Source of the DNA: an uncultured Bacillales bacterium
GTDB taxonomy: Bacteria > Bacillota_I > Bacilli_A > RFN20 > CAG-826
Direction: 5' to 3'
Assembly (NCBI GenBank): GCA_946403545.1
Contig: CAMJAG010000001.1
Coordinates: forward strand, 872-64,871
DNA: 64,000 nt
In this document: positions 1-64,000 of the stretch, piece after piece
Layout of the letters: each line of letters opens with the position of its first letter
Numbering within the stretch: position 1 is the first letter of the stretch
Translations under genes and position numbers: made by a program
The notes under the pieces: model-generated
What the model was told of the DNA's origin: nothing
The model's input: only the letters and a program-made list of their open reading frames with translations
The model's database searches: none

Positions 1-608
1 GGATTACCAAACTTATCTACACGGTTATAATCATAGAGTCTATAAGTAAGATTGGAGTTTTGTTGGATTTCAATTAATCTAACTCCTTTTCCAATCGCAT
101 GGATTGTTCCTGGATCAATAATAAAAGTATCTCCAGGTTTAACAGGGAAAAAGTTTAGATAATCTAAGATATTTCCGTTTTCTAAAGCTTGTTTAATTTC
201 TTCTTTAGAGCACTTTTTATTTAACCCAACATATAGTCCACTACCCTTATCAGCAGAGATAATATGCCACATCTCACTTTTGCCAAATGAGTTTTCATTT
301 TTTAAAGCATAATCATCACTTGGATGAACTTGTACAGAAAGGTTTTCTTTCGCGTCTATTAATTTGATTAATATAGGAAAGTATTTGAATCTATCTTGAA
401 TAGGTCCAACATCTTCTTTGCTGATAACATCCACTAAAAGTTTTCCTTTATCTTTTCCACTAGCGATAATAGATGAATCTACATCTCTAACAGATAGTTC
501 CCAACATTCACTAACTCTTTCTAAAGAAACGCCTTTATTGAATGCTTTAAAATATGTTCCACCCCAGATGTAATCTTTAACAGCTGGTGCAAGTTTAACT
601 AATTCCAT
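1..608 (-). CDS. manA: mannose-6-phosphate isomerase, class I (C-terminus cut by window edge)
   Basis: Not in the ORF track. My reverse-strand translation from the ATG at 606-608 reads MELVKLAPAVKDYIWGGTYF...SVQVHPSDDYA...LTYRLYDYNRVDKFGN. The frame stays open to position 1. The WGG, QVHP and YRLYDYNR motifs are typical of type I PMI. Confidence 0.8.
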   Translation of the reverse strand, partial: MELVKLAPAVKDYIWGGTYFKAFNKGVSLERVSECWELSVRDVDSSIIASGKDKGKLLVDVISKEDVGPIQDRFKYFPILIKLIDAKENLSVQVHPSDDYALKNENSFGKSEMWHIISADKGSGLYVGLNKKCSKEEIKQALENGNILDYLNFFPVKPGDTFIIDPGTIHAIGKGVRLIEIQQNSNLTYRLYDYNRVDKFGN

Positions 609-620
609 AAATTATTCTTT

Positions 621-2303
621 CTATTTAACGAATGAATTGAATAAGTCCTTTAATTCGTTAACTCTCTTTTCGCCATTAGCAAGAACATAAATTTTTAATT
701 TAGGTTCTGTTCCACTAGGTCTTACTGTAATTGTGGAGTTATCTTCAAAGAAAAACTTCACAACATCACTACTTGGTAAGTTAGTAGGTACTTCTTTGTC
801 TTTATAAGAAATAACACCCTTCTTATAATCTCCAATATGATCTACTCCCTTAATAGAAGCTACAACTTTAGGATCTCTAAACTTAAGCATTAAGTCTTTA
901 ATCTTTTGCATACCTTCTAAACCAGGGAATTCATATGTTAATAATGCAGTTTTGAAATCACCATATTTCTTATATAAGAAATTGAGTCTATCTAATAAAG
1001 TAATTCCTTGTAATTTGTAGTGGTTAGCGATTTCACACACTAGCATAACTGCATTAACTGCATCTTTATCTCTAATATCAGTATTTGTTAAGTAACCACA
1101 GGATTCTTCAAATCCTAATAAATAGTCACTAGTTTTACCTTCTCTTTCTAAGAAGAGAATTTGTTCACCAATATATTTAAATCCAGTTAAAACATCTCTA
1201 ACTTCTACACCGAAGTCTTTAGCCATAACATTTGCCATATCACTTGAAACAATTGTTTTAACTAAAACTGGTCTATCTGTTAATGTTCCATTTTCTTTTC
1301 TAGCATGATAAATAGCATCAAATAAAACGATACCAACTTCGTTACCAGTTAAGATATGTGGATTACCATTATCATTAACAACAACACCACATCTATCACT
1401 ATCAGGGTCAGTAGCGACTAAGATATCAGCGTTTTCCGCTAACATTTGTTCGATACCTAATTTAAGTGCTTCATGAATTTCAGGATTTGGATATGGACAT
1501 GTTGGGAAGTTACCATTTGGCCATTCTTGTTCTTTAACTACATGAACAGATTCAAATCCATCTTCCTTTAAGATTGTTGTAACGCATTTTCTACCAGCAC
1601 CATATAAAGGAGTATAAATCACATTTAAAACTCTCTTTTCGTTATAAATTGATTGCTTTTTAGTGCTTGCGATAAATGCGTTGAAACAATCATCTCCGAT
1701 AATGTTAATCATTCCTGCTTTGACGAGTTCATCAAAATTACCGACTTTAACATCAGCGAATGTATCTAGAGTATTAATTTCATTTAAAACAGCATCTGCT
1801 AATTCATTAGTGCATTGGCAACCATCATCACCATATGCTTTATAGCCGTTATAAATCTTTGGGTTATGGCTAGCTGTAACAACTACACCAGATTGGCATT
1901 TGAAATATCTAATAGCAAAGCTAATTGTTGGAGTAGGCATAAGTTCTGGATATAAATGAACTTTAATGCCATTAGCAGCGAGAGTTGCTGCTGTTTCTCT
2001 AGCGTATTCTTCACTATGATTACGAGAATCATATCCTACTGCTACTGAGCTATTTTTGTATTTTTTATTTAAATAATTAGCTAAACCTTGAGTGGCTTTT
2101 CTAATCATAAATCTATTCATTCTATTAGTGCCTAATTCCATGACACCACGAAGACCACCTGTACCAAAAGCTAAATCTTGGAAGAATCTATCTTCAATTG
2201 CTTTAGGATCATCCTTAATAGAAAGGAGTTCTTCTTTCTCTTGTTTGTTTAATAACGATGAGTTTAACCATTCGTTATATACTTTCATGAAATCTCTTGC
2301 CAT
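621..2303 (-). CDS. phosphohexomutase (phosphomannomutase/phosphoglucomutase)
   Basis: 560 aa. Active-site loop TASHNP, metal loop DPDSDR, sugar loop GFEESCG. SD AGGTGAGG lies upstream of the ATG. Confidence 0.85.
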   Translation of the reverse strand: MARDFMKVYNEWLNSSLLNKQEKEELLSIKDDPKAIEDRFFQDLAFGTGGLRGVMELGTNRMNRFMIRKATQGLANYLNKKYKNSSVAVGYDSRNHSEEYARETAATLAANGIKVHLYPELMPTPTISFAIRYFKCQSGVVVTASHNPKIYNGYKAYGDDGCQCTNELADAVLNEINTLDTFADVKVGNFDELVKAGMINIIGDDCFNAFIASTKKQSIYNEKRVLNVIYTPLYGAGRKCVTTILKEDGFESVHVVKEQEWPNGNFPTCPYPNPEIHEALKLGIEQMLAENADILVATDPDSDRCGVVVNDNGNPHILTGNEVGIVLFDAIYHARKENGTLTDRPVLVKTIVSSDMANVMAKDFGVEVRDVLTGFKYIGEQILFLEREGKTSDYLLGFEESCGYLTNTDIRDKDAVNAVMLVCEIANHYKLQGITLLDRLNFLYKKYGDFKTALLTYEFPGLEGMQKIKDLMLKFRDPKVVASIKGVDHIGDYKKGVISYKDKEVPTNLPSSDVVKFFFEDNSTITVRPSGTEPKLKIYVLANGEKRVNELKDLFNSFVK

Positions 2304-2340
2304 ATAAATTACCTCACCTATTCATTTTACTTGTTTTACA

Positions 2341-2381
2341 TGAAAAAAGGTATTCAACATTAATTAATGATTGAAAACCTT
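2341..2381 (-). terminator. intrinsic terminator after the ABC ATPase gene
   Basis: Minus-strand hairpin AAGGTTTTCAA...TTGAATACCTT (plus-strand arms 2347-2357 and 2371-2381, one mismatch) followed by a U-run. Confidence 0.5.
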
Positions 2382-2394
2382 TAATCAGATTATT

Positions 2395-4275
2395 CTATCT
2401 TCTAGTCAATTTGAATGCGTCCGCTGGGACATACATATCAAATTTTGGCATCTTGTAGACTGAGAAATTGTTATCTACTACGAATGAGGAGTAGTTAATA
2501 AATCCTTTGACTGCCACATAGACTAATAATTTATCTCCAAGAACGTCCTCATCATAAGCAAACACTCTAATTCTATTTTTTGGATTTTCCATCTCAGGAT
2601 TAACAAGTCCTGCTTTTTTAATCATCTTATTGGAGTAAATTGGCATTAATCTATCTTGATAGAAGTCAATATCGTATTCGCCATCTTCGTATCCTAAATC
2701 ATCATATACGAGAGTAGAACCACCTACTGTAACTTTTGTCTTGCCACCAGCGTTTTTAACCATTGCGATGCCATGATTAGCGAAGAGTTCTTCTCTAGAA
2801 TTGATTTTGTTATGGTCAAGGTTATAAAGTTTAATTCTTTGGTATGGAAGATATAAATCAACTTCTTTACCTAAGTTAACCTTTTCATCATTTCTCATCT
2901 TCATAGCGAAGTAACCTTCCACTCCTTTGAGTGAGAAATAGACTGCTTGATAATCTGTCTTTTGTTCAACAAACTCGAGTTTTGCAGTGATTTTGAGTGA
3001 ATTTGCTACTTCTTCTAATGAAATGTAATCAGGTTTAATTGCAAGATTGATGTCCGTGTTGAATGCTTCATCTAATAAATGAGAGACAAAGTCTGGATCT
3101 AAGACAACGGCTTGTTCACCAACATGAATTACGCCATCTTTAACCATTGCAGGAATTTCATCTTCTGCAGGGATACCCATGATTGCTTTATGAGTTTCGT
3201 AGTCAAATAAGTAAACATGTTCCATGTTGAATTCAACATTAACAGCTTCGTTAGAGTGAATCTTGGAATTAAATGGAATCTTAATGATGAATTGTTCTTT
3301 TCTATTTTCCATCTTGGTGTAAAGAATTGATTCATCACCTAAGTGTTCCACAACTTCAATGAAGGCGTTTAAGTTACCTTGGTTAGGAATAACATGTTCT
3401 GGTCTAATACCTAATAAGACTTTTTGACCGATATATTTCTTGTTTGCTAATTGTTTTGCTTTAACTTCTGGGAATGTTACTACCATGCCATCAACATCAT
3501 TAAGCTTTGCTTTAAGTGTTTTACCATCCATAAAGAGTTCGGCATCAACAATGTTCATTTGTGGAGAACCTAAGAATGTCGCAACGAAGAGGTTTGATGG
3601 ATCTTCAAATAATGTAATTGGAGTGTCAACTTGTTGGACAAATCCATCTTTCATAACGACAATTCTATTACCCATTGTCATAGCTTCTGTTTGGTCGTGT
3701 GTAACATAAATAAATGTTGTTTGGAGTTTATCATGTAACTTAGTAATTTCACTTCTCATCGCAACACGAAGTTTAGCGTCTAAGTTAGATAATGGTTCAT
3801 CAAGTAAGAAGACCTTTGGATCTCTAACAATTGTTCTACCTAAAGCAACACGTTGTCTTTGACCACCGGAAAGTGCTTTTGGTTTACGAGATAAAAGTTC
3901 TGAGATCTCTAAGATTTCTGCTGCGGCTTTAACTCTTTGATCAATTTCATCTTTAGGTACATGTCTAAGTTTTAAACCAAATGCCATATTTTCATAAACT
4001 GTCATATGTGGATATAAAGCATATGATTGGAAAACCATTGCAATATCCCTGTTTTTTGGTTCAACTTCGTTCATTAGTTCACCATCAATATAGAGTTGAC
4101 CAGCAGTAATTTCTTCTAGACCTGCAATCATTCTTAATGTAGTGGATTTACCACATCCAGAAGGACCGACGAAAACAACGAATTCTTTATCTTTAATTTC
4201 AAGATCGAAATCGCTAACTGCTCTTACTCCTCCATCGTAAACTTTAAATACGTGCTTAAGTGTTACATCTGCCAT
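2395..4275 (-). CDS. sugar ABC transporter ATP-binding protein (MsmK/MalK-like) with a roughly 260-aa C-terminal extension
   Basis: Walker A GPSGCGKST, signature LSGGQRQR, Walker B FLLDEPLS, H-loop VTHD. The usual MalK-type end (VYLFDYETHKAI) falls near aa 366, but the ORF runs to aa 626. Confidence 0.85.
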   Translation of the reverse strand: MADVTLKHVFKVYDGGVRAVSDFDLEIKDKEFVVFVGPSGCGKSTTLRMIAGLEEITAGQLYIDGELMNEVEPKNRDIAMVFQSYALYPHMTVYENMAFGLKLRHVPKDEIDQRVKAAAEILEISELLSRKPKALSGGQRQRVALGRTIVRDPKVFLLDEPLSNLDAKLRVAMRSEITKLHDKLQTTFIYVTHDQTEAMTMGNRIVVMKDGFVQQVDTPITLFEDPSNLFVATFLGSPQMNIVDAELFMDGKTLKAKLNDVDGMVVTFPEVKAKQLANKKYIGQKVLLGIRPEHVIPNQGNLNAFIEVVEHLGDESILYTKMENRKEQFIIKIPFNSKIHSNEAVNVEFNMEHVYLFDYETHKAIMGIPAEDEIPAMVKDGVIHVGEQAVVLDPDFVSHLLDEAFNTDINLAIKPDYISLEEVANSLKITAKLEFVEQKTDYQAVYFSLKGVEGYFAMKMRNDEKVNLGKEVDLYLPYQRIKLYNLDHNKINSREELFANHGIAMVKNAGGKTKVTVGGSTLVYDDLGYEDGEYDIDFYQDRLMPIYSNKMIKKAGLVNPEMENPKNRIRVFAYDEDVLGDKLLVYVAVKGFINYSSFVVDNNFSVYKMPKFDMYVPADAFKLTRR

Positions 4276-4278
4276 AAA

Positions 4279-5130
4279 TTAGGCCTCCTTGTTAACTTTA
4301 TATAGACCCTTACCGACCATGTCAGGGTAATATTCTTTGTTAATATATTTATCAAACATTTCGTGAGACATAAGTGTGTATAAAACTATAACCACACTAT
4401 TAGTGATAGCAAATAGGACAAGTCCTATTGCTAAAGTAAGATAATTGATACAACCGAGTCCCACGACTACACCAGTTGTAAGTAGGAAAGTTAATAATAC
4501 TTTCCAATTTAATAATCCTAAGAAACAGAATGCATTTTTAACTGTTACTCCATAGCCATTTGAATAATAGACATCTTGAGTAAAAGTTAGAGCATTAACT
4601 ATTCCTAAAGTAATGAAGAAGACGATAAGTGCACCAACACCAATGCCACACCATACAGGGGAAGTAGGAGAATAGATTAATAAATAACTTCCTCCAACAA
4701 TAAGACCAAATAGTGTCAGTCCAAATATTGCTCCATTCACTATTGCGTGTTTCCAGTTTTCTTTAATTCCAAAGAAGAAATCAATAGAGAATGTTGTGGA
4801 TTCTTGCCAAACTAGCTTCTTAACAGCGTAGAAACCGCCTGCTAATCCAAGGAATCCGATAATCATACATGGAAGCATAATAAGCATTGAATAGAAAACT
4901 AGAGAGAATAAATATTCAAACTTATCATTTGCCATTGCAGCAGCTTCTAAAAATCCAAAGTAGAATAGATCAACCGCTAACGGAATAAAGAACATAAATA
5001 CAAAGCAAGAAAGAGAGAATAAGGTCATCTTTCTGTGAGCAAGTAAATCAAAGAAGACTTCCTTTCTAGTAGTAGGAAGAGCACTTATTGCTTGAGAATC
5101 TGAAATTTGTTTTTCTTTTCTTTTAAACAT
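4279..5130 (-). CDS. polytopic membrane protein (possibly YesL/DUF624-like, sugar-ABC associated)
   Basis: 283 aa with at least six hydrophobic segments. Translationally coupled within the transporter operon. Confidence 0.4.
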   Translation of the reverse strand: MFKRKEKQISDSQAISALPTTRKEVFFDLLAHRKMTLFSLSCFVFMFFIPLAVDLFYFGFLEAAAMANDKFEYLFSLVFYSMLIMLPCMIIGFLGLAGGFYAVKKLVWQESTTFSIDFFFGIKENWKHAIVNGAIFGLTLFGLIVGGSYLLIYSPTSPVWCGIGVGALIVFFITLGIVNALTFTQDVYYSNGYGVTVKNAFCFLGLLNWKVLLTFLLTTGVVVGLGCINYLTLAIGLVLFAITNSVVIVLYTLMSHEMFDKYINKEYYPDMVGKGLYKVNKEA

Positions 5131-5725
5131 TGCTTGCCCAATCTTTTACTAAAGTAAGAGCGTTATCATGCTCTTTGATTTTATCTTTGGAGTACTCCCC
5201 AAGATTCTCACTAATTGCATTAAGAACCATATAACATTCTTCACCTGGAAGAGTCATATATTTGCTAACTTTTTCTTTATCAATCTTCACTCCATAATTA
5301 ACTCCTTTTTGAGAGTAAAAAGTACATGAAGAATAATAATTAGTTAAAGTTTCATCTAGTTCTAATCCAAAAGCAGAAATGTTAATGCTAGAAAGTTTAG
5401 TACTTGGAATAATTAACACATCAGCAGAGTTATATCCTGTTACAGATAACTTAGTGTCATAGTTGAAACTATTTGGCATTGAATCAATACAAGAGAATAG
5501 CTTTAAATCTTTTTGTTTGTATTTCTCCAACAAATCTTTTTCCAATGAATCTCTATTAGTAACTTCTCCTGATACAAACAATGTAAGAGTTTGGTATTTT
5601 GGAGTCTTGTTATTCAATCTAAAAATGAAATCCATTAAAAACACTGTTAGAATTGCGGAGATTATATAAAATGGCCAAGTATATTTGAAAACGGCCTTAA
5701 CTCTAGACTTTTTTAACTCATTCAT
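5123..5725 (-). CDS. hypothetical membrane-anchored protein
   Basis: 200 aa with a single N-terminal TM (WPFYIISAILTVFLMDFIF). Overlaps both neighbours by 4-8 nt. Confidence 0.45.
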   Translation of the reverse strand: MNELKKSRVKAVFKYTWPFYIISAILTVFLMDFIFRLNNKTPKYQTLTLFVSGEVTNRDSLEKDLLEKYKQKDLKLFSCIDSMPNSFNYDTKLSVTGYNSADVLIIPSTKLSSINISAFGLELDETLTNYYSSCTFYSQKGVNYGVKIDKEKVSKYMTLPGEECYMVLNAISENLGEYSKDKIKEHDNALTLVKDWASNV

Positions 5726-6210
5726 AGATGTTTCTCCGCCTTAATGAGAATACGTTGATAAGTCTCAATAGTGAGTTTATCTCCCATCTCGTAGTCTAGT
5801 TCGTTTGTGAAAGCAAATATTACTTTGTCTTGGCAATTAATACCAATGAAATATCTTACATATACTGGATAGACATAAAGTCCATTCATGTAGCACATTT
5901 CATCACTTTTCTTTAGAAATTCCACTTCTTCTACAGGTTTAAGTCCACTACTATATCCTTTAAAATATCTATATCTTTGATTAATATCGTTATAAACGTT
6001 CATAAAGAAGAAGATAGCAAACCAAACAAATAAAACAGTGATAACAATTGCAATAATAAGTGTTGGGTAATATGCTTTCTTAGAGAAAATTACTAATAAT
6101 ACATCTGCAATAAGAACGATAGCGAAGACGCAAGAGAATGCTAAAGAGCATCTAAGGAGGTTAGATTTTGCTAATTTATATTCAGAATTTACGTCTACGC
6201 TATATTTCAT
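5722..6210 (-). CDS. hypothetical membrane protein
   Basis: 162 aa with two TM segments. Operonic. Confidence 0.45.
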   Translation of the reverse strand: MKYSVDVNSEYKLAKSNLLRCSLAFSCVFAIVLIADVLLVIFSKKAYYPTLIIAIVITVLFVWFAIFFFMNVYNDINQRYRYFKGYSSGLKPVEEVEFLKKSDEMCYMNGLYVYPVYVRYFIGINCQDKVIFAFTNELDYEMGDKLTIETYQRILIKAEKHL

Positions 6211-6211
6211 A

Positions 6212-7513
6212 TTAATAATTTTCTAATCCTTCGAGGATTGATTGTTTGATGATGCCACCCCATACTACATATCCATAGTAAGAAAGATGTAATCCATCGG
6301 TTCTAAAATATGCAGCATTTGGTTCGCCATTTTCTTTGATTAATGCTTCGCCTGGATTAATAAGAGTTAACCAAGAAGCATTTGATTTTTGATATTGGAC
6401 AACATTTGCATTAACCGAGTTAATAACATCATAGTAGCCTTTATAACCAGGAATTAAGTTCATCATAATGTATTGAACTTTTGTATTTGGCATAGCTGCA
6501 TGAGTGTCATTTAAGAACTTTGATAAGTTATTCCAAATTGTGCCAGCATCTTGTTTGGAGTTAATTACGTTATTAATACCTACGTAATACACTACCATTT
6601 TTGGTTTATATGGGAATACTAATCTTTGATTTAAGCATTCATCCCATTCTTCAATTGTAGTACCACCAATACCATGATTATAACTTACTATTGGTGCTAA
6701 GTCTTCTTTAGAAGATGTCCAGAATTCAATTGATGAGCTACCAGCAAGCATTACATGATGACTTTCTTCTTCTAAAGCTTTGTTTTCATAGTTCTTTGCT
6801 TTAGTTTCGTAGTTAGAATTATTTACTCTATAGTCTTCTGAAGCATCTTTAACATTAATGACTTTGTTAGTGCCATTACAAGTAAGAGTAATCTTGTTAT
6901 CAGCGAATGTAGCTGTTAATGGTTTACTATTTTTAGCCTTATATTCCATAAGTGGTAAAACATTATCTTTGCTATCTTCAAGTTTTAAAAGCGCTGCTTT
7001 AGAAACTTTAATTTCATCGTTTGAAATCTTAAAGTTCATCACACTATCAACTTGATAATCAACTGAAGCAGATTCTTCTAATACTGTTGAAGGAGGTGTG
7101 TAAGGAGGTTCTGTAATTTCTTCAGCGCTTGCGACAGACCATTTAGCGTATAGTCTTGTGTCTTTAAGCACGACATCTGTAGTGAAATTCCATTCGTTTT
7201 TGCAACTCTCTTCCTTATACCAACCATCAAATTCATAGTTCTTTCTAGTTGGATCTTCTGGTTTTGTAATTTGATGTTCACCAGAGATTGTGACAGTTTT
7301 GTAAAGCAAATTATTGCCTTTACCTTTAGTGCCATTAGAAAGAGTGAATTCTTGTCTTAAATAGTTGTAATAGAAGTCAATACGATGTTCGATAGTACCT
7401 GGTTCTTCTCTAGAATCAGCACCCACTCTTACTAATGAATTATTAGCAAGACCTAGTGCCATAGAAGAAACCGCTAAACCCACAATACCTAAAATTTTAA
7501 TTTTGTTATACAT
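6212..7513 (-). CDS. secreted SGNH/GDSL-type esterase with a Listeria-Bacteroides-type repeat
   Basis: Has a signal peptide. Repeat YEFDGWYKEESCKNEWNFTTDVVLKDTRLYAKW. C-terminal SGNH blocks GSSSIEFW, GIGGTT, GINN and DGLHLS. Confidence 0.65.
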   Translation of the reverse strand: MYNKIKILGIVGLAVSSMALGLANNSLVRVGADSREEPGTIEHRIDFYYNYLRQEFTLSNGTKGKGNNLLYKTVTISGEHQITKPEDPTRKNYEFDGWYKEESCKNEWNFTTDVVLKDTRLYAKWSVASAEEITEPPYTPPSTVLEESASVDYQVDSVMNFKISNDEIKVSKAALLKLEDSKDNVLPLMEYKAKNSKPLTATFADNKITLTCNGTNKVINVKDASEDYRVNNSNYETKAKNYENKALEEESHHVMLAGSSSIEFWTSSKEDLAPIVSYNHGIGGTTIEEWDECLNQRLVFPYKPKMVVYYVGINNVINSKQDAGTIWNNLSKFLNDTHAAMPNTKVQYIMMNLIPGYKGYYDVINSVNANVVQYQKSNASWLTLINPGEALIKENGEPNAAYFRTDGLHLSYYGYVVWGGIIKQSILEGLENY

Positions 7514-8522
7514 GGCATTCCTCCTTTAAATATTTAAGAAGTTCATCTTCCTTAACAGTAGCAAGGCAAATTACTTTGTCTCCTGCTCCATAGTAGATGT
7601 ATAAAAGACCATCTTTATTAACTACTGCTGTTGGGAATACGCAACCATTGTAATAACCATTAGTTTCATATTCTTCTTCAGGTTCCATAAAGAAATCTTT
7701 TGTTCTAGCAATAATCTTTGTTGGATCATTTAAGTCAAGAAGGATAGCGCCTACTCTATAAGCATCATCTTTTGTAGCGACACCATGATAAAGCACTAAC
7801 CAACCATCTTTAGTTTTAATAGGTGGAGTTCCTGCACCGATTTTCTTATCTTCCCAATCAGTTTCGCCTTGCATTAATAAGGAGTAATTGTCCCAGTGGA
7901 GTAAGTCATCACTACTAGAAATCCAAATCGCAGGATTCTTATTAGGATAGCCTTCACCACATCTTTCCATAGCTCTAGAAAGCATATAGAACTTACCATT
8001 AATTGGTTCAGGGAATAAAATTACATCTCTATCATCGAAATGGCTATCGGTGATAGGTCCTAGTTTTTTCCAATGTCTTAAATCTTTTGAAATGGCTAAG
8101 TGAGTTAAGGTGTTGTTATAAACTAGAACCTTAGGACCGAATTCTGGTTGAAAACCGAAATATTCCTTATCTTCTCTCCAATATTGTCCTGGAGGGAATG
8201 GACGAGAAGCATAAGTGAGGTAGAAGTATTCCCCCATCTTAATTAATCTTGGGTCTTCACATCCACCTGCATCTAAGCCATTAGGATCACCACTTAATAA
8301 TGTAGAATCACTTTCTCTAACAAAGTTAATTCCATCTTTAGAAGTAGCTAAACCTAAATGGATTAAGTGAGTTTTGTCATTTCCTGCAGCACGATAAACC
8401 ATATAGAATTTATCTTCTTCAGGAACATAAACACAAGCTGGGTTAAGAACACAAAGTTCTTCCCATTGGTTCTTTGGGTTTGGTTTTAAAATTGGATTAT
8501 TTTTATATTTATTTAATTTCAT
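7506..8522 (-). CDS. GH130 beta-mannoside phosphorylase
   Basis: 338 aa. NPILKP...VLNPA, CEDPRL, DRDVILFPE, IGAGTPPI and LYHG, which are typical GH130 blocks. Confidence 0.8.
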   Translation of the reverse strand: MKLNKYKNNPILKPNPKNQWEELCVLNPACVYVPEEDKFYMVYRAAGNDKTHLIHLGLATSKDGINFVRESDSTLLSGDPNGLDAGGCEDPRLIKMGEYFYLTYASRPFPPGQYWREDKEYFGFQPEFGPKVLVYNNTLTHLAISKDLRHWKKLGPITDSHFDDRDVILFPEPINGKFYMLSRAMERCGEGYPNKNPAIWISSSDDLLHWDNYSLLMQGETDWEDKKIGAGTPPIKTKDGWLVLYHGVATKDDAYRVGAILLDLNDPTKIIARTKDFFMEPEEEYETNGYYNGCVFPTAVVNKDGLLYIYYGAGDKVICLATVKEDELLKYLKEECHV

Positions 8523-8534
8523 AATTTGATACCT

Positions 8535-11204
8535 CTAAAGAGCAGTTCTTGTGTTTGTTGTGTAACCGATATCTACTAAGAGTCTTAAGTTATCGACATA
8601 GATATCACTTGCTGTGTAATCGTTATTAACGATACCGAAGGACACTGATTCAATATTCTTTGCGTAGTTAGCGGAAATTGTCTTACTACTACCATTAACG
8701 TCCTTGAATAAAGAGAATCCTATTTCATAATGTGTCCAAACAGTTGGAAGATCGCCTAAAGTTACTCTCATCTTGAATAAAGTAGAACCACTTCTCCAGT
8801 TAAGATTGAGATAAACTGTAGCTTTACCATCACCTTTAATATCGATTGCAAAGCCTTTTGCAGTAACTGTATTTGCAAATTGCGTAATTCTACCATAAGA
8901 GACTGATTCATAACTCTTGTAGTGCATTCTTAAGGATTTAGCACCACCAACACTAGAAACATCATTCGCTAATGCCATCTCGTTATAGTCTCTTTCTGTT
9001 AAATAACTCCAATTATCAAAGATTTCATCACTATTTGCATAGCTTTCCATTGTTTCAAATGTAATTCTATTTGGATTATCAGTATCAGGTTTAATTGTGC
9101 CACTGATTTCTGTAACAGAAGTTTCTGTAGCATTTACAAAGTAAAGTTCATCTAGATAGACTGGGTTAGCAATAGCGTATGTTGGATGGTGATTACCTTG
9201 TTGATCATAGTAAAGGTATTTAAATCCAAGAGCCATGTGAACGATATGTTCACTACTAAGTGGTTTTGGTTCATCGAATAAGTCGGCTTCGTTATTTAGT
9301 TCAAAGTCAGAGAACTTAATTGTGTAGTTATGCCATTCTTTCTTAACCTTTGGAATAACATATCTATACCATTCACCTGAATCCATAGTGAGTTGAATTG
9401 TGAGTTCTGCAGCAATATCGTTTTCATCAAGATATGCAACTGCAGGATCATCAAACTTAACAGAAGCATCTTTTAACCAGATTTGGAATGCGTTCTTATT
9501 CTTAACTGCACTTGAATCCATATAGAGTTGGTAAACAGCCATTTCCATATCTGCTTTATAGTCAAATTCGCCACAATATGGATTTCTACTACCACCAGAT
9601 TTATGTGTATTATCGAGTTTCATAGCTTCGTCTTTATTGACTACACTTTGATCCCAATAATAGTAAAGTTGTGTATAAACATCGTAGTTATTGAAGTCTT
9701 CGATACAACCGTTTTCACTAACTACTCTTGTTCTTGAATCGACAATATCATCAATCTTAATAACTTCTAAATCTTTAATAGAAATAGAACCTGTGGAATA
9801 GTTATCTGCTAAACCAATGTTGAACTTTTGAATGAAGTAGAATTGTTTAGCACCATCACCAGTCATATAGTCTGTTCTTTGGAACGCTTTTAGTGGGATA
9901 ACTAATTCTTTATATTCATCTCTTCCAAAGTATGTGAAGGAGATCTTGAATTGCCATCTATCGTTATCTTCTTCTAAGATTCTGAAATAAAACATTGCAT
10001 TAGTAGCGGAGCCAGTGATTTTGACTTTCATTCTAACAGCGTCGCCTTGTACAAAGTACTTATAGACATTAACGTTTTGGAAACCATAGCCATTGAAACC
10101 ATTTGGATTTGTTTCAGCGTTTTTCGCTACGTATCCTAAAGTTAATTCAGTTCCATCTTCAGAAATAGTTTTATCGAAGTTGAAGTTTTCATAAGTCCAA
10201 TCTTTCATATCTGTACTTCTGAAATCCATCTTCTTCATAAACATATGTTCATAGTTTTCGTATTTAACCGCTTTGATATTGGAGAATAAGCAAATTCCAT
10301 CCCCAAATGTTCTTTCGAAAACTATTTCAAAATATCTAATATGTTCCCAGTCAAATCTTCTATTAAAGACGTTTCCACCAGCAGTTCTAAGTTCAAATTC
10401 ATCATATTTCATTAAGATAGTTTGTTTTGCGTTATTTGAAATTTGAACTTGTTTATGCCAATATTCACCATCATAGTCTAAAACACGAACTAGAACAGTT
10501 GCGTCATGACCTGAATAATAGAAATTGAAATAGAAACTATCTGTACCATAAAGTTCTCTATCTTCTGTCTTTGTAATAACAATCCAACCATCACTCTTAG
10601 CGATGCCTTGGCTTGTATGTTCTTTATCAAAAACAATTGCTAAAGAATCTTTACCATTACCAAAGAAGTTACTTCTATCAATAGAGATATTTGCATAACT
10701 TCCTTCTTTATGTAATACCCAGTCTTGTTCATCTTCAATTGTGATTGGGATTTCATCAATCTTAGCGGATTCATAGAAGAAATTTCTATCCGTTTTAGAT
10801 TTTTTAGTGTGATCTTTATTAACCGCAGTTACTCTCCAATAGTAAAGAATATCTTTCTTTGGAAGAACATAAGTTAAATCAAATTTGTTGTTACTTAAAT
10901 TAGATTCTCTAACATAAACTTCATCAGGATCATCTGATAAGAAGTTAAGTGTGCTAGCGATTTCTAATTGATAATAATCTGCATTTGGACAAGCTTCCCA
11001 AGTAAAGGAAAATCCTTCGCCTGTAGAGAAACCATTTTCAGGTCCAACAAGATTAAAGTCTGCAATTTCCCCTGTTTTTCTTGGGTGAACTGCACTGTGA
11101 GTTGGATATGAAGTGTTATCAATAGATACTGATTCACTAGGCTCAGCTCCACATCCAGTAAGCAATAAAGGTAAAAGTAAGAAGCCTAAAAATCTCTTTT
11201 TCAT
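8535..11204 (-). CDS. large surface lipoprotein with CBM-like beta-sandwich modules
   Basis: Lipobox LLTGC. 889 aa with no catalytic motif visible. Repeated pattern of FE/FN...W...G..SL..., as in carbohydrate-binding modules. Confidence 0.55.
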   Translation of the reverse strand: MKKRFLGFLLLPLLLTGCGAEPSESVSIDNTSYPTHSAVHPRKTGEIADFNLVGPENGFSTGEGFSFTWEACPNADYYQLEIASTLNFLSDDPDEVYVRESNLSNNKFDLTYVLPKKDILYYWRVTAVNKDHTKKSKTDRNFFYESAKIDEIPITIEDEQDWVLHKEGSYANISIDRSNFFGNGKDSLAIVFDKEHTSQGIAKSDGWIVITKTEDRELYGTDSFYFNFYYSGHDATVLVRVLDYDGEYWHKQVQISNNAKQTILMKYDEFELRTAGGNVFNRRFDWEHIRYFEIVFERTFGDGICLFSNIKAVKYENYEHMFMKKMDFRSTDMKDWTYENFNFDKTISEDGTELTLGYVAKNAETNPNGFNGYGFQNVNVYKYFVQGDAVRMKVKITGSATNAMFYFRILEEDNDRWQFKISFTYFGRDEYKELVIPLKAFQRTDYMTGDGAKQFYFIQKFNIGLADNYSTGSISIKDLEVIKIDDIVDSRTRVVSENGCIEDFNNYDVYTQLYYYWDQSVVNKDEAMKLDNTHKSGGSRNPYCGEFDYKADMEMAVYQLYMDSSAVKNKNAFQIWLKDASVKFDDPAVAYLDENDIAAELTIQLTMDSGEWYRYVIPKVKKEWHNYTIKFSDFELNNEADLFDEPKPLSSEHIVHMALGFKYLYYDQQGNHHPTYAIANPVYLDELYFVNATETSVTEISGTIKPDTDNPNRITFETMESYANSDEIFDNWSYLTERDYNEMALANDVSSVGGAKSLRMHYKSYESVSYGRITQFANTVTAKGFAIDIKGDGKATVYLNLNWRSGSTLFKMRVTLGDLPTVWTHYEIGFSLFKDVNGSSKTISANYAKNIESVSFGIVNNDYTASDIYVDNLRLLVDIGYTTNTRTAL

Positions 11205-11205
11205 A

Positions 11206-12753
11206 TTAAAGCTCCTTACTAGAGAGAATTACCATTGTAGAAGTTGGTACTTCGATTTCAATCTTATCGTTTAAGGATGCATCTAAGACCATATTTTCTC
11301 TCACGAAACCATCATCGCCGAGTTTTAATTCGTTTTCGTTATAAATGTAGACGTAGACTTTTCCAGAATCTTGGAATTCTTCTCCAATTCTAAACGTCTT
11401 AGTAACAGTGAACATGCTTCTATTAATAGCAACAACACCTGCATAAGAATTACTTGGTCCAATAATGCCCATACTTCTAAAGTCTTTTGAAATACTTGGA
11501 TCATTTAATCCAGAATCAATAACTTTAGAACCTGCTCGCATTAAGTTAGTTAATAAGACAGAGCTATGATACCAAGGTCTAAGTCTTTGTTTTGCAGCAC
11601 TATCACTTCCTAAAGAGGAGAACATACCCCAACCTTTAGATGTCATTGTGCCATCATCGTTATAAATAAAGTGCATACCATCATCAAAGTCCCAGTAAAC
11701 AACACTAGAAACTCCAGAGATAACACTTTGAAGTGTATAATCTGCCATTCTTAAGCCATATGAGAAGTTAGCAATAAATGCGTTAGAGTCAGTTGCGGCA
11801 TCTTTACCATCATATAAACCTGCTTCCCAGATGTGTGGCATTCTTGAAACACCTAATTCACTATCGATACCTTTGATCTTTGTGAAGACTTGTTTTGTTC
11901 TTGTGATTAAGTCTCCTGTATCAATAATGATGTTTGGACAATATAAGTGATATCCATAGTCACCTACTTTTGCTTTGAGTTCCTCACTGTTAGCGATACC
12001 AGAGAAGTATTCATCTGTACCTTCAAAACCAGTGGTGTCACCACCAACGATTTTGATGTAGTTAAATCCTCTAGCGTCTAATTCAGCGCGAACATTCTTA
12101 ACACCTTTAGACCATACTTCAAAAGTGTTTTTGAAGTTTTTACTTCTACCTTCAACACCTTTATAGTTAGGTTCGTTTGAATTAACGAAATATTTAATAC
12201 ATCTAATTCCTTGGAATTTGATGAGATATTCAAGCACATCAGCGGTCATTTTAGCCCATCTAGGATCACTTGTAACATCCCCAAACATGTTATATTCATC
12301 TTTTCCTAAACTACCAGGAACATTCCAACATCCAAACGCTACTGTTATGTTATGATCATCACAATATTTAAGGACATCTATTGTGTTGTTCATAAGTTTA
12401 TTTGAGAAGTTATATTCCCAAGTATCATCTGATTTGTCAGAGTTGTTTTTATCATCAAAATTGGTGATAAACCAGTCATAGTTAAGCATGCATCTAGATA
12501 CTTGAGGATTTAATCTGTCCATAATCTTTAATGAACGTTCCCAAGAACCAGATGAGAGTTTATCAGGGTCTTCATAAGTACCCCATTCAACACCTAAACC
12601 TTCGAAGTTATTCAAAACAATGTTTTCCTTTGTAAAGGTAACATCATCTAGATTTACTTCCTTAGATTTCACGTCGTTTTTTTGACAACCCATAATAGTG
12701 AAAAGACAAGAAGATAATATTCCAAAACTTAAAATTTTCTTTGTCTTTGTCAT
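11206..12753 (-). CDS. lipoprotein, clan GH-A (GH5/GH30-like) glycoside hydrolase
   Basis: Lipobox IMGC. Candidate acid/base in VNSNEPNY, HLY motif, candidate nucleophile in IWEAG. Confidence 0.5.
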   Translation of the reverse strand: MTKTKKILSFGILSSCLFTIMGCQKNDVKSKEVNLDDVTFTKENIVLNNFEGLGVEWGTYEDPDKLSSGSWERSLKIMDRLNPQVSRCMLNYDWFITNFDDKNNSDKSDDTWEYNFSNKLMNNTIDVLKYCDDHNITVAFGCWNVPGSLGKDEYNMFGDVTSDPRWAKMTADVLEYLIKFQGIRCIKYFVNSNEPNYKGVEGRSKNFKNTFEVWSKGVKNVRAELDARGFNYIKIVGGDTTGFEGTDEYFSGIANSEELKAKVGDYGYHLYCPNIIIDTGDLITRTKQVFTKIKGIDSELGVSRMPHIWEAGLYDGKDAATDSNAFIANFSYGLRMADYTLQSVISGVSSVVYWDFDDGMHFIYNDDGTMTSKGWGMFSSLGSDSAAKQRLRPWYHSSVLLTNLMRAGSKVIDSGLNDPSISKDFRSMGIIGPSNSYAGVVAINRSMFTVTKTFRIGEEFQDSGKVYVYIYNENELKLGDDGFVRENMVLDASLNDKIEIEVPTSTMVILSSKEL

Positions 12754-12757
12754 AAAA

Positions 12758-14383
12758 TTATTTTCCTAACTTTTCGTTAATTTCTGCTAAAATCTTTGTC
12801 CAATTTGTGTTATTGAATTTTGCTTTATAAGCATCAATTGTAGAGTATTGACCGAATGCATATTTCATAGCATCAACGTTAGCGTCTGCTAAGATTGATT
12901 CTGTTTTGTCATTCTTTGTCTTTGTGGACATCCAAGAAATATCGCTTGGTTCTTTAACCACTCTTAATTGATTTGCGGCTTTAACTGTCTTCATTTCTTC
13001 AATCCAAGCGTTATGAAGATTGAATGTTTCCATATCTGTGAATGGGTCATATGCTTTTGTGTCATTACCTAATGTAGCCATATATCTTAGATATTTACCA
13101 CCATTTGGTTTAGAACCATATTTACCATCTGAGCCTTTTTCCCAAGACATTGGATTGAGTTCGACTTTTCCATCGACCATGTTCCAGTCATATCCTTCGA
13201 TACCATAGATAGCAAACTTAGTGCCTTCATCAGAAAGTAAGTAATCAAGGATATCTAAGATTTTTTCCATCTTTGTATCAGAGATGTTGTAGTTAAATAA
13301 TGTAATTGAGAACCAGTTTTCAGTTCCTTCTAAAGCGAATTTACCATCCGGTCCTTTAACTTTAAGGAATGCAGTACCATCGTCTAAATTGACGTATTTG
13401 TTACTTGTTTTGAATTCTTTTCTTAAAGTTAAGTAGTTTGCAAGAGAGAAGTTATCGTATAAAATTGCTGCTCTACCTGCTAAATATTCTTTATTAGCTT
13501 TACCATCATCAAAGTTGAATTGGTCTTGTGAGTAGTAATGGCTACTAACGAATTCTTTAGCAACTTCTAAGCCAGCGATATAGCCATCAGATGTGAATGC
13601 GTTGATTGCTCTACCATTAGCGTCTTTTGTATAGCAGTGAGGAGCGTCTTTATAGAAGTTAGTAACAGAAGGGAATCCCCATCTTTCATCCACCATTGCG
13701 CATGCTTTATCAGTATTTGCAAAGTCTTTCTTTGTGATGTTTGTGGAAAATGCTGCTACTAATCTTTTGAATTCATCCCATGTGTACACGTCTCCTTCTT
13801 TATATACAGGTGTGTATCCAGCGGTATTCTTATTAGCTTCATCAATTGCTTTAGCCCAGTCTCTACGATAGACATAAGTGAAGTTTGAGAAGTCTTTTGT
13901 AGGATTAGAAATATCGTTAGCGATTGGAATACCATATAGTTTTCCATTAACTTTTAATGCATCAAGGTTAGAGATGTTATCTAACATGGATTTTAAGTTA
14001 GGCCATTTAGATAAGTTATCAGGAAGTGCCTTAAACATTAAATTATCAACCCACTTTTCATAAGTTGAGCCGAAGTTATACGCTTTTAAGTTGAATTGGA
14101 TTGTATCTGCTAAGTTATTACCATTGATAGATGTGTTAACTTCTTGATCCCAATCTGTGTAACTGTAGTTACTTGCTTCAATCTTTACGTTAAATTTCTC
14201 ATTAATCTTTTCTGTATAAACGTCTTCACCTTCCCAGTTATCGAAGTAGACGTTTTTTAGTTGTAAACGAAGACGACCTTCATTATCGTATTTATCTTCT
14301 CCGTTTTTTCCTCCACATGCAGTCATTCCTAATGTAAGGAACGCTACCATAGAACTTGCAAATATTAATTTAGTGTTTTTCAT
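12758..14383 (-). CDS. ABC transporter extracellular sugar-binding lipoprotein (LplA-like, large family 1 SBP)
   Basis: Lipobox MTAC. 541 aa. Lies directly upstream of the two permease genes. Confidence 0.75.
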   Translation of the reverse strand: MKNTKLIFASSMVAFLTLGMTACGGKNGEDKYDNEGRLRLQLKNVYFDNWEGEDVYTEKINEKFNVKIEASNYSYTDWDQEVNTSINGNNLADTIQFNLKAYNFGSTYEKWVDNLMFKALPDNLSKWPNLKSMLDNISNLDALKVNGKLYGIPIANDISNPTKDFSNFTYVYRRDWAKAIDEANKNTAGYTPVYKEGDVYTWDEFKRLVAAFSTNITKKDFANTDKACAMVDERWGFPSVTNFYKDAPHCYTKDANGRAINAFTSDGYIAGLEVAKEFVSSHYYSQDQFNFDDGKANKEYLAGRAAILYDNFSLANYLTLRKEFKTSNKYVNLDDGTAFLKVKGPDGKFALEGTENWFSITLFNYNISDTKMEKILDILDYLLSDEGTKFAIYGIEGYDWNMVDGKVELNPMSWEKGSDGKYGSKPNGGKYLRYMATLGNDTKAYDPFTDMETFNLHNAWIEEMKTVKAANQLRVVKEPSDISWMSTKTKNDKTESILADANVDAMKYAFGQYSTIDAYKAKFNNTNWTKILAEINEKLGK

Positions 14384-14400
14384 AAAATAACCTCCTTTTG

Positions 14401-15312
14401 TTATCCTTTAATAGCACCAACAACTATGCCTTTTACAAAGAATCTTTGTAAGAAAGGATAGAAACTCATCATAGGTACAATAGTGAAGAAGATACTCGCC
14501 ATTGTAAGACCTTCTGAATACCCTTCTCTTGCTTCAGGGTTTTCAATGTTCGATGAGACCTTTGCAATCATAGTTCGTAATACTTGTTGTAATGGCCATA
14601 TCTTTCTATTGTCTGGAATGAATAACATAGCGTTATACCATGAGTTCCAGTTACCAACAGCGAAGAATAAGCCAATTGTTGCTAGCATTGGAAGTGAGAG
14701 TGGTAAGAAGATCTTAACGAAGATGATAATGTCATTAGCACCATCAATCTTTGCGGATTCTTCCATTTCCACTGGTAAGCTAGCAAAATAGTTACGCATT
14801 AATAACATATTAAATGTATCAATTGCGCCAGGAATGATCATAACCCAAATAGTGTTCATCATTCCTAAATCCCTAATTAAGTAATAGTAAGGAATCATTC
14901 CACCACCAAAGAACATAGTGACAAGAATCATATTCATTACTAAGTTTTTACCTGTCCAGTTATGTCTTGATAAAGCATAGCCTGTAATAACGGTAAAGAA
15001 TAATTGATATAAGGTACCACCAATAAGAAGAATCATTGTGATACCAAAGCCACTCCATAAGTTCTTATCAGCGAAAACCTGTTTATAGCTAGATAAGTCT
15101 AATTGAGTAGGCCAGAGTAATAAGTCTGAATGTAAATATGCATCTTCAGTAGAAATAGAAATAACGAAAGCATTCCAGAATGGGAAGATAATTAATAATG
15201 CGTAAATACAAAGGATAACGCAGATAATTACATCTAAACCTTGAATCTTTCTATCTCTTGAAGAGCCTCTTGGTCTAAGAGGAAGACGCGCTAATTGTTG
15301 ATATTTTTTCAT
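14401..15312 (-). CDS. carbohydrate ABC transporter permease
   Basis: Six TM segments. EAA-type loop ESAKIDGANDIIIFVKIFLPLSLP. Confidence 0.85.
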   Translation of the reverse strand: MKKYQQLARLPLRPRGSSRDRKIQGLDVIICVILCIYALLIIFPFWNAFVISISTEDAYLHSDLLLWPTQLDLSSYKQVFADKNLWSGFGITMILLIGGTLYQLFFTVITGYALSRHNWTGKNLVMNMILVTMFFGGGMIPYYYLIRDLGMMNTIWVMIIPGAIDTFNMLLMRNYFASLPVEMEESAKIDGANDIIIFVKIFLPLSLPMLATIGLFFAVGNWNSWYNAMLFIPDNRKIWPLQQVLRTMIAKVSSNIENPEAREGYSEGLTMASIFFTIVPMMSFYPFLQRFFVKGIVVGAIKG

Positions 15313-15314
15313 AA

Positions 15315-16256
15315 TTAGATAATTCCCCTTTCACCACAAGCTTTAGCAATTCTATCGACAGTGATAACAAGTGCAAAACCAATTACTGATTTAAATAAAC
15401 CAATAGCGGTACCTACACCAGCGGAATCACTACCAACAATTGCATGATAATAAATATAAGTGTCAATAATATTGACATCTTCTCTAATAAGTGGGTTTCC
15501 TAAGTTAAGGATTTGGTCAAAACCAGCAGAAAGGACACCACCAACAGACATGATAAGTAGGAGAATCGCTGTTGGTTTGATTCCTGGCAAAGTAATGTGC
15601 CAAATCTTTTGTAAACGAGTCGCACCATCGATATCTGCGGCTTCGTATTGGTCTTGCGGGATACCCGCCATAGTGGCTAAGTAAATAATGCTTCCCCAGC
15701 CAGCTTCTTTCCAAATATCACTAGCGAAAACTAGTCCAAAGAAGAAGTTTTTATTCGCTAGGAAGTTCGTTCGGTCTCCTCCCATCGCCTTTATCAGCGA
15801 GTTAATCGCACCATTATATGCGAATAATGAGAAGACGAAACCTGAGACGACAACCCATGAAAGGAAGTGAGGGAAAGTAACGATTGTTTGAATTGTCTTC
15901 TTAGTCTTAATCATTCTTAATTCATTAAGTAATAAAGCAGTTGTAACTGCGCCTAAGAAACCAATAACAATCTTAACGGAACCAATGATGAGTGTATTTC
16001 TAAATGCTAACCAGAATTTTGGTTCTTCGAAGACTCTAACAAAGTTATCAAAGCCATTCCATGGCGAATTCCAAACACCTAACCTAGGTTTAAAGTCTTT
16101 AAATGCCATTAAGACACCATACATTGGAACATAACAGAAGATGATATAGAAAACGATGGCAGGCAAAATCATGAGGAGTAAATATTTACTTCTCCAGAAT
16201 TTGTTGCCGAATTTGACAAACACGTTATTTCTTCTTGAAATTGTCGTAAGTTCCAT
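15315..16256 (-). CDS. carbohydrate ABC transporter permease (LplB-like)
   Basis: EAA-type loop YEAADIDGATRLQKIWHITLPGIKP. Six TM segments. Confidence 0.85.
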   Translation of the reverse strand: MELTTISRRNNVFVKFGNKFWRSKYLLLMILPAIVFYIIFCYVPMYGVLMAFKDFKPRLGVWNSPWNGFDNFVRVFEEPKFWLAFRNTLIIGSVKIVIGFLGAVTTALLLNELRMIKTKKTIQTIVTFPHFLSWVVVSGFVFSLFAYNGAINSLIKAMGGDRTNFLANKNFFFGLVFASDIWKEAGWGSIIYLATMAGIPQDQYEAADIDGATRLQKIWHITLPGIKPTAILLLIMSVGGVLSAGFDQILNLGNPLIREDVNIIDTYIYYHAIVGSDSAGVGTAIGLFKSVIGFALVITVDRIAKACGERGII

Positions 16257-16261
16257 AAATC

Positions 16262-17245
16262 TTATCTTTCGTATTTAAGAATGTAATCGATGACTGTATC
16301 TATATCAGTGAATAATAATTCTGTAACTGTATCCGCCCCACCAGCGTAAATAGCAATTCTTCCTGTTTTAGCATCGGCTAAACATGAAACTGGGAACAAA
16401 ACATTTGGTACATATCCACTAGTTTCATAGATTTTTTCAGGAGCTAATAGGAAATTGCCACATCTATGAAGTACTTTACTTGGATCATCTCTATCTACGA
16501 TTGCAGCACCGATAGAATAGACAAGACCAGAGCAAGTTAAGTTAGCACCATGGAAGAATACTAACCAACCTAAGTCACATTCAATAGGAGTTGGTCCAGC
16601 ACCAATTTTAGTGCCACACCACCATTCCCATCCTTTTTCCATAACATGTCTATGATGTCCCCAATATTCCAAATCTTTAGAATAGCTAAGGAAGATATCA
16701 CCGAATAATGTATGTCCTGAGTCACTTGGACGTGAGAACATAGCGTATTCTCCATTAATCTTTCTTGGGAATAAGACACCATTTCTATTAAATGGAAGGA
16801 ATGGATTATCAATTAATTCGAAGTTTTTGAAATCTTTAGTTTTGCCAATACCTAATGTTGGTCCATGATTTGCAGTGCAGAAGACAATATAATATGTGCC
16901 TTCAATTTCTACTAAACGAGGGTCGTATGCATATTCTAATTTGACTGGATTTCCATTTTTATCCTTGAAGACGATTGGGTCAACTTCAAAGTCAAAATGA
17001 ATACCATCTTTAGAATGTCCAACAAAAAGGAATGGAATGCCATTTTTTGTGTCTGCTCTAAAAACACCAATGAATTCACCCTTATATGCCATGACTGCAC
17101 TGTTAAATACACGTGAAGCATTTGGGAATGGATTCATTTTAATAATAGGATTTTCAGAATATCTCCATATTGGACCATCGTATCCTTCAGGACGAGGTTG
17201 ATATGGCATGTTATTCAATTCATTTCCATAAATTTTGTGTTTCAT
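16262..17245 (-). CDS. GH130 beta-mannoside phosphorylase (second paralog)
   Basis: 327 aa. YDPRLV, NRNGVLFPRKI, KIGAGPTPI and FFHG blocks. Confidence 0.8.
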   Translation of the reverse strand: MKHKIYGNELNNMPYQPRPEGYDGPIWRYSENPIIKMNPFPNASRVFNSAVMAYKGEFIGVFRADTKNGIPFLFVGHSKDGIHFDFEVDPIVFKDKNGNPVKLEYAYDPRLVEIEGTYYIVFCTANHGPTLGIGKTKDFKNFELIDNPFLPFNRNGVLFPRKINGEYAMFSRPSDSGHTLFGDIFLSYSKDLEYWGHHRHVMEKGWEWWCGTKIGAGPTPIECDLGWLVFFHGANLTCSGLVYSIGAAIVDRDDPSKVLHRCGNFLLAPEKIYETSGYVPNVLFPVSCLADAKTGRIAIYAGGADTVTELLFTDIDTVIDYILKYER

Positions 17246-17255
17246 ATTTAACTAC

Positions 17256-18263
17256 CTACTTTACTATTTCTCTATTCGATTCTCTTTCAATAAAGTCACA
17301 ACGAATGACTATTTGAGAATACGCAATTTGATGTGATTTGATGGAATTTGCAATGTATTTTGCTACTTCTTCTCCAATTTCCTGTCTAGGAATATTGAAT
17401 GTTGATAGTTTAGGAGTTACAAATTCACCAGTCCTGATGTTATCGAATCCAATAACTGAAATATCATCAGGAACTTTTTTATTTAATCTATTAATTGTCT
17501 TAATAGCGTTTAACGCAATGATGTCATTAGCGCATACAATCGCAGTAATTGGATTATTATTTAAGGCATTTACAAGCATGTTTTCATCAGCGTAATCCTT
17601 TTTATCATTATTAAAAATAATGCTATAAGGAACTGCTTCATCTTTATGGGTTTCCATACAAGACATATATCCTTCGTGTCTTTCTCTGAAGGATGTACTA
17701 TGAGAGTCACTACCATAGAAAGCAATGTCTCTATGTCCTTGCCTAATTAGTCTTTGTGTAGCTAAATAAGCACTGTCGTAATTGGAGAATTTAAACTGTG
17801 TTGCTTCGGAATAGAATGTTTTAGGATCTACGACGACTGTTGGTTTATTCTTACTAATTACAACATCCATAATTGACTTAGGAGTAACATGCATAATGAT
17901 GTAAGCGCCACAAGAAGAGTCTTTAAGTTTTTTAAGAAGCGCATCATCAATCCTATCTTCTTCGAATACAAAATATTCCATGATGAGATTGTTTCTAGAA
18001 AGTGTGGAAGATATAGAGGTAATAATTGGTTGCCAGAAATCTTCTTTAAACAATATTCTTGATGAGCTAATCAAAAGAACATGGCTACTAGATACCTTAT
18101 AAGCTTTTAACTTAGAAGTGTCATAGCCTAACTCTGTAGCCTTCCTAATGATTTTCTCTCTAGTTTCATCAGAGACATTGTTTTTGCCTCCCAATGCTCT
18201 AGAAACCAAACCTTTAGTAACGTTACATTCTAATGCGATTTGTTCTAATGTCGTTTTTTTCAT
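17256..18263 (-). CDS. LacI-family transcriptional regulator
   Basis: N-terminal HTH TLEQIALECNVTKGLVSRAL followed by a periplasmic-binding-protein-like sugar-sensing core. Confidence 0.85.
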   Translation of the reverse strand: MKKTTLEQIALECNVTKGLVSRALGGKNNVSDETREKIIRKATELGYDTSKLKAYKVSSSHVLLISSSRILFKEDFWQPIITSISSTLSRNNLIMEYFVFEEDRIDDALLKKLKDSSCGAYIIMHVTPKSIMDVVISKNKPTVVVDPKTFYSEATQFKFSNYDSAYLATQRLIRQGHRDIAFYGSDSHSTSFRERHEGYMSCMETHKDEAVPYSIIFNNDKKDYADENMLVNALNNNPITAIVCANDIIALNAIKTINRLNKKVPDDISVIGFDNIRTGEFVTPKLSTFNIPRQEIGEEVAKYIANSIKSHQIAYSQIVIRCDFIERESNREIVK

Positions 18264-18304
18264 AATTTTTCTTTAATAATATTTAATAAAATAATACGAG
18301 TATA

Positions 18305-18327
18305 GGAGGGGTAATAAATACCCCTCC
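18305..18327 (-). terminator. intrinsic terminator after the 1062-aa lipoprotein gene
   Basis: Arms GGAGGGG (18305-18311) and CCCCTCC (18321-18327), with U-rich sequence downstream on the minus strand. Confidence 0.6.
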
Positions 18328-18354
18328 ATGAATGAGTGTATATATGTGCAAGGA

Positions 18355-21300
18355 TTACACGGATAATGTAGCAGTTAAAACTGTGTTAGCTGCGACATAA
18401 GCTGCGAGGTCACCAGTACATGAATTGACTGTCATTGTAAGTGTGTTACCACTACCTGGAGCCAATGTCATTTTAATAACACTTGCTGCGGATTGTAGTT
18501 TTGGAACATTAACTGTAACTTCGTTATTGAAGACGTTGTATGAACATTTAACTTCGCCACCTAATGCTGCGCATGAGAGATAGCAAGCACCGAGTTCATC
18601 AAATCTGATAGAAGCATCAACTGTACCACCAGCAATCTTACCATTGAAAGTTAAGCCTTTATATGGAGTGATTGCGGAGTAGATATTGTTGTCTTCGTTT
18701 AAGAACATCATGTCATCAACATAGAAGTATTCAGCTGAACCAGCACCACTCTTTGTTTGCGGAACGAATCCAACACCATAGTATGTCTTAGATGGGTCTA
18801 ATGTAACTGTAGCTCTTACCCAACCACTGTTTGCCTTAACAGTAATGTCGCTAGAGACACGTGCTGAACCGACGTTAGAGGATGTAATTGTTTGAGCTGT
18901 ATAGACTTGAGTTCTAAGAACCATATCATAATTTGTTGGGTTCTTAACATAGAATGAGAAGACGTTTGCTTTTGTATGAGCTTGAGCTGTTCCTTTAAAT
19001 AAGCCCCAAGTCATATATCTCATAGCGTTACTCTTGTTCCATTTGAGTTTGAGAGAGTTATTACCGCTATGGACATTTGCTGAACCTGTTTCAAGTGATA
19101 ATTGATCACCATTACCACCCATTAATGACCAGCCGTTGCCACCGATTGGGGAACCGCTACCACCTGAGTAGTAATCACAGTAATAAGCACCACGAGCACC
19201 AGAGATATTGGATTCATCTTTATTGCTTTGATAGTACATCTTACCACTTTCAGTATATGTTTCAGCGTTATCTAAGATATCAACCATTGTCATGTTAACG
19301 TTAGCTAAGATGTTAGAAATTGTACCTGTAGCGCTAACGTAAGTTAATGTCTTACCATCAGTGCTTAAGTTAGCAACGTATTTACCTGATGTAGCGAAAT
19401 CAAATGTAATCTTGTTACCAGAATAGCTATATGTACCTGCCACATCTTCCATTGAAGCTTGAGCAAAGTCGAATAAGCACTTGTTGTCTTTTTTGATTTC
19501 AATTGTTGCTGGGCATAAATTCATTGCTTTACCCATGAACATTTGACCAACTTCCACTAATTTGTCTGGTTCTGGTGGAACGAAGACTGCGTATGGATTT
19601 GCACCATAGACTTCAACGTCATCGATGTATAACCATGCTTCGTTTGCAGATAAGCTTGTGTTCTTTTCTGTGAAGATCATGTAGCCATAGTAAACGAGGT
19701 TTGGATTAAGATCGATTTCGAAATGTTTCCATTGACCGATAGCTGCTGTTTGTTCGAATGTTTGTGCTCTAACTTGTTGATCTCTTGTGCCGTTTGTTGG
19801 AGCACTTTGAGAATACATAGAGACTTTGAATGATTTAACTAAACCGTTTGTCTTAGCCCAGAAGGAGAGCTTGTTACCACGGAATGCTTGTTTTTCTGCT
19901 GTGCCATCGAATAAGCCCCATTGCATATATCTGAATGCGACTGATTTAGAGTGTTTTAAGCAAAGATAGTTGTTACCAGAGTGAGCGCCAGCTTTATCTT
20001 GTTTTAATTTAAGTTGTGAGCCATCGCCACCTAAGAGTGACCAACCACTTCCGCCCCAATCAGATGAAGCTGTTCCACCTGCGTAGTATTCGGAGTAGTA
20101 AGCACCACGGCAACCACTTCTATTGTTTTTATCTTTGTTGGATTGATAATATGCAGTGCCATCTTTATCGTAACTTTCGAAGTTATCAACGACTTGAACT
20201 GCATCAAGATCCATTTGACCAACTTCTTGTGCTAATTGACCTTCAGCACTGACGAATGTAACTTTTTGACCACCATTAGTGAAGTTACCAACGTATTTGA
20301 GTGTTGCGCCATTATCACTAGATGTGAATACTAATGAATCGTTATTAGCAACGACTTTACCAGGAACTTCGACTGGATCTTCTAAGTCAACAACCTTAGC
20401 TGTTGCAGCACCGTTAGCACCGATTTCGATTCTAACGATGTTACCAGTGGCTAACTTACCTGTGTAAACATTAGCAGCTTTATTAACTGTTGTTGTTTCT
20501 GCTCTTGCTTCTTTTAATGTAACGAAGCTGACAGAATCACAGAATGAAGCACATGGTTGACCACTTGTCTTATCGTCACCTTGTAAATAGAATTCGATTC
20601 TTGTTAAGTAGTTAACGATGTCATCTTGGTGAATACCTGTCCAACCAGCAACTGCTTTAATGGACTTGCCTGCTTCACCCCATAATGCCCAACCATCATC
20701 ATCTAGTGGAATTGTGTATTCTGCATATTCACTAGTTGTTGGTTTGAGTGTGTAAGTGAATGAAGGAGCTTGTAATTTACCTTCGATTTCAACTGAAGCG
20801 TGTAATAGGACTTTAACTGTCATGAAGCTTGGAGTCATGAGTCTGAATCTTAAAGCATTAACAGCGTTAGGGAATTCGCCACCATTGAAACGTTTAGCGA
20901 ACTTATAGCCAACGTTGTTTCCCCAAGAGTCAAATCTTAATGCCTTTTGGCCTTCAACTGACTTAACGCCTAATGAAACTGCTGCTTTAGTATCTTCTGT
21001 CCAGCCACCTTCATTCTTGTAGCCAAGTGCTACCCAACCAGCGTCTGTCATAGATGGAGAGTCAGCATAGTTTTCAAAGTCATCAACTACTACTAAGTCA
21101 TCATATGTAGTAAAGACTGCGTTGAATTGTGTGTCTGCTGTGATAGGAGTTTTAATATCTCTATCCCATTTTTTGAATCTGTAGAACTTAGATTCTTTAT
21201 CGCCTCTTCTTGTAGGTGTTTCACCTTCATAAACAGCGCATTGACCTTCTTCAACTTGGCTGATTTGAACTGGTAAACCATTGACTACGAATTGTACGAT

Positions 21301-21543
21301 GTATTTTTGCTTAGCTGGAGTATAAGATGGAGTTTCTTTACTCGATGAGGAAGTATTTCCGCCACCTTGTGAACTTGATGTTCCACCTTGAGAGCTAGAA
21401 CCACCTTGTTCTCTAGATGTTGGTTTTGGTCCCCAACCTTCGCCTGGATCAACACTAGGATTTAAAATTCCGTGACATGCGCCAAGCATTAATGCAGTTG
21501 CAAAAACGACCGGTAAAAAAGCGAATTTTCTCTTATTTCTCAT
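18355..21543 (-). CDS. giant surface lipoprotein built from three repeats of a CBM-like module plus a small beta unit
   Basis: The ORF-track start is 21570. I prefer the ATG at 21543 (MRNKRKF...), which is preceded by AAGGAAAGGA. Lipobox LGAC, then a Ser/Gly-rich linker. Shows internal triplication (see findings). Confidence 0.6.
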   Translation of the reverse strand: MRNKRKFAFLPVVFATALMLGACHGILNPSVDPGEGWGPKPTSREQGGSSSQGGTSSSQGGGNTSSSSKETPSYTPAKQKYIVQFVVNGLPVQISQVEEGQCAVYEGETPTRRGDKESKFYRFKKWDRDIKTPITADTQFNAVFTTYDDLVVVDDFENYADSPSMTDAGWVALGYKNEGGWTEDTKAAVSLGVKSVEGQKALRFDSWGNNVGYKFAKRFNGGEFPNAVNALRFRLMTPSFMTVKVLLHASVEIEGKLQAPSFTYTLKPTTSEYAEYTIPLDDDGWALWGEAGKSIKAVAGWTGIHQDDIVNYLTRIEFYLQGDDKTSGQPCASFCDSVSFVTLKEARAETTTVNKAANVYTGKLATGNIVRIEIGANGAATAKVVDLEDPVEVPGKVVANNDSLVFTSSDNGATLKYVGNFTNGGQKVTFVSAEGQLAQEVGQMDLDAVQVVDNFESYDKDGTAYYQSNKDKNNRSGCRGAYYSEYYAGGTASSDWGGSGWSLLGGDGSQLKLKQDKAGAHSGNNYLCLKHSKSVAFRYMQWGLFDGTAEKQAFRGNKLSFWAKTNGLVKSFKVSMYSQSAPTNGTRDQQVRAQTFEQTAAIGQWKHFEIDLNPNLVYYGYMIFTEKNTSLSANEAWLYIDDVEVYGANPYAVFVPPEPDKLVEVGQMFMGKAMNLCPATIEIKKDNKCLFDFAQASMEDVAGTYSYSGNKITFDFATSGKYVANLSTDGKTLTYVSATGTISNILANVNMTMVDILDNAETYTESGKMYYQSNKDESNISGARGAYYCDYYSGGSGSPIGGNGWSLMGGNGDQLSLETGSANVHSGNNSLKLKWNKSNAMRYMTWGLFKGTAQAHTKANVFSFYVKNPTNYDMVLRTQVYTAQTITSSNVGSARVSSDITVKANSGWVRATVTLDPSKTYYGVGFVPQTKSGAGSAEYFYVDDMMFLNEDNNIYSAITPYKGLTFNGKIAGGTVDASIRFDELGACYLSCAALGGEVKCSYNVFNNEVTVNVPKLQSAASVIKMTLAPGSGNTLTMTVNSCTGDLAAYVAANTVLTATLSV

Positions 21544-21662
21544 AAGAATTCCTTTCCTTGCATTATGCAATATGTAGAAAGAGTTGGACTCTTTAACGGA
21601 TTTATTATAGCCCGGAAATTAGTATATTTTATATATTAATTTAATAAACTTTACTAAAATTT

Positions 21663-21685
21663 TGTAAACATTTTAAAAAGTTTAC
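21663..21685. promoter_or_regulatory. inverted repeat TGTAAAC-N10-GTTTAC, candidate operator in the divergent promoter region
   Basis: GTAAAC (21664-21669) and GTTTAC (21680-21685) are reverse complements. The same hexamer recurs at 21798, 21818 and 21834. Confidence 0.3.
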
Positions 21686-21848
21686 GAAAACACTATTAAG
21701 TATATTCAAATATTTTTAATTTTAAATTTAGCGTGCGTTACGCGCAAAATTATTATTTATATATAAGGAATAAGAGTAGAGAATTTCAAAAATATTTGTT
21801 TACTAATTTTTATAAATGTTTACCAAAATAATGGTTTACAATATAAAC

Positions 21849-22763
21849 ATGAAAAAGTTTATTAAATATTTACTATTATCCCCGATGATGTTTTCAGTTA
21901 TCGGATGTGGAAATCAAACAAAATCAGAGGAAAAATCTATGGAACCAAAACCTGTTGATGTAGTAGTTATCTCTGGTCAATCTAACGCAGTAGGATGCAC
22001 GCACGCTAAATGTATTACAAGAAGTATAGGTGCTGAAGCTTACTCAACATATATGACTGGTTATAACGACATTAAGATTGCATATGATTGTTGGACGAAA
22101 GATGAAGGTCCAAGATTTTATTCTCAAAACAAATCTAAAGATGAAACATTTGTGAAAGTCATGTTAGGACAAGGAAATGGCCTTGGAACATTCGGTCCTG
22201 AAATTGGTATTGCAGAAGCATTACATGAAAAATACGCTGATAGATTGTTCTTAATAAAATATGCTTGTGGCGCTTCTAATCTAAAAGATGACTGGGCACA
22301 AAAGAATTCACCAATGTATCCTAGATTAATCGAATATGTTAAAAAACAAATGCAAAACTTAGTAAGTATGGGATATGTTCCTACTATTAAAGCATTCTGT
22401 TGGATGCAAGGTGAAGGTGATTCTTGGGATGGATATTATCAAGAATATAAAGATAATTTAAGTGGCTTTGCCGCTAATATTCGTGAAGATCTTAAAGAAT
22501 TATCAGGTAACAAAGATGTTCCATTTATCGATGCTGGTATTTCTAATTCAAAAGATTGGCAATACTATAGACAAGTAAATAACGCTAAACAAGAGTTTGC
22601 AGCAGAAAGCGAAAACAATATCTACATTGATACTATTGCTGCAGGAATGCACACTAACGTAGAACCATTTGACACTCCTGATACATGTCACTACGATACA
22701 GAAAGTGAAGTATTATTAGGTCACTTGTTCGCAGATGCATTCGAACCATTCTTAGCAAAGTAA
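21849..22763 (+). CDS. lipoprotein, SASA/DUF303-type carbohydrate (sialate/xylan-type) O-acetylesterase
   Basis: The ORF track starts at 21816. The ATG at 21849 gives MKKFIKYLLLSPMMFSVIGC with a lipobox. Motifs ISGQSNAVG, WMQGEGD and CHYD. Confidence 0.65.
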   Translation: MKKFIKYLLLSPMMFSVIGCGNQTKSEEKSMEPKPVDVVVISGQSNAVGCTHAKCITRSIGAEAYSTYMTGYNDIKIAYDCWTKDEGPRFYSQNKSKDETFVKVMLGQGNGLGTFGPEIGIAEALHEKYADRLFLIKYACGASNLKDDWAQKNSPMYPRLIEYVKKQMQNLVSMGYVPTIKAFCWMQGEGDSWDGYYQEYKDNLSGFAANIREDLKELSGNKDVPFIDAGISNSKDWQYYRQVNNAKQEFAAESENNIYIDTIAAGMHTNVEPFDTPDTCHYDTESEVLLGHLFADAFEPFLAK

Positions 22764-22770
22764 AAGAGGA

Positions 22771-23766
22771 TTAATCCTCTTTTTCTTTATCCATAATTTG
22801 ATTAATTACTTCAATTAATTCTTTTGCCATTATGTCATGTTTATCTACATAAGCATGATTGGATATTGCCGTATTGTCTCCATCAAATTTATGGATAAAT
22901 AGGTTTTTATATAATGGTTTTAGATATTCATATGTTGCCTCTATCATTGGGTAAACATCTTTTTCTTTTAAAGTGCCATACACCATTAAGATTTTTAGAT
23001 CAGGATTTTTGGATAGCTCACTATCGATAAGTTCCTTATAAGTCTTCTTAAAGATGTTTACACGATTTAAAGAGTCTTTAACTGCAACATATGAATAGTC
23101 GTTAGTGCCTAGGCTAACGATGAGTAGGTCTGCTTTTTTATCATCAACATAGTTGATATCAGAGCAAACTTTTACTTTATCTTTATAATTTATAATTCCT
23201 ATTTCTTTTGGATTTGTGTAATCAGAGAACACTAATCCCCATCCACTAGCGGAGAATATGTCATAGTCATAACCAAGTTCATATAATCCATGAAAGCAAA
23301 AATCTCTTATAGAATCGTTGACATGAATACTTGCGTCACCATCATGTGCTAAGATACCAAATCCTGCGATTGTGGAATCTCCATAAACTTTAACTTTGTA
23401 TTTATGGTTGAAGTCGTAATCTAATATCTCTCCATCAATATCTAGAGAAGAAATAACAAGAGCATTATCATTAGCTTCATTTGCTTTAAAAATATCTACA
23501 AAGTGTTCCTTATTATCATTAAAAGAATAATTAAATATAGGGTTTTTAACGAGGATTTTGGTTTTCTTGTCATAGTTTTTATCTAAGATTAAATAAATGT
23601 ATCCAGGAGCAGGAACTAGTTCTAATTTAATAGAAAAACTATTTCCTTTCATTTTGAAAGAAAGACCTGAGCCTCCGTTATAAAAGGTATAACTTCCATC
23701 ATTGATGGAATATCTACCAAATAATTTAAGTTTATTTAAACTATTGAGCATAGTTAGATTATACAC
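22771..23766 (-). CDS. SGNH hydrolase with N-terminal beta-sandwich (CE2-like acetyl esterase)
   Basis: A roughly 120-aa N-terminal domain, then VYGDSTIAG, SASGWG and LGTNDY blocks. Confidence 0.55.
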   Translation of the reverse strand: MYNLTMLNSLNKLKLFGRYSINDGSYTFYNGGSGLSFKMKGNSFSIKLELVPAPGYIYLILDKNYDKKTKILVKNPIFNYSFNDNKEHFVDIFKANEANDNALVISSLDIDGEILDYDFNHKYKVKVYGDSTIAGFGILAHDGDASIHVNDSIRDFCFHGLYELGYDYDIFSASGWGLVFSDYTNPKEIGIINYKDKVKVCSDINYVDDKKADLLIVSLGTNDYSYVAVKDSLNRVNIFKKTYKELIDSELSKNPDLKILMVYGTLKEKDVYPMIEATYEYLKPLYKNLFIHKFDGDNTAISNHAYVDKHDIMAKELIEVINQIMDKEKED

Positions 23767-25179
23767 TTATCTAAACATATGAGGATATCTTTCTAACATG
23801 TAATCCATGTCTTTATCCCCTCTACCACTTAAGTTAACTAAAATAGATCCACTCTTCATGTTTCTAGCACATTTAATTGCGTATGCCAAAGCATGACTTG
23901 ATTCAATAGCAGGAATAATACCTTCTAATCTAGATAGTAAGAAGAATGCTTCTGCGGCTTCATCATCAGTAATTGATTCGTATTTAACTCTACCAATTTC
24001 CTTTAGGAAAGCATGTTCCGGACCGACACCAGGATAATCAAGACCACTAGCAATACTATAAGCATCTCCAGCGGATCCATCAGGGTTTTGCAATACTAAT
24101 GAATTAAATCCATGTAAAACCATTTCTTTTCCAAGTGTCATAGTAGCACTGTTTTTACCTGGTTCTTTTCCTGTTCCCATAGCTTCAACGCCTACAATGT
24201 TAACCGGTTCTTCTAAGAAAGCTTCAAACATTCCAATAGCGTTACTACCACCACCAACGCATGCTGTTACGATATCAGGAAGTTCGCCCGTCATATCTAA
24301 AAATTGTTGTTTTGCTTCTCTACCGATGACTTCTTGGAAGTCTCTAACCATTAATGGATATGGATGAGGACCAACTGCACTACCAATCACATAGAAAGCG
24401 TTTTTATATTCTTTCATGTATGCTTCAAAAGCAGCATCAACTGCTTCTTTAAGTGTTCTTGTTCCAAACTTAACAGGAATAACATTAGCTCCTAAAACTT
24501 TAATTCTTGCAACATTTGGTGCTTGTTTTTCCATATCTACTTCACCCATATAAATGTCACATTCTAAACCAAAGTATGCTGCCGCCATTGCAACTGCAGA
24601 ACCATGACTTCCTGCGCCTGTTTCTGCGATAAGCTTTTTCTTACCTAAATACTTAGCAAGTAAAGCTTGACCCATTGCGTTATTAAGCTTATGAGCACCA
24701 CCATGGTTTAAATCCTCTCTCTTTAAATAGATTTGAACTCTACCTAAATAGTTAGATAAATTTTGGCAATGATAAATAGGAGTAGGTCTTCCTTGGTAGT
24801 TCTTTCTTATTTCTCTGAGTTCTGCGATAAACTTGCTAGATTTAGCAATTGTCTGATATCCATAATAGATTTCATCCATTGCCTTTTGTAAGTTTTTAGG
24901 TACGAAACTGCCTCCATAACGTCCAAAATATCCATCATCGGTTGGATACTTCTTTCTATAGTTTTTAAAATCAAATTCGATTCCTTTTAAAGGAGAATCT
25001 TCAAATAATCTTTGTCCTTTAACTCTTCTATCTAAAGGTTTATTTGCATTCTCAGGTATTAAATACCTATGTCCTTCTAAGATTGCTCCTTCAATGCGTC
25101 CTTCTTTGAGTAACGCTCTTACTCTTCTTTCATTAATGCCGAACTTTTCAGCGGCTTCTGTTACGGATATATATTTCAT
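23767..25179 (-). CDS. trpB: tryptophan synthase beta chain fused to an N-terminal helix-turn-helix domain
   Basis: aa 1-50 form the HTH ([26 protein letters not shown]). The rest is canonical TrpB ([14 protein letters not shown] with the PLP lysine, [16 protein letters not shown]). Confidence 0.85.
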
Positions 25180-25240
25180 ACCTTTTACTTCCTTTCGGTA
25201 TATTAGTCCTACCTATTATATAAAATATGAAATATAAAGA

Positions 25241-25261
25241 AAAGAAAAACCCTTCCGGGTT
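25241..25261 (-). terminator. intrinsic terminator after the alpha/beta hydrolase gene
   Basis: Short ACCC/GGGT hairpin (25249-25260) followed by a U-run on the minus strand. Confidence 0.4.
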
Positions 25262-26192
25262 ATTTCGTTTTAATGAATTCGTCTATTTGATCGAATATCT
25301 TTTCGTCCTGTTCCACTAGTCTGTCTAGTGATACATCTTTGAAGTAATCGATTCTTTGTTGTTTAGTTATAATCTTTTTCTTCTTAAGAAGATAATTATA
25401 TGTTCCAAAGACTTCATCCATATATTTAGTAGCAGCGTCAGTGTAGTTCGGATTATGTTTTCGACCCGTAACTTTCAAGCATGTAATATTTGGATTATTT
25501 AACTCTTCAACCTTTTCAAAAGAAGTAGAAATAGGCACCATTACATCATTATCTGAGTGGATAAAGAATAGCTTTTTGCTGGTGTTTTTGAGGAATTCTA
25601 AATTGTTTAAATCATAATATTCAGGAATTGTTTTCTTTTCATATTTAAGAATTCTACGAACAAAGAAGTTCTTCTTAAGCAAAGCTTTGATTTCTATCGG
25701 AATAGATAAAAAGCCAGATAAGATAACCGCTTGATCAATATCGTCTCTAATATGAATTAAGTTAAGAGCGGTATAGGCACCCATAGAATGTCCCACTAAC
25801 ACTATTGGTTGTTTAATCTTCAAAAGATCTAATAATTCCATAGTGTCTTTAGTAGGCATATTAACGCTTTCTAATCTTTCACCACCAGAATAATCACAAC
25901 CTGTATAGTCTAAAGTTAAGACTTTATATCCTCTTTTTGCCATTTGTTCTATTTCTGCTAGGTAGCAGCAATGTCCAGGTCCTAATCCATGTAAAAAGAG
26001 AATTAGTTTATCTTGGTTGTAGTTTTCATAGTAATAGTAAAAATAGCGGATATCCACTCCTCTTGAGTTGATGAAATGATATTCCTCTTGTTTCAGACCT
26101 TTAAAGTCGAAATGACTATGATAAGGAACCCCTATTTCTCTATCATAGCGGCATACAAATTTATTTCTATAAAGTGTAGATATTAATCCCAT
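25260..26192 (-). CDS. alpha/beta-fold hydrolase
   Basis: Nucleophile elbow GHSMGA. Oxyanion region LFLHGLG. Confidence 0.7.
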   Translation of the reverse strand: MGLISTLYRNKFVCRYDREIGVPYHSHFDFKGLKQEEYHFINSRGVDIRYFYYYYENYNQDKLILFLHGLGPGHCCYLAEIEQMAKRGYKVLTLDYTGCDYSGGERLESVNMPTKDTMELLDLLKIKQPIVLVGHSMGAYTALNLIHIRDDIDQAVILSGFLSIPIEIKALLKKNFFVRRILKYEKKTIPEYYDLNNLEFLKNTSKKLFFIHSDNDVMVPISTSFEKVEELNNPNITCLKVTGRKHNPNYTDAATKYMDEVFGTYNYLLKKKKIITKQQRIDYFKDVSLDRLVEQDEKIFDQIDEFIKTK

Positions 26193-26212
26193 ATTTGAAA
26201 TAATAACATCTA

Positions 26213-27805
26213 TTAGAATAAAGCCGAAATAATTTTAAACAATCCACAGATACTGCGTGGAATAAGTCTTAGTTTAAAGTTCTTATCAACCTTCTTAGAA
26301 ACACTAATCATTTCTTTGAAGTCATCACTGATTTGACTCATACACTTTACTTTGTAAAGAATTGTTCCACATTCAAAGTGATGGACAAGACTTCTAAAGT
26401 CAAAGTTAATAGTACCAACGAATGCTAATTCACCATCAGCAATTGCAGATTTCATATGGTTAAATCCAGGAGTGTATAAATAGATATTAACTCCAGCATC
26501 TAATAAATATCTGAAATTAGACTTTGCCAATAAATAAGCAAGTTTCTTATCTGGAATTCCTGGAACAATAAGATTTACTTCAACACCCCTTAAAGCAGCG
26601 TTCCGCAAAGCATCTATGAGTCCATATGTAGGAATTAGATAAGGAGTAGAAATATCCACTCTCTTCTTTGCGTAGTTAAGAATATTGATGTAATTTTGTT
26701 CACCAATAAGAGCGCTATCGATATCACCTGGAGAATCTCCAAATGGCATAACGAATCCATCATCATCGAATTCTTCATATTTGTGATTGAGATATTTATC
26801 AAAGTCAGTAGCTTTACCACTAGCTAACGAATAGTTCTCTAAGAAGATAGAAATTAAGTTATCAATTCCACTACCTTCGATTCTAACCATAGTGTCTTTC
26901 CAATAACCAAATCTCTTAATTTCATTAGCGTATTCATCTGCTAAGTTCATTCCGCCTGTATAACCAAATTGATGGTCAATAACCACTATCTTTCTGTGAT
27001 CTCTGTTATTGTACATACCTGAAAGAATAGGTCTAAATGGATGGAATTTGTAACATTTTATGCCATATTTACCAAGGATTTTAGGTGTTTTTGATGAGAT
27101 TGTGCCACCACAACCCATATCGTCATAAACGATTCTAATTTCAACACCTTCCTTAGCTTTATTAATTAATTCTTCTTTGATTAGGTTCCACCACTTACCA
27201 TCTGTAATGATGAAGAATTCCATAAAGATAAATTCTTTTGCTTTCTTAATGTCTTCATACATAGCAGGGAAAAATTCTTCACCTGACTTATAATAAGTAA
27301 CTCTATTATTAGTATGAACACTCAAGTTTGTAGTGTTTTTTAAATATCTAAAAGCACCTACGGATTGTTGTAAATCTTTTGAGATTTGTTTTTCTTCTTT
27401 TTTACTCTTTTCAAAATGAGGAGTAATTGCGTCTAAATATGCTTTAACAATTCTTTTATCTTTCTTTCTAAGACCATGATTACCAAAGATAAGGAACACT
27501 ATTGAGGTGAATAATGGAAGTAAGAGCATTCCAATAATCCAAGGAATCTTAAATTCTGGATCTTCTGCTTTATTAACAATTCTAAAGAAGATGAAGAACG
27601 CTATGAAGAAAATAATTAATCTACATAGTAAATAAACTAGGATAATTATTAATGCTGTATCTACACTTGGATTTGTTTTATCAATAATAAATAGAATGAT
27701 ATCATCTAAATAGAACTGCAAAACAATGAGTGCTGCAAACTCTATTAGTAGAATAAAAATAACTAACAAATAACCTGAAAGCAGGTTTCTAAAAAACTTT
27801 TTCAT
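26213..27805 (-). CDS. cls: cardiolipin synthase
   Basis: N-terminal TM segments. Two PLD HKD motifs (HRKIVVIDHQFGYTGGMN and HMKSAIADGELAFVGTINFD). Confidence 0.85.
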   Translation of the reverse strand: MKKFFRNLLSGYLLVIFILLIEFAALIVLQFYLDDIILFIIDKTNPSVDTALIIILVYLLCRLIIFFIAFFIFFRIVNKAEDPEFKIPWIIGMLLLPLFTSIVFLIFGNHGLRKKDKRIVKAYLDAITPHFEKSKKEEKQISKDLQQSVGAFRYLKNTTNLSVHTNNRVTYYKSGEEFFPAMYEDIKKAKEFIFMEFFIITDGKWWNLIKEELINKAKEGVEIRIVYDDMGCGGTISSKTPKILGKYGIKCYKFHPFRPILSGMYNNRDHRKIVVIDHQFGYTGGMNLADEYANEIKRFGYWKDTMVRIEGSGIDNLISIFLENYSLASGKATDFDKYLNHKYEEFDDDGFVMPFGDSPGDIDSALIGEQNYINILNYAKKRVDISTPYLIPTYGLIDALRNAALRGVEVNLIVPGIPDKKLAYLLAKSNFRYLLDAGVNIYLYTPGFNHMKSAIADGELAFVGTINFDFRSLVHHFECGTILYKVKCMSQISDDFKEMISVSKKVDKNFKLRLIPRSICGLFKIISALF

Positions 27806-27851
27806 ATTAATTCACCTTCATAGTTATTTTAGCATGTGTTTATTTATAAAC

Positions 27852-27889
27852 AAAAAGAAAAAATACCCCCACCACTGAGGTAGGGGTAT
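27852..27889 (-). terminator. intrinsic terminator after the flotillin gene
   Basis: Arms ATACCCC (27863-27869) and GGGGTAT (27883-27889), followed by a U-run on the minus strand. Confidence 0.65.
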
Positions 27890-27902
27890 CTAAGATAATC
27901 AA

Positions 27903-29393
27903 TTAGTCTTCGTCTTTCTTATCGTTTTTCTCTTTTACTTCTTTTAAGACCTTTGGGCCAAGATATCCAAGGAGGAGAGATTTTAGATCGATTCCAAGAG
28001 TTTTATTTAATCCAGCGAAGATTTGATCACCGTGTTGTTGAATTTCTTCTACGAGTTTTGTTTCATTACCAGAACCGTACATTGTAATTCCATCAATTTG
28101 AGATAATGCACTTGCGATTGGTTCTGCATATGCTCTTACTGTTTCTGGTAAGACACCAGAGTCGAGAATGAGTTTTAATGTAGCAGCGTCATTGAAGAGT
28201 TTCATAGCTTCTGCTTTTTCTTTTGTAGCTTTAGCTTCTGCGTTACCTTTTGCTTCAATACCAGCAGCTTCTGCTAAAGCAGCTTGTTTATTAGCTTCAG
28301 CTTCGAGTTTGACAGCTTCTGCTGCTTTTTCTCTAGCAATTCTTTGAGCTTCTGCTTCAACTTTGACTTTTTCAGCTTTTCTTTGAGCTTCAAGAAGTTC
28401 TGCTTCTGCAGCTTTTTGTCTTCTATAAAGAGTTGCTTCAGCTTCTTTTTCAGCAGCGTATTTTTCAGCATCTGCTTTCTTGTTAATTTCTGCTGTTAAT
28501 TTCTTTTCTGTAAGTTCAACTTCTTTATTTCCAAGTTCAACTTCTCTTTCTCTCTTAGAAATTTCAGCGTTAACTGTTGCAGTGTTGATTTCTTCTTGTC
28601 TCTTTTGTTCTTGAATCTTGTATGCTGCATCTGCGTCTGCTCTTGCAGTATCAGTTTTAATCTTTAATTCAGCTTCTTTTAATGCGTATTCAGTATTCTT
28701 TTCAACAATGATTGTCTTAGAATTGACTTCTGCTTCATTTGCTTCTTGAGCAGCTTTTGCTCTTGCAATACTTACATCTCTATCAGCGTTTGCTTTAGCA
28801 ATTGCAGCTTCTTTTGAGATTTGAGCGATGTTATCAATACCTAAGTTTTCAATAACATGATTGCCATCTGAGAAGTTTTGAATGTTGAAGTTAACTAATT
28901 CCAAACCTAATTTAGACATATCTGGAATAACATTTTCTTTAACAGCTTCTGCAACACCTTTTCTATCTTGTACTAATTGACGAATGCCAACTGTACCAAT
29001 AATTTCACGCATGTTACCTTCAAGAACTTGTTTGACTTGTTCAATTAAGTCAGCTTTATTCATTCCTAAAGTTGCTTCGAATGCTCTTTCTAGTAATGCT
29101 GGATCACTAGAGATTTTTAAGTTTGCGACACCATCAACATTGATGTTAATGAATTCGTTTGTTGGAATTGATTCACGTGTTTTAATGTCAACTTGGAAGA
29201 CTTTGAGGGATAATCTATCCTTTCTTTGCAAGAAAGGTAATTTCCATCCTGCTCTTCCTCTTAATATTTTTCTTTTGCCTAAACCAGAGATCATGACTGC
29301 TTCATCTGGTCCTGCTTTAGTGTATGAGCAGAGAATAAAGATAAGTAATAATACTGCTACAACTACACCAATTACAACGAATGCTACCCACAT
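27903..29393 (-). CDS. flotillin (SPFH domain, FloT/YuaG-like)
   Basis: TM anchor, SPFH core and a long Ala/Glu/Lys coiled coil. The ORF-track start is 29411. I prefer the ATG at 29393 (MWVAFVV...), which lies 8 nt after AAGGAGG. Confidence 0.8.
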   Translation of the reverse strand: MWVAFVVIGVVVAVLLLIFILCSYTKAGPDEAVMISGLGKRKILRGRAGWKLPFLQRKDRLSLKVFQVDIKTRESIPTNEFININVDGVANLKISSDPALLERAFEATLGMNKADLIEQVKQVLEGNMREIIGTVGIRQLVQDRKGVAEAVKENVIPDMSKLGLELVNFNIQNFSDGNHVIENLGIDNIAQISKEAAIAKANADRDVSIARAKAAQEANEAEVNSKTIIVEKNTEYALKEAELKIKTDTARADADAAYKIQEQKRQEEINTATVNAEISKREREVELGNKEVELTEKKLTAEINKKADAEKYAAEKEAEATLYRRQKAAEAELLEAQRKAEKVKVEAEAQRIAREKAAEAVKLEAEANKQAALAEAAGIEAKGNAEAKATKEKAEAMKLFNDAATLKLILDSGVLPETVRAYAEPIASALSQIDGITMYGSGNETKLVEEIQQHGDQIFAGLNKTLGIDLKSLLLGYLGPKVLKEVKEKNDKKDED

Positions 29394-29410
29394 AATACTG
29401 TCCTCCTTCA

Positions 29411-29776
29411 TTACTTATTAATGTGTATAGTTAGTATGTTCTCAGCATCATTCCAAGAAGTTGAGAACTTGACTGGCTTATCACTAAGCTCAATCTTTAA
29501 TGCTTCAGATATCTTTTTCATAAGTCCTGTTGAAGATATCCTTGCATATGTTTTTTTAACGGAGATTTGATAAATTGCGTATTCATCCAAGTCACCGCTT
29601 TGGACCTTTTCTTTCGTTAGTGGACGAATCACAACATTCTTATTAACATCTAATCCAACTTGTATTCTATATGCATACTCGAATGGAACAGACGCAATAG
29701 TATTCAATGTAATATTCGTATTATAGAAAGAAGCGGTACCAATTTTTTCTTCTGAACTAAACCATTGAATTTCCAT
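29411..29776 (-). CDS. hypothetical protein co-transcribed with flotillin
   Basis: 121 aa. Its stop overlaps the first in-frame ATG of the flotillin ORF (TAATG). No motif recognised. Confidence 0.5.
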   Translation of the reverse strand: MEIQWFSSEEKIGTASFYNTNITLNTIASVPFEYAYRIQVGLDVNKNVVIRPLTKEKVQSGDLDEYAIYQISVKKTYARISSTGLMKKISEALKIELSDKPVKFSTSWNDAENILTIHINK

Positions 29777-29942
29777 TTTTTCTACCTCCTAACATACATA
29801 TAATACAATCGAATTTTCATTAATTCAAGAAAATTCAAAAAAATTTTTACGTTTCCGAAATAGAACAAATAAATTCACATTATTGCGGTAGTTTTGGTTT
29901 GAATTACACACCTTAAAAATCATAACATTTTTTGAATATAGG

Positions 29943-29968
29943 AAAAAGAAAAAAGCCAACGAGTGGCT
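29943..29968 (-). terminator. intrinsic terminator after yoeB
   Basis: AGCCA (29954-29958) pairs with TGGCT (29964-29968), followed by a U-run on the minus strand. Confidence 0.55.
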
Positions 29969-29973
29969 ATTTC

Positions 29974-30231
29974 TTATTCATAATGGGTCCACATACGAAT
30001 TATAACTACTGTGTTTTCATCTTTTCTAACCTCATAAATCAGTCTGTGTTGGACATTGATTCTACGTGAATAGACATTTTCAAAACCTACTAGTTTTTCA
30101 TATGATGGTGGCGTTTCAAACGGATTTTTTGATAGAAGTTCGATTAAAGCTTTTACTTTCTCTATTAATTTAGGATATTGTTTTAGTTTTTCGTAATCTT
30201 TAAAACATTGTTTACTAAAAACTATTTCCAT
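29974..30231 (-). CDS. yoeB: type II toxin, YoeB/Txe family mRNA interferase
   Basis: 85 aa. RRINVQHRLIYEV...VVIIRMWTHYE at the C-terminus is typical of YoeB. Overlaps the antitoxin gene by 10 nt. Confidence 0.8.
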   Translation of the reverse strand: MEIVFSKQCFKDYEKLKQYPKLIEKVKALIELLSKNPFETPPSYEKLVGFENVYSRRINVQHRLIYEVRKDENTVVIIRMWTHYE

Positions 30232-30467
30232 GGAGGTTCTTTTGAAAAATCAGAAGTTGGAGTTTTAACAGCTTCCTCAATGTCTTCGTAAACACCTTTG
30301 ATACCCGCCAAATAGAGAGATTCAATTAAACTATTATATTCATCCGCACTGAGAAGAATAACACTACCTTCTTTTGTGCTGATATTAACTGTATCGTTAT
30401 ATCTAATGCACGAAGAAGCAAGCTTGTAAAGTTCATCTCTAGCTTTGCTAATATTTAAATTAATCAT
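30222..30467 (-). CDS. yefM: type II antitoxin, Phd/YefM family
   Basis: 81 aa. The N-terminus ISKARDELYKL...VILLSADEYNSLIESL is typical of YefM/Axe. Confidence 0.8.
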   Translation of the reverse strand: MINLNISKARDELYKLASSCIRYNDTVNISTKEGSVILLSADEYNSLIESLYLAGIKGVYEDIEEAVKTPTSDFSKEPPWK

Positions 30468-30494
30468 AGAATTCTCCTTTCGTTTATATTATAT

Positions 30495-30512
30495 CGTACG
30501 CAATTTCGTACG
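30495..30512. promoter_or_regulatory. candidate yefM-yoeB operator: two CGTACG palindromes 12 bp apart centre to centre
   Basis: CGTACG at 30495-30500 and 30507-30512, about 30 nt upstream of the antitoxin start. Confidence 0.45.
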
Positions 30513-30611
30513 TAAAGACTAAATCATTAAATAACTTAATAGTGTTGTTTTTTTCTTTTCTTTGTGTGATTATGGAGTTGTCTAAAAAACATAAATAAGG
30601 AGTTATTTATA

Positions 30612-31625
30612 ATGAAAAAAGGTTTAATTTTAACCACCACATTTGCTGCATTAGCATTAGTTTTAGCAGCGTGTGGTGAATCTGCATCAAAGCCTGCTGC
30701 TACATCTACTAAAGTAACAAGTGTTGCAACAAGCAAAGAATCTACACCTCAAAAGAGTGTTACAGTTACTTCTATCGCTTTAGGTAATGAAGGAAACAAA
30801 GCTTACATTACAGTTAGAGGTACACAAGAAAACTACACCGCTGAAGAATTCAAATGGGCGTGGGGTTTAATGGATCAAAATGGTACATTTGATGATGGTA
30901 AAGAAACTCCATCTAATGATGACTACAAGCCATTAACATTCAATGCTGCTAATAATCAATTCACAGCAAAATATTGTTTAACTGATATCACTACTTTAGT
31001 AGCAGGTAAACTTTATCGTATCTATGGTGGTACACCAGAATCATATGGAGATATCCAATTTGAATCTAACCAATTTGGTGCTCATGATGAAACTAGAAAC
31101 TACTACCTAAGGCAAGATCAAAACAATGCATTAACATTTGATAACATTCAACCAATTACTTACACAAAAGCAACAGTTGTTGAAGTTACTGCTCAAAATG
31201 CTCCTACAGGCGTAACACAAATGGGTGCATATGTTAAATTCGGTGGAGCAAATTCAAAGAATTTAACAATGGAAACAATTAATGGATGGCATGATGCAGG
31301 TCATATCGCAGGTAACTTCCAAAGAGTTATTGGTGGTGAATACTTATTACACGCTCATGTAGACACTGAAAGATTCTGGGCAATCGAAGGTAACGAAGTT
31401 TATTTCTACCTCTATGTTGGATTTATCGTTGAAGGCGAAGGTTGGATGACACACTTTGATGTCGTCAGTGGCAACGAAAGTGCTGGCTTGAATTTAGACG
31501 CTACAATCAATGGCGTTAGCTACACAGTTAATGGTGAAACATATCAAGTATTCGCAGATTCAAGTAAGTCTGGTGAAGAAAACTATTGGGGTTGTTTAGG
31601 CGTTAAACGCGTAGCAGCTGCATAG
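30612..31625 (+). CDS. lipoprotein, function unknown
   Basis: SD AAGGAG, lipobox LAAC, Thr/Ser-rich linker. 337 aa. Confidence 0.65.
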   Translation: MKKGLILTTTFAALALVLAACGESASKPAATSTKVTSVATSKESTPQKSVTVTSIALGNEGNKAYITVRGTQENYTAEEFKWAWGLMDQNGTFDDGKETPSNDDYKPLTFNAANNQFTAKYCLTDITTLVAGKLYRIYGGTPESYGDIQFESNQFGAHDETRNYYLRQDQNNALTFDNIQPITYTKATVVEVTAQNAPTGVTQMGAYVKFGGANSKNLTMETINGWHDAGHIAGNFQRVIGGEYLLHAHVDTERFWAIEGNEVYFYLYVGFIVEGEGWMTHFDVVSGNESAGLNLDATINGVSYTVNGETYQVFADSSKSGEENYWGCLGVKRVAAA

Positions 31626-31643
31626 TTGTTTACTCAAGAAAAC

Positions 31644-31675
31644 GAAGGCCATTTATTGGTCTTCTTTTCTTTTTG
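31644..31675 (+). terminator. intrinsic terminator after the lipoprotein gene
   Basis: 8-bp stem (31644-31651 with 31657-31664, one G-U pair) followed by TTTTCTTTTT. Confidence 0.6.
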
Positions 31676-31701
31676 CAAAACAAAAGGCCTAAAACGGCCT
31701 T
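31672..31701 (-). terminator. intrinsic terminator after tRNA-Ala
   Basis: AAGGCC (31684-31689) pairs with GGCCTT (31696-31701). A U-run follows on the minus strand. Confidence 0.5.
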
Positions 31702-31714
31702 AAGAAATATTTTT

Positions 31715-31790
31715 TGGTGGATCCGACGAGGATCGAACTCGCTACCTCATCGTTGCGAACGATGCGCTCTCCCAGATGAGCTACGGACCC
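31715..31790 (-). tRNA. tRNA-Ala, anticodon CGC, with encoded CCA
   Basis: Hand-folded 76-nt cloverleaf. Acceptor GGGTCCG/CGGATCC contains the G3:U70 Ala identity pair. Anticodon stem CATCG/CGATG with loop TTCGCAA. T-loop TTCGATC. 3' end ACCA. Confidence 0.9.
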
Positions 31791-31865
31791 ATTTATTTAG
31801 CAAATGTATTATAGACATTTTCTATAAAGAAAACCATCCAAGATTTTATTGGATGGCTTTTTCTT

Positions 31866-33113
31866 TTAGTCGTGTGGATTCGAATTAGGTTTATCAATAC
31901 CTTGAGCTTTCTTAAGCTCTGCTTTTCTTTCGTACATCAGTCTATCCGCACGAATGAATAAGTGAGTAATTGAGTTATCTTTATATTTCAAGAAATCTGC
32001 CATACCTGCAGCAATAACAGGTCCACCATTAACGACATTTTTATCAATAATATCATTGAATTTCCTTATTAAAACCTCTCTATTTGTGAAATCTTCACCT
32101 TCAAGAATTACTGCAAATTCGTCTCCACCTACTCTATAAATATCACTATATTTATAGATTCCTTTGATGATTGTAACAGCGGATTTGATATATTCATCAC
32201 CTTTATCATGGCCATAAGTATCATTTATAGTCTTAAGATCATTTAAGTCAAAAACAACTAAACTGAATTCTCTTTGATTTCCATATCCAATTCTTGCATC
32301 AAACATAGTTTCAATTTCAATATAAGCGTGCTTACTTTTAACTCCTGTTAGTGGATCAGTCATCGCTAATAATTGAGCGTATTCTAATTCTTCTCGGTGT
32401 TTTTTATCTGCTGCAATTAGTGATTCAAGTTCTCTTCTATAACTCTTCTTTCCTGCTTCAAGAACGAATGTATGTAATAGACATGTACCTGCTAGGAAGG
32501 CTAAAGAGTATAGAGGCTGCAATGGATAGAAGTATTGGAAGATAGTTAATATTGTTAAAGCGCTAGAACATAAAGCAATTGCTAAATATCTAGGTTTTCT
32601 TTCGTCTTCATGGTTTTTTATCATGAAGTAGAAAGTATATAAAGCAGTTCCTAAGAAAATAAACGCTTGAACAATAAGTGATATATTTCTGCCCATATCT
32701 GTTTGATATGCAACTGCATCATCAAAGTGGAAGAAAATAGGCACAATTAAGTTAATGACTAAAAGTATTAAATGAGCGGTCAAGAACATCCAACTGAATA
32801 TCACTAATAAATTAGTGAAATGGTTCTTCTCTTTTAGATATTCAACTATATATCTTGCCCACATAAATACAGTTAAGCCCATAGCAACAAAGTAGACATA
32901 TGTATCAATGTATAAGGCTATCTTTAAATGGTTCATGTTTAAAATGCCCCATATACCATCGGTTAAGTAATATAAAAGAGTGCTGAGTAAAAAGAGTCTG
33001 TATATATTTCTAGCAGGGATTAAATCTTTTTGCCCTGATGGTTTCATGAATACATCAATATTAACAATGATAGTTACGAAAAAAGCAATTATACCCGCCA
33101 TTGAATATGCCAT
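31866..33113 (-). CDS. membrane-bound diguanylate cyclase (GGDEF)
   Basis: About six N-terminal TM segments. C-terminal GGDEF domain with an intact RVGGDEF active site. The position of the RxxD I-site reads KYSD. Confidence 0.8.
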   Translation of the reverse strand: MAYSMAGIIAFFVTIIVNIDVFMKPSGQKDLIPARNIYRLFLLSTLLYYLTDGIWGILNMNHLKIALYIDTYVYFVAMGLTVFMWARYIVEYLKEKNHFTNLLVIFSWMFLTAHLILLVINLIVPIFFHFDDAVAYQTDMGRNISLIVQAFIFLGTALYTFYFMIKNHEDERKPRYLAIALCSSALTILTIFQYFYPLQPLYSLAFLAGTCLLHTFVLEAGKKSYRRELESLIAADKKHREELEYAQLLAMTDPLTGVKSKHAYIEIETMFDARIGYGNQREFSLVVFDLNDLKTINDTYGHDKGDEYIKSAVTIIKGIYKYSDIYRVGGDEFAVILEGEDFTNREVLIRKFNDIIDKNVVNGGPVIAAGMADFLKYKDNSITHLFIRADRLMYERKAELKKAQGIDKPNSNPHD

Positions 33114-33289
33114 ATAATCACTTAACTCCTTTCTTGTTCAAAATCTCCTAGTTTTAACAACTTAAATAATAAGTAATGTCGATTTAAAGAAACACTAAAA
33201 CAAAGACTATAAACACTTTGATAAAGCAATTCTTATATATATTCTTCTATGTAATTAGTATAAACCATATGCACGCATATTAAAGGAAA

Positions 33290-33330
33290 AATAAGAAAAA
33301 TTACTCCCTAATTGCATATTTGAGGAGTAA
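33290..33330 (-). terminator. intrinsic terminator after the MazG-like gene
   Basis: TTACTCC (33301-33307) pairs with GGAGTAA (33324-33330). A U-run follows on the minus strand. Confidence 0.5.
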
Positions 33331-33358
33331 TTTTACTTAGTTATACTATATATCTTAA

Positions 33359-33682
33359 TTACTTAAGTTTTGTGTATTTATCGGACTTTCCTTTAGATTT
33401 GCTTACTGGATATTTAGCCTCATTTTGATCCATCTTAGCATTTATAATTTCATCTTCATCAAGGTTTAATTTATCTAAAAGGTTTTGACAATAAGTTAAA
33501 ACATCCGCTAACTCTTCTTTGACTTCATTGATGTCAAAGTTTTCTTCATCCCATTGAAAACATTCTAATAATTCATTAGCTTCAATAGAGATAGATTTAG
33601 CTAGATTAGCAGGACTATGGAACTTGTCCCAATCTCTATCTTCTGTAAATTTTCTAATCCTATCTTTTGTTTCTTGTTTCAT
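33359..33682 (-). CDS. MazG-like nucleotide pyrophosphohydrolase
   Basis: 107 aa. All-alpha NTP-PPase pattern: RDWDKFHSP.NLAKSISIEANELLE...EELADVLTY. Confidence 0.7.
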   Translation of the reverse strand: MKQETKDRIRKFTEDRDWDKFHSPANLAKSISIEANELLECFQWDEENFDINEVKEELADVLTYCQNLLDKLNLDEDEIINAKMDQNEAKYPVSKSKGKSDKYTKLK

Positions 33683-33685
33683 AAT

Positions 33686-34234
33686 TCATCTTTCAATTTC
33701 GTAAATATCTTCAATTTCTCCTACAAACATATAAGAGAATTGATTAGGAGCGTTATAAACAGCATCTGCTACTGATTTATCTAAGAAATTATCTCTTTGT
33801 ATTTGCTGTTTATAAAGCACTTTACATACGATTACATATTTTCCTTCTTCAAATGTTACATCGTTATCATTCAATTCCAAAATATGTAATCCGGATTTTT
33901 CTATTTTATCAGGTACATCGTTAGCGGAAACTGTACCCAAATACATTAATTCTTTTTGATGTCCTTCAAAGAAGGTCATAGTGAATCTACCTGCTTTATC
34001 AATAATAGGTAATGTATGTCTTATTGGTCTAATGTATATAGTCATAGTTTTCTTTTTCCATACATTACCAAAAGCACCCCAAGCACATGTTAATGTACCT
34101 ATTTCGTTATCCGCTTTCGCAGTGCATAAGAAAGGAGTCTCTCTTTGCATCGCTACAACAGGATCTATAAGTTTAGATATATCCTTAGGGTCAATTCTAT
34201 TTAGTTTCATATTAGGATTCGTGAGTTTCCCCAA
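33686..34234 (-). CDS. flavin reductase-like (FMN-binding split-barrel) protein
   Basis: Pattern CAWGAFGNVW...TIYIRP...RFTMTFF...GTVSANDVPDKIEKSGL resembles flavin reductase-like domains. The ORF-track start at 34234 is a TTG. An ATG at 34210 is the alternative start. Confidence 0.5.
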   Translation of the reverse strand: MGKLTNPNMKLNRIDPKDISKLIDPVVAMQRETPFLCTAKADNEIGTLTCAWGAFGNVWKKKTMTIYIRPIRHTLPIIDKAGRFTMTFFEGHQKELMYLGTVSANDVPDKIEKSGLHILELNDNDVTFEEGKYVIVCKVLYKQQIQRDNFLDKSVADAVYNAPNQFSYMFVGEIEDIYEIER

Positions 34235-34964
34235 TTCTCTTTGATGGGTTTTTCATTATCTTTTTGGCAGTGATTACTTCTTTTTCTTTCTTAAGTTCAT
34301 TAATAAAGTAATCGAGAATTAATGGGTTTACGTTGTATGGGAAGTAAACCACTACTGTCATTTGTTTATCTCCAATTTGAGAGATATCAATATTCCTCAT
34401 ATTTAAAGAATTACGATCACAAACCTCTTTAATTTTTTCTAAAGCTGGATAGTCTTTTTGAACTTCCACGACTACATGAGGAGCGTGAGTATCAACAGTA
34501 ACAATGATTCTATTTCTAATAAAGACTAATAATAACGTAATTAATGTAGCGATAACTGCTTCTAATACAAATCCTGCACCAACTGCCAAACCAACGCCTG
34601 CACAAATCCATAAGGTAGTAGCGGTACTTAAACCCTTAACTGTAAATTTATCTTTGATAATAACGCCAGCGCCTAAGAAACCAATACCGGTAATAGTACC
34701 AGCAGCGATACGAGAAATATCATAATTTCCGCCAGGAACTGCAAGTTTTATTCCCCAGAGAGAAATAATCATAAATATTGAACATCCAATAGATAGTAAA
34801 GCGTGAGTACGCATACCAGCATTCTCACCTTTTCTATACCTTTCAAGTCCTATAAGAGCACTTAAAACTCCAGAAATTAGTAAGGCTATGGTAATAAAAA
34901 TTAAGATGCCCCAACCATCAAACTTCTCTGTTAATGATAAAAACCACTTATCTACGATATTCAT
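34212..34964 (-). CDS. mgtC: MgtC/SapB family membrane protein
   Basis: LIGLERYRKGENAGMRTHALLSIG plus four or five TM segments and a C-terminal ACT-like domain. Confidence 0.75.
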   Translation of the reverse strand: MNIVDKWFLSLTEKFDGWGILIFITIALLISGVLSALIGLERYRKGENAGMRTHALLSIGCSIFMIISLWGIKLAVPGGNYDISRIAAGTITGIGFLGAGVIIKDKFTVKGLSTATTLWICAGVGLAVGAGFVLEAVIATLITLLLVFIRNRIIVTVDTHAPHVVVEVQKDYPALEKIKEVCDRNSLNMRNIDISQIGDKQMTVVVYFPYNVNPLILDYFINELKKEKEVITAKKIMKNPSKRIGETHES

Positions 34965-35068
34965 ATGTAATGCCTCTTTATTACGTAATATAAAATTATC
35001 ATATTTTTAACATTTATAGATATAACTTTATTGGTTATTAAAAGAAAAACCATGCAAATCCTGCACGG

Positions 35069-36172
35069 TTATTCATTATCTTCATTGTTTTGGCTTTTCT
35101 TTTCTTGTTCAATTTCTTGTCTGATTATGTATTTTTGTTCTTGTCTTTTATTTCCTACAAAGACAGTATTTTGAAGCACTTTTGCAAATGCATAATGACA
35201 AACCATTAAGTTAACTACATAGATTGGAATAAATAAGAATATGAAAAGAACTGTATTTAGTTCCGCTAATTGGTTGAAGAATTGGAATTCTGGTCTTCCC
35301 CAAACAAGTTCTCCCGTTCTCATAAGTGCGATTAATATAAATGGCAAGATAAGAAGAACTGGGTAATACCATTTTTTAAAAGCTTTAGATGTAATTGAAA
35401 GAATTATAAAAACGATAAATGAAGCAAATACTGATCCCATCAAGAACCAGTTAATAATTTGTTTATCTGTTCCTGGATTAGCAATGAACATCAAGCAAGC
35501 GATTGGTAACCAAGCAACTGCTTCAAAGTATGAAATCATCATTGTTCTACTTCTTTTAATGTATTCTAATTCAAATAATTTTTCTTTATTAATAAAGTTT
35601 TCGAAGAAAAGCTTTTCTTGGACAGTATCGTCTTCTCTCATTCTGCTTAAATTAGAAAGGCACTTTAAATGTGTTGAAGTTGCAAAAGCAAGAAGAACTA
35701 AGAATATTGCAATGCTTGCAAGAGGCATATACAAGAATGTGTATCCCATTATTCCAAAAGATTCGGAATCATATACAAAAACCACGTTAAAATAGGCCCA
35801 AACCGCAATTCCTATTTCATATAAAAGGAATAAACCCGTGAAAATATAGACAATAATCATCGATTTCATAAATTGATGATATTCTTGCAAGAAGTGTGTT
35901 TTGATAAAGTAAAATATTTGACCTGCTACGCAAATCATTGCGATAACAAAAGCCACTATTCTTACTGGATGCTCGAATCCAATACCTAGAACTGAGAAAA
36001 TTAATGTAACAAAAAATGATAAGCCGTAAATATTAAAAATGCTGGTAACAAAACTCTTTCTAAGCTTTTGATTTTTAATACTTTGAATTTTATCTATATT
36101 AACATAGATGTTTTTGTTATCATTATCAGGAACAATCATATAATTTCTCTCTCTTTGGCAAAAATTATACAT
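35069..36172 (-). CDS. hypothetical polytopic membrane protein
   Basis: 367 aa with about nine hydrophobic segments and a charged C-terminal tail. Confidence 0.5.
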   Translation of the reverse strand: MYNFCQRERNYMIVPDNDNKNIYVNIDKIQSIKNQKLRKSFVTSIFNIYGLSFFVTLIFSVLGIGFEHPVRIVAFVIAMICVAGQIFYFIKTHFLQEYHQFMKSMIIVYIFTGLFLLYEIGIAVWAYFNVVFVYDSESFGIMGYTFLYMPLASIAIFLVLLAFATSTHLKCLSNLSRMREDDTVQEKLFFENFINKEKLFELEYIKRSRTMMISYFEAVAWLPIACLMFIANPGTDKQIINWFLMGSVFASFIVFIILSITSKAFKKWYYPVLLILPFILIALMRTGELVWGRPEFQFFNQLAELNTVLFIFLFIPIYVVNLMVCHYAFAKVLQNTVFVGNKRQEQKYIIRQEIEQEKKSQNNEDNE

Positions 36173-36204
36173 AAAAATACATAAATATACAAATATTATT
36201 TTTA

Positions 36205-36231
36205 CAAATTAAAACCATGCTCCCAGCATGG
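36205..36231 (-). terminator. intrinsic terminator
   Basis: CCATGCT (36215-36221) pairs with AGCATGG (36225-36231). A U-run follows on the minus strand. Confidence 0.55.
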
Positions 36232-36240
36232 TCAATTTTA

Positions 36241-36630
36241 TTAAATTTCAACAGGTGCTTTAGTAAAGCTATATCTAGTTGCTTTAACATCTGTTAATTT
36301 GAATGTTACAAATCTTCCATCTCCTGCTTCATACAATCCTTTAGGACCTGTTTCATCATCAAGCATAGCTTGTTGAAGTTCTTTTCTATCATCCTCAACT
36401 AATGTAGCGGTTACTCGTAACCAATCAAAGTCAGGATACATGCCACAGAGTTCTACTTTTGGATTTGCTTTTACTTGTTTATAGAATTCTTTAAAGTTTC
36501 CTGAACAAATATAAGCTTCTCCTTCATATTCTAGGATGCTTCCAAAAGGTCTAACTCTTGGTTGATCTCCATCAATAGTAGAGATGTAGAACACTTTAAC
36601 TTGTTTTAATTCACTTACTAGTTTGTTCAT
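36241..36630 (-). CDS. pyridoxamine 5'-phosphate oxidase-family (general stress protein 26-like) protein
   Basis: FYISTIDGDQPRVRPFG pattern. I prefer the ATG at 36630 (MNKLVSEL), which lies 8 nt after GGAGG. The ORF-track start is 36645. Confidence 0.6.
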   Translation of the reverse strand: MNKLVSELKQVKVFYISTIDGDQPRVRPFGSILEYEGEAYICSGNFKEFYKQVKANPKVELCGMYPDFDWLRVTATLVEDDRKELQQAMLDDETGPKGLYEAGDGRFVTFKLTDVKATRYSFTKAPVEI

Positions 36631-36631
36631 A

Positions 36632-38314
36632 TTAGTTGCCTCCATGAACTGCGTCCACTGCTGCTACAATTTTTGCATCATCGTAGAAGTCATCATATTC
36701 CACTTTATAATCTGGGTCTAAACCATCCTCAATCGGAAGATATAAGTTCTTTCCGTTTTCCTTTTTAACATATCTTAATGTCATAGTAGATGAGATGGTT
36801 AATGCTGTTCCGTCCGCTAAAACGGTAGGCATAACAGCGCACATTCCACCACCAGATTGTTTGCCAATAATCTTTGCAATTCCTTGCTCTTTTACAATAG
36901 AAACCGCTAAATTTGCTGCAGAGAATGTATTTTCTCCCGCTAATATTGTCCAAGTGTAATCGTTATAAGCATCACCTTCATATTTGCCATCTTCATCAGT
37001 GTCAATTAAGAATCCTGCTCTTTCATAAGTGTTATTTAAAGTATTGTAAATAGAATAGAAAACATCATCATCTGTCATAAAGCCTAAGAATCTAATTAAG
37101 GCGGCAAGATTACCACCACCATTAAGTGATAAGTCTACAACAATATCTTTAACTTCATCATGGGCTTTAATTCTAGTCATGCAATATTGCATCAATTTAT
37201 ATGTATCATATTGCCATGCTGAAGCACTATTGAGTTGATCTTTAGTGCCTGTAACAAAGCTATCAAATGTAATAATTGCAGTATCTCCAGAGAATCTTAC
37301 AGGATTTCTTTCAGGATTAATTTCTGCAATATTTCTTTTAGCAGTTAAATCATTTTTTAAATTGAAGTATGTATTCCACTTTGTTCCTCTTCTAGCTAAC
37401 GGAACGGTTGTGGAATCATCTCTATCCATATAATAAGTTCCAAAATCCACTCTTGAGTGGAGATCGTTTAATGTTTTAAATACAAAGTCAGTTATTCCTC
37501 TATAGTTATTTGCACCAACAGGAGATGTAATTAACGCTTTTGTGTTTGCGTCAATATAATCAATAGCCTTTGTATATCCTTTAATTTCTTTTAGACCATA
37601 GAAATAATCTAATAAGAATGCTAATGAACTCAAAGTAGCGTTACTAACATCTTCAGGAATCTCAGTTCCACACATAGGAGTGGTAAGTTTAATTAAAGTC
37701 GTTGCTTGAGCATCGCTTACTTCTCCAAACGCTCCATAAAGTTTATCTCCATTAAAGAAAACATTGTAATAATTTTGACTACAGAAAAGTATATTAGCGA
37801 TCACTAAAGGCAGTAAAACCTTATTATTTTCATATTTAATATCAAATCCATAATCACTTAATTTAAAGTTAAGTTGTCTAATTTGAGAAGCGTCAGATTC
37901 ATCTTTATTTTGTTTAAAATTAGCACTATAGTCAGTGGATAAAGATGTCATTGCAATTATGTTAAAGAATTGGCTATCTCCACGAATAACATCATTTTCC
38001 CAATCAATCTCAATAGCGCCATAGATTAAGAATGACATCATCATCTTCTTTTCATTAATATCTTTTTTAATACTAATATAATCAGAAATTAAATATCCTC
38101 TTAAATCTTTAACAAACTTTGCAATATCTACATAAGGAACATTACCTCCATCAGGAAAGAATAATTTCATCCTCTTTGTAGTTATTTGAAAATCAGGTGA
38201 AAGATTTTGAAAATAATATGTCTTTGCATTTTTGTCTAATAATGAACATCCAGTAGCCGCTAGACAAGACGCTACTAGAGGTAATAATGTAAATAATTTA
38301 ATTCTCTTTTTCAT
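36632..38314 (-). CDS. lipoprotein, S41-family (tail-specific-like) peptidase
   Basis: Lipobox ATGC. S41 blocks VVDLSLNGGGN, TFSAANLA and GKQSGGG. Confidence 0.65.
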   Translation of the reverse strand: MKKRIKLFTLLPLVASCLAATGCSLLDKNAKTYYFQNLSPDFQITTKRMKLFFPDGGNVPYVDIAKFVKDLRGYLISDYISIKKDINEKKMMMSFLIYGAIEIDWENDVIRGDSQFFNIIAMTSLSTDYSANFKQNKDESDASQIRQLNFKLSDYGFDIKYENNKVLLPLVIANILFCSQNYYNVFFNGDKLYGAFGEVSDAQATTLIKLTTPMCGTEIPEDVSNATLSSLAFLLDYFYGLKEIKGYTKAIDYIDANTKALITSPVGANNYRGITDFVFKTLNDLHSRVDFGTYYMDRDDSTTVPLARRGTKWNTYFNLKNDLTAKRNIAEINPERNPVRFSGDTAIITFDSFVTGTKDQLNSASAWQYDTYKLMQYCMTRIKAHDEVKDIVVDLSLNGGGNLAALIRFLGFMTDDDVFYSIYNTLNNTYERAGFLIDTDEDGKYEGDAYNDYTWTILAGENTFSAANLAVSIVKEQGIAKIIGKQSGGGMCAVMPTVLADGTALTISSTMTLRYVKKENGKNLYLPIEDGLDPDYKVEYDDFYDDAKIVAAVDAVHGGN

Positions 38315-38408
38315 ATTGAAATTATTATACGATATCTGTATTTATTTATAAATAAGTAAGAGGACAAATCATGTCCTCACACTACTTATTGACATATATA
38401 TAAAATGA

Positions 38409-38965
38409 AAGAGCATTGGAACCCAGTGAAGTCATCTTGCTGATGGCTGGGGCCCAACCAAAAGAGAAGGATATTCGGGATACTGAATATCTAACAAGAC
38501 CTGTTTATCAGGTATTCCGGGATTAAAATACCGCTTTGGTTGGTGGCGCATAATGCTCTTCGATGTAAGTAGACACCCGAGTAGGCACTACAAGAGGCTC
38601 TGTAGCAATACATCCCACGATAAGATGTTAGTCTGAGAAACTAATATCTACGTTCTCAAAGAAAGTGTTTGGCTTGATGGTAAGCAATTACCTATAACTA
38701 CTTTGGTGGGCACTAGTAGGAGAATGCCAGCGAGTTTTGGATCTACGACAAGATAAAAAATATAGCTGAAGCTCTCTGAAAGTTGGAAGATGATGTAACT
38801 CTTCCCATGGTACGGTAGCAATACCCATTCCAGAAGTATTAGGGTCGCTCCCTCTTACTCAGCCTGGCGTGCATGTGTACGAAAAACAAATTAGAGTAAG
38901 TTATGTATGGCGAAGGTCATCAATGTACAAAAAAGGTGGATTCTTATGACTCCACCATTTTTATT
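38409..38965 (+). ncRNA. candidate large structured ncRNA (class unassigned; ROOL/GOLLD/OLE-scale)
   Basis: 684-nt gap with no ORF of 60 aa or more. Hand-counted G+C is 38-48% per 60-nt line, against about 22% in the adjacent gene. There are many nested helices, including 38409-38417/38552-38560 and 38454-38462/38535-38543. Several G-U pairs work only on the plus strand. It ends in a strong plus-strand terminator. The 5' end and the strand are inferred. Confidence 0.5.
38931..38965 (+). repeat. 35-nt direct repeat, copy 1 (terminator hairpin GGTGGA...TCCACC plus a T-run)
   Basis: AAAAGGTGGATTCTTATGACTCCACCATTTTTATT. Matches copy 2 at 33 of 35 positions. Confidence 0.85.
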
Positions 38966-38998
38966 TGTAGTATGAATGACACATGATAAAATGAATTC
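38965..38998 (+). promoter_or_regulatory. candidate promoter for a leaderless tandem-TIR mRNA
   Basis: TTGTAG (38965-38970), then 16 nt, then TGaTAAAAT with its -10 at 38987-38992, then 6 nt, then the ATG at 38999. No SD is present. Confidence 0.35.
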
Positions 38999-39829
38999 AT
39001 GAATAATGAAACAAATAAAAATGAATTAGAGAATGAGAAAGTTTATATTTTCATTTCGCATTCTCATAAAGATATAGAAAAAGTAAGAAAAATTAGAAAT
39101 TATTTAGAGAGTCTTGATTGTGAACCAATTCTTTTCTTTTTAAAAAGCAAAGATGATGAAGATGAGATAATTCAACTTATCAAAGACGAGATTGATGCTA
39201 GAGTTTGGTTTATTTATTGTAGATCTATAAATGCATCTAAATCTAAATGGGTTAATGATGAAGTAACATATGTTGAGCAAACAGGTAAAAACAACATAGT
39301 TATAGATATCGATGGATGCCTAGATGAAAATGGAGAATTAAAAAATAGCGTTAAAAATAAACTTAATGTCATTATTAACGGATTTAGAAACTTACAACAA
39401 TTGTATATTTCTTATTCACACAAAGACTCTGTTGAAGTTCTTCGTATTGTCCAGTTTTTAAAAAGATATGGTGTTGATTTGTTTTATGATGACATGACAC
39501 ATTTTGGATCAGATTGGAAACATTCTATTCATAATCAAATTGTTAAATCGCCATATTTTCTGGTTTTTTTAAGCAAACAATCCATTAATTCACATTTCAT
39601 TTATGATGAAATAAAGCTAGCACAATACTTTAATAAAGAAATAATTCCCGTAATTCTTTATAACAATATTAACGATTATTATTCAGTCATTGAATCAGAT
39701 GTTTTCCAAAAGAATTTTGCATACTTTTTAGTCTGTGAATTCGATACTTCTAGTGATGTTCAATTCAAAGTGTCCTCATTTAGACTGCTAAACACATTAT
39801 TAGAGCATTTCTTTACGGATTTTGAATAA
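38999..39829 (+). CDS. tandem double-TIR domain protein
   Basis: Two TIR-like units: VYIFISHSHKD...SKWVNDEV and LYISYSHKDS...SHFIYDEI. Each keeps the conserved Glu position. Confidence 0.7.
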   Translation: MNNETNKNELENEKVYIFISHSHKDIEKVRKIRNYLESLDCEPILFFLKSKDDEDEIIQLIKDEIDARVWFIYCRSINASKSKWVNDEVTYVEQTGKNNIVIDIDGCLDENGELKNSVKNKLNVIINGFRNLQQLYISYSHKDSVEVLRIVQFLKRYGVDLFYDDMTHFGSDWKHSIHNQIVKSPYFLVFLSKQSINSHFIYDEIKLAQYFNKEIIPVILYNNINDYYSVIESDVFQKNFAYFLVCEFDTSSDVQFKVSSFRLLNTLLEHFFTDFE

Positions 39830-39832
39830 AAG

Positions 39833-39867
39833 AAAAGGTGGATTCTCATGAGTCCACCATTTTTATT
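39833..39867. repeat. 35-nt direct repeat, copy 2 (bidirectional terminator between convergent genes)
   Basis: AAAAGGTGGATTCTCATGAGTCCACCATTTTTATT. 9-bp stem with an A-run before it and a T-run after it. Confidence 0.85.
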
Positions 39868-41083
39868 ATGTTCGAGTAACTGAGAGGCTAACACTCCAAA
39901 CATAATAGAACATACTTGATGCATTCGCCGTAGGATGGTTTAGATTTAGCATAGCTTCTTCTATAAATAATGCATCTGATTTAGGTACTTTAATTGAGAA
40001 ACTATCCAAATCCGCACCATTGTTACTTTCTAAATGTATCGGGGTTTTATATTGGTTATTGAGTATAAACGACCCATTGATCCAATTACATAACAGCAAT
40101 AATTTTCTACCATAGTTATAGATATTAATCGTATATGTAATGTATTCAGTTGAAGATTCTGCGATCCATTCTTTTAAGTTAAATGGAAGTTTGTACTTCA
40201 ATGATGCATTTGAGGAATAAGTGCTATTTATGGTTGCACTGTTATCTTCAAATGTACTTGTTACACGTAGGCCTGCATAACTCTTATTAAGATTTATATA
40301 TTTATATTCTTCTAATAATGCTTCAGTTCCTAAATAAAGTTTCATTGAAATAGGACTTATTTTTGCAGGTGCAGTTGAGATACAACCTTTTGGTCTAGAA
40401 ACAGTGAATTTAATTCCTTTTAATATCTCTTCTTTATCTAATTTGTACATTCTATTGAAGACTGTGTAGTCATCATTTGAACGGAAGGTTCCACTATCAA
40501 TTAAAGATATTGCAGTATCTAACCTATAATCAACCCAATTAAATGTGTTAATTCCTACTACACCTTCTTCTTTTTCATAGTGGCTGAATTTTATAGTCAA
40601 ATAACCAACTGATTCAGTGTGTTGGAGATAGTATTGATAGTCTTCACTAAGCTTTAATTCATATGATTTTGACTTATTAGAACAAGAGATGTCTACACTA
40701 GGAAAATTGAAGTCTATAATCTGAGCTTCATTAGTGTCCAAATAGTTTGCGTAAATGTTTTCTGGAAGTTCCACATTGTCATAAATTGCTTTGCCAGAGC
40801 GATCCACTAATTTCTTTGAATTTAAGTTTGGCTTTTCGAAACAACCCATAAAGAGTTTGTCCTTCTTCTCTGTAGGTTGATATTCGAAAGTATTTATGTA
40901 TTGTATGGTATTTACTTCACCATCGTTTGCAATAACATTAACTTCCTTCCATGGAATTGGTTGTGGCTTATAATCCTCATCTAAAATCGGACAATTTGTT
41001 TCCCCTTTCATAGAAAAGGAACATGCACTGATAGATAATAACGAGACTGCTGTTATGAGTATTAAGCTAATTTTTCTTTTCAT
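39866..41083 (-). CDS. lipoprotein, function unknown
   Basis: The ORF-track start at 41101 is a TTG inside the SD. The ATG at 41083 (MKRKISLIL...SISAC lipobox) lies 9 nt after GGAGG. Confidence 0.55.
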   Translation of the reverse strand: MKRKISLILITAVSLLSISACSFSMKGETNCPILDEDYKPQPIPWKEVNVIANDGEVNTIQYINTFEYQPTEKKDKLFMGCFEKPNLNSKKLVDRSGKAIYDNVELPENIYANYLDTNEAQIIDFNFPSVDISCSNKSKSYELKLSEDYQYYLQHTESVGYLTIKFSHYEKEEGVVGINTFNWVDYRLDTAISLIDSGTFRSNDDYTVFNRMYKLDKEEILKGIKFTVSRPKGCISTAPAKISPISMKLYLGTEALLEEYKYINLNKSYAGLRVTSTFEDNSATINSTYSSNASLKYKLPFNLKEWIAESSTEYITYTINIYNYGRKLLLLCNWINGSFILNNQYKTPIHLESNNGADLDSFSIKVPKSDALFIEEAMLNLNHPTANASSMFYYVWSVSLSVTRT

Positions 41084-41124
41084 AATTGAGATCCTCCTCA
41101 ATTACAAAATATCACGAAAATAGG

Positions 41125-41370
41125 TTAAATACAATATCTATAGAATAAAAAGAAAGACACCCCGTCAAGGATGTCTATTGCGGATACCTCGAAGATATCA
41201 GCGAAAGTATTGACTGTATCAAGATTCACTGTTCCTTCGTTTTCAATTCTGCGTAAGTTTCTTACTGAATATCCAACGCGGTCTGCTAGCTCTTCTTGAG
41301 TCCAGTTTCTACTTTTTCTTAGGTTCTTGATGGATGTACCAATCAAGCGTGAATCAATTAATGTTCTCAT
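41125..41370 (-). CDS. XRE-family helix-turn-helix transcriptional regulator
   Basis: NLRKSRNWTQEELADRVGYSVRNLRRIENEG. I prefer the ATG at 41370, which lies 8 nt after GGGAGG. The ORF-track start is 41433. Confidence 0.75.
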   Translation of the reverse strand: MRTLIDSRLIGTSIKNLRKSRNWTQEELADRVGYSVRNLRRIENEGTVNLDTVNTFADIFEVSAIDILDGVSFFLFYRYCI

Positions 41371-41455
41371 AACTACTACCTCCCAAATTGATCTGCTACC
41401 TATATTGACAGGTTTTCCTGAGTTTTGATTCACTAAGTAGTTTATGAGCGTATAT

Positions 41456-41484
41456 ACTTTAAATTATCCTACGATTGTTGTCAA
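41456..41484 (-). promoter_or_regulatory. candidate sigma-70-type promoter of the XRE gene
   Basis: On the minus strand: TTGACA (41479-41484), a 17-nt spacer, then TAAAGT (41456-41461). Confidence 0.4.
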
Positions 41485-41486
41485 CA

Positions 41487-41738
41487 CTAATTGTCAGAAA
41501 TTGATTCTGCAAGTTCTAATATTTGTACAAATGTTAAAGATTGAAGGTGTAGATACGCTTGAACAACAGCCAACTTATATTCAGTTCTATCTGTTGACCT
41601 AATAGCAATATCTCTAAACCTTCTAAATTCTACTCTTGTTTCTTGCTCTGTATCACTAAGGCATGTCATTACCATTTTATTAGTTGCTTCTAAAGTAAGT
41701 TGCCTCAAATATTTTTTCTTAGCCTCAACATCAACCAT
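41487..41738 (-). CDS. hypothetical small protein downstream of the TIR-methyltransferase gene
   Basis: 83 aa, predicted helical. Starts 8 nt after the upstream stop. Confidence 0.45.
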   Translation of the reverse strand: MVDVEAKKKYLRQLTLEATNKMVMTCLSDTEQETRVEFRRFRDIAIRSTDRTEYKLAVVQAYLHLQSLTFVQILELAESISDN

Positions 41739-41746
41739 ATAAATAC

Positions 41747-43099
41747 CTATTTCTTAAATCCTACACAAACAAAGCGGTTAACTGCGTACCAAAAATCATT
41801 TCTAGAGAAACGATATTGGAGTTGCGTTAACAAATCTTCCATTTCATTGAACTCTGCTTTAGTTTGCTCATTTTCGTTTGCGATTAATTGAGCTTTAAAA
41901 TAATTCAATCTATAAGCAAAGCTTACTTTATAAAGACCTAATTTCTCTTCATAAGACATATGAGATGTTTCTGTAACAGTGCAATGCATTTTAACTTTGT
42001 TAAATCCTTCATGGACTAACCAAGAATAAAGTTTTCTACCATTGTTTCTATCAGACATTCCTTCAAGAGAATAAGATTTCTTTAAGACTTTTTCTATAAG
42101 CTCATCATCTCCATAAGAAATCTTACTGCCATCATCACTACCTCTAACAATAATCATTCCGCCTTTATTCATAAGAGCCTTTAAATTCTCTAATGCTTTT
42201 TCAGGATTTGTTAGATGATGGAGGACTAAGAAACAAGAAACAACATCAAAGCCTTTAATGCCCTTTTGCTTCATTATTCCCTGCATTTCCTCCATAAATG
42301 TTGGACTTTCAATATTTAATTGATAGAAAGAGAACTTACTATTTTTATTATTTTTATTTGCTTGTTCAATAGCACTTTCACTAATATCGATTCCCACTAC
42401 TTTAGTGTATTTTGCTTTTCTAAAAGCTTGTCTAGTTACATATCCTTGAGCGCAACCAACATCTAGAACTGTGTAATTGTTTTTGTCTAAATACATGTCT
42501 AAAATGCGTTGGTTTTCATCATCATATCTAGATCCTTGGCTTTTTAATCTTTCTGATTCATTAGTGAAATCAAATTCATAAATAGACCATCTTCCTTTGT
42601 AATCAATGCAATCTTTTGGTCTTGGTCTAGAAACTAAAAACCTATTAAACAATCTCTTTTGATAATCATTTACATCAAAAACATCACCAATTGGTTCACT
42701 ATGACAATCTCTAATTGCGTCAATTTCCTTTGGTAACTTTTTTGGATAATTAACTTTATCTAAGAATAAAACTAGAATATTTAATCCTTCAGTTTTTAAA
42801 GCGGTTTCTATTTCTTGTCTAACCCAGTCATCTTTTTTAAATATTCTCTTAGAAAATGTATCTGGAGTTACAAGAAGAATAAAGTCTTTGGAATTATGGA
42901 TTGCATTAGTTAACTGAGGTGGAAACATACCACCTTGAATTGATACCTTATCAAAGAAACTTAGATAACCATTATCCATCAAATTTCTATATAAAAGATA
43001 CGTTGGATATAATCCATCACTTCTTCTATATGAAATGAAAACATCATATATAAAATCTTTTCTCTTAATTTGAGTGTTTTTATTAATTTCTTCAGGCAT
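41747..43099 (-). CDS. TIR domain fused to a class I SAM-dependent methyltransferase
   Basis: N-terminal TIR (DVFISYRRSDG...DDWVRQEIE). Central methyltransferase motif I VLDVGCAQG, then FDVVSCFLVLHHL and MIIVRGSDDG. SD AGAGGA. Confidence 0.7.
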   Translation of the reverse strand: MPEEINKNTQIKRKDFIYDVFISYRRSDGLYPTYLLYRNLMDNGYLSFFDKVSIQGGMFPPQLTNAIHNSKDFILLVTPDTFSKRIFKKDDWVRQEIETALKTEGLNILVLFLDKVNYPKKLPKEIDAIRDCHSEPIGDVFDVNDYQKRLFNRFLVSRPRPKDCIDYKGRWSIYEFDFTNESERLKSQGSRYDDENQRILDMYLDKNNYTVLDVGCAQGYVTRQAFRKAKYTKVVGIDISESAIEQANKNNKNSKFSFYQLNIESPTFMEEMQGIMKQKGIKGFDVVSCFLVLHHLTNPEKALENLKALMNKGGMIIVRGSDDGSKISYGDDELIEKVLKKSYSLEGMSDRNNGRKLYSWLVHEGFNKVKMHCTVTETSHMSYEEKLGLYKVSFAYRLNYFKAQLIANENEQTKAEFNEMEDLLTQLQYRFSRNDFWYAVNRFVCVGFKK

Positions 43100-43198
43100 A
43101 TTCAGTCCTCTTATTTATTAATTTTATAATAAAATAAAGAAAAATACTTTAATATGATAATATAAGAGTGAAGTATATTTACGTGAGGTATTAAACAT

Positions 43199-45580
43199 AT
43201 GTATCCTGAATTACTTGCTATTTTCATTATTACTGGAGTTGTTGAACTCGTTTTAATAGGTGTATTTTTTTATAACCTAATCAGATATAGATATCTTGGT
43301 AATAAATATTTTTACGTAACTGTAAGTGTATTAGTTCTTTTGATGTATTCAACATTCGTCAATAGATCATCAGATCTTTCTATTTCTATGTTTGGAAACA
43401 TAGTGTTTGACACTATTGCGGCAGCAGTAGGTAAAGTTGATACTGAAAAGATTTCTTGGCTGTTTTTACCGGGCGAATGGAATAAATGGCTAGTAATTTT
43501 CTACTTTATCGCCTCATATACAACATTCGCATTCTTATCCATCACAGTTATTCTTAACTTTGCAAAACTCTTCTTAAATGCATTTATTTTCTATAAAAGA
43601 CGAATTATAAATGGAGCAAATGTGTACTATTTGTTCACAGATTCTAGAAATGAAACAGTAATTCCTTTAGCCACTAAACTATTAGATGAAACAAAAGGTC
43701 GTAAAAACTCAGTTAAAGTTTTCGTTTCTAGAGCATCTTTAAAAACTCAAGAAGGTAATGAATTTAGAGATATGTTAGTGGGCTTAGGCATTCCTGTTCA
43801 AGCTGAAAAATTCTCATACAGGATGGCTAGAAAGATCTTTAATTCTAGATACTTCAAACTACATCTTTTTGATAAGCAACAATCGTTTATTTACTTACTT
43901 TTCTCAAATGACGAAACCACTACAAAAGTGGCAACTGATTTCAAAACAGCGATTCAAAAGAATCGTAAGTTTAAAAAAATTAACGACTTTGTAACTCTTT
44001 TAAAGGAAACAAAAGACAAAGATAAATTAGAGAAATTAAAAGAGAACTTTAATGAGAAAGAATATGATTTATTACAAAAAATCCAAATCTTTGTCACTTA
44101 TCAAGAAACAGATTTAGATATTCTCCATAACTTCTCTGGAGAGACATTGCATATCATGAATACTCTTTCTAAGTACGACATGATTGCTTCTAGATTTGTA
44201 TTTGATAATCCAATCTCTCAATTAGTGGACTTAAACAACATCAAACTTAAAGAAGACAATAAACATTTAAATGTTACACTCCTTGGTTTTGGTGTTATTG
44301 ATAGAGCAATATTTGAAAGAATGACATTCTCTTATCAACTTTATGGAGATAATATTAACAAAGTTAATTACCATGTTTTAGATAGAGATGCTGATTCTTT
44401 AATTAAACCTTATGTAAACGAATATACAGATAGAAATAACAGTGTTTATCTATACTCTATCGACTCCGCTTTCGATGGAGAAGATTTAAGACACTACGAA
44501 ACAATTGATAGATATATCTCATCATTGCAAAACGATCCAAACCGTTTCCAAGATGATGGTTTTGAAATCTTTGTTATTTCAGTCATAAACTCAAATAACG
44601 ATTTAAATATCGCGCTTAACTTAAGAAGAGCTATCTTAAAATACTTCAATGATAGATGTGAACAAGTTGTTATTTACGTCAGAGTTGCAGAAAGACTCAT
44701 TGGAGAACAATTCAGAGGTTCAAATCTTTCATACACATACGAAACTCTCTCTCATATTCACGAAGTAAAAGACTTCAATAAGAAATCTGATGTAGAGAAA
44801 GAAGCATACTTCAACTCATTCAAGGACGAGGAAGAAAGAAAAGCAGCAGAGAAAAGATTAATTAAAGATTTAAAAGCACCTATCATTCTCTTTGGTAATG
44901 ATGCAATTATGTCCACATATCTTGCTAGAGAACATAAATACTTCATGGGATTCGCTGAAAACGCTTGGAAATCCTACCAATTAGAACAAGCTTATAACAA
45001 TTATTCTGAAACTCAACTTGATAGATTATGGTTAAGACAAAATAAACAAGAAGTTAAAAATAACACTGATTATGTTCTTTCACTTAGAACAAAGCTAAAC
45101 TTATTTGGCTACAAACTAAATCTAAATAAACAAGAAAACCAATACTTAATGGTTCCTGGTGATGATGTTTCAATTCTTACTTCAGGTGAAAATGAAGAAA
45201 CATTCCTTGAAAGAACAAAACTTAAAGATGAAACTGGTGATGTTGCAAAAGTTCTTAAGATTGCTGATATGGAACATAACCGCTGGTTACAATCCAATAA
45301 CCAAAGATTTAGATATTTATCTAAAGATTACACAAAGGTCGAGGATCAAGAACTATTTGGAGTGAATAAATACACCAATGAAAAAGAAATCACAAGGAAA
45401 TATAACGACAATACACAACACATTTGTATGGTCACTAATGAGGGATTAAGAGACTTCTACAATTATGTTGGAAAGAAAAATCCTGAATATAAAGATGTCG
45501 CTTTAAAACTTGTGTACACAAACGATATTGTTCAGTTAAGAACGATAATCAAAAATGGAACAGAACAAAAGAATAAATAA
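43199..45580 (+). CDS. large membrane protein with Rossmann-like (GxGxxD) segment and weak C-terminal RyR-like signature
   Basis: Four or five N-terminal TM segments. VTLLGFGVIDRAI. C-terminal IADMEHNRWLQSN. SD GAGG. Confidence 0.5.
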   Translation: MYPELLAIFIITGVVELVLIGVFFYNLIRYRYLGNKYFYVTVSVLVLLMYSTFVNRSSDLSISMFGNIVFDTIAAAVGKVDTEKISWLFLPGEWNKWLVIFYFIASYTTFAFLSITVILNFAKLFLNAFIFYKRRIINGANVYYLFTDSRNETVIPLATKLLDETKGRKNSVKVFVSRASLKTQEGNEFRDMLVGLGIPVQAEKFSYRMARKIFNSRYFKLHLFDKQQSFIYLLFSNDETTTKVATDFKTAIQKNRKFKKINDFVTLLKETKDKDKLEKLKENFNEKEYDLLQKIQIFVTYQETDLDILHNFSGETLHIMNTLSKYDMIASRFVFDNPISQLVDLNNIKLKEDNKHLNVTLLGFGVIDRAIFERMTFSYQLYGDNINKVNYHVLDRDADSLIKPYVNEYTDRNNSVYLYSIDSAFDGEDLRHYETIDRYISSLQNDPNRFQDDGFEIFVISVINSNNDLNIALNLRRAILKYFNDRCEQVVIYVRVAERLIGEQFRGSNLSYTYETLSHIHEVKDFNKKSDVEKEAYFNSFKDEEERKAAEKRLIKDLKAPIILFGNDAIMSTYLAREHKYFMGFAENAWKSYQLEQAYNNYSETQLDRLWLRQNKQEVKNNTDYVLSLRTKLNLFGYKLNLNKQENQYLMVPGDDVSILTSGENEETFLERTKLKDETGDVAKVLKIADMEHNRWLQSNNQRFRYLSKDYTKVEDQELFGVNKYTNEKEITRKYNDNTQHICMVTNEGLRDFYNYVGKKNPEYKDVALKLVYTNDIVQLRTIIKNGTEQKNK

Positions 45581-45588
45581 CCTATGAA

Positions 45589-45614
45589 AAGCCATAGAAC
45601 TGGCTTTTCTTTTT
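45589..45614 (+). terminator. intrinsic terminator after the 793-aa gene
   Basis: AAGCCA (45589-45594) pairs with TGGCTT (45601-45606), followed by TTCTTTTT. Confidence 0.6.
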
Positions 45615-45632
45615 ACTTTACACTACAAATAC

Positions 45633-45645
45633 ACGCATAATGCGT
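45633..45645. promoter_or_regulatory. perfect palindrome ACGCAT-A-ATGCGT abutting a TATAAT box (candidate operator)
   Basis: Palindrome at 45633-45645. TATAAT at 45648-45653. The operon starts at 45695. Confidence 0.3.
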
Positions 45646-45694
45646 TATATAATGGATTTGTAGAAATACAAATATAGCAATGGAGAATTAGATT

Positions 45695-46618
45695 ATGATT
45701 ACAGAAATTCATAAGAATTATTCTGCTTTTCGAGAAATGTTGTTAGCCACAACTGCTTTAAGCAACCGTTCTAGTAAGAAATATGATGACGATTGCAAAG
45801 CAATCATTGATTTCATCGGAGAAGCATATGGTCTAGAAAAAGACCTCGTAGAATATTGTAAAAAGGTCATTTTAGATGAACTAGTTACAATATCTACTGA
45901 CCAAGATATCCGCGCTTTCGTAAATTCACATACCGCTGACAGTGAATTAGAAGAATTAGACTCTTTATTAAGCGCTAAATGTGATGTTATTGGAGTTATT
46001 AGAAACTTTGGAGAAGTTAGAAGTCCTCAATTAAGTGAGACTTGGTTTGACTATAGTCATAGCAATCCATATTATCCAGAAATTAGATATCAACAATTAT
46101 CTATCGCTGCTTCCACAGGTAATGTAGTAGCAAATAAGATCGTTGGTATTCTTTCTGTTTTAGGTATTGGATGCGAAGCTACTAGAGAAAAGGTTCTTTC
46201 TGGAGTTTATAGACTTAGACAATGCGCTATTTGGGGAGACATTTCTTCTCTAATTATGATTAGACAAGTTTATAGAATCTTAGAAATGAAAGAACAAGTA
46301 AAACTCTATGATGAATTAGTGTCATTAGTACCTTTCATGAAAGAAGGAAGAACAGTAATTCCTCAAAGAATTGCAGAGAAAATCTCTAGAGAAGCAATAG
46401 AAACATTCGCAATTATCTGTTCTATTAAACAAGACATTATCTTAAATCAACATAAGTTCTACATAGATTATTCATTCGTTGAAGTTATGTTACTTAAAGA
46501 AGTTGATTACTATGATAAACTCCACTTCATTAATAAATATGACGCTCAAGAGTGGAAAGAAGTTACTAACTCATCATTTAATCCAAATAAGAAGATTGGA
46601 TTTAAGATTGGAGAATAG
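45695..46618 (+). CDS. helical repeat protein (Sel1/TPR-like?)
   Basis: 307 aa. The segment AASTGNVVANKIVGILSVLGIGCEATREKVLSGVYRLRQCAIWGD resembles Sel1-like repeats. SD GGAG. Confidence 0.35.
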   Translation: MITEIHKNYSAFREMLLATTALSNRSSKKYDDDCKAIIDFIGEAYGLEKDLVEYCKKVILDELVTISTDQDIRAFVNSHTADSELEELDSLLSAKCDVIGVIRNFGEVRSPQLSETWFDYSHSNPYYPEIRYQQLSIAASTGNVVANKIVGILSVLGIGCEATREKVLSGVYRLRQCAIWGDISSLIMIRQVYRILEMKEQVKLYDELVSLVPFMKEGRTVIPQRIAEKISREAIETFAIICSIKQDIILNQHKFYIDYSFVEVMLLKEVDYYDKLHFINKYDAQEWKEVTNSSFNPNKKIGFKIGE

Positions 46619-46621
46619 ATT

Positions 46622-48586
46622 ATGAAAAGAAGACCATATTCTGAACAAGTATCTCAAAAATACATTGATCAAAATCTTGAAAACACTCAAATAATGTCCT
46701 TCCTTGAATATAAAGGTAAAGGCTACGCTAAATACTTATTTGATGATTTAGCAAAAACTGATATCAAAGGATTCCCATTCTCTAGTGATTTTGTATCTTC
46801 TAAAGGGAAATCATATTCCTTTATTGATTTTGAAAATCTAAGTGATAAAGAAAAAGCGGATTGTAAACTTAGATTCTTCTATTTACCTAATTATCATGAG
46901 TTATATATCGGTACTACTGGTTCTGGTAAAACTACAGGATGTATTGAACCACAAATCAGAGCGATATCCACTCAAAAGAATAAAGCTAACTTATTTATTA
47001 CTGACCCTAAAGGTGAGTTATTTGAACATAATGGTAAATACTTAAAAGACCAAGGTTATAACGTATTTGTTCTTAACTTTAGAAACTTAGGTAGAACTCA
47101 TACATGGAATCCACTTAAAGAAATGTATGAAAAACAAATGGAATCTCTCACTATTGGAAAGAATAGTAAGAAATGTAATTGTCCAGTAGATAAGTCACTA
47201 GCGTTAATGTCTGAAAAGAGTAAATATCAAGGCACATATATTGCTTATAAACACATGGCATTTGCAACACAAGAAGACTTTGATAAATACGTGAATATTG
47301 AAACTTATTTAAATAAATCCAAAGTTTCTTCATTAGTTAACCAATTATGTGACTGTATCTTTAGTGAAGATAAATCCACTACAGATAGAACTTGGAGTGA
47401 TGGTGCTAGAGGATTATTCCATGGTATTTTATTGTCCATGTTAGAAGAAGCTGTTTTACCAGGAAGTAAGTTTAGCGAACAACATATGACATTAAAGACA
47501 GTTAACGATATCTTCAATTTAATTAGAGAAGGTAGCGAAACTCGCGATTCATATGGAGATCACTACACTAACGAAGAAATGCATGAGAAGATGGTAGACT
47601 TCTTGCATGGTAAATCATCTATTTGTATGAGCAAGTTAAATAATATTATTAAGACTGCTCAAACAACGAGAAAAGGGTTTTTATCAACATTCTTATCCAC
47701 TACTGAAAAATGGATGCAAGGTCACATCTATCAATTGACAAGTCATACATCTATTTCTCTAGAAGATAATGAACATCCTTGGGCGGTATTTGTATCCACT
47801 AGAGACTATGATAAATCAGATAATGTTATCGCTGGTTTATTCATTGACTGGGTATATAGACAATCTCTACAAGCTGTTGAAGAGAAACGTAAACTCGGTT
47901 TAGAACCTAGACCAATTCACTTCTTATTAGATGAATTCGCTAACATTCCAAGAATCCCTGACTTTGATAATAAGATTGCTACTGCTAGAAGTAGAAATAT
48001 GTGGTTCCACTTATTCGTTCAATCTTATGATCAATTAGATTTAATCTATGGAGAAGAAACAGCCTCTATTATCGTAGATAACTGTAACCAACAAACATTC
48101 TTAGGTTCTCAATCTCAAGAAACTAAAGAAAGATTCTCTAGAGAATGTGGTAAAAAGACTGTTACATCCTTAGAAGGTGTTATTCATGGTGAAGTTAACG
48201 ATGTTGTAGAAATCCCAGTTGTGCCTATCACAAGTCTAGATCAAATCAAACCTGGTGAAATGTACACTAAACGTATTTATTCTCCAATATTAAGATGTAG
48301 CTTTATCAGAAGCTATCAATGCGCTCAACAAGGTATCTTTAAAAACTTCTGGAATAATAAAGCGGAAGAAGAACTTATTCCACTTAACTATGTTATTCCT
48401 GATGATTTAGAACATTCTTATTTACCAGTATTAAGCGCTATTGAAGTAAGAAGATTATGTCCACCTAGACCAAGAAATCCTCGTAGTAGAGTTCAATACG
48501 AAGATGAAGACATGGAAGCAGAAGATCCTGAAGACTTTGAAGACTTCTTACATGAAGTTCAACTTAAGATGAAAGGAAAGAAGTAG
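46622..48586 (+). CDS. soluble VirD4/TraG/TraD-family (type IV coupling protein-like) P-loop ATPase
   Basis: Walker A GTTGSGKTTG. FITDPKGE. Walker B-like HFLLDEFANIP. Also FHLFVQSYDQL. No N-terminal TM segments. Acidic C-terminal tail. Confidence 0.7.
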   Translation: MKRRPYSEQVSQKYIDQNLENTQIMSFLEYKGKGYAKYLFDDLAKTDIKGFPFSSDFVSSKGKSYSFIDFENLSDKEKADCKLRFFYLPNYHELYIGTTGSGKTTGCIEPQIRAISTQKNKANLFITDPKGELFEHNGKYLKDQGYNVFVLNFRNLGRTHTWNPLKEMYEKQMESLTIGKNSKKCNCPVDKSLALMSEKSKYQGTYIAYKHMAFATQEDFDKYVNIETYLNKSKVSSLVNQLCDCIFSEDKSTTDRTWSDGARGLFHGILLSMLEEAVLPGSKFSEQHMTLKTVNDIFNLIREGSETRDSYGDHYTNEEMHEKMVDFLHGKSSICMSKLNNIIKTAQTTRKGFLSTFLSTTEKWMQGHIYQLTSHTSISLEDNEHPWAVFVSTRDYDKSDNVIAGLFIDWVYRQSLQAVEEKRKLGLEPRPIHFLLDEFANIPRIPDFDNKIATARSRNMWFHLFVQSYDQLDLIYGEETASIIVDNCNQQTFLGSQSQETKERFSRECGKKTVTSLEGVIHGEVNDVVEIPVVPITSLDQIKPGEMYTKRIYSPILRCSFIRSYQCAQQGIFKNFWNNKAEEELIPLNYVIPDDLEHSYLPVLSAIEVRRLCPPRPRNPRSRVQYEDEDMEAEDPEDFEDFLHEVQLKMKGKK

Positions 48587-48587
48587 T

Positions 48588-49133
48588 ATGGCTAACGATA
48601 ATTTTGAAGAATTATATAAACAAGGAATTATAGTCATCACTACTGGTATAGAAGATATGGATGTTACTAGTAACATCATCTTATCTCTTCTTAATTGGAA
48701 CAGAATTGATCCAAAGAAAGAATTACAACTCTATATCTCTTCAGTATCTGGAGACTACCTAAATGTCCTTTCTATTTATGACGCTATCCAATCAATTAGT
48801 AATCCAATTTCAGGATATTGTATTGGTTTAGTTGGTAGTTGCGCTGCACTACTTTTAGCGGCGTGTAACAAAGGTAAACGCTACATTTTAGAGCATAGTC
48901 AAATTGCTTTAAGAGAGATTTCTGGCATTATTCCTGGTGGAAGTAAACAACAAACAGAAATCGAAATTCTCGCAAACGAATTAGCGTCTCAAAGAGAAAC
49001 ATTTGAATCTCTTCTTTCAAAACATACAGGTCAATCCGTTGAAGAAATACACCACCTTTGCTATGAAAACACTTATTTAACTCCTGAAGAAGCTATTAAA
49101 AAAGGCTTCGTAGATAAGATTGTGAGGAAATAA
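48588..49133 (+). CDS. ClpP-like (S14) subunit, predicted catalytically inactive
   Basis: Aligns by eye with ClpP. Ser is kept (GLVGSCAA), but His is replaced (IALREI versus IHQP) and Asp is replaced (YENTYL versus ERDRFL). Confidence 0.6.
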   Translation: MANDNFEELYKQGIIVITTGIEDMDVTSNIILSLLNWNRIDPKKELQLYISSVSGDYLNVLSIYDAIQSISNPISGYCIGLVGSCAALLLAACNKGKRYILEHSQIALREISGIIPGGSKQQTEIEILANELASQRETFESLLSKHTGQSVEEIHHLCYENTYLTPEEAIKKGFVDKIVRK

Positions 49134-49135
49134 TT

Positions 49136-49648
49136 ATGGATAACAGAATTATTACTTTAAATGGTGAAATCAACGAAGGAAGCGCGATGAAAGTTATTCT
49201 TTCATTACTTCAAATGGATGCTGAAAATAGAAAACAACCAATATATCTATATATCAACTCTCCTGGTGGAAATATTGTTCATGGATTAGCAATATATGAT
49301 GTTATGAATAACATATCCGCTCCGGTATATACAGTATGTAATGGCATGGCAGCATCGATGGGTAGTTTCTTACTCTCTTGTGGTGCTAAAGGACATAGAT
49401 ATTGTTTAAAACACTCTCGTATTCTTATCCATCAACCACTTGTCTATAACAACTATGGAAGAATGATTGAAGAAAGCGAAGCTCAACAAATCGCCGCTAA
49501 TTTAAGAAAAGATAGAGATAAATTAGAACAAATCATGGCAGACAATTCTGGTAAAGACATTAAAGTCTTCCATAAGGATTGTGAAAGAGACCATTGGATG
49601 AGCGCTCAAGAAGCTCTAGACTATGGTCTAATAGATAAGATTATCTAA
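49136..49648 (+). CDS. ClpP-like (S14) serine protease subunit, catalytic triad intact, N-terminal axial region missing
   Basis: YINSPGG, GMAASMG (Ser), ILIHQP (His) and CERDHWMSAQEA (Asp). It starts at the position equivalent to RVIFLTG of canonical ClpP. Confidence 0.7.
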   Translation: MDNRIITLNGEINEGSAMKVILSLLQMDAENRKQPIYLYINSPGGNIVHGLAIYDVMNNISAPVYTVCNGMAASMGSFLLSCGAKGHRYCLKHSRILIHQPLVYNNYGRMIEESEAQQIAANLRKDRDKLEQIMADNSGKDIKVFHKDCERDHWMSAQEALDYGLIDKII

Positions 49649-49650
49649 GA

Positions 49651-49680
49651 AAAGAGGAAGTCCTAGACTTCCTTTTATTT
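49651..49680. terminator. bidirectional terminator shared by the convergent operons
   Basis: GGAAGTC (49656-49662) pairs with GACTTCC (49666-49672), flanked by an A-run and a T-run. Confidence 0.65.
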
Positions 49681-50433
49681 CACTCTATTAAGTATTAACT
49701 CAAGTGTTTCTTGGTTATTTGCAACCACTAATGAATCGCTACCAAATTCGTATTCTTTTTTATTGATGGTTTTATAAACCATTCCAGCTTCTTTTATCAA
49801 TAAAAGACCTGGTGCTATATCCCATATGTAATTGTAGTAGCAGATATATGCTTGTGCTTTTGATGTGGCTAATGTAGTAAAGTCTACACAAGCCGCTCCT
49901 AAAAGTCTCGTTTTAAGGAAATTCCCTTGTAAATCCTTCATTAATTCAAATTGTTTATCAAATGAAATGGTTTTGTTATCTTTATAAAAATCACTAGATA
50001 ATAAAACTCCATCTTCATGTTTAATATCTTTATTTACTTTAATAGGTTTTCCATTAAGGAAAGCTCCACCATCTTTCTTAGCAAGATATAACTCATCCTT
50101 ATATGGCAAATAGATTATTGATAACACTACTTCTTTCCTTTGGAAAACCGCTAGTTGAATACCACAAAGTTCTATGCCCATTGAATAGTTACAAGTGCCA
50201 TCAAGTGGATCGATAACAAAGGTTAGTTCATCTGTTAGTGGTTCGTTTTTACTTTCTTCTGCGATTATTTTTGCTTGAGGGAATTCTTTTTTAATAGCGT
50301 TAACAAAATAATCATTAAGTTCTAAATCCGCTTCTGAGAGTAAGTCATTAATAGATTTATGTTTAATTGATTTATGTTGCTTAAAGAATATGTCTTTTGA
50401 AGATAAAACTAGTTGTTTTAAATACTCTTCCAT
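49675..50433 (-). CDS. inositol monophosphatase / CysQ-family phosphatase
   Basis: Motifs IDPLDGTCNY and WDIAPG. Starts 4 nt after the TIR-STAND stop. Confidence 0.75.
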   Translation of the reverse strand: MEEYLKQLVLSSKDIFFKQHKSIKHKSINDLLSEADLELNDYFVNAIKKEFPQAKIIAEESKNEPLTDELTFVIDPLDGTCNYSMGIELCGIQLAVFQRKEVVLSIIYLPYKDELYLAKKDGGAFLNGKPIKVNKDIKHEDGVLLSSDFYKDNKTISFDKQFELMKDLQGNFLKTRLLGAACVDFTTLATSKAQAYICYYNYIWDIAPGLLLIKEAGMVYKTINKKEYEFGSDSLVVANNQETLELILNRVK

Positions 50434-50437
50434 GCGA

Positions 50438-53284
50438 TTATCCCTTCAAATCTCTAATAAATTTCTCAACATGTTTAATCCATGTTAATACTGATTCATT
50501 TTGTAAGTATTCGTATTTTCTTGTTACTTTTTGTGCTTCGCAAATCAAATTATATAAAGCTTGTGCTTCAGTTAATTCGATTGGAATATTTAGTTTTTCC
50601 GCAATTTCAATTGCTTCAGAACAAGGAGCTTCCGCTTTTGCAAGTAAGGAAGTATCTCCATTATAGTTTACTAAATAGTAAAGAGAAGTTAAGAAATAGA
50701 TTTGACCTTGGTCATATAAATCTTTATTCTCTTTAGCACATTTCATTGCTTCTTCTTTTAATTCCATGATCCTTGCTTCATTGCCACGATTAACAATTTC
50801 ATAGAACATAGATGTATATAAGAATCTTGTGTAATATCTATCATGTTGGTTATATAAGACATAGATTGCTTCCGCTTTATTAAGTTTATCTTTAGCTTTA
50901 GCTAAATCCATATGCCATATACATGCATCAGCGTATACACGATAGTCTTCCGCTAAGAAGAGGTGATCTCCAATTTGAGTGCCATCTTCCATTTCTTCTT
51001 TAACTCTTTTATCAAGAAGCGCGACAGCATTATCTGCTGCTTTATAGCAGTTTTCTAAATCAAGCCTTCTACAATAAACTTTTGATAAAGTTAAGTTAAT
51101 CAAAGATTCTTCGTATAAATCGCCTGCTTCTTTAGCGTCTTTGATCGCACCATCACTCATTCCTATGAGTTCGTCGAATAGCACCATCTTGCGATAAACA
51201 AGCATTGCCATTCTTTCAAATTCACTACGAATTTCTATGTCTAATTCGCCTAAATCATGTTCTTTGATGAATTCTTTAATGTCATTAAATGCTTCAGTAA
51301 ATGATAAGGAAATATAGTGGAATTGAATAACTCCCATATCATAGTTCACATCATCACTTGGATCTCTATTCTTTAAGAACTTACCAAATCCTGCTTCTTT
51401 AAGTTTGATAAATAAGCCAGCGTTATAGATTGCTTGTCTATATTTGATAAAGATTTTTGTAAAACATTCAGACTGATAGATTTCAAACGCTTCATAATCA
51501 TCATCCTTATAGATGTAATTGATGTTATCAATGTATTCAAATAATCCTTCATAAAGAGTGTAAAGTTTTGATTTAATACACACTCTTAAAAAGTCAAAAT
51601 TCTTTAATAGTTTACAAAGTTTTTCTGTCTTTTTAAGTGCTTTTAAGGCTTTTTGATAGTCTAAGATGACATAAGGATTGTTCTTCCATTCACCTAATTC
51701 AATTTGCTTTTCAATATATTCAAGCAAGATCTTATAACCATCTCTTCTAGAGACACAATATTTTGCAGGACATTCGTTAGATTCACTTAACCAGTCTAAA
51801 ATTGATTTATGTCTACTCTTAAGAGTGCCATCTTCAATAATTACAAAGTAATTAGATACTATATCGATATTCTTTCTAATTTCAGATTCTGATAGACCTG
51901 TTGCATCCGCTAAAAACTCCACTGTTGGAGGAACGCTTGTAGCGAGTAATAAAGATATAATCTTTCTAATATCTTCATAATCATCTGGTGCTTTAGGGAA
52001 AATTCTATCAAACCAGATTAAGTAGTATGAATAAATTCCGTCAGGGAATTCTCTAACGTTATCTAAAGAGTATTCACCACTCTTAATTAGACTAACAATA
52101 CTCTTAGCATATAAGAATGATCCATGTGTTTTTCCAAGCAAAATCCTCAGTGTTTCTGCATCGAATTTATAATTTGAGAGTGCTTGGTCATAATACTTTT
52201 TAATATCCGCAACGTTTTCTTCATTGTTTTCTAACATGCTGAAAACGTGACAACTTGAGAAGTAACTAACAACATTCTTTTGAGGTCTAGTTGAACATAA
52301 AATCTTTAACCAAGAAGGTAAAGTGTTTTGATAAGTCACTATCATCTCAGCAATTTCATTTTTATTATCCAAAACTGCTTCATCTAATGCATCGATAACA
52401 ATTATTTGAGGGTTCTTAAAAGTAACTTTGTTACCTACTTCAATAAAGAACAACTCAAATAATCTTTTAGCGTCTAAATTATCTATATTTGCTTCTCTAG
52501 TTAAAATCTTTTTAATTTCGAGATTATAATCTTCGTTACGACCAGCGATTTGTGCTGCTAAGTTTTTAATAATACTTCTAGCGTCAGTCTTAGTTCTATT
52601 ACCAAAGCTACAGAAATGGATACCTGCAACATTGTTATGGAAATTAATAGTTAACATAGCGCACATTGCAGTCTTTCCAATACCTGGAGCAGCTTGTAAT
52701 AAATAGATTGGTAAACTATCTGGTTTATTAATCCATTTTTCTACATCCGCGAAGAAAGAATCTCTACCAACAAAGTTGAGTGTATGATGAGTAATTTCAA
52801 AAGCGTCAATAGCTTGGACTTCTTTAGAAATATCAAAACCAGTATCGAAGTAGCCTACTTCTTCTTCGTTTCTAACGATCTTTAGTAATCTTTGATAGCA
52901 ACTTTCGTATACATCTTCAATGATTGAATTATCCGCTGCGACAGCGTTTTTAATCATGATTCTTTGTAAACGAACAATTGAAAGAGGAACATAAGAGTCA
53001 TCTAACATGATAGGAACAATTGTTTTCTTATATTCCACTGCTCTAGCGAGTTCATTTAAACAATATCCGTCTAGAGAAACAGACTTTTTAGATACAAAGA
53101 AAACAAAATGACTACATCTTTGAATCGCGTTATCAATTTTAGTTTCCCAATCACCTTGATATAGATAGTCCTTATCAAGGAAGACTTCATAAACTTCTTC
53201 TTTGCGTAAATCAGTAACAACTTTATTGACTACGTTTTCTAAAGTTTGATGTCCATAGGATATGAAAATAACTTGTTTATCCAT
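50438..53284 (-). CDS. TIR - STAND P-loop NTPase - TPR-like repeat protein (Avs/bNACHT-like architecture)
   Basis: TIR (VIFISYGHQ...GYCLNELA). Walker A APGIGKTA. Walker B IIVIDALDEA. The C-terminal roughly 400 aa is a helical repeat region. Confidence 0.75.
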   Translation of the reverse strand: MDKQVIFISYGHQTLENVVNKVVTDLRKEEVYEVFLDKDYLYQGDWETKIDNAIQRCSHFVFFVSKKSVSLDGYCLNELARAVEYKKTIVPIMLDDSYVPLSIVRLQRIMIKNAVAADNSIIEDVYESCYQRLLKIVRNEEEVGYFDTGFDISKEVQAIDAFEITHHTLNFVGRDSFFADVEKWINKPDSLPIYLLQAAPGIGKTAMCAMLTINFHNNVAGIHFCSFGNRTKTDARSIIKNLAAQIAGRNEDYNLEIKKILTREANIDNLDAKRLFELFFIEVGNKVTFKNPQIIVIDALDEAVLDNKNEIAEMIVTYQNTLPSWLKILCSTRPQKNVVSYFSSCHVFSMLENNEENVADIKKYYDQALSNYKFDAETLRILLGKTHGSFLYAKSIVSLIKSGEYSLDNVREFPDGIYSYYLIWFDRIFPKAPDDYEDIRKIISLLLATSVPPTVEFLADATGLSESEIRKNIDIVSNYFVIIEDGTLKSRHKSILDWLSESNECPAKYCVSRRDGYKILLEYIEKQIELGEWKNNPYVILDYQKALKALKKTEKLCKLLKNFDFLRVCIKSKLYTLYEGLFEYIDNINYIYKDDDYEAFEIYQSECFTKIFIKYRQAIYNAGLFIKLKEAGFGKFLKNRDPSDDVNYDMGVIQFHYISLSFTEAFNDIKEFIKEHDLGELDIEIRSEFERMAMLVYRKMVLFDELIGMSDGAIKDAKEAGDLYEESLINLTLSKVYCRRLDLENCYKAADNAVALLDKRVKEEMEDGTQIGDHLFLAEDYRVYADACIWHMDLAKAKDKLNKAEAIYVLYNQHDRYYTRFLYTSMFYEIVNRGNEARIMELKEEAMKCAKENKDLYDQGQIYFLTSLYYLVNYNGDTSLLAKAEAPCSEAIEIAEKLNIPIELTEAQALYNLICEAQKVTRKYEYLQNESVLTWIKHVEKFIRDLKG

Positions 53285-53966
53285 GTACTTTTTCCTCTAA
53301 AGCAATGTTATAACCCGCTTTCTTGCCTTCATTTAATGTTTCTTCATTTGCTAAATGCATAAGAGTAATTTTCTTTCTCTCTTCCATATTGAAGGCGTTA
53401 TTTAATACTGAAATATGAGTATGTATCATCGCATTAAGAGAAGTTGTAACTTCATGATACATTTCATCTATTTTTCCTGATTTAAGTTCTCTAACTGCTC
53501 TATCAAGTAGTTCAGATGTATCTCCTGAATAGTAGAAATTAATTTCTTTAGAATATACAAAATATGCATAACTACCAGGAATATGTGGAACTTCAACAGG
53601 TTCCACTTTTAAATCTTTGATTAAAGAGTAGTCATTATATATTTCAAAATCAAAATCTAAACCAGTTAATTGGAGTAGTTTTTTAAGATTATCTTTTAAA
53701 GGATAGAAGACTTTTACCGTCTTTTTTGAGAAGAAATGAATCCAATATAAGAATGGTTCAAGGCTTCCAATATGATCACTATGAAGATGGGTAATTAAAA
53801 CAACAATTTCATCAACATCATCTAAAAGATGAAGTGCTAAAATCTTGTCACAAATTTTCTCGCCCATATCAAAAATATACAATTTGCCATTTTGTTTAAA
53901 ATAAGCACAATTGTTATTTGTGAAATAGTTAAAAGCGGCTCCTACACCTAAAAATTTTAAATACAT
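53277..53966 (-). CDS. metallo-beta-lactamase-fold hydrolase
   Basis: HxHxDH motif as ITHLHSDHIG. Overlaps the TIR-STAND start by 8 nt. Confidence 0.75.
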   Translation of the reverse strand: MYLKFLGVGAAFNYFTNNNCAYFKQNGKLYIFDMGEKICDKILALHLLDDVDEIVVLITHLHSDHIGSLEPFLYWIHFFSKKTVKVFYPLKDNLKKLLQLTGLDFDFEIYNDYSLIKDLKVEPVEVPHIPGSYAYFVYSKEINFYYSGDTSELLDRAVRELKSGKIDEMYHEVTTSLNAMIHTHISVLNNAFNMEERKKITLMHLANEETLNEGKKAGYNIALEEKVHG

Positions 53967-53968
53967 AA

Positions 53969-54226
53969 TTATTTAATTATCTTATAGCCTTCTTTAAGAA
54001 TACATTTAATCGTAGCAAGAGCGGTATTCCTATCATATTCTTTTTCTTCTTCAGGAAGTTCATCATAAGGCACTAAACAAGGAGTTTGTTTTTTAGTGTC
54101 ATTTCTTTCTGGACCATAGGTCCATCCATCTTTGATTCTTCCTTCCATCCAAGTTATATGGACTTGTTCCGCTATTATTTCGATAAGTTGTTTTATATCT
54201 TCAGTGATAACAATATCTTTTTCCAT
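53969..54226 (-). CDS. stand-alone RyR (ryanodine-receptor repeat) domain protein
   Basis: AEQVHITWMEGRIKDGWTYGPERNDTKKQTPCLVPYDELPEEEKEYDR closely follows the bacterial RyR-domain consensus. Confidence 0.7.
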   Translation of the reverse strand: MEKDIVITEDIKQLIEIIAEQVHITWMEGRIKDGWTYGPERNDTKKQTPCLVPYDELPEEEKEYDRNTALATIKCILKEGYKIIK

Positions 54227-54228
54227 AA

Positions 54229-54666
54229 TTATTCGTCTTCTAGTATTTTTTGAAATAAGCTGTATTCATCTCTAGTTATTGTATCATCACTAGCAGTTAG
54301 AGCGATACCATATAAAACAACAGCAGTTTTAGTATCTTCATCAAATTCTTCTTTGATATTATTTACCATTGCTTTAACAAAAGCTTCTTTATCTCCAAAT
54401 TGAGTAGCATGGAAGAATTCTCTATAAGAAACATCTAATCCTGTTGCTTCTTTAAAGAATCCATATTCCTTAACAGCGCAATCTTTATCAGCAGAAACGT
54501 ACATTCTAGTTAAGTTAATAACAATATTAGCGATTCTATCTTTGTGATAATCTTGTTTTCTAAGATTACGATAAAGTCTTTCTAAAGCTTGTCTACCTAA
54601 CTTTGCTCTTTCAGCATCTTCTAAATTAACAACTTCATGCATGACTCGTTCTACTTCTTTATTCAT
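54229..54666 (-). CDS. TerB-like domain protein (paralog 2)
   Basis: Two half-motifs, YVSADKDCAVKEYGFF and LTASDDTITRDEYSLF, resemble TerB. Confidence 0.5.
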   Translation of the reverse strand: MNKEVERVMHEVVNLEDAERAKLGRQALERLYRNLRKQDYHKDRIANIVINLTRMYVSADKDCAVKEYGFFKEATGLDVSYREFFHATQFGDKEAFVKAMVNNIKEEFDEDTKTAVVLYGIALTASDDTITRDEYSLFQKILEDE

Positions 54667-54681
54667 AATATGTTCTTCCTA

Positions 54682-54903
54682 TTATTTTTTACTTTTTAGA
54701 TTACAAGCATTTGGGAAATTAATTTCCCACGCTGCTGCTCTTGCTATTTGAAGTAATTTATATTTCTTATCTTCATCAGTTATCTCTTTGATAACTTCTT
54801 TAGTATTTGGATTTAACAAAAATATTTTGGATTCTTTAACTCCAAATACTGAATCTCTTACTTCGTATAAGTGTCTTCCGTTACGAAATTGAAATGGTTT
54901 CAT
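54682..54903 (-). CDS. hypothetical small protein
   Basis: 73 aa. Its start overlaps the upstream stop (TAATG). Confidence 0.45.
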   Translation of the reverse strand: MKPFQFRNGRHLYEVRDSVFGVKESKIFLLNPNTKEVIKEITDEDKKYKLLQIARAAAWEINFPNACNLKSKK

Positions 54904-55331
54904 TATGCAAGCAATTTGTCGATTAAATCTTGTTCTGCAACTGTTAATGTGTGGTCACTTGCTAAGAAAGTAACTGCAAATAAGACCATACTTGTTCTTG
55001 TTTTGTTATCTGCTTTTTTCATTAAGTTAGCAAATTCATTAACATAATCATCATCTAAGCCACCATTGGTCATGTCATAGAATGTATCTGTATCCATATC
55101 AATACCAGTGACTGCTCTAAAGAAAGAATATTCTGCTCCACTACATTTGCCATCAGCAGAAACTAAAATTCTAACTAAGTGAATAATTAAGTTAGTAATT
55201 TCATCCTTATTACAACCGAGTTCTTTTAAACCTCCGATAAAGTCGTTTAAAGCATGTGCAGCAATATTAACTTTTTCTTGTGGTTCTTCGTTTAAAATGT
55301 TTTGGCACATTTTTCTTAATTCAGCATCCAT
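54903..55331 (-). CDS. TerB-like domain protein (paralog 1)
   Basis: LVSADGKCSGAEYSFF and FLASDHTLTVAEQDLI. I prefer the ATG at 55331 (MDAELRK), which lies 7 nt after GGGAGGA. The ORF-track start is 55349. Confidence 0.5.
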   Translation of the reverse strand: MDAELRKMCQNILNEEPQEKVNIAAHALNDFIGGLKELGCNKDEITNLIIHLVRILVSADGKCSGAEYSFFRAVTGIDMDTDTFYDMTNGGLDDDYVNEFANLMKKADNKTRTSMVLFAVTFLASDHTLTVAEQDLIDKLLA

Positions 55332-55427
55332 ATGAAATCCTCCCATCATTAATGAAAGACTTCAAACATATAGTTTTTGTCCATTCAATTACATATAAAT
55401 ATCTGTCTAAATTTATTTTATCATTTT

Positions 55428-55463
55428 TAAAGAACAAAAAGAACACGTTTTTAACGTGCTCTT
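55428..55463 (-). terminator. intrinsic terminator after cysK
   Basis: On the minus strand AAGAGCACG pairs with CGTGTTCTT (plus-strand arms 55439-55447 and 55455-55463, one G-U pair), followed by TTTGTTCTTT. Confidence 0.55.
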
Positions 55464-55513
55464 GTGGTGGGTTTATAGTCTCTAAATAGCCAGGGGGACT
55501 ACTTATTGCTTAA

Positions 55514-56443
55514 TTAATCTTGAAACATTGCAGTAGATAAGTATCTTTCACCAGTATCTGGGAATAAAACAACGATAGTTTTACCTGCATTTTCTTCTCT
55601 TTGCGCTAATGTGATAGCAGCTTTTAAAGCTGCACCTGAAGAAATACCAATTAATAATCCTTCTACTCTAGCGGATTCTCTACCCATTTCAAATGCATCT
55701 TCATTTGCGATAGGAAGGATTTCATCATAGATCTTTGTATCTAATGTATCAGGTACGAAACCTGCTCCGATACCTTGGATCTTATGAGGACCTGGAGTAC
55801 CTTTGGAAAGAACTGGAGAAGTTTCTGGTTCAACCGCTACTACTTTGATAGAAGGTTTCTTTTCTTTTAAGTATTTACCTGTACCTGAAATAGTGCCACC
55901 GGTACCAACACCTGCAACAAAATAATCTAAATTACCTTCTAAATCATTAAAGATTTCTGGTCCTGTTGTTAAGTAGTGAGCTTTAGGATTAGCAAAGTTA
56001 GTGAATTGAGAAGGAATAAAAGCATTAGGAATTTCTTTTGCTAATTCTTCTGCTTTTGCAATAGCACCTTTCATACCTTTGCTACCTTCAGTTAACACTA
56101 ATTCAGCGCCATAAGCTTTTAATAAGTTTCTTCTTTCAATAGACATTGTTTCTGGCATTGTAAGAATAATCTTCATACCAAATGATGCTGCAACCATGCT
56201 TAATCCAATACCAGTATTACCACTTGTAGGTTCTACTAATACTGTATCTTTATTAATTAATCCTTTATCAAAAGCATCTAAAATCATTGCTCTAGCAATT
56301 CTATCTTTAACACTACCTGCAGGGTTAAAAGATTCAACTTTTGCAATGATTTTTGCTTTTAAATTGTACTTTTTCTCAATGTTTTTAAGTTCCACTAATG
56401 GAGTGTTTCCAATTGTGTCCACTATTCTTTCATAGACTTTCAT
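55514..56443 (-). CDS. cysK: cysteine synthase A (O-acetylserine sulfhydrylase)
   Basis: 309 aa. PLP lysine in NPAGSVKDR. Also TSGNTGIGL and GTGGTISG. Confidence 0.9.
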
Positions 56444-56532
56444 AATTCTACCTCGTTTTTACTAATCCTATATGTTTAATAGGTTTACAATATAATAGCA
56501 CTGTGTTATACTTATGTCAACGAGGATGAATT

Positions 56533-56940
56533 ATGAAATTATCAAGTAAAAGTATTACCGCAATTAAAATGTTTATAGATCTAGGAGAACATTATGAAGA
56601 AGGATATATCTCACTTGTGGATATATCTAATAGAAAAGAAATATCTAAAAAGTTCCTAGAACAAATAGTGCCTTTATATAAAAAAGCAAAATTATTAGAT
56701 TGTAATAGAGGAAATAAAGGTGGATATAGGTTAGCAAAACCTGCTATTAAAATTACATTAAAAGATATCCTTTATATCTCTGAAACTAATCTTATTAATG
56801 ATGAGAAAGATAAATCTATTGTTATAAACAATATCATTGAAGGATTAGATACCACTATTGATAACTATCTAAGCTCAATCACTCTTGAATCATTAGTGGA
56901 TCAACAAAAAGAAAGCTACACTACTGATTATTTTATTTAA
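56533..56940 (+). CDS. Rrf2-family transcriptional regulator (CymR-like, divergent from cysK)
   Basis: N-terminal winged helix with the MKLSSKSITAIKMFIDL... pattern. SD GAGGA. Confidence 0.7.
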   Translation: MKLSSKSITAIKMFIDLGEHYEEGYISLVDISNRKEISKKFLEQIVPLYKKAKLLDCNRGNKGGYRLAKPAIKITLKDILYISETNLINDEKDKSIVINNIIEGLDTTIDNYLSSITLESLVDQQKESYTTDYFI

Positions 56941-57011
56941 TAAATTTTATTTTTATTAATTTAAATGTTCCTTTATAATCTATAAATAAATAGGTTAGGA
57001 GGAACTTTTTT

Positions 57012-59132
57012 ATGAAGACTAAACATTTATCAATTTTAGGAATATTACTAATTACTTTATCAATTGGAGCATGTAACAAAACTCCATCAAATAGCAATGT
57101 TAGTAGCAGTGATACACCTGTATCTTCATTTGAAAGTACTCATAATGTTTCCTCTGATAATCCTGGAGGAGGCACTCCTAAAAGAAAATATGGTAAATAC
57201 ACTATTAAAGATGAAGTAGAAGATATTAGTGATTTACAAGGTTCTCCTTGGTTAAATACTTCTATTGAAGGAATAATGAACAAGATTGAACAACCATCTA
57301 TTAAAGATGATTTCTTTGCTAATGTTAACTATGACTATTTAAGTCAATATACTCTTCCACAAGGAACTAAGGTTCATGGAGGTAAACTCTATGAATCTAG
57401 TGATTTAGTGGATCAAAGAAAAGTAAATATGCACTTCGATGATAATGATCCTCGCCTTAATACATTGTTTGGGATAATTTCATCAGGGGATTTAGATGCT
57501 GTTAGTGCTGGTTTGAATAGCATCATGAATATGTCTCATGAAGATCTTCTTAAAGCTTTTAGTAACGACTACTTATTTAAAGGTTTGCATAAATTAGCTA
57601 CAATTTATCGTTATCCCGGTGATCAATATCCATTAATTGATATTCAATTTTTAAGCAGTTATCTAACTCTCCCATATCTTGCATATCTAAATTTATATGG
57701 ACAACAAAGGGATTTTTATGGCGCTATTGATGGAATGCAACTATTTATGACAGGTGGACTTATGCTTTATCCTAGAAGAGACTATTTTGATGATTTAAAA
57801 GCTGCCATCGCATCATCTGTTAATGTAAGTTGGCAACCTACATTATATGAAGTTAAGGGTCTTCCAAAACTCTATACAAATCTTCTAGATTTAACAAGCA
57901 CACTCAAAAGTTTGGGTTTTAAAGATGATGATTACATTTATTGCACAGATGGAATTTTAGCATTCTTAAACGAGTTCTGTTCTGGTGTACTTCATGATCC
58001 TGATAAATTAAGAGGATATCTTTTAGATACATACACTCTAAATAATATGTATTTCCTTGGAGCGATTACCCTATATAGTTGGATTGAAGATCCTGAATGT
58101 GCCAATTATGCTCCATTCATTTTTGAAAGTATGAAAAAAGAAGGAATGGATTTTCAAGACTTAACTTATGCAATTATCGAAGAGTTATTTCCTGAAATAG
58201 TTAATAGAACATATATTGATAAATATGTCACCGCTTCTAGTAAAACAAGAGTCACTAACATTGTAGAAGATGTAATATCCACTTATAGTGAGATGTTAAA
58301 TAATTGTGATTGGATCTCCTCTCAAACAAAACAAAGAGCAGTTCAAAAAATCAATGAGATGACCTATACCGTTTTTTATAATGATGAAGAATTAGAAGTC
58401 GCTCCAATCGAATTTGAAAATATCGAAAATCTTTCAATCATGGATGCTTATAGTCAATATCAAACTTATTTCATGGATGGAATCATCGCTGGTGCGTTCA
58501 CTAACAGTGAGATATTCCAACAATTTAGACCATACACAGTTAACGCTGTTTATCAAAACGCGAATAATAGTTTCTATATTTGCCATGGAATTTTCTCTTC
58601 ATTCATAGACGAACCAAATTTAACAGATGAAGAGTTATATGGCTCTGTTGGTTTTGTTATTGGACATGAAATCTCTCATGCTTTCGATAATACAGGTAGT
58701 CAATATTGGCAAGGTAAATATCTCAACTGGTGGACAGATGAAGACAGAACTACTTTCAATACTAAAGTCGAAAACCTCATTAGCTACATAAATACAAACG
58801 TTAGAACATTAAAAGATGCTACTATTCATGGGGAAAATCTTGCTGGTGAAGTTATCGCAGATATGGGTAGTATGAGAGTATTACTTAAAATGATTGAATC
58901 AAAAGATGCAAGTTTTGATATGGATAAATTCTTTAAAGCGTATGCAAGATGGTGGTCTGTTATTTACTCTAACGAAGAAGCTCATAGACGTAATGAAATT
59001 GATGTTCACGCTGCTAGCTTTATTAGAGTTAACTTAACATTAGCGCAATTCGATGAATTCAAAACCTTCTACAACATTACTGGTAGAGATAATATGTATA
59101 TCGATGAAGAAGATGTTATCGCTATTTGGTAA
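57012..59132 (+). CDS. pepO: M13-family zinc metalloendopeptidase lipoprotein (PepO-like)
   Basis: Lipobox IGAC. Zinc motif VIGHEISHAF. Also GENLAGEVIADMG. Confidence 0.8.
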   Translation: MKTKHLSILGILLITLSIGACNKTPSNSNVSSSDTPVSSFESTHNVSSDNPGGGTPKRKYGKYTIKDEVEDISDLQGSPWLNTSIEGIMNKIEQPSIKDDFFANVNYDYLSQYTLPQGTKVHGGKLYESSDLVDQRKVNMHFDDNDPRLNTLFGIISSGDLDAVSAGLNSIMNMSHEDLLKAFSNDYLFKGLHKLATIYRYPGDQYPLIDIQFLSSYLTLPYLAYLNLYGQQRDFYGAIDGMQLFMTGGLMLYPRRDYFDDLKAAIASSVNVSWQPTLYEVKGLPKLYTNLLDLTSTLKSLGFKDDDYIYCTDGILAFLNEFCSGVLHDPDKLRGYLLDTYTLNNMYFLGAITLYSWIEDPECANYAPFIFESMKKEGMDFQDLTYAIIEELFPEIVNRTYIDKYVTASSKTRVTNIVEDVISTYSEMLNNCDWISSQTKQRAVQKINEMTYTVFYNDEELEVAPIEFENIENLSIMDAYSQYQTYFMDGIIAGAFTNSEIFQQFRPYTVNAVYQNANNSFYICHGIFSSFIDEPNLTDEELYGSVGFVIGHEISHAFDNTGSQYWQGKYLNWWTDEDRTTFNTKVENLISYINTNVRTLKDATIHGENLAGEVIADMGSMRVLLKMIESKDASFDMDKFFKAYARWWSVIYSNEEAHRRNEIDVHAASFIRVNLTLAQFDEFKTFYNITGRDNMYIDEEDVIAIW

Positions 59133-59140
59133 TTCTATTC

Positions 59141-59176
59141 TTGATAATTACTTCATTTCATCGTTATAATTTTGTC
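59141..59176 (+). promoter_or_regulatory. candidate promoter giving a leaderless mRNA for the next lipoprotein gene
   Basis: TTGATA (59141-59146), then 18 nt, then TATAAT (59165-59170), then 6 nt, then the ATG at 59177. No SD. Confidence 0.45.
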
Positions 59177-59794
59177 ATGAAAAACAAACTATTTATAATT
59201 CCACTATTATCATTAGTGACCTTAACTGCTTGTGGTGACACCATGAGTTTTAAACCTAAAATGCCAAAGTATTACTATGGTGTTTTAGAAGTTCTGAACA
59301 GTAGAAGCGAAACAACTACTTATTATTCCGTTAGTAGCCCTATCACTCCTATTGACGGCAAAGAATACGATGCAGTTTATACATGCTGTGTTAATGTTAA
59401 AAATGTTGGAACTCAACTAGAAAGCAGAACAAAAACAGAAGCTCTTTATGTTTGGTCAAAACAATCAAAAGCGTATAGAAGTTATTATTACGATTATTCA
59501 GTTGCGACATGGAAATATTCAGTAGACGTAGATTCAATTGATGATGAATTTGTGACCCAAGCTCTTAGAAGCAAAAAATTCCATCCAAAGAAAAGCGATG
59601 TAACCACATCTAAGGATTATTATGAATTCGTTGAAGATGTAGATGGAGTATCAACATCTATAAGAGTTTCTAAAGATCAATACCATTTATGTATGTATGA
59701 AGCAACGACCGGATACAATTCTCCTAAAGTATTATCTATTGACTATTCTGGAGACTTCTACGGAATTCCATATACTGATTACATGGAGATTTAA
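59177..59794 (+). CDS. lipoprotein, function unknown
   Basis: The ORF track starts at 59126. The ATG at 59177 gives MKNKLFIIPLLSLVTLTAC with a lipobox. Confidence 0.6.
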   Translation: MKNKLFIIPLLSLVTLTACGDTMSFKPKMPKYYYGVLEVLNSRSETTTYYSVSSPITPIDGKEYDAVYTCCVNVKNVGTQLESRTKTEALYVWSKQSKAYRSYYYDYSVATWKYSVDVDSIDDEFVTQALRSKKFHPKKSDVTTSKDYYEFVEDVDGVSTSIRVSKDQYHLCMYEATTGYNSPKVLSIDYSGDFYGIPYTDYMEI

Positions 59795-59795
59795 A

Positions 59796-59826
59796 AAAAT
59801 AACCACTGATAAATCAGTGGTTTTTA
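59796..59826. terminator. bidirectional terminator
   Basis: ACCACTGA (59802-59809) pairs with TCAGTGGT (59814-59821), flanked by an A-run and a T-run. Confidence 0.65.
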
Positions 59827-60240
59827 TTATGCATTTTCTACGTGTTTAAGTAATATTTCATCTAAATCAGGGAACGCTGTTTTAGGAATGATAATATGTC
59901 CTTTATCAGAAACGAAACAATGTTCGCTTTCACCAGTTAACACTACTTGATTATCTTTATTTTTCATCGTGTAGTTAAATATCAGTTTAATACCCGTAAA
60001 TTCTTTGATAGATACTTCGATAGATATCTCTTCACCAAAGTATGTTGGTTTTCTATATCTAACGTTGACTCCTATGACAGGAGAGATAACCCCTCTCTTC
60101 TCTAAGGTTGAATAATCTAATCCGATGCTCTCTAAAAAACTGATACGAGATTCTTCCATCCATCTAATATAGTTAGAGTGATGCACTATTCCCATTTTAT
60201 CAGTTTCGTAGTATTGAACTTTGTGATTATATAAATGCAT
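59827..60240 (-). CDS. acyl-CoA thioesterase, hotdog fold (YbgC/4HBT-like)
   Basis: VQYYETDKMGIVHHSNYIRWMEESR is typical of this family. Confidence 0.75.
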   Translation of the reverse strand: MHLYNHKVQYYETDKMGIVHHSNYIRWMEESRISFLESIGLDYSTLEKRGVISPVIGVNVRYRKPTYFGEEISIEVSIKEFTGIKLIFNYTMKNKDNQVVLTGESEHCFVSDKGHIIIPKTAFPDLDEILLKHVENA

Positions 60241-60315
60241 AAACTTTGTCTCCGGAAAAAGACCTTTTGTATTATATGATAAAAATCTAATGATTAATAG
60301 AGAAAATTTTATTTT

Positions 60316-60648
60316 TTATAAATTATCGTTATCTATGTGTTCCATAGTCTCGTAGAAGTCATCTTCATCTTCCTCATCTTCTTCTGATTGAGGTGAGTAT
60401 TTTCTTTTTGGTTTTCTTCTAGTATTAGACTTAGTGTCATATCTTTCTTTAACAAATTGTCTAAGGATATCAAGAGGGAACACTAGTATTCCAATAAATA
60501 GAATTCCTAATCCAATAAAGAATAAATACTTATTAAGAAAATCTATATTTGTATTAGCAAGATAAATAAATAGCCATGCGAAACATGTCATTATTCCTAA
60601 CGCTATTAAACTAACTGCAATAAATTTTCTAAACTTGTACCTACCCAT
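60316..60648 (-). CDS. small membrane protein with an acidic C-terminal tail
   Basis: 110 aa with two TM segments. Tail SEEDEEDEDDF. Confidence 0.45.
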   Translation of the reverse strand: MGRYKFRKFIAVSLIALGIMTCFAWLFIYLANTNIDFLNKYLFFIGLGILFIGILVFPLDILRQFVKERYDTKSNTRRKPKRKYSPQSEEDEEDEDDFYETMEHIDNDNL

Positions 60649-60729
60649 ATAATGTTTTAATTGTAGATTAAACTACAATAATAAACAAGAAGAGATGACT
60701 AATACTGAATTAATTATCTAGAAAACCCT

Positions 60730-60778
60730 GCAAAAACAAAGGATTAGGTTTTTCAATTGCCTAATCCTTGTGCTTTTT
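60730..60778 (-). terminator. intrinsic terminator after the DUF2130-like gene
   Basis: 9-bp stem AGGATTAGG (60740-60748) with CCTAATCCT (60760-60768). U-runs are present on both strands. Confidence 0.65.
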
Positions 60779-60797
60779 TGGTTATTTCACGAAATAA

Positions 60798-62021
60798 CTA
60801 TTTCTTATTTTTCTTAACCTCATCAAACTTCTCTTTCATAGTAGGATTACCATAGGTAAGTTTTCTGATAGTTAAGTCTTGTAGCTTGTCGTTAGCGAGT
60901 CTTAAGTTATTATCTGCGCCTAAGAGATTTTCTTTGATCTTTAAGAGTTTCTTAATTGTGTTATCGATCTCTTCAATAGCAGTGTTGAACTTATTACTTG
61001 CTTGATTGTAGTTGTACATAAACTTATTTTGGAAATCAGTAAGTTTATCTTCAAATGTAGTAATATCAATGTTTTGTTCTTTGATGACTTGTAATTCGTT
61101 TTTATAATTAGCAGCGTTCTTAGCAGCGTTATAAAGTAAACCGATAATTGCCATAAAGCTTTGAGGTCTTACCACAAACATCTTTGGGAATTTATGTGAC
61201 ACATCCACTATTCCAGCGTTATATAAGTCACTGTCTGGTTCTAAAGTAGAAACTAAGACTGCATATTCACAACCTTTCTTATTTCTATCTTCATCAAGTT
61301 TCTTAAAGAAGTCTTCGTTTTTATGTTTAGTAGCAGTTTCATCTGCTTCGTTTTTCATTTCAAACATAATGGAAATGAATTCCACTCCTTGATCAGTGAA
61401 ATCTCTAAAGATAAAGTCTCCTTTAGTGCCTTCATTAACTTCATTATCCTTTTCAAAGTAAGCATTTGGATAACAAACATTTCTATACATTTCAAAGGAG
61501 TTTTTACAATGTTGTTCTAAAGTTTCACCAAGCATTTTAGTGGATGATTTAGTCTTTAAATCCCTGTAAAACTCAATTGTTTCATCTTTCATCTTAATTT
61601 CAGCAGCGTGTTGATTCTTAAGATTTTGTTCTTTAATTTTATATTCGTTTTCTTTGGAATTAAGTTCACCTTTAAGCTCTACGATTTGGAGGTCTTTTTT
61701 ACTAACAGCTTCTTCCACTGCATGTTTTGTTTCATTCTTAGCAGCGTTTAATTCACCTTGTAATTTAGCGAGTTCAACTTCTTTTTGGCTCTTTAAAGAT
61801 TGAAGCTCACTATTAAGTTTATTAATCTTATCTTCAAGTTCTTTTTGACCTTCTTGCTTTGCAAGTTTAAGTTCTAATTCTTTTTGTCTTTTAGCTTCTT
61901 CAAGTCTTCTATTTAATTCTTTATTAAATTCATCATCTTTAATTTGAGATAGTAATTCTTTATAGACATTTTCATCTACAGTAAATACTTCTCCACATTT
62001 AGGACATGTAACTTTTGCCAT
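60798..62021 (-). CDS. DUF2130-like protein (N-terminal zinc ribbon, long coiled coil, C-terminal nuclease-like core)
   Basis: [20 protein letters not shown], then Lys/Glu-rich coiled coil, then GDFIFRD...FEMKNE. Confidence 0.6.
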
Positions 62022-62109
62022 ATATTAATCCTCCTTTTAAATAAGGTAACAGTATGTTTTTGTTTGTAATATTATTATACATTTTCCCGCTTAGTTTTTT
62101 AATTCTTTT

Positions 62110-62157
62110 CTAAAAGAAAACAACCCATTGTTAGACTAAATCTAATTCATGGGTTGT
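62110..62157 (-). terminator. intrinsic terminator after the amidase-like gene
   Basis: ACAACCCA (62120-62127) pairs with TGGGTTGT (62150-62157). A U-run follows on the minus strand. Confidence 0.55.
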
Positions 62158-62178
62158 TTTAATTAAATTACGACTTTA

Positions 62179-64000
62179 TTAGAGATCTAAAGTAACTGTG
62201 TTCCAAGTAAGAGTTCCACCATTGAGACCTTCTTGTTTGTCTTTTAAATTCTTAGCCCAGCTAATGTATCTCTTACCATCAATTTTATAACTGATGCCAA
62301 CAGCTGGATTGTTACCATTTACTTGAACATCAATGAACATACCTTCATAAGCGCTTAAGTATCTAGTTGTGCAAATTCCATTTAAACCTGTCCATGTTTT
62401 TGCGTTATTTTCTGTTGTCATTTTGTTTGTAAACGCGATTTGCTTTGAAACACCTTCGATATTGTGAATGTCAAGTCTCCACTTATTTCCTTGCTTACTA
62501 GATAAGCAGAATCTAATGTGTCTTGCGTTATTTGTAACTGTTGTAGGGTTTATGTCAAGAAGATTGTTATCTTTATCGTAATGCCATTTATAAATAGTGA
62601 AGTTTCCGTTACTATCACCCATACTTCTTACACCAAACCATGAACCGTAATAAGCAGCATTAGTGAATTTAACTTCCATTGGTTCACCAGAATATGTAGC
62701 AATATAATCAGCAGTTGCTCTTCTGAAATTCCATCTATTCAAATCGCTTTCAGGTACTAAGTTTGTAATCGCTCTTACATTCCAATATGCTGGACGGCTT
62801 AATTGAATTGTATATGTTTCATTACCATTTGGAGCAATCATGACATGTGTTCTATTTAAGAAAACAGCATAGTTATATTGATCAGGCCATGTATTAGGAC
62901 CCAAAACTCTGTTAACAATTGTGCAATAAGCTGTGTTGTTTTTGACATGATAAACATGCCAGCTTCTTACTAATTGTTCAAGATTTTGTTCATCATGAGA
63001 TTGTCTAACAGCAACTGTCACAAATGAATTAGCAGGAACTTTAACATGTTTGAATTGTACTTCTCGGAAGTGTGAAGCAATTGCTGAGAAGCCACATAAT
63101 TGTGGATAATATGCTGCAATAATGTCTTCATTAGTATTATTGTGGATTTCCATATTATAGTAACTGCCTTCTTTTGATCCAGCTTCTACTGTTAAATATT
63201 CTGTATAGTAATGGTTAGGTTGGACTTGTAAATCACCAACATAATCACCATTTGCAATCATATGTCCAATAACATTTCCACGTGCTACGCCATCTCCAGC
63301 AAAGTAATCACTTGAATAGCAATTAAATCTTCTACAAATATTTACACCTGCATGATAATAAGCAGCAAACACTAATTGTGTACAGTACCAAGTAGAATTG
63401 TTTTCACCCCAAACAGGTCCTTGATAGTCATCAAGTATTTTAAGTGTGTATGGTTTGCCTACTTGAGACACCATGAAACGTACAGCATTTATTCTTTCTG
63501 ATTGACTTGCATAAATTACTCTTAAGACTTTTGTACCAAAACGTAAAATTCTTTCATCATCTAAAACACCAAATCTTACGCCACTAGCGACTGCTTCAAC
63601 AGTTTCAATAAAGTTGAAATATTCGCTGTTTCCATTGGAATTAACAACTCTACCACATTTAAGTGTTTGGACAATCATACCCATATGAGTTACAGCGTTT
63701 ACCATATCCCATGTTTGAACGGTTTGCAAATTTGGACAATCTTCGGTTGTGAGTCCTGATATTGGGTCCCAGACCAAATCGCCAATTTGTAAATAATCAT
63801 AATAGTATTCGAAATTGTTTTCACTAGGATCAAGACTATTAGGATTTCCATAGTAAACTGGTTTTCTAGGTCCATGATTGTTTATATGGTTGTTTGCATC
63901 ATAAGTAGTGTCATAGAAATCAAAATCTCTTATGCTTGATTGCTCTGTTGCCCAATTCTTATCGTTGTTTGAATACCATGATGGTTTTGGTGTATAGCCA
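62179..64000 (-). CDS. permuted papain-like (YiiX/C92-type) amidase-like domain fused to a large beta-rich C-terminal region (N-terminus outside window)
   Basis: The ORF-track start at 63777 is a TTG. My translation shows the frame stays open to 64000. GDLVWD...THMGMIV...WYCTQLVFAAY resembles the YiiX/YebB family pattern. Confidence 0.55.
   Translation of the reverse strand, partial: GYTPKPSWYSNNDKNWATEQSSIRDFDFYDTTYDANNHINNHGPRKPVYYGNPNSLDPSENNFEYYYDYLQIGDLVWDPISGLTTEDCPNLQTVQTWDMVNAVTHMGMIVQTLKCGRVVNSNGNSEYFNFIETVEAVASGVRFGVLDDERILRFGTKVLRVIYASQSERINAVRFMVSQVGKPYTLKILDDYQGPVWGENNSTWYCTQLVFAAYYHAGVNICRRFNCYSSDYFAGDGVARGNVIGHMIANGDYVGDLQVQPNHYYTEYLTVEAGSKEGSYYNMEIHNNTNEDIIAAYYPQLCGFSAIASHFREVQFKHVKVPANSFVTVAVRQSHDEQNLEQLVRSWHVYHVKNNTAYCTIVNRVLGPNTWPDQYNYAVFLNRTHVMIAPNGNETYTIQLSRPAYWNVRAITNLVPESDLNRWNFRRATADYIATYSGEPMEVKFTNAAYYGSWFGVRSMGDSNGNFTIYKWHYDKDNNLLDINPTTVTNNARHIRFCLSSKQGNKWRLDIHNIEGVSKQIAFTNKMTTENNAKTWTGLNGICTTRYLSAYEGMFIDVQVNGNNPAVGISYKIDGKRYISWAKNLKDKQEGLNGGTLTWNTVTLDL

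Follow-up and report, generated by a model that had tools for sequence, protein, structure and literature searches.

Few natural RNAs are known to form cages that exceed the ribosome in size without any protein; ROOL is one of them, and it has no known function. In the ROOLs described in the literature, the monomer is flat, and eight of them come together in the absence of protein to give a hollow cage some 28 nm in diameter that encloses a variable linker (PMC12286853, PMC12515178). For the ROOLs of env-120, Enterococcus faecalis and CAG:227, the assembly is a D4 homo-octamer formed via conserved kissing loops and A-minor bridges (PMC12286853, PMC12515178). Members of the family measure about 520-660 nt, with an average of 581 (PMC5737381, PMC5643018, PMC12286853). 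In Ligilactobacillus salivarius, ROOL is as abundant as 16S rRNA and is non-essential (PMC5643018). ROOL genes are frequent, not obligatory, in phages and prophages near tRNA islands, and the discoverers of the family also described them outside prophages. In the literature searched, we found no report of a partner protein or a regulator of ROOL.

In this work, a covariance-model search combined with comparison of related loci was applied to the window, a stretch of 64,000 nucleotides. The original prediction placed a large ornate plus-strand non-coding RNA, in the size class of ROOL, GOLLD or OLE, in the 684-nt gap (38315-38998) between an S41 peptidase gene and a tandem-TIR gene. A cmscan search against all Rfam models returned ROOL, the first family named there, as the sole family: RF03087 matched on the plus strand only, with 187.6 bits vs. 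a gathering score of 99.1 (E 1.4e-40), and the model was covered end to end (model positions 1-574 of 574; 541 nt matched). Within 38000-42000, no other Rfam family appeared at E <= 1 save a chance-level L20 leader (E 0.84), and the models for GOLLD, OLE, HEARO and raiA gave no match at that threshold. The gap thus almost certainly contains a ROOL RNA gene, which we predict to lie on the plus strand as its own transcription unit; its transcript would fall inside the size range of the family. The compositional observations were reproduced as well: the gap contains no ORF of 60 aa or more (the longest has 57 aa), and G+C content is 42% over 38398-38938 vs. 32.8% in the whole window and 20-22% in the first lines of the neighbouring TIR gene. 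The transcript start, 3' end and abundance at this locus are predictions. Coordinates of all features are collected in the table.

Related loci are labelled here by L-numbers (L015, L073 etc. for the compared ROOL/HTH loci). DNA patterns drawn from ROOL blocks were used for retrieval. Strict 5' and 3' versions yielded 4 and 3 viral loci, and a looser 3' version yielded 64 genome loci; the same patterns also retrieve bona fide ROOLs, namely seven IMG/VR phage copies. The window ROOL is 70-79% identical to the ROOLs of nine genome loci over about 520 nt, and its Rfam score is the lowest among the ROOLs scored (187.6 vs. 215-363 bits for the seven phage copies). When the ROOL region was compared by blastn with the phage and plasmid collections, neither contained a match. 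To judge by the closest loci, the host is probably a rumen or gut organism of Bacilli/Erysipelotrichales-like type. By these alignments, the window copy is a divergent new member of the known ROOL family.

Features of the ROOL locus, in coordinates of the window
Feature	Coordinates	Strand	Description
Palindrome GGACAAATCATGTCC	38362..38376	.	Candidate operator for the linked HTH protein
Promoter-proximal block	38389..38406	+	TTGACA 38389-38394, 6 nt, -10-like TAAAAT 38401-38406
ROOL RNA (Rfam RF03087)	38398..38938	+	Full-length match; predicted transcript ~38413-38965, ~550 nt
P1 5' strand GCAUUGG	38413..38419	+	Pairs with 38920-38926, closes the whole molecule
5' domain	38422..38547	+	Supported by covariation; parts given in the text
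Long-range helix	38548..38559	+	Pairs with 38893-38906; links the 5' and 3' halves
Central domain	38573..38709	+	Helix 38573-84/38698-709; 38585-88/38665-68
Pseudoknot	38634..38658	+	Loop UGAGAA (38634-38639) with UUCUCA (38653-38658)
Variable linker	38724..38772	+	Inside helix 38719-23/38773-77; flanks conserved
3' domain	38785..38919	+	38785-90/38800-05; 38806-09/38872-75; further helices in the text
Intrinsic terminator	38931..38965	+	3' end of ROOL; first copy of the 35-nt direct repeat
Tandem-TIR (ThsB-like) gene	38999..39829	+	Strain-variable cassette; Pfam TIR_2 twice and ThsB_TIR; PADLOC ThsB
Second terminator-repeat copy	39833..39867	+	94% identical; far end of the TIR cassette; common to the orf411 3' end
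orf411	39866..41101	-	Unassigned protein, downstream of the HTH gene; window-like strains only
XRE-family HTH gene	41125..41370	-	HTH_3, E 4.8e-11; core ~70-81 aa; mechanical ORF reaches 41433
HTH promoter and ~90-nt leader	41371..41470	-	Conserved across 19-34 loci

An alignment of 10 sequences (the window copy and nine relatives at 70-79% identity) gave a consensus fold of 124 pairs, 81 of them with compensatory changes, and the window copy forms standard pairs at 122 of the 124. In the raw cmscan alignment, standard pairs were found at only 107 of 159 positions because of mis-registration in the A/U-rich outer helices, as the clade alignment shows. The plus strand folded more stably than its shuffles (z = -3.27; 0 of 100 reached its energy), vs. 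z = -1.82 for the minus strand. All P1 pairs are standard in the window copy, and 7 of 7 vary in relatives, 5 having changed on both sides (e.g. GC:4 AU:3; CG:7 UA:2). The 5' domain comprises a hairpin (38422-27/38446-51) with an inner stem (38431-36/38442-47), a long helix (38452-62/38535-47), a GGGAUACU-loop hairpin (38471-78/38483-90), a variable hairpin (~38500-38513) and a short helix (38518-20/38531-33); AACCCAGUGAAG and GGGAUACU are its conserved blocks. The long-range helix has 12 pairs, every one standard in the window and 10 varying in relatives (e.g. UA:6 CG:3; CG:5 AU:2 UA:1); cmscan mis-registers this stretch, scoring 5 of 8.

The central domain carries a GCAA tetraloop hairpin (38601-04/38609-12) and two others (38624-31/38641-48 and 38679-83/38688-92), together with a conserved CUAUAAC and further blocks invariant in the alignment. 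Its pseudoknot is paired in 93% of cells vs. 32-48% with the partner slid, and two of its pairs switch together in L019 and L047 (UGAGAA/UUCUCA to UAGGAA/UUCCUA); the Rfam ROOL consensus has a complementary UGGCA/UGCCA at these positions. This is the one covarying pseudoknot located in the window copy, and three are predicted for the family. The linker (alignment columns ~346-392) ranges from roughly 27 to 70 nt among relatives with no conservation of sequence, and corresponds to the linker which, in the solved structures of ROOL, is disordered and directed towards the cage interior (PMC12286853). The 3' domain contains a second GCAA hairpin (~38815-24), a helix pair 38830-33/38864-67 with 38835-44/38850-59 (the GGGUCGCUCCC loop region) and a GAAG-loop hairpin (38908-11/38916-19); the blocks GGGUCGCUCC, CUCAG and GUAUGGCGAAGG are invariant or nearly so.

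Seven helices had originally been proposed by eye. All are perfectly complementary in the window, with 5-10 pairs each and one G-T pair in two of them, and the four plus-strand G-U pairs said to extend stems are present as described. When these helices were placed on the relatives, five covaried and two did not. The helices 38454-62/38535-43, 38470-76/38485-91, 38431-36/38442-47, 38623-32/38640-49 and 38785-89/38801-05 are borne out, with 78-100% of cells paired and compensatory changes. The supposed outermost enclosing helix, 38409-17/38552-60, is only 52% paired in relatives and was rejected: both of its strands sit in covarying consensus helices, and the real closing helix is P1. The helix 38854-60/38894-900 showed no compensatory change, its partner columns covary with 38556-59, and as a native pairing it was discarded; like the supposed enclosing helix, it competes with the covarying long-range helix 38548-59/38893-38906. 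The 10-mer GTAGCAATAC, noted as occurring twice, has exactly two copies in 64 kb, at 38602 and 38815; it is not a functional repeat and corresponds to the two GCAA (GNRA) tetraloop hairpins, the stems of which covary in relatives.

Conservation in the clade alignments ends sharply at both ends of the ROOL unit. At the 5' end, the conserved block reaches a palindrome of the form GGACA-N5-TGTCC (extended form GAGGACA-N5-TGTCCTC at 38360-38378), the centre of which lies some 44 nt before the predicted start of ROOL and the exact sequence of which occurs once in 64 kb. ROOL is preceded by this motif, with the spacing unchanged, in L015, L029, L047, L058 and L065, and at about 44 nt in all metagenome loci (22 of 22) whose upstream sequence extends to 70 nt or more. 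The block stops abruptly there whatever gene is upstream, and the sequences beyond it are unrelated between loci. Loci with the gene for an XRE-family helix-turn-helix (HTH) protein have the palindrome wherever this could be checked; other ROOL loci are devoid of the palindrome, except for one off-site match (L044). Because the palindrome is kept regardless of the upstream gene, and because changes in its arms are uncompensated in L088, L096, L102 and L106, a site in DNA is more likely than an RNA hairpin. In a terminator scan it was called, on the minus strand, as the terminator of the S41 gene, a role in which it may double; the same independence of the upstream gene disfavours an RNA hairpin or an S41 terminator as the whole explanation.

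Nearly every clade member has the arrangement TTGACA-N6-TATACT/TAAACT/TATAAT, which follows the palindrome by 13 nt and precedes P1 by about 6 nt. The TTGACA at 38389 is ruled out as a -35 element by its 6-nt spacing, and with a spacing of 17 nt transcription would begin within P1; at the usual distance from the -10 box, no sequence similar to a -35 element was found. We infer that ROOL is transcribed from the -10 box at 38401-38406, with a start near 38413. At the 3' end, the plus-strand terminator proposed at 38935-38965 does fold, with a GGTGGA/TCCACC stem and then a T run; with the A run that precedes it, the element is bidirectional in form. Its bulged loop kept a simple terminator scan from detecting it.

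The HTH gene is convergent on ROOL and is a conserved neighbour in the clade, being present in 6 of the 10 closest genome loci. Its product is 51-74% identical to those of genes abutting ROOL in L065, L036, L047, L015, L058 and L029. Among 39 metagenome loci with an HTH gene at >= 63% identity, ROOL lies downstream of that gene in 33. In five of the six remaining loci the contig ends within 623 nt of the gene, leaving <= 37 nt in three cases and 286 and 623 nt in the other two, whereas L098 offers 947 nt; the contig with 623 nt is window-like, and in the window arrangement ROOL is about 2.2 kb further on. More distant HTH matches are accompanied by ROOL in 0 of 12 cases. Searches for HTH homologues elsewhere gave only generic XRE proteins below 47% identity in the plasmid collection and none in the phage collection. 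The HTH leader begins with GCUCAU and contains an anti-Shine-Dalgarno stretch, for which AUGAGC and the Shine-Dalgarno sequence are possible pairing partners; one pair of segments covaries (ACUCAU with AUGAGU, in L082 and L090). Possible switches of the anti-Shine-Dalgarno/Shine-Dalgarno type were also seen by eye in L088 and L108. A 15-nt complementarity between ROOL (38481-95) and the HTH mRNA (41263-77) is found only in the window and L073 and was set aside as chance. Synteny extends to a DUF2130 gene in 8 loci, so that the linkage of HTH and ROOL could reflect shared ancestry in one family-level lineage rather than function. As it stands in these genomes, the link to a putative regulator is a testable lead on ROOL function.

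Together, the palindrome, ROOL and the HTH gene make up a module that spans about 1 kb and is conserved. In the mechanism that we propose, the small convergent HTH protein would bind the palindrome and thereby control ROOL transcription; the position of the palindrome would be apt for activation of a promoter whose -35 element is weak, and repression is also possible. The junction between the 3' ends of ROOL and the HTH gene is a place where cargo genes are inserted, the cargo in the window being the TIR gene and orf411. An extended reading holds that ROOL in this gut/rumen Bacilli lineage is host-encoded and switched by the XRE-type regulator via the palindrome, and that the module is a landing pad for defence genes within defence islands; we put it forward tentatively, and consider it somewhat unlikely in its full form. 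The cargo on such a landing pad would be TIR in the window, and HEPN, restriction-modification and ADP-ribose-processing genes elsewhere. If true, it would place ROOL cages in the conflict between phages and their hosts and would provide the first genetic handle on their function.

Neighbours of ROOL in the subclade include many restriction-modification and other defence-type genes (TIR, HEPN and similar). The seven ROOLs from IMG/VR are all situated in phage tRNA islands, the phages measuring 36-183 kb (with three of the seven contigs below 85 kb), and a VirD4-like coupling protein encoded at 46622-48586 shows that mobile DNA is close to the window copy as well, as would be expected if this ROOL belonged to a prophage or a phage-derived island and served a phage, for instance together with phage tRNAs. 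However, the flanks of the window copy consist of metabolic and defence-type genes, and no phage structural, integrase or lysis domain was found among the 40 window ORFs scanned. The tRNA-Ala gene 6.6 kb from ROOL, which could be counted in favour of a phage origin, is the only tRNA gene of the window; one tRNA was found in 42 clade loci, with no phage tRNA islands, and neither the ROOL region (by blastn) nor the HTH protein had a match in the phage collection. A phage-borne origin is therefore very unlikely.

The proximity of the TIR gene raised another explanation, in which the RNA is an antitoxin or a regulator of that gene, in the manner of a type III toxin-antitoxin system or of a leader. 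The RNA, terminator and TIR gene do follow one another on one strand, with 33 nt between the terminator and the TIR start; no promoter was found in this interval, and expression of TIR by read-through is possible. Three relatives carry another small ORF, equipped with a good ribosome-binding site, in the position of the TIR gene directly after ROOL; it has no match in Pfam, NCBIfam, PADLOC or PDB. The original prediction, which likened this layout to type III systems, also remarked that a tandem repeat array was lacking, and Tandem Repeats Finder indeed reported none in 38300-39000 (minimum score 30), a point against an antitoxin. The likeness itself did not hold up against the related loci. 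The segment 38966-39832 of the window is absent from metagenome contig L073, which is otherwise 92-96% identical across 38059-41738, and the cassette is bracketed by two copies of the 35-nt terminator repeat, of which L073 has a single copy at the junction. Co-occurrence of TIR genes with ROOL homologues, which had been suggested as a check, was not seen: no TIR homologue was detected beside about 110 other ROOL loci, and none was found by phmmer among 362 neighbour ORFs of 70 ROOL loci. The 25 commonest Pfam families of 125 and 107 ROOL-neighbour ORFs did not include TIR either, in a census that covered one of three batches of genome-locus neighbours and in which a single TIR match per batch could escape the 25-family list. 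Moreover, ROOL stands alone in phages and plasmids. An antitoxin or leader role is thus largely refuted, and we hold it to be highly improbable. Because the TIR gene is absent from L073, bracketed by a direct repeat and undetected near other ROOLs, it is, judging by these comparisons, incidental to ROOL and not its partner. The other putative cargo gene, orf411, has homologues in L072 and L073 only and no match in Pfam, NCBIfam, PADLOC or PDB; in the same resources, no ThsA-like domain was recognised in orf411 or nearby.

That the region is a decayed protein gene or a non-functional spacer with helices formed by chance, as two of the seven by-eye helices and the 15-nt ROOL/HTH match indeed proved to be, has a negligible probability in view of a longest ORF of 57 aa, a full-length covariance-model match (E 1e-40), 81 pairs with compensatory changes across relatives at 70-79% identity and the sharp ends of conservation.

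As one more ROOL, the window copy adds little; what matters is the combination of features in its subclade, namely the HTH gene linked to ROOL (33 of 39 loci), the operator-like site at a fixed position and the location outside phages among defence-type genes. If the link to the regulator holds, the timing of cage production could be learned via the signal to which the HTH protein responds. The comparison also corrects a tempting misreading, in that ROOL and the TIR gene are not a pair.

Among other described systems, GOLLD is likewise a large ornate RNA that self-assembles into a cage and occurs in phages and in non-phage regions, but it is unrelated in sequence and fold, exceeds 800 nt and forms a 14-mer. 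Type III (ToxIN-like) toxin-antitoxin systems share the order of RNA, terminator and protein gene on one strand. Their antitoxin RNAs, however, are short tandem repeats processed by the toxin and are inherited together with it, whereas the window RNA is one 550-nt fold without repeats and the gene downstream is dispensable, as its absence from L073 shows. The two TIR domains encoded by that gene match the ThsB profiles of Thoeris; the TIR protein of Thoeris goes with a ThsA effector (of SIR2 or Macro type, with a SLOG domain), whereas no ThsA-type effector was recognised beside the window TIR gene, which is not linked to ROOL in other genomes.

With the known ROOLs (env-120, Enterococcus faecalis, Firmicutes CAG:227 and the megaplasmid lncRNA of Ligilactobacillus salivarius), the window copy shares the full-length model, the multi-junction architecture closed by P1, one pseudoknot, conserved loop motifs, the variable internal linker, a length of about 540-550 nt and a host that belongs to the low-G+C Bacillota of gut or rumen. 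It differs from them in its divergence (187.6 bits), in its location outside any phage, prophage or tRNA island, and in the XRE-type HTH gene, upstream palindrome and defence-type neighbours of its subclade; neither the HTH/palindrome linkage nor the defence-type neighbourhood was found in the ROOL literature searched.

The closest regulatory parallel is of the lambda cI/PRM type, in which an XRE-family HTH protein is bound about 42 nt upstream of the start, in class II activation geometry. By analogy, the window has an XRE-type HTH gene near a palindrome about 44 nt upstream of the predicted start, with a good -10 and no recognisable -35 element. Two things set it apart from the lambda arrangement: the presumed target encodes a non-coding RNA, and the gene of the presumed regulator converges on it instead of diverging from it.

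The 684-nt gap between the S41 peptidase gene and the tandem-TIR gene (38315-38998) had been proposed to hold a large structured noncoding RNA, and this main inference is correct, as judged by a full-length Rfam match and a covarying fold. When the entire window was scanned with Rfam 15 at gathering thresholds, two matches were obtained: one tRNA, and a ROOL RNA (RF03087) spanning model positions 1-574 of 574 with 187.6 bits (gathering score, 99.1) and an E value of 1.4e-40. ROOL headed the list of candidate classes in the original prediction, though no class had been assigned there, and a permissive Rfam scan (E <= 1) of 38000-42000 found no family competing with it. The gap is ORF-free as claimed (longest ORF, 57 aa) and GC-enriched (42% vs 32.8% G+C in the window); its plus-strand fold is more stable than that of shuffled sequences (z = -3.27) and exceeds the minus-strand fold in stability (z = -1.82). 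The RNA is a member of an already described family and is not new in itself.

ROOL relatives were gathered with DNA patterns derived from conserved ROOL blocks, which yielded seven IMG/VR loci, all scoring as ROOL by Rfam (7/7), and 64 loci in one-genome-per-species bacterial assemblies, nearly all of which are matched by a profile built from the window copy and six viral copies. In nine genome loci, from Anaeroplasmatales, Erysipelotrichaceae, "Bacilli" and "Bacillales" MAGs of rumen and gut samples, ROOL is 70-79% identical to the window copy across ~520 nt. For the alignment of these ten sequences RNAalifold predicted 124 pairs, 81 of which retain pairing via changes on both sides. The window copy forms standard pairs at 122 of the 124, and at only 107 of 159 in the raw cmscan alignment; the clade alignment shows that the low count reflects outer, A/U-rich helices being mis-registered rather than decayed.

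The seven helices described from the sequence, their four G-U extensions, the repeated 10-mer and the terminator are all present. Five of these helices are supported by the ten-sequence alignment (78-100% of cells paired, compensatory changes in most pairs), and two are not. The supposed enclosing helix is paired in 52% of cells, and its strands are taken by two covarying consensus helices, one of them the closing helix P1; in the other rejected helix compensatory changes are absent, and the 3' strand covaries with a different segment, 38556-59. The predicted pseudoknot between loop UGAGAA and UUCUCA is supported: pairing holds in 93% of cells, two pairs change in concert in relatives L019 and L047, and the Rfam ROOL consensus has complementary UGGCA/UGCCA at the equivalent positions. 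Both copies of the 10-mer GTAGCAATAC are GCAA (GNRA) tetraloop hairpins, whose loops remain GNAA in relatives; the stem of the first hairpin covaries there.

Coordinates of features in the window and in comparison loci (L handles)
Feature	Locus	Position	Strand	Remark
S41 peptidase gene	window	36632-38314	-	
Palindrome GGACA-N5-TGTCC	window	38362-38376		only exact copy in the 64 kb
TTGACA	window	38389-38394		
ROOL RNA	window	38398-38938	+	RF03087
Supported helix	window	38454-62/38535-43	+	alignment pairing, compensatory changes
Supported helix	window	38470-76/38485-91	+	alignment pairing, compensatory changes
Supported helix	window	38431-36/38442-47	+	alignment pairing, compensatory changes
Supported helix	window	38623-32/38640-49	+	alignment pairing, compensatory changes
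Supported helix	window	38785-89/38801-05	+	alignment pairing, compensatory changes
Rejected helix, "enclosing"	window	38409-17/38552-60		
Rejected helix	window	38854-60/38894-900		
Consensus helix P1	window	38413-19/38920-26		covarying
Consensus helix	window	38548-59/38893-38906		covarying
Predicted pseudoknot	window	38634-39/38653-58		
Terminator repeat copies	window	38931-38965, 39833-39867		35 nt, 94% identical
Tandem-TIR gene	window	38999-39829	+	
orf411	window	39866-41101	-	
HTH gene	window	41125-41433	-	XRE-family, HTH_3
HTH leader	window	41371-41470	-	
Defence-island-like block	window	41747-53966		between HTH and DUF2130 genes
DUF2130 homologue	window	60798-62021		
Small ORF after ROOL	L019	6824-7066		
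Small ORF after ROOL	L065	2033-2389		
Small ORF after ROOL	L015	6370-6579		
Small ORF after ROOL	L099	1262-1573	-	
Small ORF after ROOL	L109	160-408	-	
Decayed ROOL copy	L102	6518-6582	-	
Decayed ROOL copy	L103	4013-4077	-	
432-aa ORF	L102	402-1712, 5064-6362		
Skipping-rope RNA	L005	5993-6103	-	RF02924, 43.8 bits

The TIR gene beside ROOL is not its partner. The suggested likeness to a type III toxin-antitoxin system is confined to gene order, a tandem repeat array being absent, and TIR genes were not seen to accompany ROOL elsewhere: of 362 ORFs located at most 4 kb from ROOL, taken from 70 other loci, none resembled the three TIR proteins of the window by phmmer (E <= 0.1), and two Pfam censuses, covering 125 and 107 neighbour ORFs, did not have TIR among their 25 commonest families. 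Across 38059-41738, metagenome contig L073 matches the window at 92-96% identity, except that 38966-39832, exactly the TIR gene, is missing from it. Its absence there, together with the direct repeats of a bidirectional terminator that flank it in the window, shows the TIR gene to be a cassette that varies between strains through gain or loss by recombination at the terminator; the single repeat copy at the junction of the near-identical, TIR-less L073 points to a recent event. Since only 33 nt separate the ROOL terminator from the TIR start, with no recognisable promoter in between, read-through from ROOL may well drive its expression; the gene would then be exploiting a strong promoter opportunistically rather than reflecting a conserved arrangement. 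The tandem-TIR protein has a weak, below-threshold match to DUF4062 (E 8.6e-4), a family that a 2026 preprint reportedly describes as TIR-like NADases of an anti-phage system.

The sole window protein with homologues beside related ROOLs is the product of the small HTH gene convergent on ROOL, the true start of which is likely at 41370 (81 aa). Six loci (L065, L036, L047, L015, L058 and L029) carry an HTH gene 51-74% identical to it and convergent to ROOL, its 3' end abutting or overlapping the ROOL 3' end. JGI and ENA metagenome contigs, searched with an alignment of HTH proteins, gave 39 loci at no less than 63% identity; 33 of these have ROOL directly downstream of the HTH gene on the other strand, usually after a gap of 11-60 nt, and the six others retain 26-947 nt of contig past the HTH gene (at most 37 nt in three, 286 nt in one, 623 nt in L072 and 947 nt in L098). 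L072 is window-like, and a ROOL there would lie ~2.2 kb on, past its 623 nt. Among more distant HTH matches (<= 56% identity), ROOL was present in 0/12. In L029, L036, L058, L078 and others the mechanically called HTH ORF extends beyond its conserved core into the antisense of the ROOL 3' end, overlapping it by 40-110 nt; therefore, the convergent transcripts would overlap or share one terminator.

A leader of ~90 nt is conserved upstream of the HTH start in the window and in L074-L108. It contains an anti-Shine-Dalgarno stretch (e.g. CUACCUC) complementary to the ribosome-binding site GAGGUAG, with switches between the two seen by eye in L088 and L108, and one covarying pair, ACUCAU with AUGAGU (L082, L090). 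The HTH transcript seems to start at GCUCAU, complementary to the start codon region AUGAGC. The leader, which has no Rfam match (38000-42000, E <= 1), looks like a translation-sequestering element.

The window is chromosomal, with genes for phosphoglucomutase, a sugar ABC transporter, cardiolipin synthase-like and cysteine synthase-like proteins and other metabolic functions; phage structural genes are absent from the 40 window ORFs scanned, and its only tRNA is 6.6 kb from ROOL. ROOLs of this clade are not in tRNA islands: tRNAs occur in 1 of 42 clade loci vs 12 of 55 other genome ROOL loci, and 7/7 viral ROOL loci are in such islands. One phage tRNA island with a ROOL copy (L005) also carries a skipping-rope RNA. 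Around the window ROOL are three TIR-domain genes (tandem TIR, TIR-methyltransferase and TIR-STAND NTPase), a VirD4-like ATPase, two ClpP-like genes and a metallo-beta-lactamase-fold gene. The defence-island-like block holds a TIR + SAM-methyltransferase fusion (PADLOC mad2-like), two large ORFs (793 and 307 aa), the VirD4/TraG-like ATPase (mad8-like), the two adjacent ClpP-like genes, an inositol monophosphatase-like gene, the TIR + STAND NTPase (948 aa) and the metallo-beta-lactamase-fold protein, which has a sub-threshold match to anti-Pycsar Apyc1. A DUF2130 gene is found upstream of the HTH gene in eight relatives, directly in most; its window homologue (74% identical) is 19 kb away, which makes the block of TIR, VirD4 and ClpP genes an apparent insertion.

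The ROOL/HTH junction itself, on comparison of the loci, takes cargo: most loci have nothing there and five have a small ORF, L073 carries orf411, and the window carries both orf411 and the TIR gene. The small ORF, which is conserved (80-118 aa, starting MK..KSKAAYTNKWL), has a strong ribosome-binding site, directly follows the ROOL 3' end in the slot of the window TIR gene, and has no match in Pfam or NCBIfam. Module neighbours elsewhere include HEPN, TnsA-like and PD-(D/E)XK nucleases, DarT-associated NADAR and HipA, and those in metagenome loci include C5, N4/N6 and Dam-type methylases, DpnII, R.Pab1, GmrSD, HNH and ResIII nucleases, DUF4143 ATPases, ADP-ribosylglycohydrolase and Macro domains. 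In this census, which has no background control and includes some near-duplicate loci, the neighbourhoods look like defence-island territory.

Upstream conservation of ROOL starts abruptly at the palindrome, beyond which the loci are unrelated in sequence. The palindrome is followed by 13 nt, TTGACA, 6 nt, a -10-like box (TAAAAT in the window; TATACT, TAAACT or TATAAT in relatives), ~6 nt and P1. All metagenome loci whose upstream sequence is long enough contain it (22/22), as do five genome loci possessing the HTH gene; L019, a contig that ends before an HTH gene could show, has a copy with a single mismatch. Because the few changes in its arms are uncompensated, a protein-binding DNA site is suggested rather than an RNA hairpin. 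L096 and L104-L107 also have this palindrome upstream of the HTH gene, no more than 160 nt from its start. TTGACA is near-invariant in relatives, too close to the -10-like box for a -35 element, and resembles a third half-site (GGACA / TGTCC / TGACA). L102 and L103 contain, 1.7 kb from the intact ROOL, a decayed duplicate of its promoter region, with a degraded palindrome, and of its first ~65 nt. This remnant adjoins a 432-aa ORF, possibly a transposase, which is present twice in L102. We infer that the HTH protein would bind the palindrome and control ROOL transcription. With a putative ROOL start near 38413, the palindrome would be centred near -44 of a promoter whose -10 is good but which lacks a -35 at the usual spacing; this would be the geometry of class II activation, known from lambda cI at PRM, and repression would also be possible.

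The ROOL of Ligilactobacillus salivarius, located on a megaplasmid, exceeds 16S rRNA in abundance, is very stable and is dispensable in the laboratory (PMC5643018). By cryo-EM in 2025, ROOL alone was found to form a D4 homo-octameric hollow cage ~28 nm across, its subunits held by kissing loops and A-minor bridges and its variable linker inside (PMC12286853); a ROOL cage is likewise attributed to Ling et al. in the summary given in PMC12515178. The window copy would presumably form such a cage, and the alignment columns equivalent to its 38724-38772, which vary freely in length and sequence among relatives, match the linker, which solved structures show as disordered within the cage. A literature text search returned nothing relevant tying ROOL or GOLLD to defence, TIR or helix-turn-helix proteins. 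Beyond this known picture of ROOL, comparative evidence gives the subclade a tight linkage to an XRE-type regulator gene, an operator-like palindrome and non-phage, defence-rich neighbourhoods; conceivably, it also has a role in phage-host conflict.

Follow-up and report, generated by a model that had tools for sequence, protein, structure and literature searches.

A rare modular gene locus, a probable TIR-signalling immune system of a new type, in an uncultured Bacillales bacterium

Introduction

Do the three TIR-domain genes that lie between an S41 peptidase gene and cysK in this genome belong to separate defence systems, or do they take part in something larger? The window, which is the whole 64,000-nucleotide stretch of DNA that was analysed, contains a 17-kb interval that the original prediction regarded as a defence island with three different TIR architectures. 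We examined this interval together with related loci, which are designated by L numbers below.

Results

The interval is bordered by the following genes.

36632-38314, minus strand: S41 peptidase, left border
55514-56443: cysK, right border

Open reading frames and Pfam searches confirmed the three TIR-domain genes within the interval, and each of them matched TIR_2, so that the predicted TIR assignments are upheld by HMMs. The catalytic glutamate motif is retained in 3/3 TIR domains (two were aligned to SARM1/TIR-1, and that of the tandem TIR was read directly from the sequence). The XRE regulator and the VirD4-like/ClpP-like operon were also verified by Pfam. For the predicted set of TerB, RyR, MBL and IMPase genes, the RyR and IMPase assignments were supported; the MBL is Apyc1-like below the cutoff, and TerB is weak and below the cutoff. 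PADLOC gave domain-level matches in the interval and no complete known system, and none of Pfam, NCBIfam and PADLOC recognises positions 41747-55349 as a system.

Domain searches detected no integrase or transposase in the interval or its flanks, no att-like repeats were found at the interval, and the sole tRNA of the window (tRNA-Ala, 31715-31790) lies 6.5 kb away. With mobility gene, tRNA and att-like repeat all absent, the mobility mechanism is not evident, as had been predicted. The tetranucleotide distance of the interval was 9.95, within the range of 8.7 to 14.1 in same-size control segments, and its GC content was 0.314 versus 0.333; these compositional measures revealed no sign of recent acquisition. 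Strain-level contigs from several samples (L098, 93-100% protein identity; L001-L005, 97.6-98.5% nucleotide identity) all carry the genes in identical order, and no empty site was found. Among 13 related species (cysK 77-86% identical), no island gene occurs within 10 kb of cysK, which agrees with the predicted accessory status, although such distant relatives do not define the borders cleanly, since synteny with the window is lost there in the flanking genes as well.

The left-hand part of the interval contains the following features.

38398-38938, plus strand: ROOL RNA (large ornate non-coding RNA), Rfam RF03087
38931-38965: terminator hairpin copy 1, 35 nt, bidirectional, at the ROOL 3' end
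38999-39829, plus strand: tandem-TIR protein, 276 aa, two TIR_2/ThsB_TIR stretches (E 2e-26)
39833-39867: terminator hairpin copy 2, 35 nt, terminator-like site at 39837-39858
39866-41101, minus strand: predicted lipoprotein, 411 aa, with a signal peptide and the lipobox LLSISAC in its sequence

The large non-coding RNA that had been suspected here is a full-length ROOL (187.6 bits versus a gathering score of 99.1; model positions 1-574 of 574), which was found in 0/8 related loci and had no blastn match to phages. The tandem TIR matches ThsB models in PADLOC and carries the glutamate motifs SKWVNDE and HFIYDE. The two hairpin copies form a direct repeat (D3, 94% identical) that brackets the tandem TIR as a 902-bp unit. 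Its family comprises 87 clusters, and a homologue with 48% identity follows a polysaccharide operon on its own, with neither ROOL nor the RyR system nearby; the tandem TIR is a solitary single-gene cassette. The lipoprotein has no Pfam, PADLOC or NCBIfam match, its gene is present in none of the related system loci, and it is probably unrelated to the RyR-centred system. We treat all three features at 38398-41101 (ROOL, tandem-TIR cassette and lipoprotein gene) as neighbours separate from that system.

The two genes at the centre of the system and the TIR-methyltransferase unit are as follows.

41125-41433, minus strand: XRE-family HTH regulator (HTH_3 5e-11), last gene of the TIR-methyltransferase unit
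41487-41738, minus strand: 83-aa protein of the same unit
41747-43099, minus strand: TIR-SAM-methyltransferase fusion, 450 aa (TIR_2 1e-9, Methyltransf_31 2e-22)
43199-45580, plus strand: BP, 793-aa membrane protein, signature gene and candidate effector
53969-54226, minus strand: small RyR Repeat12-type protein, 85 aa (RyR Pfam 3e-26)

BP consists of an N-terminal transmembrane domain (about 3 to 4 helices), tandem RCK/KTN-like Rossmann domains with a dinucleotide-binding fingerprint, and a helical C terminus with an invariant EHNRW motif. Its best structural matches are RCK/KTN channels and transporters at approximately 9 to 13% sequence identity. BP has no Pfam or NCBIfam match, TrkA_N and ion-transport Pfam domains were not found in it, and its sequence contains no TVGYG-type selectivity filter, which counts against a channel. 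An RyR-like domain inside BP was also tested for and was not supported. The family is very rare: a set of 5.8e9 sequences yielded 17 clusters, and one of 1.84e9 sequences contained about 32 full-length representatives. The small RyR protein matches 3NRT (about 100 bits) and RyR2 R12 repeat 1 (57 bits), and H23, W26 and D65 are invariant in it; the canonical 'HPCLVPY' is replaced by 'TPC-VPY'. The small RyR gene adjoins BP in 8/8 loci with readable flanks, across which BP identity is 27 to 45%. BP and the small RyR thus form the invariant core.

The TIR-methyltransferase fusion, which is transcribed divergently from BP, has a SARM1-type TIR with the catalytic glutamate in 'DWVRQEI' and is a candidate signal generator. 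The gene directly after RyR and BP in L097 is an orthologue with 61% identity. With at least 190 clusters, the fusion family is far commoner than BP, which indicates that it mostly works without BP. The XRE regulator is collinear in strain contig L098 and missing from the minimal system in L097. Database searches gave no family match for the 83-aa protein; by tblastn it weakly matches (E 6e-5) a gene of 191 aa that neighbours RyR and BP in L095.

The plus-strand genes downstream of BP encode an ATPase, two ClpP paralogues and a small partner.

45695-46618, plus strand: 307-aa protein with an invariant C-terminal [I/L]GFK motif
46622-48586, plus strand: soluble VirD4/TraG-like ATPase of the FtsK-HerA superfamily (T4SS-DNA_transf 2e-37)
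48588-49133, plus strand: ClpR-like dead ClpP paralogue, 181 aa (CLP_protease 1e-39)
49136-49648, plus strand: predicted active ClpP-like serine protease, 170 aa (CLP_protease 2e-58)

The 307-aa protein always co-occurs with the VirD4-like ATPase, and G302, F303 and K304 are invariant in its five orthologues (39-84% identity). The ATPase has intact Walker A and B motifs and no transmembrane segment. Its closest named family is the conjugative NCBIfam family CD1115 (240 bits, below the cutoff of 250), and its identity to conjugative coupling proteins is only 27-29%, over residues 92-516. In 6/6 orthologue pairs the catalytic triad is kept in one ClpP copy and lost in the other: the active copy retains Ser-His-Asp in all six orthologues and lacks about 23 N-terminal residues; the ClpR-like copy has His and Asp replaced, a Ser position that is not conserved across six orthologues, and no N-terminal axial-loop region.

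The small RyR gene belongs to a tightly packed operon of seven genes on the minus strand, which also encodes the following proteins.

54903-55349, minus strand: TerB-like protein 1, 142-148 aa by family alignments, first gene of the operon
54682-54903, minus strand: 73-aa protein
54229-54666, minus strand: TerB-like protein 2, 145 aa, paralogue of TerB-like protein 1
53277-53966, minus strand: MBL-fold hydrolase, Apyc1/RNase Z-like (Anti-Pycsar_Apyc1 and Lactamase_B)
50438-53284, minus strand: TIR-STAND protein (TIR_2 2e-15, NPHP3_N P-loop 6e-22, winged helix)
49675-50433, minus strand: IMPase-family phosphatase (Inositol_P 5e-48), last gene of the operon

The cysK terminator (55463-55439) precedes the gene for TerB-like protein 1. 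TerB-like protein 2 matches TerB at E 0.0025, below the Pfam cutoff, and its family profile matches PDB 2H5N (E 0.0018). The 73-aa protein has no family match; a weak homologue lies within a 192-aa gene in L086. The MBL contains an HLHSDH motif, and its best Pfam match is Anti-Pycsar_Apyc1 (6e-12; 46 bits, below the cutoff of 50). The TIR-STAND protein combines its TIR, in which the catalytic glutamate 'CLNEL' was aligned to TIR-1, with a NACHT-like P-loop, a winged helix and a helical C terminus; the TPR that had been proposed for it was not found by Pfam in its C-terminal 409 aa. A 64%-identical orthologue occurs in L090, where the IMPase gene co-travels with TIR-STAND and MBL. The IMPase is below every NCBIfam equivalog cutoff.

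These features could suggest that the locus is left over from a mobile element or was carried by one, or that it serves counter-defence. The VirD4-like protein would then come from a decayed conjugative element, RyR and MBL would be anti-Thoeris and anti-Pycsar proteins, and ROOL would mark a prophage. RyR-domain homologues are present in 189 phage records, phage RyR proteins are anti-Thoeris (PMC13232231; 10.64898/2026.06.04.730250), ROOL is usually described from phages and prophages (PMC12286853), and both the Apyc1 match of the MBL and the conjugative relatives of the VirD4-like protein fit such an origin. However, the window contains no relaxase, T4SS, integrase, capsid or terminase genes, and its composition is native. 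BP had no match in 50,697 phage records, 72,556 plasmid records or viral contigs. The VirD4-like protein, distant from coupling proteins and without a membrane anchor, is always coupled to ClpP, and both RyR and MBL share an operon with host TIR genes. We therefore consider this origin very unlikely.

The co-location was seen in only about eight independent loci, all metagenomic. The ClpP pair is present in 6/7 system loci, the 307-aa and VirD4-like genes in 5/7, and TerB-like genes in 6/7. Of the eight loci, six have TIR or TIR-like genes; the distance is about 9 kb in L086, and in the other five (the window, L090, L094, L096 and L097) these genes are adjacent. No TIR gene was seen in L095, nor in L088, where the contig breaks off directly after the module. 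Gene order is shuffled and content kept between the window and L090, L095 and L096. L097, from a relative at genus level with conserved left-flank synteny, carries a minimal form of BP, RyR and the TIR-methyltransferase (3/17 interval genes) at the same chromosomal position, directly after an MgtC/182-aa/MazG block that shares 63-93% protein identity with that of the window.

A classic defence island, as first proposed, would hold a tandem TIR, a TIR-methyltransferase, a TIR-STAND of Avs-like type and its helpers, and a VirD4/ClpP unit, all of which work independently, each TIR being its own NADase. Terminators separate BP, the 307-ClpP genes and the minus-strand operon into distinct transcription units, which counts against one system. 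The modules were gained and lost independently across loci, the TIR-methyltransferase and tandem-TIR families are far more widespread than BP, and the tandem TIR has its solitary homologue. STAND-TIR proteins (Avs/NLR-like) generally act autonomously, which also fits independent systems. However, chance cannot explain why so rare a family as BP keeps the same neighbours (RyR, the ClpP pair, TerB-like and 307/VirD4 genes) across loci that are 27-45% identical and have shuffled gene order. Independence also leaves the three-gene set of L097 unexplained, and the TIR-STAND operon itself includes RyR and TerB-like genes. Independent systems are thus unlikely. Because BP is repeatedly accompanied in divergent genomes by two of the three TIR genes, by the VirD4/ClpP operon and by the RyR/TerB/MBL/IMPase set, we read about 13.6 kb as one modular system; the defence-like and non-conserved nature of the predicted island stands, and its composition from independent systems is not supported.

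A non-immune role was also considered, namely an RCK-regulated transporter or ion-homeostasis device beside MgtC, with dedicated ClpP and TerB-like stress proteins, in which TIR and RyR would sense NAD-derived metabolites. RCK/KTN domains normally regulate K+ transport. The module occupies the MgtC-block neighbourhood in two relatives, it is in every sampled strain without compositional anomaly or mobility genes, and the neighbours in L088 look housekeeping-like, which counts against defence. All genes are under purifying selection, the fastest being BP, RyR and TerB1 (dN/dS 0.18-0.32). In contrast, the distribution is patchy and very rare, and the module is missing at the cysK locus of the 13 related species. 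System proteins of L097 (39-68% identical to those of the window) diverge much faster than the flanks (63-93%), and TIR, STAND, restriction-modification and HicB-like genes are repeatedly associated; in L086 the neighbours are a DpnII restriction-modification system, a STAND-like ATPase, a TIR-HAD protein and a gene that is HicB-like. A non-immune device consequently appears improbable.

Discussion

Domain identities, conserved co-location, retained catalytic and ligand residues and purifying selection were established for this locus, and gaps of -8 to 15 nt indicate tight packing within the module. On balance, we favour the view that positions 41747-55349 (about 13.6 kb, 15 genes) are one modular, rare conflict system with Thoeris-like signalling, which probably represents a new type of TIR-based immune signalling. 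BP and RyR are joined by recurrent optional modules: the TIR-methyltransferase; the ClpP pair with or without the VirD4-like ATPase and 307-aa protein; one or two TerB-like proteins; and TIR-STAND with MBL and IMPase. The Thoeris-like reading follows from phage RyR domains, which two preprints of 2026 show to bind or cleave TIR-made cADPR isomers (PMC13232231; 10.64898/2026.06.04.730250), and the shared nucleotide-signal logic originally proposed for the TIR proteins is plausible. Upon infection, a TIR protein (methyltransferase fusion or STAND sensor) may turn NAD+ into an ADPR-derived signal. The small RyR could bind this signal as phage RyR does, either as a threshold-setting buffer or glycosidase or as an adaptor to BP. 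BP would sense through its Rossmann/RCK domains and change membrane permeability, leading to growth arrest or abortive infection. ClpP/ClpR may be a second, proteolytic arm, with the VirD4-like ring docked via the IGF tail of the 307-aa protein, and MBL and IMPase might turn the signal over.

BP resembles RCK/KTN-gated cation channels and transporters (KtrA/TrkA, MthK, GsuK, CASTOR and Slo/BK) in its tandem Rossmann RCK-like pair after a transmembrane domain, its cytoplasmic part being similar to the nucleotide-binding gating ring of ligand-gated channels, and differs from them in the extra C-terminal helical domain with EHNRW and in lacking a TVGYG-type filter. The tandem active and inactive ClpP paralogues are similar to the heteromeric proteases ClpP1P2 and ClpP-ClpR, which work with ClpX/ClpA unfoldases, except that both copies here are without N-terminal axial loops. 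ClpX docks on ClpP by an IGF-like motif. The 307-aa partner carries such a motif, but at the C terminus of a separate protein, and the linked ATPase is VirD4-like of the FtsK/HerA superfamily, not an AAA+ unfoldase; docking of this ATPase to ClpP by the motif is our conjecture. The TIR-STAND protein shares with Avs/NLR-like STAND proteins a NACHT-like P-loop, winged helix and long helical C terminus joined to TIR, had no match to PADLOC Avs or bNACHT models, and differs in its setting: its operon also contains MBL, IMPase, RyR and TerB-like genes, the first two of which move together with it as one block. The TerB-like small proteins, assigned below threshold, recall the Ter network, of which TerC, TerD and TelA are absent here. 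In L095, a TerB-like gene adjoins vWA and Ser/Thr-kinase genes, which we take to resemble the TerY-P triads of Ter systems. Ter proteins have been proposed to sense nucleoside-like signals (PMC7824862).

Among the closest known systems are the Thoeris TIR-signalling defences, above all type X (TIR with the ion-channel effector ThsK) and type II (TIR with a Macro-TM pore former). As in Thoeris, TIR genes predicted to be catalytically competent adjoin a membrane protein with a nucleotide-binding domain, and the three-gene form of L097 has a signal-maker and effector layout. The type X signal is likewise unknown (10.64898/2025.12.03.692087). Unlike in Thoeris, the TIR here is no ThsB-type protein but part of a fusion with a SAM methyltransferase or a STAND NTPase, and the candidate effector BP has no match in Pfam or NCBIfam. 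The obligatory host RyR, ClpP/ClpR, VirD4-like ATPase, TerB-like, MBL and IMPase have no counterpart in described Thoeris types. The text of the type X report (10.64898/2025.12.03.692087) does not mention RyR, ClpP, methyltransferase, TrkA or RCK, and RyR, PF02026, TrkA and Clp do not appear in the available part of its tables.

Finally, the small RyR shares with the phage anti-Thoeris RyDEP glycosidase and RyR Tad sponge the PF02026 Repeat12-type fold and the H-x-x-W and acidic ligand residues; in phage homologues, H-x-x-W and Asp bind or cleave 2'/3'cADPR (PMC13232231; 10.64898/2026.06.04.730250). Unlike phage RyR, it is host-encoded and co-operonic with TIR genes and the membrane protein, and an invariant Thr ('TPC-VPY') replaces the phosphate-binding His. 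The role of the small RyR would be regulatory or receptor-like rather than counter-defence.

Gene map of the interval

The gene map originally predicted between the S41 peptidase gene and cysK (38315-55513) was borne out by ORF listing and HMM scans.

Genes of the interval and its borders (window coordinates, strand, product, and evidence; "both" stands for ORF listing and HMM scans)
36632-38314, minus strand: S41 peptidase (both)
38999-39829, plus strand: tandem-TIR protein (both)
39866-41101, minus strand: 411-aa lipoprotein, gene separate from the TIR-methyltransferase unit (ORF listing)
41125-41433, minus strand: XRE regulator, in a unit with the TIR-methyltransferase and an 83-aa ORF (both)
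41747-43099, minus strand: TIR-methyltransferase fusion (both)
43199-45580, plus strand: BP, 793 aa (ORF listing)
between BP and the VirD4/TraG-like ATPase, plus strand: 307-aa protein (ORF listing)
46622-48586, plus strand: VirD4/TraG-like ATPase (both)
48588-49648, plus strand: two ClpP-like genes (both)
55349-49675, minus strand: tightly packed seven-gene operon of TerB-like, 73-aa ORF, TerB-like, RyR, MBL, TIR-STAND, and IMPase genes
55514-56443: cysK (both)

The TIR assignments were backed by TIR_2 matches. The TPR region proposed for the STAND protein was not found; Pfam detected none in its C-terminal 409 residues. The TerB label found weak support: its PF05099 score of 18.5 bits fell short of the Pfam threshold (24.4), and the matches obtained for three of nine family members were all below the cutoff. 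The family profile matched PDB 2H5N at an E value of 0.0018. The gene for the 411-aa lipoprotein is probably transcribed on its own. In the neighboring minus-strand unit, the XRE ORF call (41125-41433) includes a terminator-like hairpin (41155-41176) in its 3' end and may misplace the stop or the unit boundary.

A run of PADLOC over the interval, suggested with the original prediction, returned individual-domain matches and no known system. Its MADS-like matches (mad1, mad2, and mad8) were generic HTH, methyltransferase, and P-loop matches and were rejected as a known system.

BP marks a rare, recurring module

The signature gene of the proposed system encodes the membrane protein BP, which belongs to a very rare family. 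The family formed 17 clusters among 5.8 billion sequences and had approximately 32 full-length representatives among 1.84 billion sequences; in total, representatives numbered roughly 130. BP showed no Pfam or NCBIfam domain, Pfam found no domains in 10 distant or fused relatives, and BP had no match in plasmids, phages, or viral contigs. A scan of JGI metagenomes for further loci yielded four short contigs only.

The gene contexts of divergent family members (27 to 45% identity) were verified by tblastn. A small RyR gene, 54 to 68% identical, adjoined BP in each of the eight loci whose flanks could be read. Two ClpP genes were present in six of seven loci, as were TerB-like genes, and the 307-aa gene together with the VirD4-like ATPase was present in five of seven. 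BP and RyR recurred with TIR or TIR-like genes in six of the eight loci. The block of TIR-STAND, MBL, and IMPase genes was found in the window and in locus L090, a gene joining DUF4062 (TIR-like) to STAND was found in L096, and a TIR gene lay upstream of BP in L094. In the genus-level relative L097, BP was accompanied only by RyR and a 61%-identical TIR-methyltransferase. No TIR gene was visible in L095 or on the truncated contig of L088. In L086 (1-9829 and 17491-21686), the BP module was flanked by two radical-SAM genes divergent from BP, and the flanks also carried a 1509-aa STAND-like ATPase, a TIR-HAD-PfkB fusion, a HicB-like gene, and a DpnII restriction-modification system. These surroundings are a clear defense-island context.

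Because gene content recurs while gene order differs between loci, the segment 41747-55349, seemingly three neighboring operons, acts like a single modular system built on an invariant core of BP and the small RyR protein. The original prediction of a defense island stood in part: the interval appears variable, is defense-like, and shows no evident mobility mechanism, but its main content is one rare RyR-centered modular system. We consider it likely that the components are functionally linked as one module, and we favor, with somewhat less confidence, a role of this module in conflict or immunity. Several points speak against this overall reading: no TIR gene was seen in L095 or L088, the structural scores are moderate, the TIR-methyltransferase family is much commoner than BP and is mostly found without it, and the transcription units within 41747-55349 are separate. 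Component co-divergence statistics were positive, but with n = 4 to 6 they are too few to count as evidence. The tested libraries recognized no system here, and the literature searched contained no description of one.

Between the window and the strain-level contig L098, every gene was under purifying selection. The fastest evolving were BP, TerB1, and RyR (dN/dS of 0.32, 0.19, and 0.18, respectively), and ClpP, ClpR, and MBL showed no amino acid changes. BP differed at 38 amino acids between the two strains (window 43199-45580 versus L098 2031-4412).

Several features of individual loci were also recorded. In L095, a TerB-like gene lies beside genes for a vWA protein, a Ser/Thr kinase, and a 669-aa protein (16747-21554), an arrangement that resembles the TerY-P triad, and a "skipping-rope" RNA (RF02924, 37.6 bits) occupies 6499-6589, approximately 2.7 kb upstream of BP. 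In L090, the last system gene is immediately followed by a tRNA gene (12126-12198), a possible boundary of integration there.

ROOL RNA, tandem-TIR gene, and lipoprotein gene

The candidate large noncoding RNA of the original prediction proved to be a full-length ROOL RNA (RF03087) at 38398-38938, with a covariance-model score of 187.6 bits against a gathering threshold of 99.1 and coverage of model positions 1-574 of 574. In the literature, ROOL is described as a nanocage-forming RNA of phages or prophages without a known function (PMC12286853). Whereas ROOL is usually described in phages or prophages near tRNAs, the window copy differs on both counts, lying in a chromosomal, nonprophage setting between the S41 peptidase gene and a TIR gene, without a tRNA island. 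ROOL as a part of the system or as a TIR-linked element was rejected, since the RNA was absent from eight related loci and showed no blastn match in phages. A ROOL-TIR link is further contradicted by a 48%-identical tandem-TIR homologue elsewhere, a solitary gene beside serine recombinases that lacks ROOL and leaves no space for it upstream.

Two copies of a 35-nt bidirectional terminator hairpin, 94% identical (38931-38965 and 39833-39867), exactly bracket the 902-bp tandem-TIR unit, and no alignment was found outside the 35 nt. Because these hairpins bracket the gene, they suggest that the tandem-TIR gene entered next to ROOL as a single-gene cassette and that the ROOL terminator was duplicated in the process. 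Altogether, ROOL and the genes for the tandem-TIR protein and the lipoprotein seem to be independent neighbors outside the system.

Borders and composition of the interval

Identical cysK genes were confined to metagenome and MAG contigs from rumen or gut. The closest species representatives were uncultured rumen "Bacilli/Erysipelotrichaceae/Acholeplasmatales" MAGs with cysK 77 to 86% identical. In 13 cysK-anchored species, no island gene was found within 10 kb of cysK. Because the other flank genes of the window were likewise missing near cysK in these species, the genomes cannot define an empty site, and this approach to the borders was rejected, the genomes being too distant. Of the right flank, relatives shared only the Rrf2-cysK pair, which was kept in 10 of these 13 species. 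The Rrf2 regulator gene and cysK are divergent, with a 20-nt inverted repeat between them (90% complementary; window 56438-56538); together with the conservation of the pair, this arrangement suggests a CymR-like operator.

Strain-level contigs from several samples were collinear with the window and always carried the genes, with 97.6 to 98.5% nucleotide identity for five of them (L001-L005) and 93 to 100% identical proteins for L098; no empty site was present among these collinear contigs. In L097, seven left-flank genes were syntenic (57 to 93% identity), ending with MazG-like, a 182-aa gene, and MgtC, and the MgtC block was followed directly by three of the 17 interval genes. A second variable segment was observed at window 27903-33113, with genes for Band7/flotillin, two small ORFs, a 337-aa ORF, tRNA-Ala, and GGDEF. 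It sits between a PLD/cardiolipin-synthase-like gene and MazG-like and is missing in L097 (7994-8114), where PLD abuts MazG-like.

The composition profile proposed with the original prediction revealed no signature setting the interval apart. Its tetranucleotide distance was 9.95 versus 8.7 to 14.1 in same-size controls and its GC content was 0.314 versus 0.333, and a compositional island was rejected on these values. Regarding mobility, the original observations held. No integrase or transposase domain was found in the interval or its flanks, and the nearest tRNA, 6.5 kb away, is the sole tRNA of the window. Att-like repeats flanking the 17 kb were absent, with low-identity chance pairs only.

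Small RyR protein and BP

The small RyR protein scored 91.8 bits against PF02026 (cutoff, 27.4), approximately 100 bits against 3NRT, and 57 bits against repeat 1 of RyR2 R12. These matches identify it as a genuine RyR domain of the Repeat12 type. Its ligand-type residues H23, W26, K46, K62, and D65 were invariant, and an invariant Thr (8 of 8) replaced the canonical "HP" histidine. RyR/R12-like proteins of phages block Thoeris by nanomolar-affinity binding of 3'cADPR, 2'cADPR, and cADPR or by cleavage of the ribose-ribose bond, for which they rely on H-x-x-W, Lys/His, and acidic residues (PMC13232231; 10.64898/2026.06.04.730250). Binding or cleavage of TIR-made cADPR isomers by R12 domains was first shown in these two 2026 preprints, which concern phage counterdefense proteins only.

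BP contains tandem RCK/KTN-like Rossmann domains joined to a membrane domain, with moderate structural scores. For the pore, there was no Pfam match (Ion_trans_2/TrkH) and no TVGYG-like motif in the sequence. An RyR-like domain inside BP was also considered and rejected; hhalign of the BP C terminus with RyR gave E values of 0.13 to 0.46, and neither the full model nor the C-terminal model, the latter of low confidence (pLDDT, 62), matched RyR. None of the known Thoeris effector models matched BP or RyR.

TIR proteins, MBL, and components of the proposed proteolytic arm

The catalytic Glu was kept in two TIR proteins by alignment to SARM1 and TIR-1, and in the tandem-TIR protein it was read straight from the sequence. 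Together with the TIR_2 matches, this residue predicts TIR proteins that fit a Thoeris-type maker of an NAD-derived signal. The MBL protein carries a generic HxHxDH motif, and its top matches were Apyc1 and RNase Z, all under cutoffs. The Apyc1 match reached 46 bits where 50 are required and spanned no more than profile positions 5-90 of 250, and assignment as Apyc1 was rejected.

Among the ClpP-like proteins, the 170-aa copy kept the Ser-His-Asp triad in six of six orthologues and the 181-aa copy had lost it. Both lack the N-terminal axial loops (approximately 23 N-terminal residues are missing) and fell under all NCBIfam housekeeping ClpP equivalog cutoffs (180 versus 308.6). The VirD4-like ATPase matched T4SS-DNA_transf (130 bits), TraG-D_C, and TrwB_AAD_bind, and its Walker A and B motifs were intact. 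It showed no TM segment or membrane anchor, and no conjugation genes (relaxase or T4SS) were found in the window or related loci. Against the CD1115 family model, it scored 240 bits (cutoff, 250), with only 27 to 29% identity to conjugative CD1115-family coupling proteins.

The 307-aa protein was always found alongside a ClpP pair, and all five orthologues end in an invariant C-terminal [I/L]GFK (window 46595-46618). The IGF loop of ClpX docks onto ClpP. The C-terminal motif is reminiscent of this docking loop and of ADEP mimicry and, by this analogy, could be a new way to couple a non-AAA+ ATPase to ClpP.

Proposed mechanism and comparison with known TIR systems

In the proposed mechanism, a TIR domain of the methyltransferase fusion or the STAND sensor would make an ADPR-derived signal on infection, and the methyltransferase might modify that signal or serve as a sensor. 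The small RyR protein would bind the signal and either set a threshold, acting as a buffer or glycosidase, or serve as an adaptor to BP. BP would respond via its RCK-like nucleotide-binding domains and change membrane permeability. The ClpP/ClpR barrel, the VirD4-like ring, and the IGF-tailed 307-aa protein would constitute a proteolytic arm, and MBL and IMPase would clear the signal. The specific signaling chain from TIR to RyR and BP is a tentative proposal that could well be wrong. Less probable still, and in our view unlikely, is a host-encoded prototype in which a TIR-made, possibly methylated ADPR messenger acts through a free RyR protein to gate BP as an RCK-type channel, with a parallel FtsK/VirD4-type hexamer feeding ClpP/ClpR via the IGF-tailed adaptor. 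If this prototype reading were true, the system would be a new Thoeris-like type and would suggest that the animal cADPR-ryanodine receptor link originated in prokaryotic immunity.

The locus bears on the role of the many host-encoded bacterial RyR-domain proteins and on whether the R12 domain of animal ryanodine receptors is a direct target of cADPR. Here, a compact, testable host system links an RyR-domain gene to genes for TIR enzymes and an RCK-type membrane protein; its minimal form has three genes (TIR-methyltransferase, RyR, and the channel-like membrane protein). For genome scanning, the locus is a caution that a row of "different" defense genes can prove to be one modular system.

A systematic survey of TIR signaling counts 29 putative Thoeris types; among them, type X was validated and has an "ion channel" effector, its signal being unknown (10.64898/2025.12.03.692087). 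The terms RyR, ClpP, methyltransferase, TrkA, and RCK are absent from its text, and RyR, PF02026, TrkA, and Clp are absent from those of its tables that were searched (10.64898/2025.12.03.692087). Several components of the present locus are unreported in TIR signaling: the TIR-methyltransferase fusion, which might yield a modified signal; the pair of active and dead ClpP with a VirD4-type ATPase, possibly feeding ClpP by a non-AAA+ route; and MBL and IMPase as built-in candidate signal-clearing enzymes. Altogether, the system of this interval is provisionally best classed as TIR-based (Thoeris-like) signaling immunity, of a previously undescribed variant.

What the first reader, a model, noticed from the sequence alone, without database searches (positions are those of the whole stretch)
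38931..39867. Near-identical 35-nt terminator hairpins as direct repeats exactly bracketing the tandem-TIR gene
Seen in sequence: AAAAGGTGGATTCT[T/C]ATGA[C/G]TCCACCATTTTTATT occurs at 38931-38965 and 39833-39867, with 33 of 35 positions identical. The two copies are 902 bp apart. The interval holds only the 276-aa double-TIR ORF (38999-39829) and its short upstream region. None of the other terminators I inspected in the window resembles this hairpin. Inference: the gene plus one terminator copy looks like a roughly 0.9-kb cassette. It may have been inserted at, or duplicated from, a pre-existing terminator, for example by hairpin-targeted integration or recombination between terminators. The repeat would also allow precise loss of the gene by recombination.
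Basis: seen in the sequence. Interest (0 to 1): 0.6.

Follow-up and report, generated by a model that had tools for sequence, protein, structure and literature searches.

The report
Strain-variable TIR gene between duplicated terminators
A 902-base unit, one tandem-TIR gene plus a second copy of the terminator hairpin that ends the neighbouring ROOL RNA gene, is present in some strains of an uncultured Bacilli bacterium and cleanly absent in others, but nothing shows how it was inserted.

Summary
The 35-mer occurs at 38931-38965 and 39833-39867, with 33 of 35 positions identical. No other terminator-like hairpin in the window resembles it.

Copy 1 is the intrinsic terminator of a ROOL RNA gene (38398-38938). 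It also serves, on the other strand, the convergent lipoprotein gene.

Three related metagenomic strains (L014, L015, L016) carry ROOL, one hairpin and the lipoprotein gene, with no TIR gene. Four further contigs (L017, L008, L018, L019), like the window, carry the TIR gene. In L017 both copies are 35/35 identical to each other and to the L015/L016 empty-site hairpin. So the repeat is a duplicate of the resident terminator, not an imported one.

The 867-bp insert is one promoter-like element plus one ORF. It has lower GC than the window (26.6% versus 32.8%). It encodes no recombinase and has no terminal inverted repeats. Its divergence between strains matches that of the flanking gene, and filled and empty alleles do not form clades. 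This is therefore an old polymorphism in a recombining population.

The hairpin is not a dispersed element. How the insertion arose is unresolved. The closest analogues are phage PeSL cassettes and att-flanked remnants. Interest is moderate.

The parts
38398..38938 (+). ROOL RNA gene. It is full length. Its last model positions overlap the A tract and the first stem bases of hairpin copy 1.
   Evidence: Rfam RF03087, 187.6 bits (gathering score 99.1), model positions 1-574 of 574. There are 0-3 differences in 519 nt among five strains.
38931..38965 (+). Hairpin copy 1, with the stem-loop at 38935-38956. It is the intrinsic terminator of ROOL. In this strain the stem has a T-C mismatch (GAC) where the empty sites and L017 have GAG.
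38966..38998 (+). The 33-nt 5' part of the insert. It has an extended -10-like element, TGaTAAAAT, at 38984-38992, 6 nt before the ATG. This implies a leaderless or nearly leaderless mRNA. There is no Shine-Dalgarno sequence.
   Evidence: Read from the sequence and conserved in L017. Promoter function is inferred, not tested. The consensus scan did not list it, because the -35 matches only 3 of 6 positions.
38999..39829 (+). Tandem-TIR ORF of 276 aa, the only gene in the insert.
   Evidence: Pfam TIR_2 in two stretches, E = 2e-26, plus ThsB_TIR. PADLOC ThsB-type hits. Glu88 and Glu204 are invariant in 27 homologues. AlphaFold model with pLDDT 87.4, best PDB matches to SARM1, SPARTA and AbTir TIR domains. 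GC of the insert is 26.6% against 32.8% for the window.
39833..39867 (+). Hairpin copy 2, with the stem-loop at 39837-39858. It is a bidirectional terminator for the TIR ORF (+ strand) and the convergent lipoprotein gene (- strand).
   Evidence: In L017 and L008 this copy equals the L015/L016 empty-site hairpin. In L018 and L019 it is a 31-nt variant with a changed apex.
39866..41083 (-). Convergent lipoprotein gene of 405 aa (lipobox ISAC). It forms the right flank of the site and is present in all eight alleles.
   Evidence: No Pfam family matches it.
36632..38314 (-). S41-peptidase lipoprotein gene. It lies to the left of ROOL and is divergently oriented.
   Evidence: Pfam Peptidase_S41. 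The same gene is seen in the empty allele L015.
38956..39023 (+). A 13-nt perfect inverted repeat. One arm (38956-38968) is the T tract of copy 1 plus TGT. The other arm (39011-39023) is codons 5-8 of the TIR ORF. In a ROOL read-through transcript this helix would enclose the start codon.
   Evidence: the 121-nt RNA fold has -24.1 kcal/mol, z = -3.4. The repeat is conserved in L017. Its significance is unknown.

Best explanation
WHAT IT IS. The two hairpins are two copies of one resident bidirectional intrinsic terminator. That terminator ends the ROOL RNA gene on the + strand and the convergent lipoprotein gene on the - strand. Between the copies lies an 867-bp insert made of a promoter-like element and a single tandem-TIR ORF. 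Insert plus one hairpin form a 902-bp unit that is present in some strains of an uncultured Bacilli population and precisely absent in others.

HOW IT MOST LIKELY WORKS.
(i) Origin (inferred). A low-GC promoter-plus-ORF fragment was inserted once at the terminator by a process that duplicated the 35-bp target. The likely processes need no recombinase: a replication template switch that left after the T tract and re-entered at the A tract, or repair of a break staggered around the palindrome. As a result ROOL, the new gene and the lipoprotein gene each kept a terminator.
(ii) Maintenance (partly shown). The insertion is old. The cassette has diverged between strains as much as the neighbouring gene has.
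(iii) Turnover (inferred). The indel segregates in a recombining population. It is exchanged through homology in ROOL and the lipoprotein gene, and it is lost precisely by recombination or slippage between the two 35-bp copies.

The cargo is a two-domain TIR protein in which both putative catalytic glutamates are conserved. It is probably an NAD-consuming or signal-producing defence-type protein. Its position next to ROOL appears incidental.
For: SHOWN:
- Eight alleles were recovered. The filled alleles are the window, L017, L008, L018 and L019. The empty alleles are L014, L015 and L016, each with one hairpin and the same flanks.
- Deleting 902 nt from the window gives colinearity with the empty alleles.
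- In L017 both copies equal the L015/L016 empty-site hairpin, 35 of 35. The two mismatches in the window are therefore later point changes.
- The repeat ends sharply at 35 nt.
- The cassette differs between filled strains by 18/867 to 19/417 positions (2.1-4.6%). The lipoprotein gene differs by 16-55 of 1157-1260 positions (1.4-4.4%).
- L018 and L019 (filled) are closer to L014 (empty, 26 differences) than to the other filled strains (41-45 differences). The SNP pattern is mosaic.
- The hairpin is unique to this locus.
- No integrase or transposase was found in the ORFs of at least 100 aa between 21.8 and 64 kb. The insert has no terminal inverted repeats.
- Insert GC is 26.6% against 32.8% for the window.
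- Homologues of the TIR protein (at most 53% identity) lie in unrelated contexts without ROOL and without such hairpins.
- Phage ROOL genes lie in tRNA arrays.
Against: - The direction of change cannot be rooted. More distant relatives (lipoprotein 45-48% identical) have no ROOL at this site, so there is no outgroup. The empty alleles may be ancestral or may be deletions.
- No donor sequence is known, so microhomology at the junctions cannot be examined.
- A 35-bp target duplication is long for break repair. Its exact coincidence with a functional terminator could equally reflect a site-specific enzyme that recognises the palindrome.
- Two of the three empty alleles (L014, L015) come from Logan assemblies. 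These use k = 31 (my own knowledge), and a perfect 35-nt repeat could be mis-traversed at that k. L016, from a JGI assembly, is an independent empty allele. L014 and L015 also carry private hairpin variants.
- Only 64 kb of this genome could be inspected for recombinases or for further copies.
Confidence: 0.6

Rival explanations
1. Site-specific integration with the hairpin as an att site. A circular molecule carrying the TIR gene and one copy of the 35-mer recombined with the 3' end of the ROOL gene, as islands do at tRNA and tmRNA genes. The integrase would be encoded elsewhere, or the 867-bp insert would be the last remnant of a decayed element (CIME-like, flanked by attL and attR without integration genes).
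For: The geometry fits. There is a direct repeat of typical att-core length, and the empty site has exactly one copy. The repeat covers the last bases of an RNA gene plus a dyad-symmetric sequence. CIMEs and accretion at the 3' ends of RNA genes are documented (PMC5704250). A TraG/VirD4-like gene lies 7 kb away, so conjugative-element debris is present.
Against: No integrase was found in the ORFs of at least 100 aa scanned across 42 kb. The insert is only a promoter plus one ORF, starting 33 nt before the ATG and ending 3 nt after the stop codon. That would need an implausibly neat internal deletion. None of the eight alleles has any other element at the site. The hairpin is absent from IMG/VR and from GTDB representatives. 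The apex of the hairpin is replaced in L018 and L019 while the base and the A/T tracts are kept. That pattern is what terminator constraint predicts, not constraint on a crossover core.
Confidence: 0.15
2. PeSL-type modular shuffling. Terminator-plus-promoter composites act as portable homology, and homologous recombination between such composites excises and inserts single-gene mini-circles, as in T4-like phages.
For: Hairpin copy 1 is followed directly by a promoter-like element, giving a terminator/promoter composite. A single ORF lies between two copies, and closely related genomes differ by exactly this unit. PeSL-bounded indels and mini-circles are documented in PMC2839356 and PMC4122927.
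Against: PeSLs are a dispersed multi-copy family within one genome. Here there are two copies in 64 kb and none elsewhere in any collection searched. The promoter-like part is not repeated after copy 2. Thirty-five bp is near the lower limit for RecA-dependent exchange (my own knowledge). This is a cellular chromosome, not a phage hyperplastic region.
Confidence: 0.1
3. Integrase-type staggered attack on the palindrome. A Cas1-Cas2, casposase or similar enzyme joined the two 3' ends of an 867-bp fragment to opposite strands at the two borders of the 35-bp palindromic terminator. Gap filling then duplicated the target, exactly as a CRISPR repeat is duplicated when a spacer is acquired.
For: The outcome is geometrically the same as repeat duplication. 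The 35-bp palindromic unit falls within the usual CRISPR repeat length range, has AT-rich flanks, is duplicated precisely and has sharp borders. In vitro, E. coli Cas1-Cas2 integrates next to cruciform-prone inverted repeats when no CRISPR is present, as summarised in PMC5389526.
Against: No cas genes or CRISPR array are in the window. An 867-bp 'spacer' is more than 20 times the normal length. The 35-mer is not centred on the dyad (15 nt to the left and 20 nt to the right). This is a single event with no recurrence.
Confidence: 0.05
4. There is no real cassette. Either two similar terminators arose independently, or the presence/absence difference is an assembly artefact.
For: Terminators in this genome share a loose consensus of A and T tracts, and weak similarities do occur between unrelated terminators. 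Logan contigs are built at k = 31 (my own knowledge).
Against: No chance matches were expected. The pair scores 58 against 30 for the next best. The copies are 35/35 identical in L017. Filled and empty alleles each come from several independent assemblies made with different assemblers, including JGI and k141 MEGAHIT contigs.
Confidence: 0.02

Closest known systems
PeSL (promoter-early stem-loop) regulatory cassettes of T4-like phages (Arbiol et al. 2010, PMC2839356; Comeau et al. 2014, PMC4122927)
   Same: A terminator stem-loop is followed by a promoter. Single non-essential ORFs are bracketed by two such motifs as direct repeats. Close relatives differ by exactly ORF plus one motif. The repeat allows precise loss.
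   Different: PeSLs are a dispersed family with many copies per phage genome. Here there are only two copies, both derived from one resident terminator. The locus is chromosomal, the promoter-like part is not repeated, and no mini-circle evidence exists.
Genomic islands and CIMEs integrated at the 3' end of tRNA or tmRNA genes (attL/attR direct repeats; review PMC5704250)
   Same: The direct repeat includes the 3' end of a structured RNA gene. The RNA gene stays intact. The empty site has one copy. There is no integrase inside the element, as in a CIME.
   Different: The target is a ROOL gene and its terminator, not a tRNA. The element is 867 bp with one gene. No integrase was seen within 42 kb. 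No other occupant of the site was seen.
Phage 'morons' (Hendrix and colleagues; recalled from my own knowledge)
   Same: An autonomous unit of promoter, one ORF and a terminator lies between two resident transcription units. It has lower GC than its surroundings. It carries an accessory or defence-type function.
   Different: A moron brings its own terminator. Here the terminator is a duplicate of the resident one. The context is not a prophage.
Integron gene cassettes (attC)
   Same: One promoterless or short-leader ORF is followed by an imperfect palindrome, and cassettes can be excised precisely.
   Different: The hairpin is a 22-nt stem-loop, far shorter than an attC (57-141 nt). It has no R''/L''-L'/R' architecture. 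There is no IntI, no array, and two copies only.
CRISPR repeat duplication on spacer acquisition, and casposon target-site duplication
   Same: A palindromic unit of about 35 bp is duplicated precisely on either side of inserted DNA.
   Different: The insert is 867 bp and encodes a protein. There is no array and there are no cas genes in the window.
ThsB-type and other bacterial TIR proteins (Thoeris, SPARTA, AbTir)
   Same: TIR fold, conserved putative catalytic Glu, and location in a variable region beside other TIR genes.
   Different: Two TIR domains lie in one 276-aa chain with no other domain. No ThsA-like partner is among the neighbouring genes scanned. The whole indel is this one gene.

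Membership tests
Rho-independent (intrinsic) terminator | A G+C-rich stem-loop followed directly by a T tract, located at the 3' end of a transcription unit. | tested here: met
   9-pair stem with 4-5 GC pairs, a 4-nt loop, and ATTTTTATT downstream. Copy 1 abuts the end of the ROOL model. Copy 2 lies 7 nt after the TIR stop codon. An A tract upstream makes both copies usable from the - strand.
Rho-independent (intrinsic) terminator | Transcripts actually end there. | not testable with these tools
   This needs Term-seq, 3' RACE or a reporter assay.
ROOL RNA (Rfam RF03087) | A covariance-model score above the curated gathering score over the full model. | tested here: met
   187.6 bits against 99.1, positions 1-574 of 574. 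This is lower than the phage ROOLs, which score 215-363 bits.
PeSL-type terminator/promoter cassette | A composite of terminator stem-loop and promoter bracketing single ORFs, with indels between close relatives bounded by the motif. | tested here: met
   Hairpin followed by TGaTAAAAT. The 902-bp indel is bounded by the hairpin. Promoter activity is inferred only.
PeSL-type terminator/promoter cassette | Many dispersed copies of the motif in one genome. | tested here: not met
   Two copies in 64 kb. In JGI metagenomes that contain this organism, only this locus is hit. The whole genome was not available.
PeSL-type terminator/promoter cassette | Circular excision products (mini-circles). | not testable with these tools
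   No circle junction appears among the two JGI contigs that carry the motif. Reads could not be searched.
Integron cassette / attC | An attC of 57-141 nt with paired R and L boxes and extrahelical bases, plus IntI or an array of attC sites. | tested here: not met
   The repeat is 35 nt with a 22-nt stem-loop. No tyrosine recombinase is in the ORFs scanned. There are only two copies.
Transposon or IS with target-site duplication | A transposase gene or terminal inverted repeats inside the direct repeats. | tested here: not met
   The insert holds only the TIR ORF. No terminal inverted repeats lie at 38966 and 39832.
att-flanked integrative element / CIME | [quoted passage not shown] | tested here: met
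   The repeat overlaps the last 8 positions of the ROOL model and its terminator. The empty alleles have one copy.
att-flanked integrative element / CIME | A cognate integrase, either resident or on a related intact element found at the same site in other genomes. | tested here: not met
   None in the ORFs between 21.8 and 64 kb. None of the eight alleles has another occupant. The hairpin is absent from IMG/VR and GTDB representatives. The rest of the genome was not seen.
CRISPR array | At least three regularly spaced repeats with short spacers, and cas genes. | tested here: not met
   Two copies separated by 867 bp of coding sequence. No cas gene is among the ORFs scanned.
TIR-domain protein (Pfam PF13676 TIR_2) | A profile match above the gathering score, the TIR fold and a conserved catalytic Glu. 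| tested here: met
   93.2 bits against 28, in two stretches. Model pLDDT 87.4 with SARM1, SPARTA and AbTir TIR matches. Glu88 and Glu204 are invariant. Enzyme activity was not tested.
Thoeris (ThsA + ThsB) | A ThsB-type TIR protein encoded next to a ThsA effector (SIR2 or Macro with SLOG). | tested here: not met
   ThsB-type PADLOC hits with E down to 1e-14. No ThsA model hit any of the seven neighbouring proteins, and the indel comprises the TIR gene alone.

The most novel reading that the evidence does not exclude
Intrinsic terminators, as palindromes flanked by A and T tracts, may be preferred landing sites for a mechanism that inserts minimal 'promoter plus ORF' defence genes and duplicates the terminator as it does so. 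That mechanism could be an integrase acting in trans, such as a Cas1-like or att-type enzyme, or a template switch provoked by the hairpin. Every transcription unit then keeps a terminator, and the new gene becomes precisely removable. This would be a chromosomal counterpart of phage PeSL cassettes and a general route for single-gene turnover in defence islands.
Probability: 0.12. Interest if true: 0.7.

Novelty: new variant of a known kind. Interest (0 to 1): 0.42.

Why it matters
Single-gene defence cargo usually appears in genomes with no trace of how it arrived. Here both the filled site and the exact empty site are in hand, and the junctions are clean. An 867-bp promoter-plus-ORF insert is bracketed by a 35-bp duplication of the resident terminator, and there is no mobile-element gene.

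This makes the mechanism of one such acquisition or loss directly testable, through excision circles, recA dependence and integrase searches. It also gives a concrete search image for finding more cases: adjacent near-identical terminators bracketing one gene.

It shows in addition that a chromosomal ROOL gene is almost invariant among strains whose neighbouring genes differ by 2-4%. That is useful for work on ROOL function. No functional link between ROOL and the TIR gene is supported.

Tried and rejected
- GTDB representative genomes. The hairpin pattern gave 0 hits and the S41-peptidase protein gave 0 relatives. The organism is not represented, so a genome-wide copy count was not possible.
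- Exact look-up of the window's TIR protein and of its 411-aa lipoprotein ORF was not on record. P0113 was likewise not on record. The contig holding P0001 gave no DNA by that route, but it was recovered later as L017.
- IMG/VR. The hairpin is absent and so are relatives of the TIR protein. PLSDB plasmids and INPHARED phages contain only distant single-TIR hits. No vector or donor was identified.
- Recurrence test. Other double-TIR loci (L001, L002-L007) have no flanking hairpin repeats and no ROOL.
- A possible second case. The 367-aa ORF at 35069-36172 is absent from L015 and lies between two terminators that share GCATGGTTTT. However, that pair does not stand out from the background similarity among terminators and the junctions are not clean. 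I do not claim it as a second example.
- Extended homology to the left of the repeat, suggested by a MAFFT alignment, is not significant.
- ROOL-TIR functional link. Phage ROOLs lie in tRNA arrays with no TIR gene nearby. ROOL is present and unchanged in the empty alleles. I rejected this link as unsupported.
- One literature query failed because a term was too short. A general query on terminator duplication found nothing relevant.
Full report
OBSERVATION

The 35-mer AAAAGGTGGATTCT[T/C]ATGA[C/G]TCCACCATTTTTATT is at 38931-38965 and 39833-39867. The two copies match at 33 of 35 positions and start 902 bp apart, and no such match is expected by chance. Each copy is a 9-pair, 4-nt-loop hairpin with an A tract before it and a T tract after it. 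On the + strand the free energies are -13.9 and -17.2 kcal/mol. On the - strand each copy also folds and is followed by a T tract, so both are bidirectional intrinsic-terminator-like sites.

Between the copies lie 33 nt, one 276-aa ORF (38999-39829) and 3 nt. The ORF has two TIR_2 matches. The similarity stops sharply at the ends of the 35-mer. No other hairpin in the window resembles it. The stem motif occurs only twice. Among 53 terminator-like hairpins this pair scores 58, against 30 for the next best pair.

WHAT THE HAIRPIN BELONGS TO

The upstream 'ncRNA' is a full-length ROOL RNA (RF03087, 38398-38938, 187.6 bits). The 3' strand of its closing helix is the A tract of copy 1, and the model ends inside the stem. 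Copy 1 is therefore the ROOL terminator.

On the other side, a 405-aa lipoprotein gene (39866-41083, - strand) converges on copy 2. To the left of ROOL lies a divergently oriented S41-peptidase lipoprotein gene. The window comes from a 74,349-bp contig held by NCBI and ENA. Its nearest named relative is a 'Bacilli bacterium' MAG, 76% identical in phosphoglucomutase. The organism is absent from the GTDB species representatives, as far as my two probes can tell.

THE EMPTY SITE EXISTS

The 90%-identity cluster of the lipoprotein has 15 members. The cluster of the TIR protein has only 4. Fetching contigs for cluster members and scanning JGI metagenomes for the hairpin gave eight alleles.

- Filled (TIR present): the window; L017 (JAEEGL010124932.1, both copies present); L008, L018 and L019 (copy 2 and part of the TIR gene).
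- Empty: L015, with lipoprotein, one hairpin, ROOL and S41 peptidase; L014; L016 (JGI Ga0247611_10076084).

In the empty alleles the ROOL 3' end runs into a single hairpin, which is followed directly by ATGTTCGAGTAAC..., the right flank of copy 2 in the window. Removing 902 nt from the window gives colinearity with L015 and L016, leaving 8-9 substitutions or indels in about 435 nt.

A caveat applies. L014 and L015 are Logan contigs. Logan assembles at k = 31 (my own knowledge), and a perfect 35-nt repeat could in principle be mis-traversed at that k. L016 is independent of this problem, and L014 and L015 carry private hairpin variants (an A5 tract, a TTAG loop).

THE REPEAT IS THE RESIDENT TERMINATOR

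In L017 both copies are 35/35 identical to each other and to the empty-site hairpin of L015 and L016. The two mismatches in the window are thus later point changes. One weakens the stem of copy 1 (T-C in place of T-G). The other lies in the loop of copy 2. In L018 and L019 the apex of copy 2 is replaced (GGTGGATTAAATTCCACC), while the basal stem and the tracts are kept. That is the pattern expected for a terminator under selection rather than for a recombination core.

AGE AND POPULATION BEHAVIOUR

Among filled strains the 867-bp insert differs at 18/867 positions (window against L017) and at up to 19/417 (window against L018), which is 2.1-4.6%. The lipoprotein gene differs at 16-55 of 1157-1260 positions. 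The insert is therefore at least as old as the split of these strains.

Filled and empty alleles do not form clades. L018 and L019 (filled) are nearest to L014 (empty). The 103 variable sites are mosaic. This is a long-standing polymorphism in a recombining population. It requires either repeated loss or gain, or transfer of the indel by flanking homology.

ROOL itself shows 0-3 differences in 519 nt, far fewer than its neighbours.

THE CARGO

The protein is a tandem TIR. Its family (87 hits, at most 53% identity outside this species) has a strongly conserved N-terminal TIR and a more variable C-terminal TIR. Glu88 and Glu204 are invariant. The AlphaFold model (pLDDT 87.4) shows two TIR folds, and its best PDB matches are SARM1, SPARTA and AbTir TIR domains. 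PADLOC gives ThsB-type hits, but no ThsA-like neighbour was found.

Homologues lie in unrelated contexts. One is in a defence island with AAA_15, Fic, RloB and Abi_2 genes. Others are wedged at the end of a sugar-biosynthesis operon. None has a ROOL gene or flanking hairpin repeats. None occurs in IMG/VR, PLSDB or INPHARED apart from distant single-TIR hits.

The insert's GC is 26.6% against 32.8% for the window. An extended -10-like TGaTAAAAT element lies 6 nt before the ATG, with no Shine-Dalgarno sequence. This suggests an autonomous, leaderless transcription unit, though that is inferred.

MECHANISM

Shown: the indel, its exact borders, the identity of the repeat with the resident terminator, its age, and its mosaic distribution.

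Not shown: how the first insertion happened.

Evidence against an enzyme-guided process:
- No integrase or transposase is among the ORFs of at least 100 aa from 21.8 to 64 kb.
- The insert has no terminal inverted repeats.
- The site has no other occupant in any of the eight alleles.
- The hairpin has no other copy anywhere I could search.

My preferred account, at about 0.6 for the whole chain, has three parts. First, a single recombinase-independent insertion duplicated the 35-bp terminator, by a template switch or by staggered-break repair around the palindrome. Second, the indel was later exchanged through the ROOL and lipoprotein homology. Third, it was lost precisely through the 35-bp repeats.

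The rivals are:
- att-type site-specific integration at the 3' end of the ROOL gene, with the integrase acting in trans or the element decayed to a CIME-like remnant (0.15; PMC5704250);
- PeSL-like exchange of terminator/promoter cassettes (0.10; PMC2839356, PMC4122927);
- off-target attack by a Cas1-type integrase on a palindrome, whose geometry is identical to CRISPR repeat duplication (0.05; PMC5389526).

ROOL LINK

Phage ROOLs recovered from IMG/VR lie in tRNA arrays, as the literature describes, and have no TIR gene nearby (PMC5737381, PMC12286853). ROOL is intact and unchanged in the empty alleles. The adjacency is best read as incidental. The gap between two convergent transcription units is a harmless place to insert a gene.

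One detail is unexplained. The T tract of copy 1 plus TGT is perfectly complementary over 13 nt to codons 5-8 of the TIR ORF. In a read-through transcript this helix would enclose the start codon.

VERDICT

The specific idea of hairpin-targeted integration is neither supported nor excluded. This is a clean, well-bounded example of single-gene turnover. Its junction is unusual: a 35-bp duplication of an intrinsic terminator with no mobile-element gene. The closest known kinds are PeSL cassettes and att-flanked remnants, but it is a member of neither. Interest is moderate.

Noticed in passing
window 41747-43099 (-), 50438-53284 (-), 53277-53966 (-): There are two more TIR genes within 15 kb. One is a TIR plus SAM-methyltransferase fusion of 450 aa. 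The other is a TIR plus NPHP3_N/STAND NTPase of 948 aa, and it overlaps a metallo-beta-lactamase-fold ORF with a sub-threshold Apyc1-like match. The window thus carries three different TIR architectures.
   Followed up: partly
window 38398-38930; L015, L016, L017, L014: ROOL is almost invariant among strains (0-3 differences in 519 nt), while the adjacent lipoprotein gene and the TIR cassette differ by 1.4-4.6%. This points to strong purifying selection on a chromosomal ROOL that is not in a tRNA array. Its bit score (187.6) is well below those of the phage ROOLs (215-363).
   Followed up: partly
window 38956-38968 and 39011-39023; 38975-39004 and 39005-39034: A 13-nt perfect inverted repeat joins the T tract of hairpin copy 1 to codons 5-8 of the TIR ORF. 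The predicted helix encloses the start codon (z = -3.4). Separately, a 30-nt tandem repeat at 73% identity spans the promoter-like leader and the first codons. The meaning of both is unknown.
   Followed up: partly
window 35087-36237, compared with L015 811-820: This is a second single-gene indel. The 367-aa multi-pass membrane ORF (35069-36172, -) with one terminator is absent from L015. The two terminators around it (35048-35070 and 36213-36233) share ACC[A/G]TGC...GCATGGTTTT. However, the junctions are not clean and the similarity is not above background.
   Followed up: partly
L018 5062-5079; L019 2346-2363: In two filled strains hairpin copy 2 is a 31-nt variant with a replaced apex (GGTGGATTAAATTCCACC). 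The basal stem and the A/T tracts are unchanged.
   Followed up: yes
L018 1-3800, compared with window 41490-45600: In L018 the TIR-methyltransferase gene and its neighbour are replaced by other ORFs of 650, 107 and 249 aa. Only weak similarity remains (72-86%; gene list). The region to the right of the lipoprotein and HTH genes is therefore also strain-variable.
   Followed up: no
L016 1-560 in the window's orientation (that is, L016 2880-3439), compared with window about 37400-38400: The part of the S41-peptidase gene nearest ROOL, which encodes its N-terminal end, is very different in L016 (146 mismatches in 555 aligned nt, plus large gaps). ROOL next to it is identical.
   Followed up: no
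window 46622-49648: A TraG/VirD4-type coupling-protein gene is followed by two adjacent ClpP-like ORFs of 181 and 170 aa. The other ORFs scanned showed no conjugation or integration genes. This may be debris from a conjugative element.
   Followed up: no
L002 7983-8804 (and likewise L003-L007): A 46%-identical double-TIR homologue is wedged between an epimerase gene and a convergent alpha-amylase gene, with only 17 nt before it and 2 nt after it. Two serine-recombinase genes lie 1.2 kb away. This is another very tight, ORF-only placement of the gene family.
   Followed up: partly
window 31718-31790 (-): A single tRNA gene lies 6.6 kb from ROOL. ROOL genes are usually described as lying near tRNA genes (PMC5737381), but here the two are separated by seven protein-coding ORFs.
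   Followed up: no
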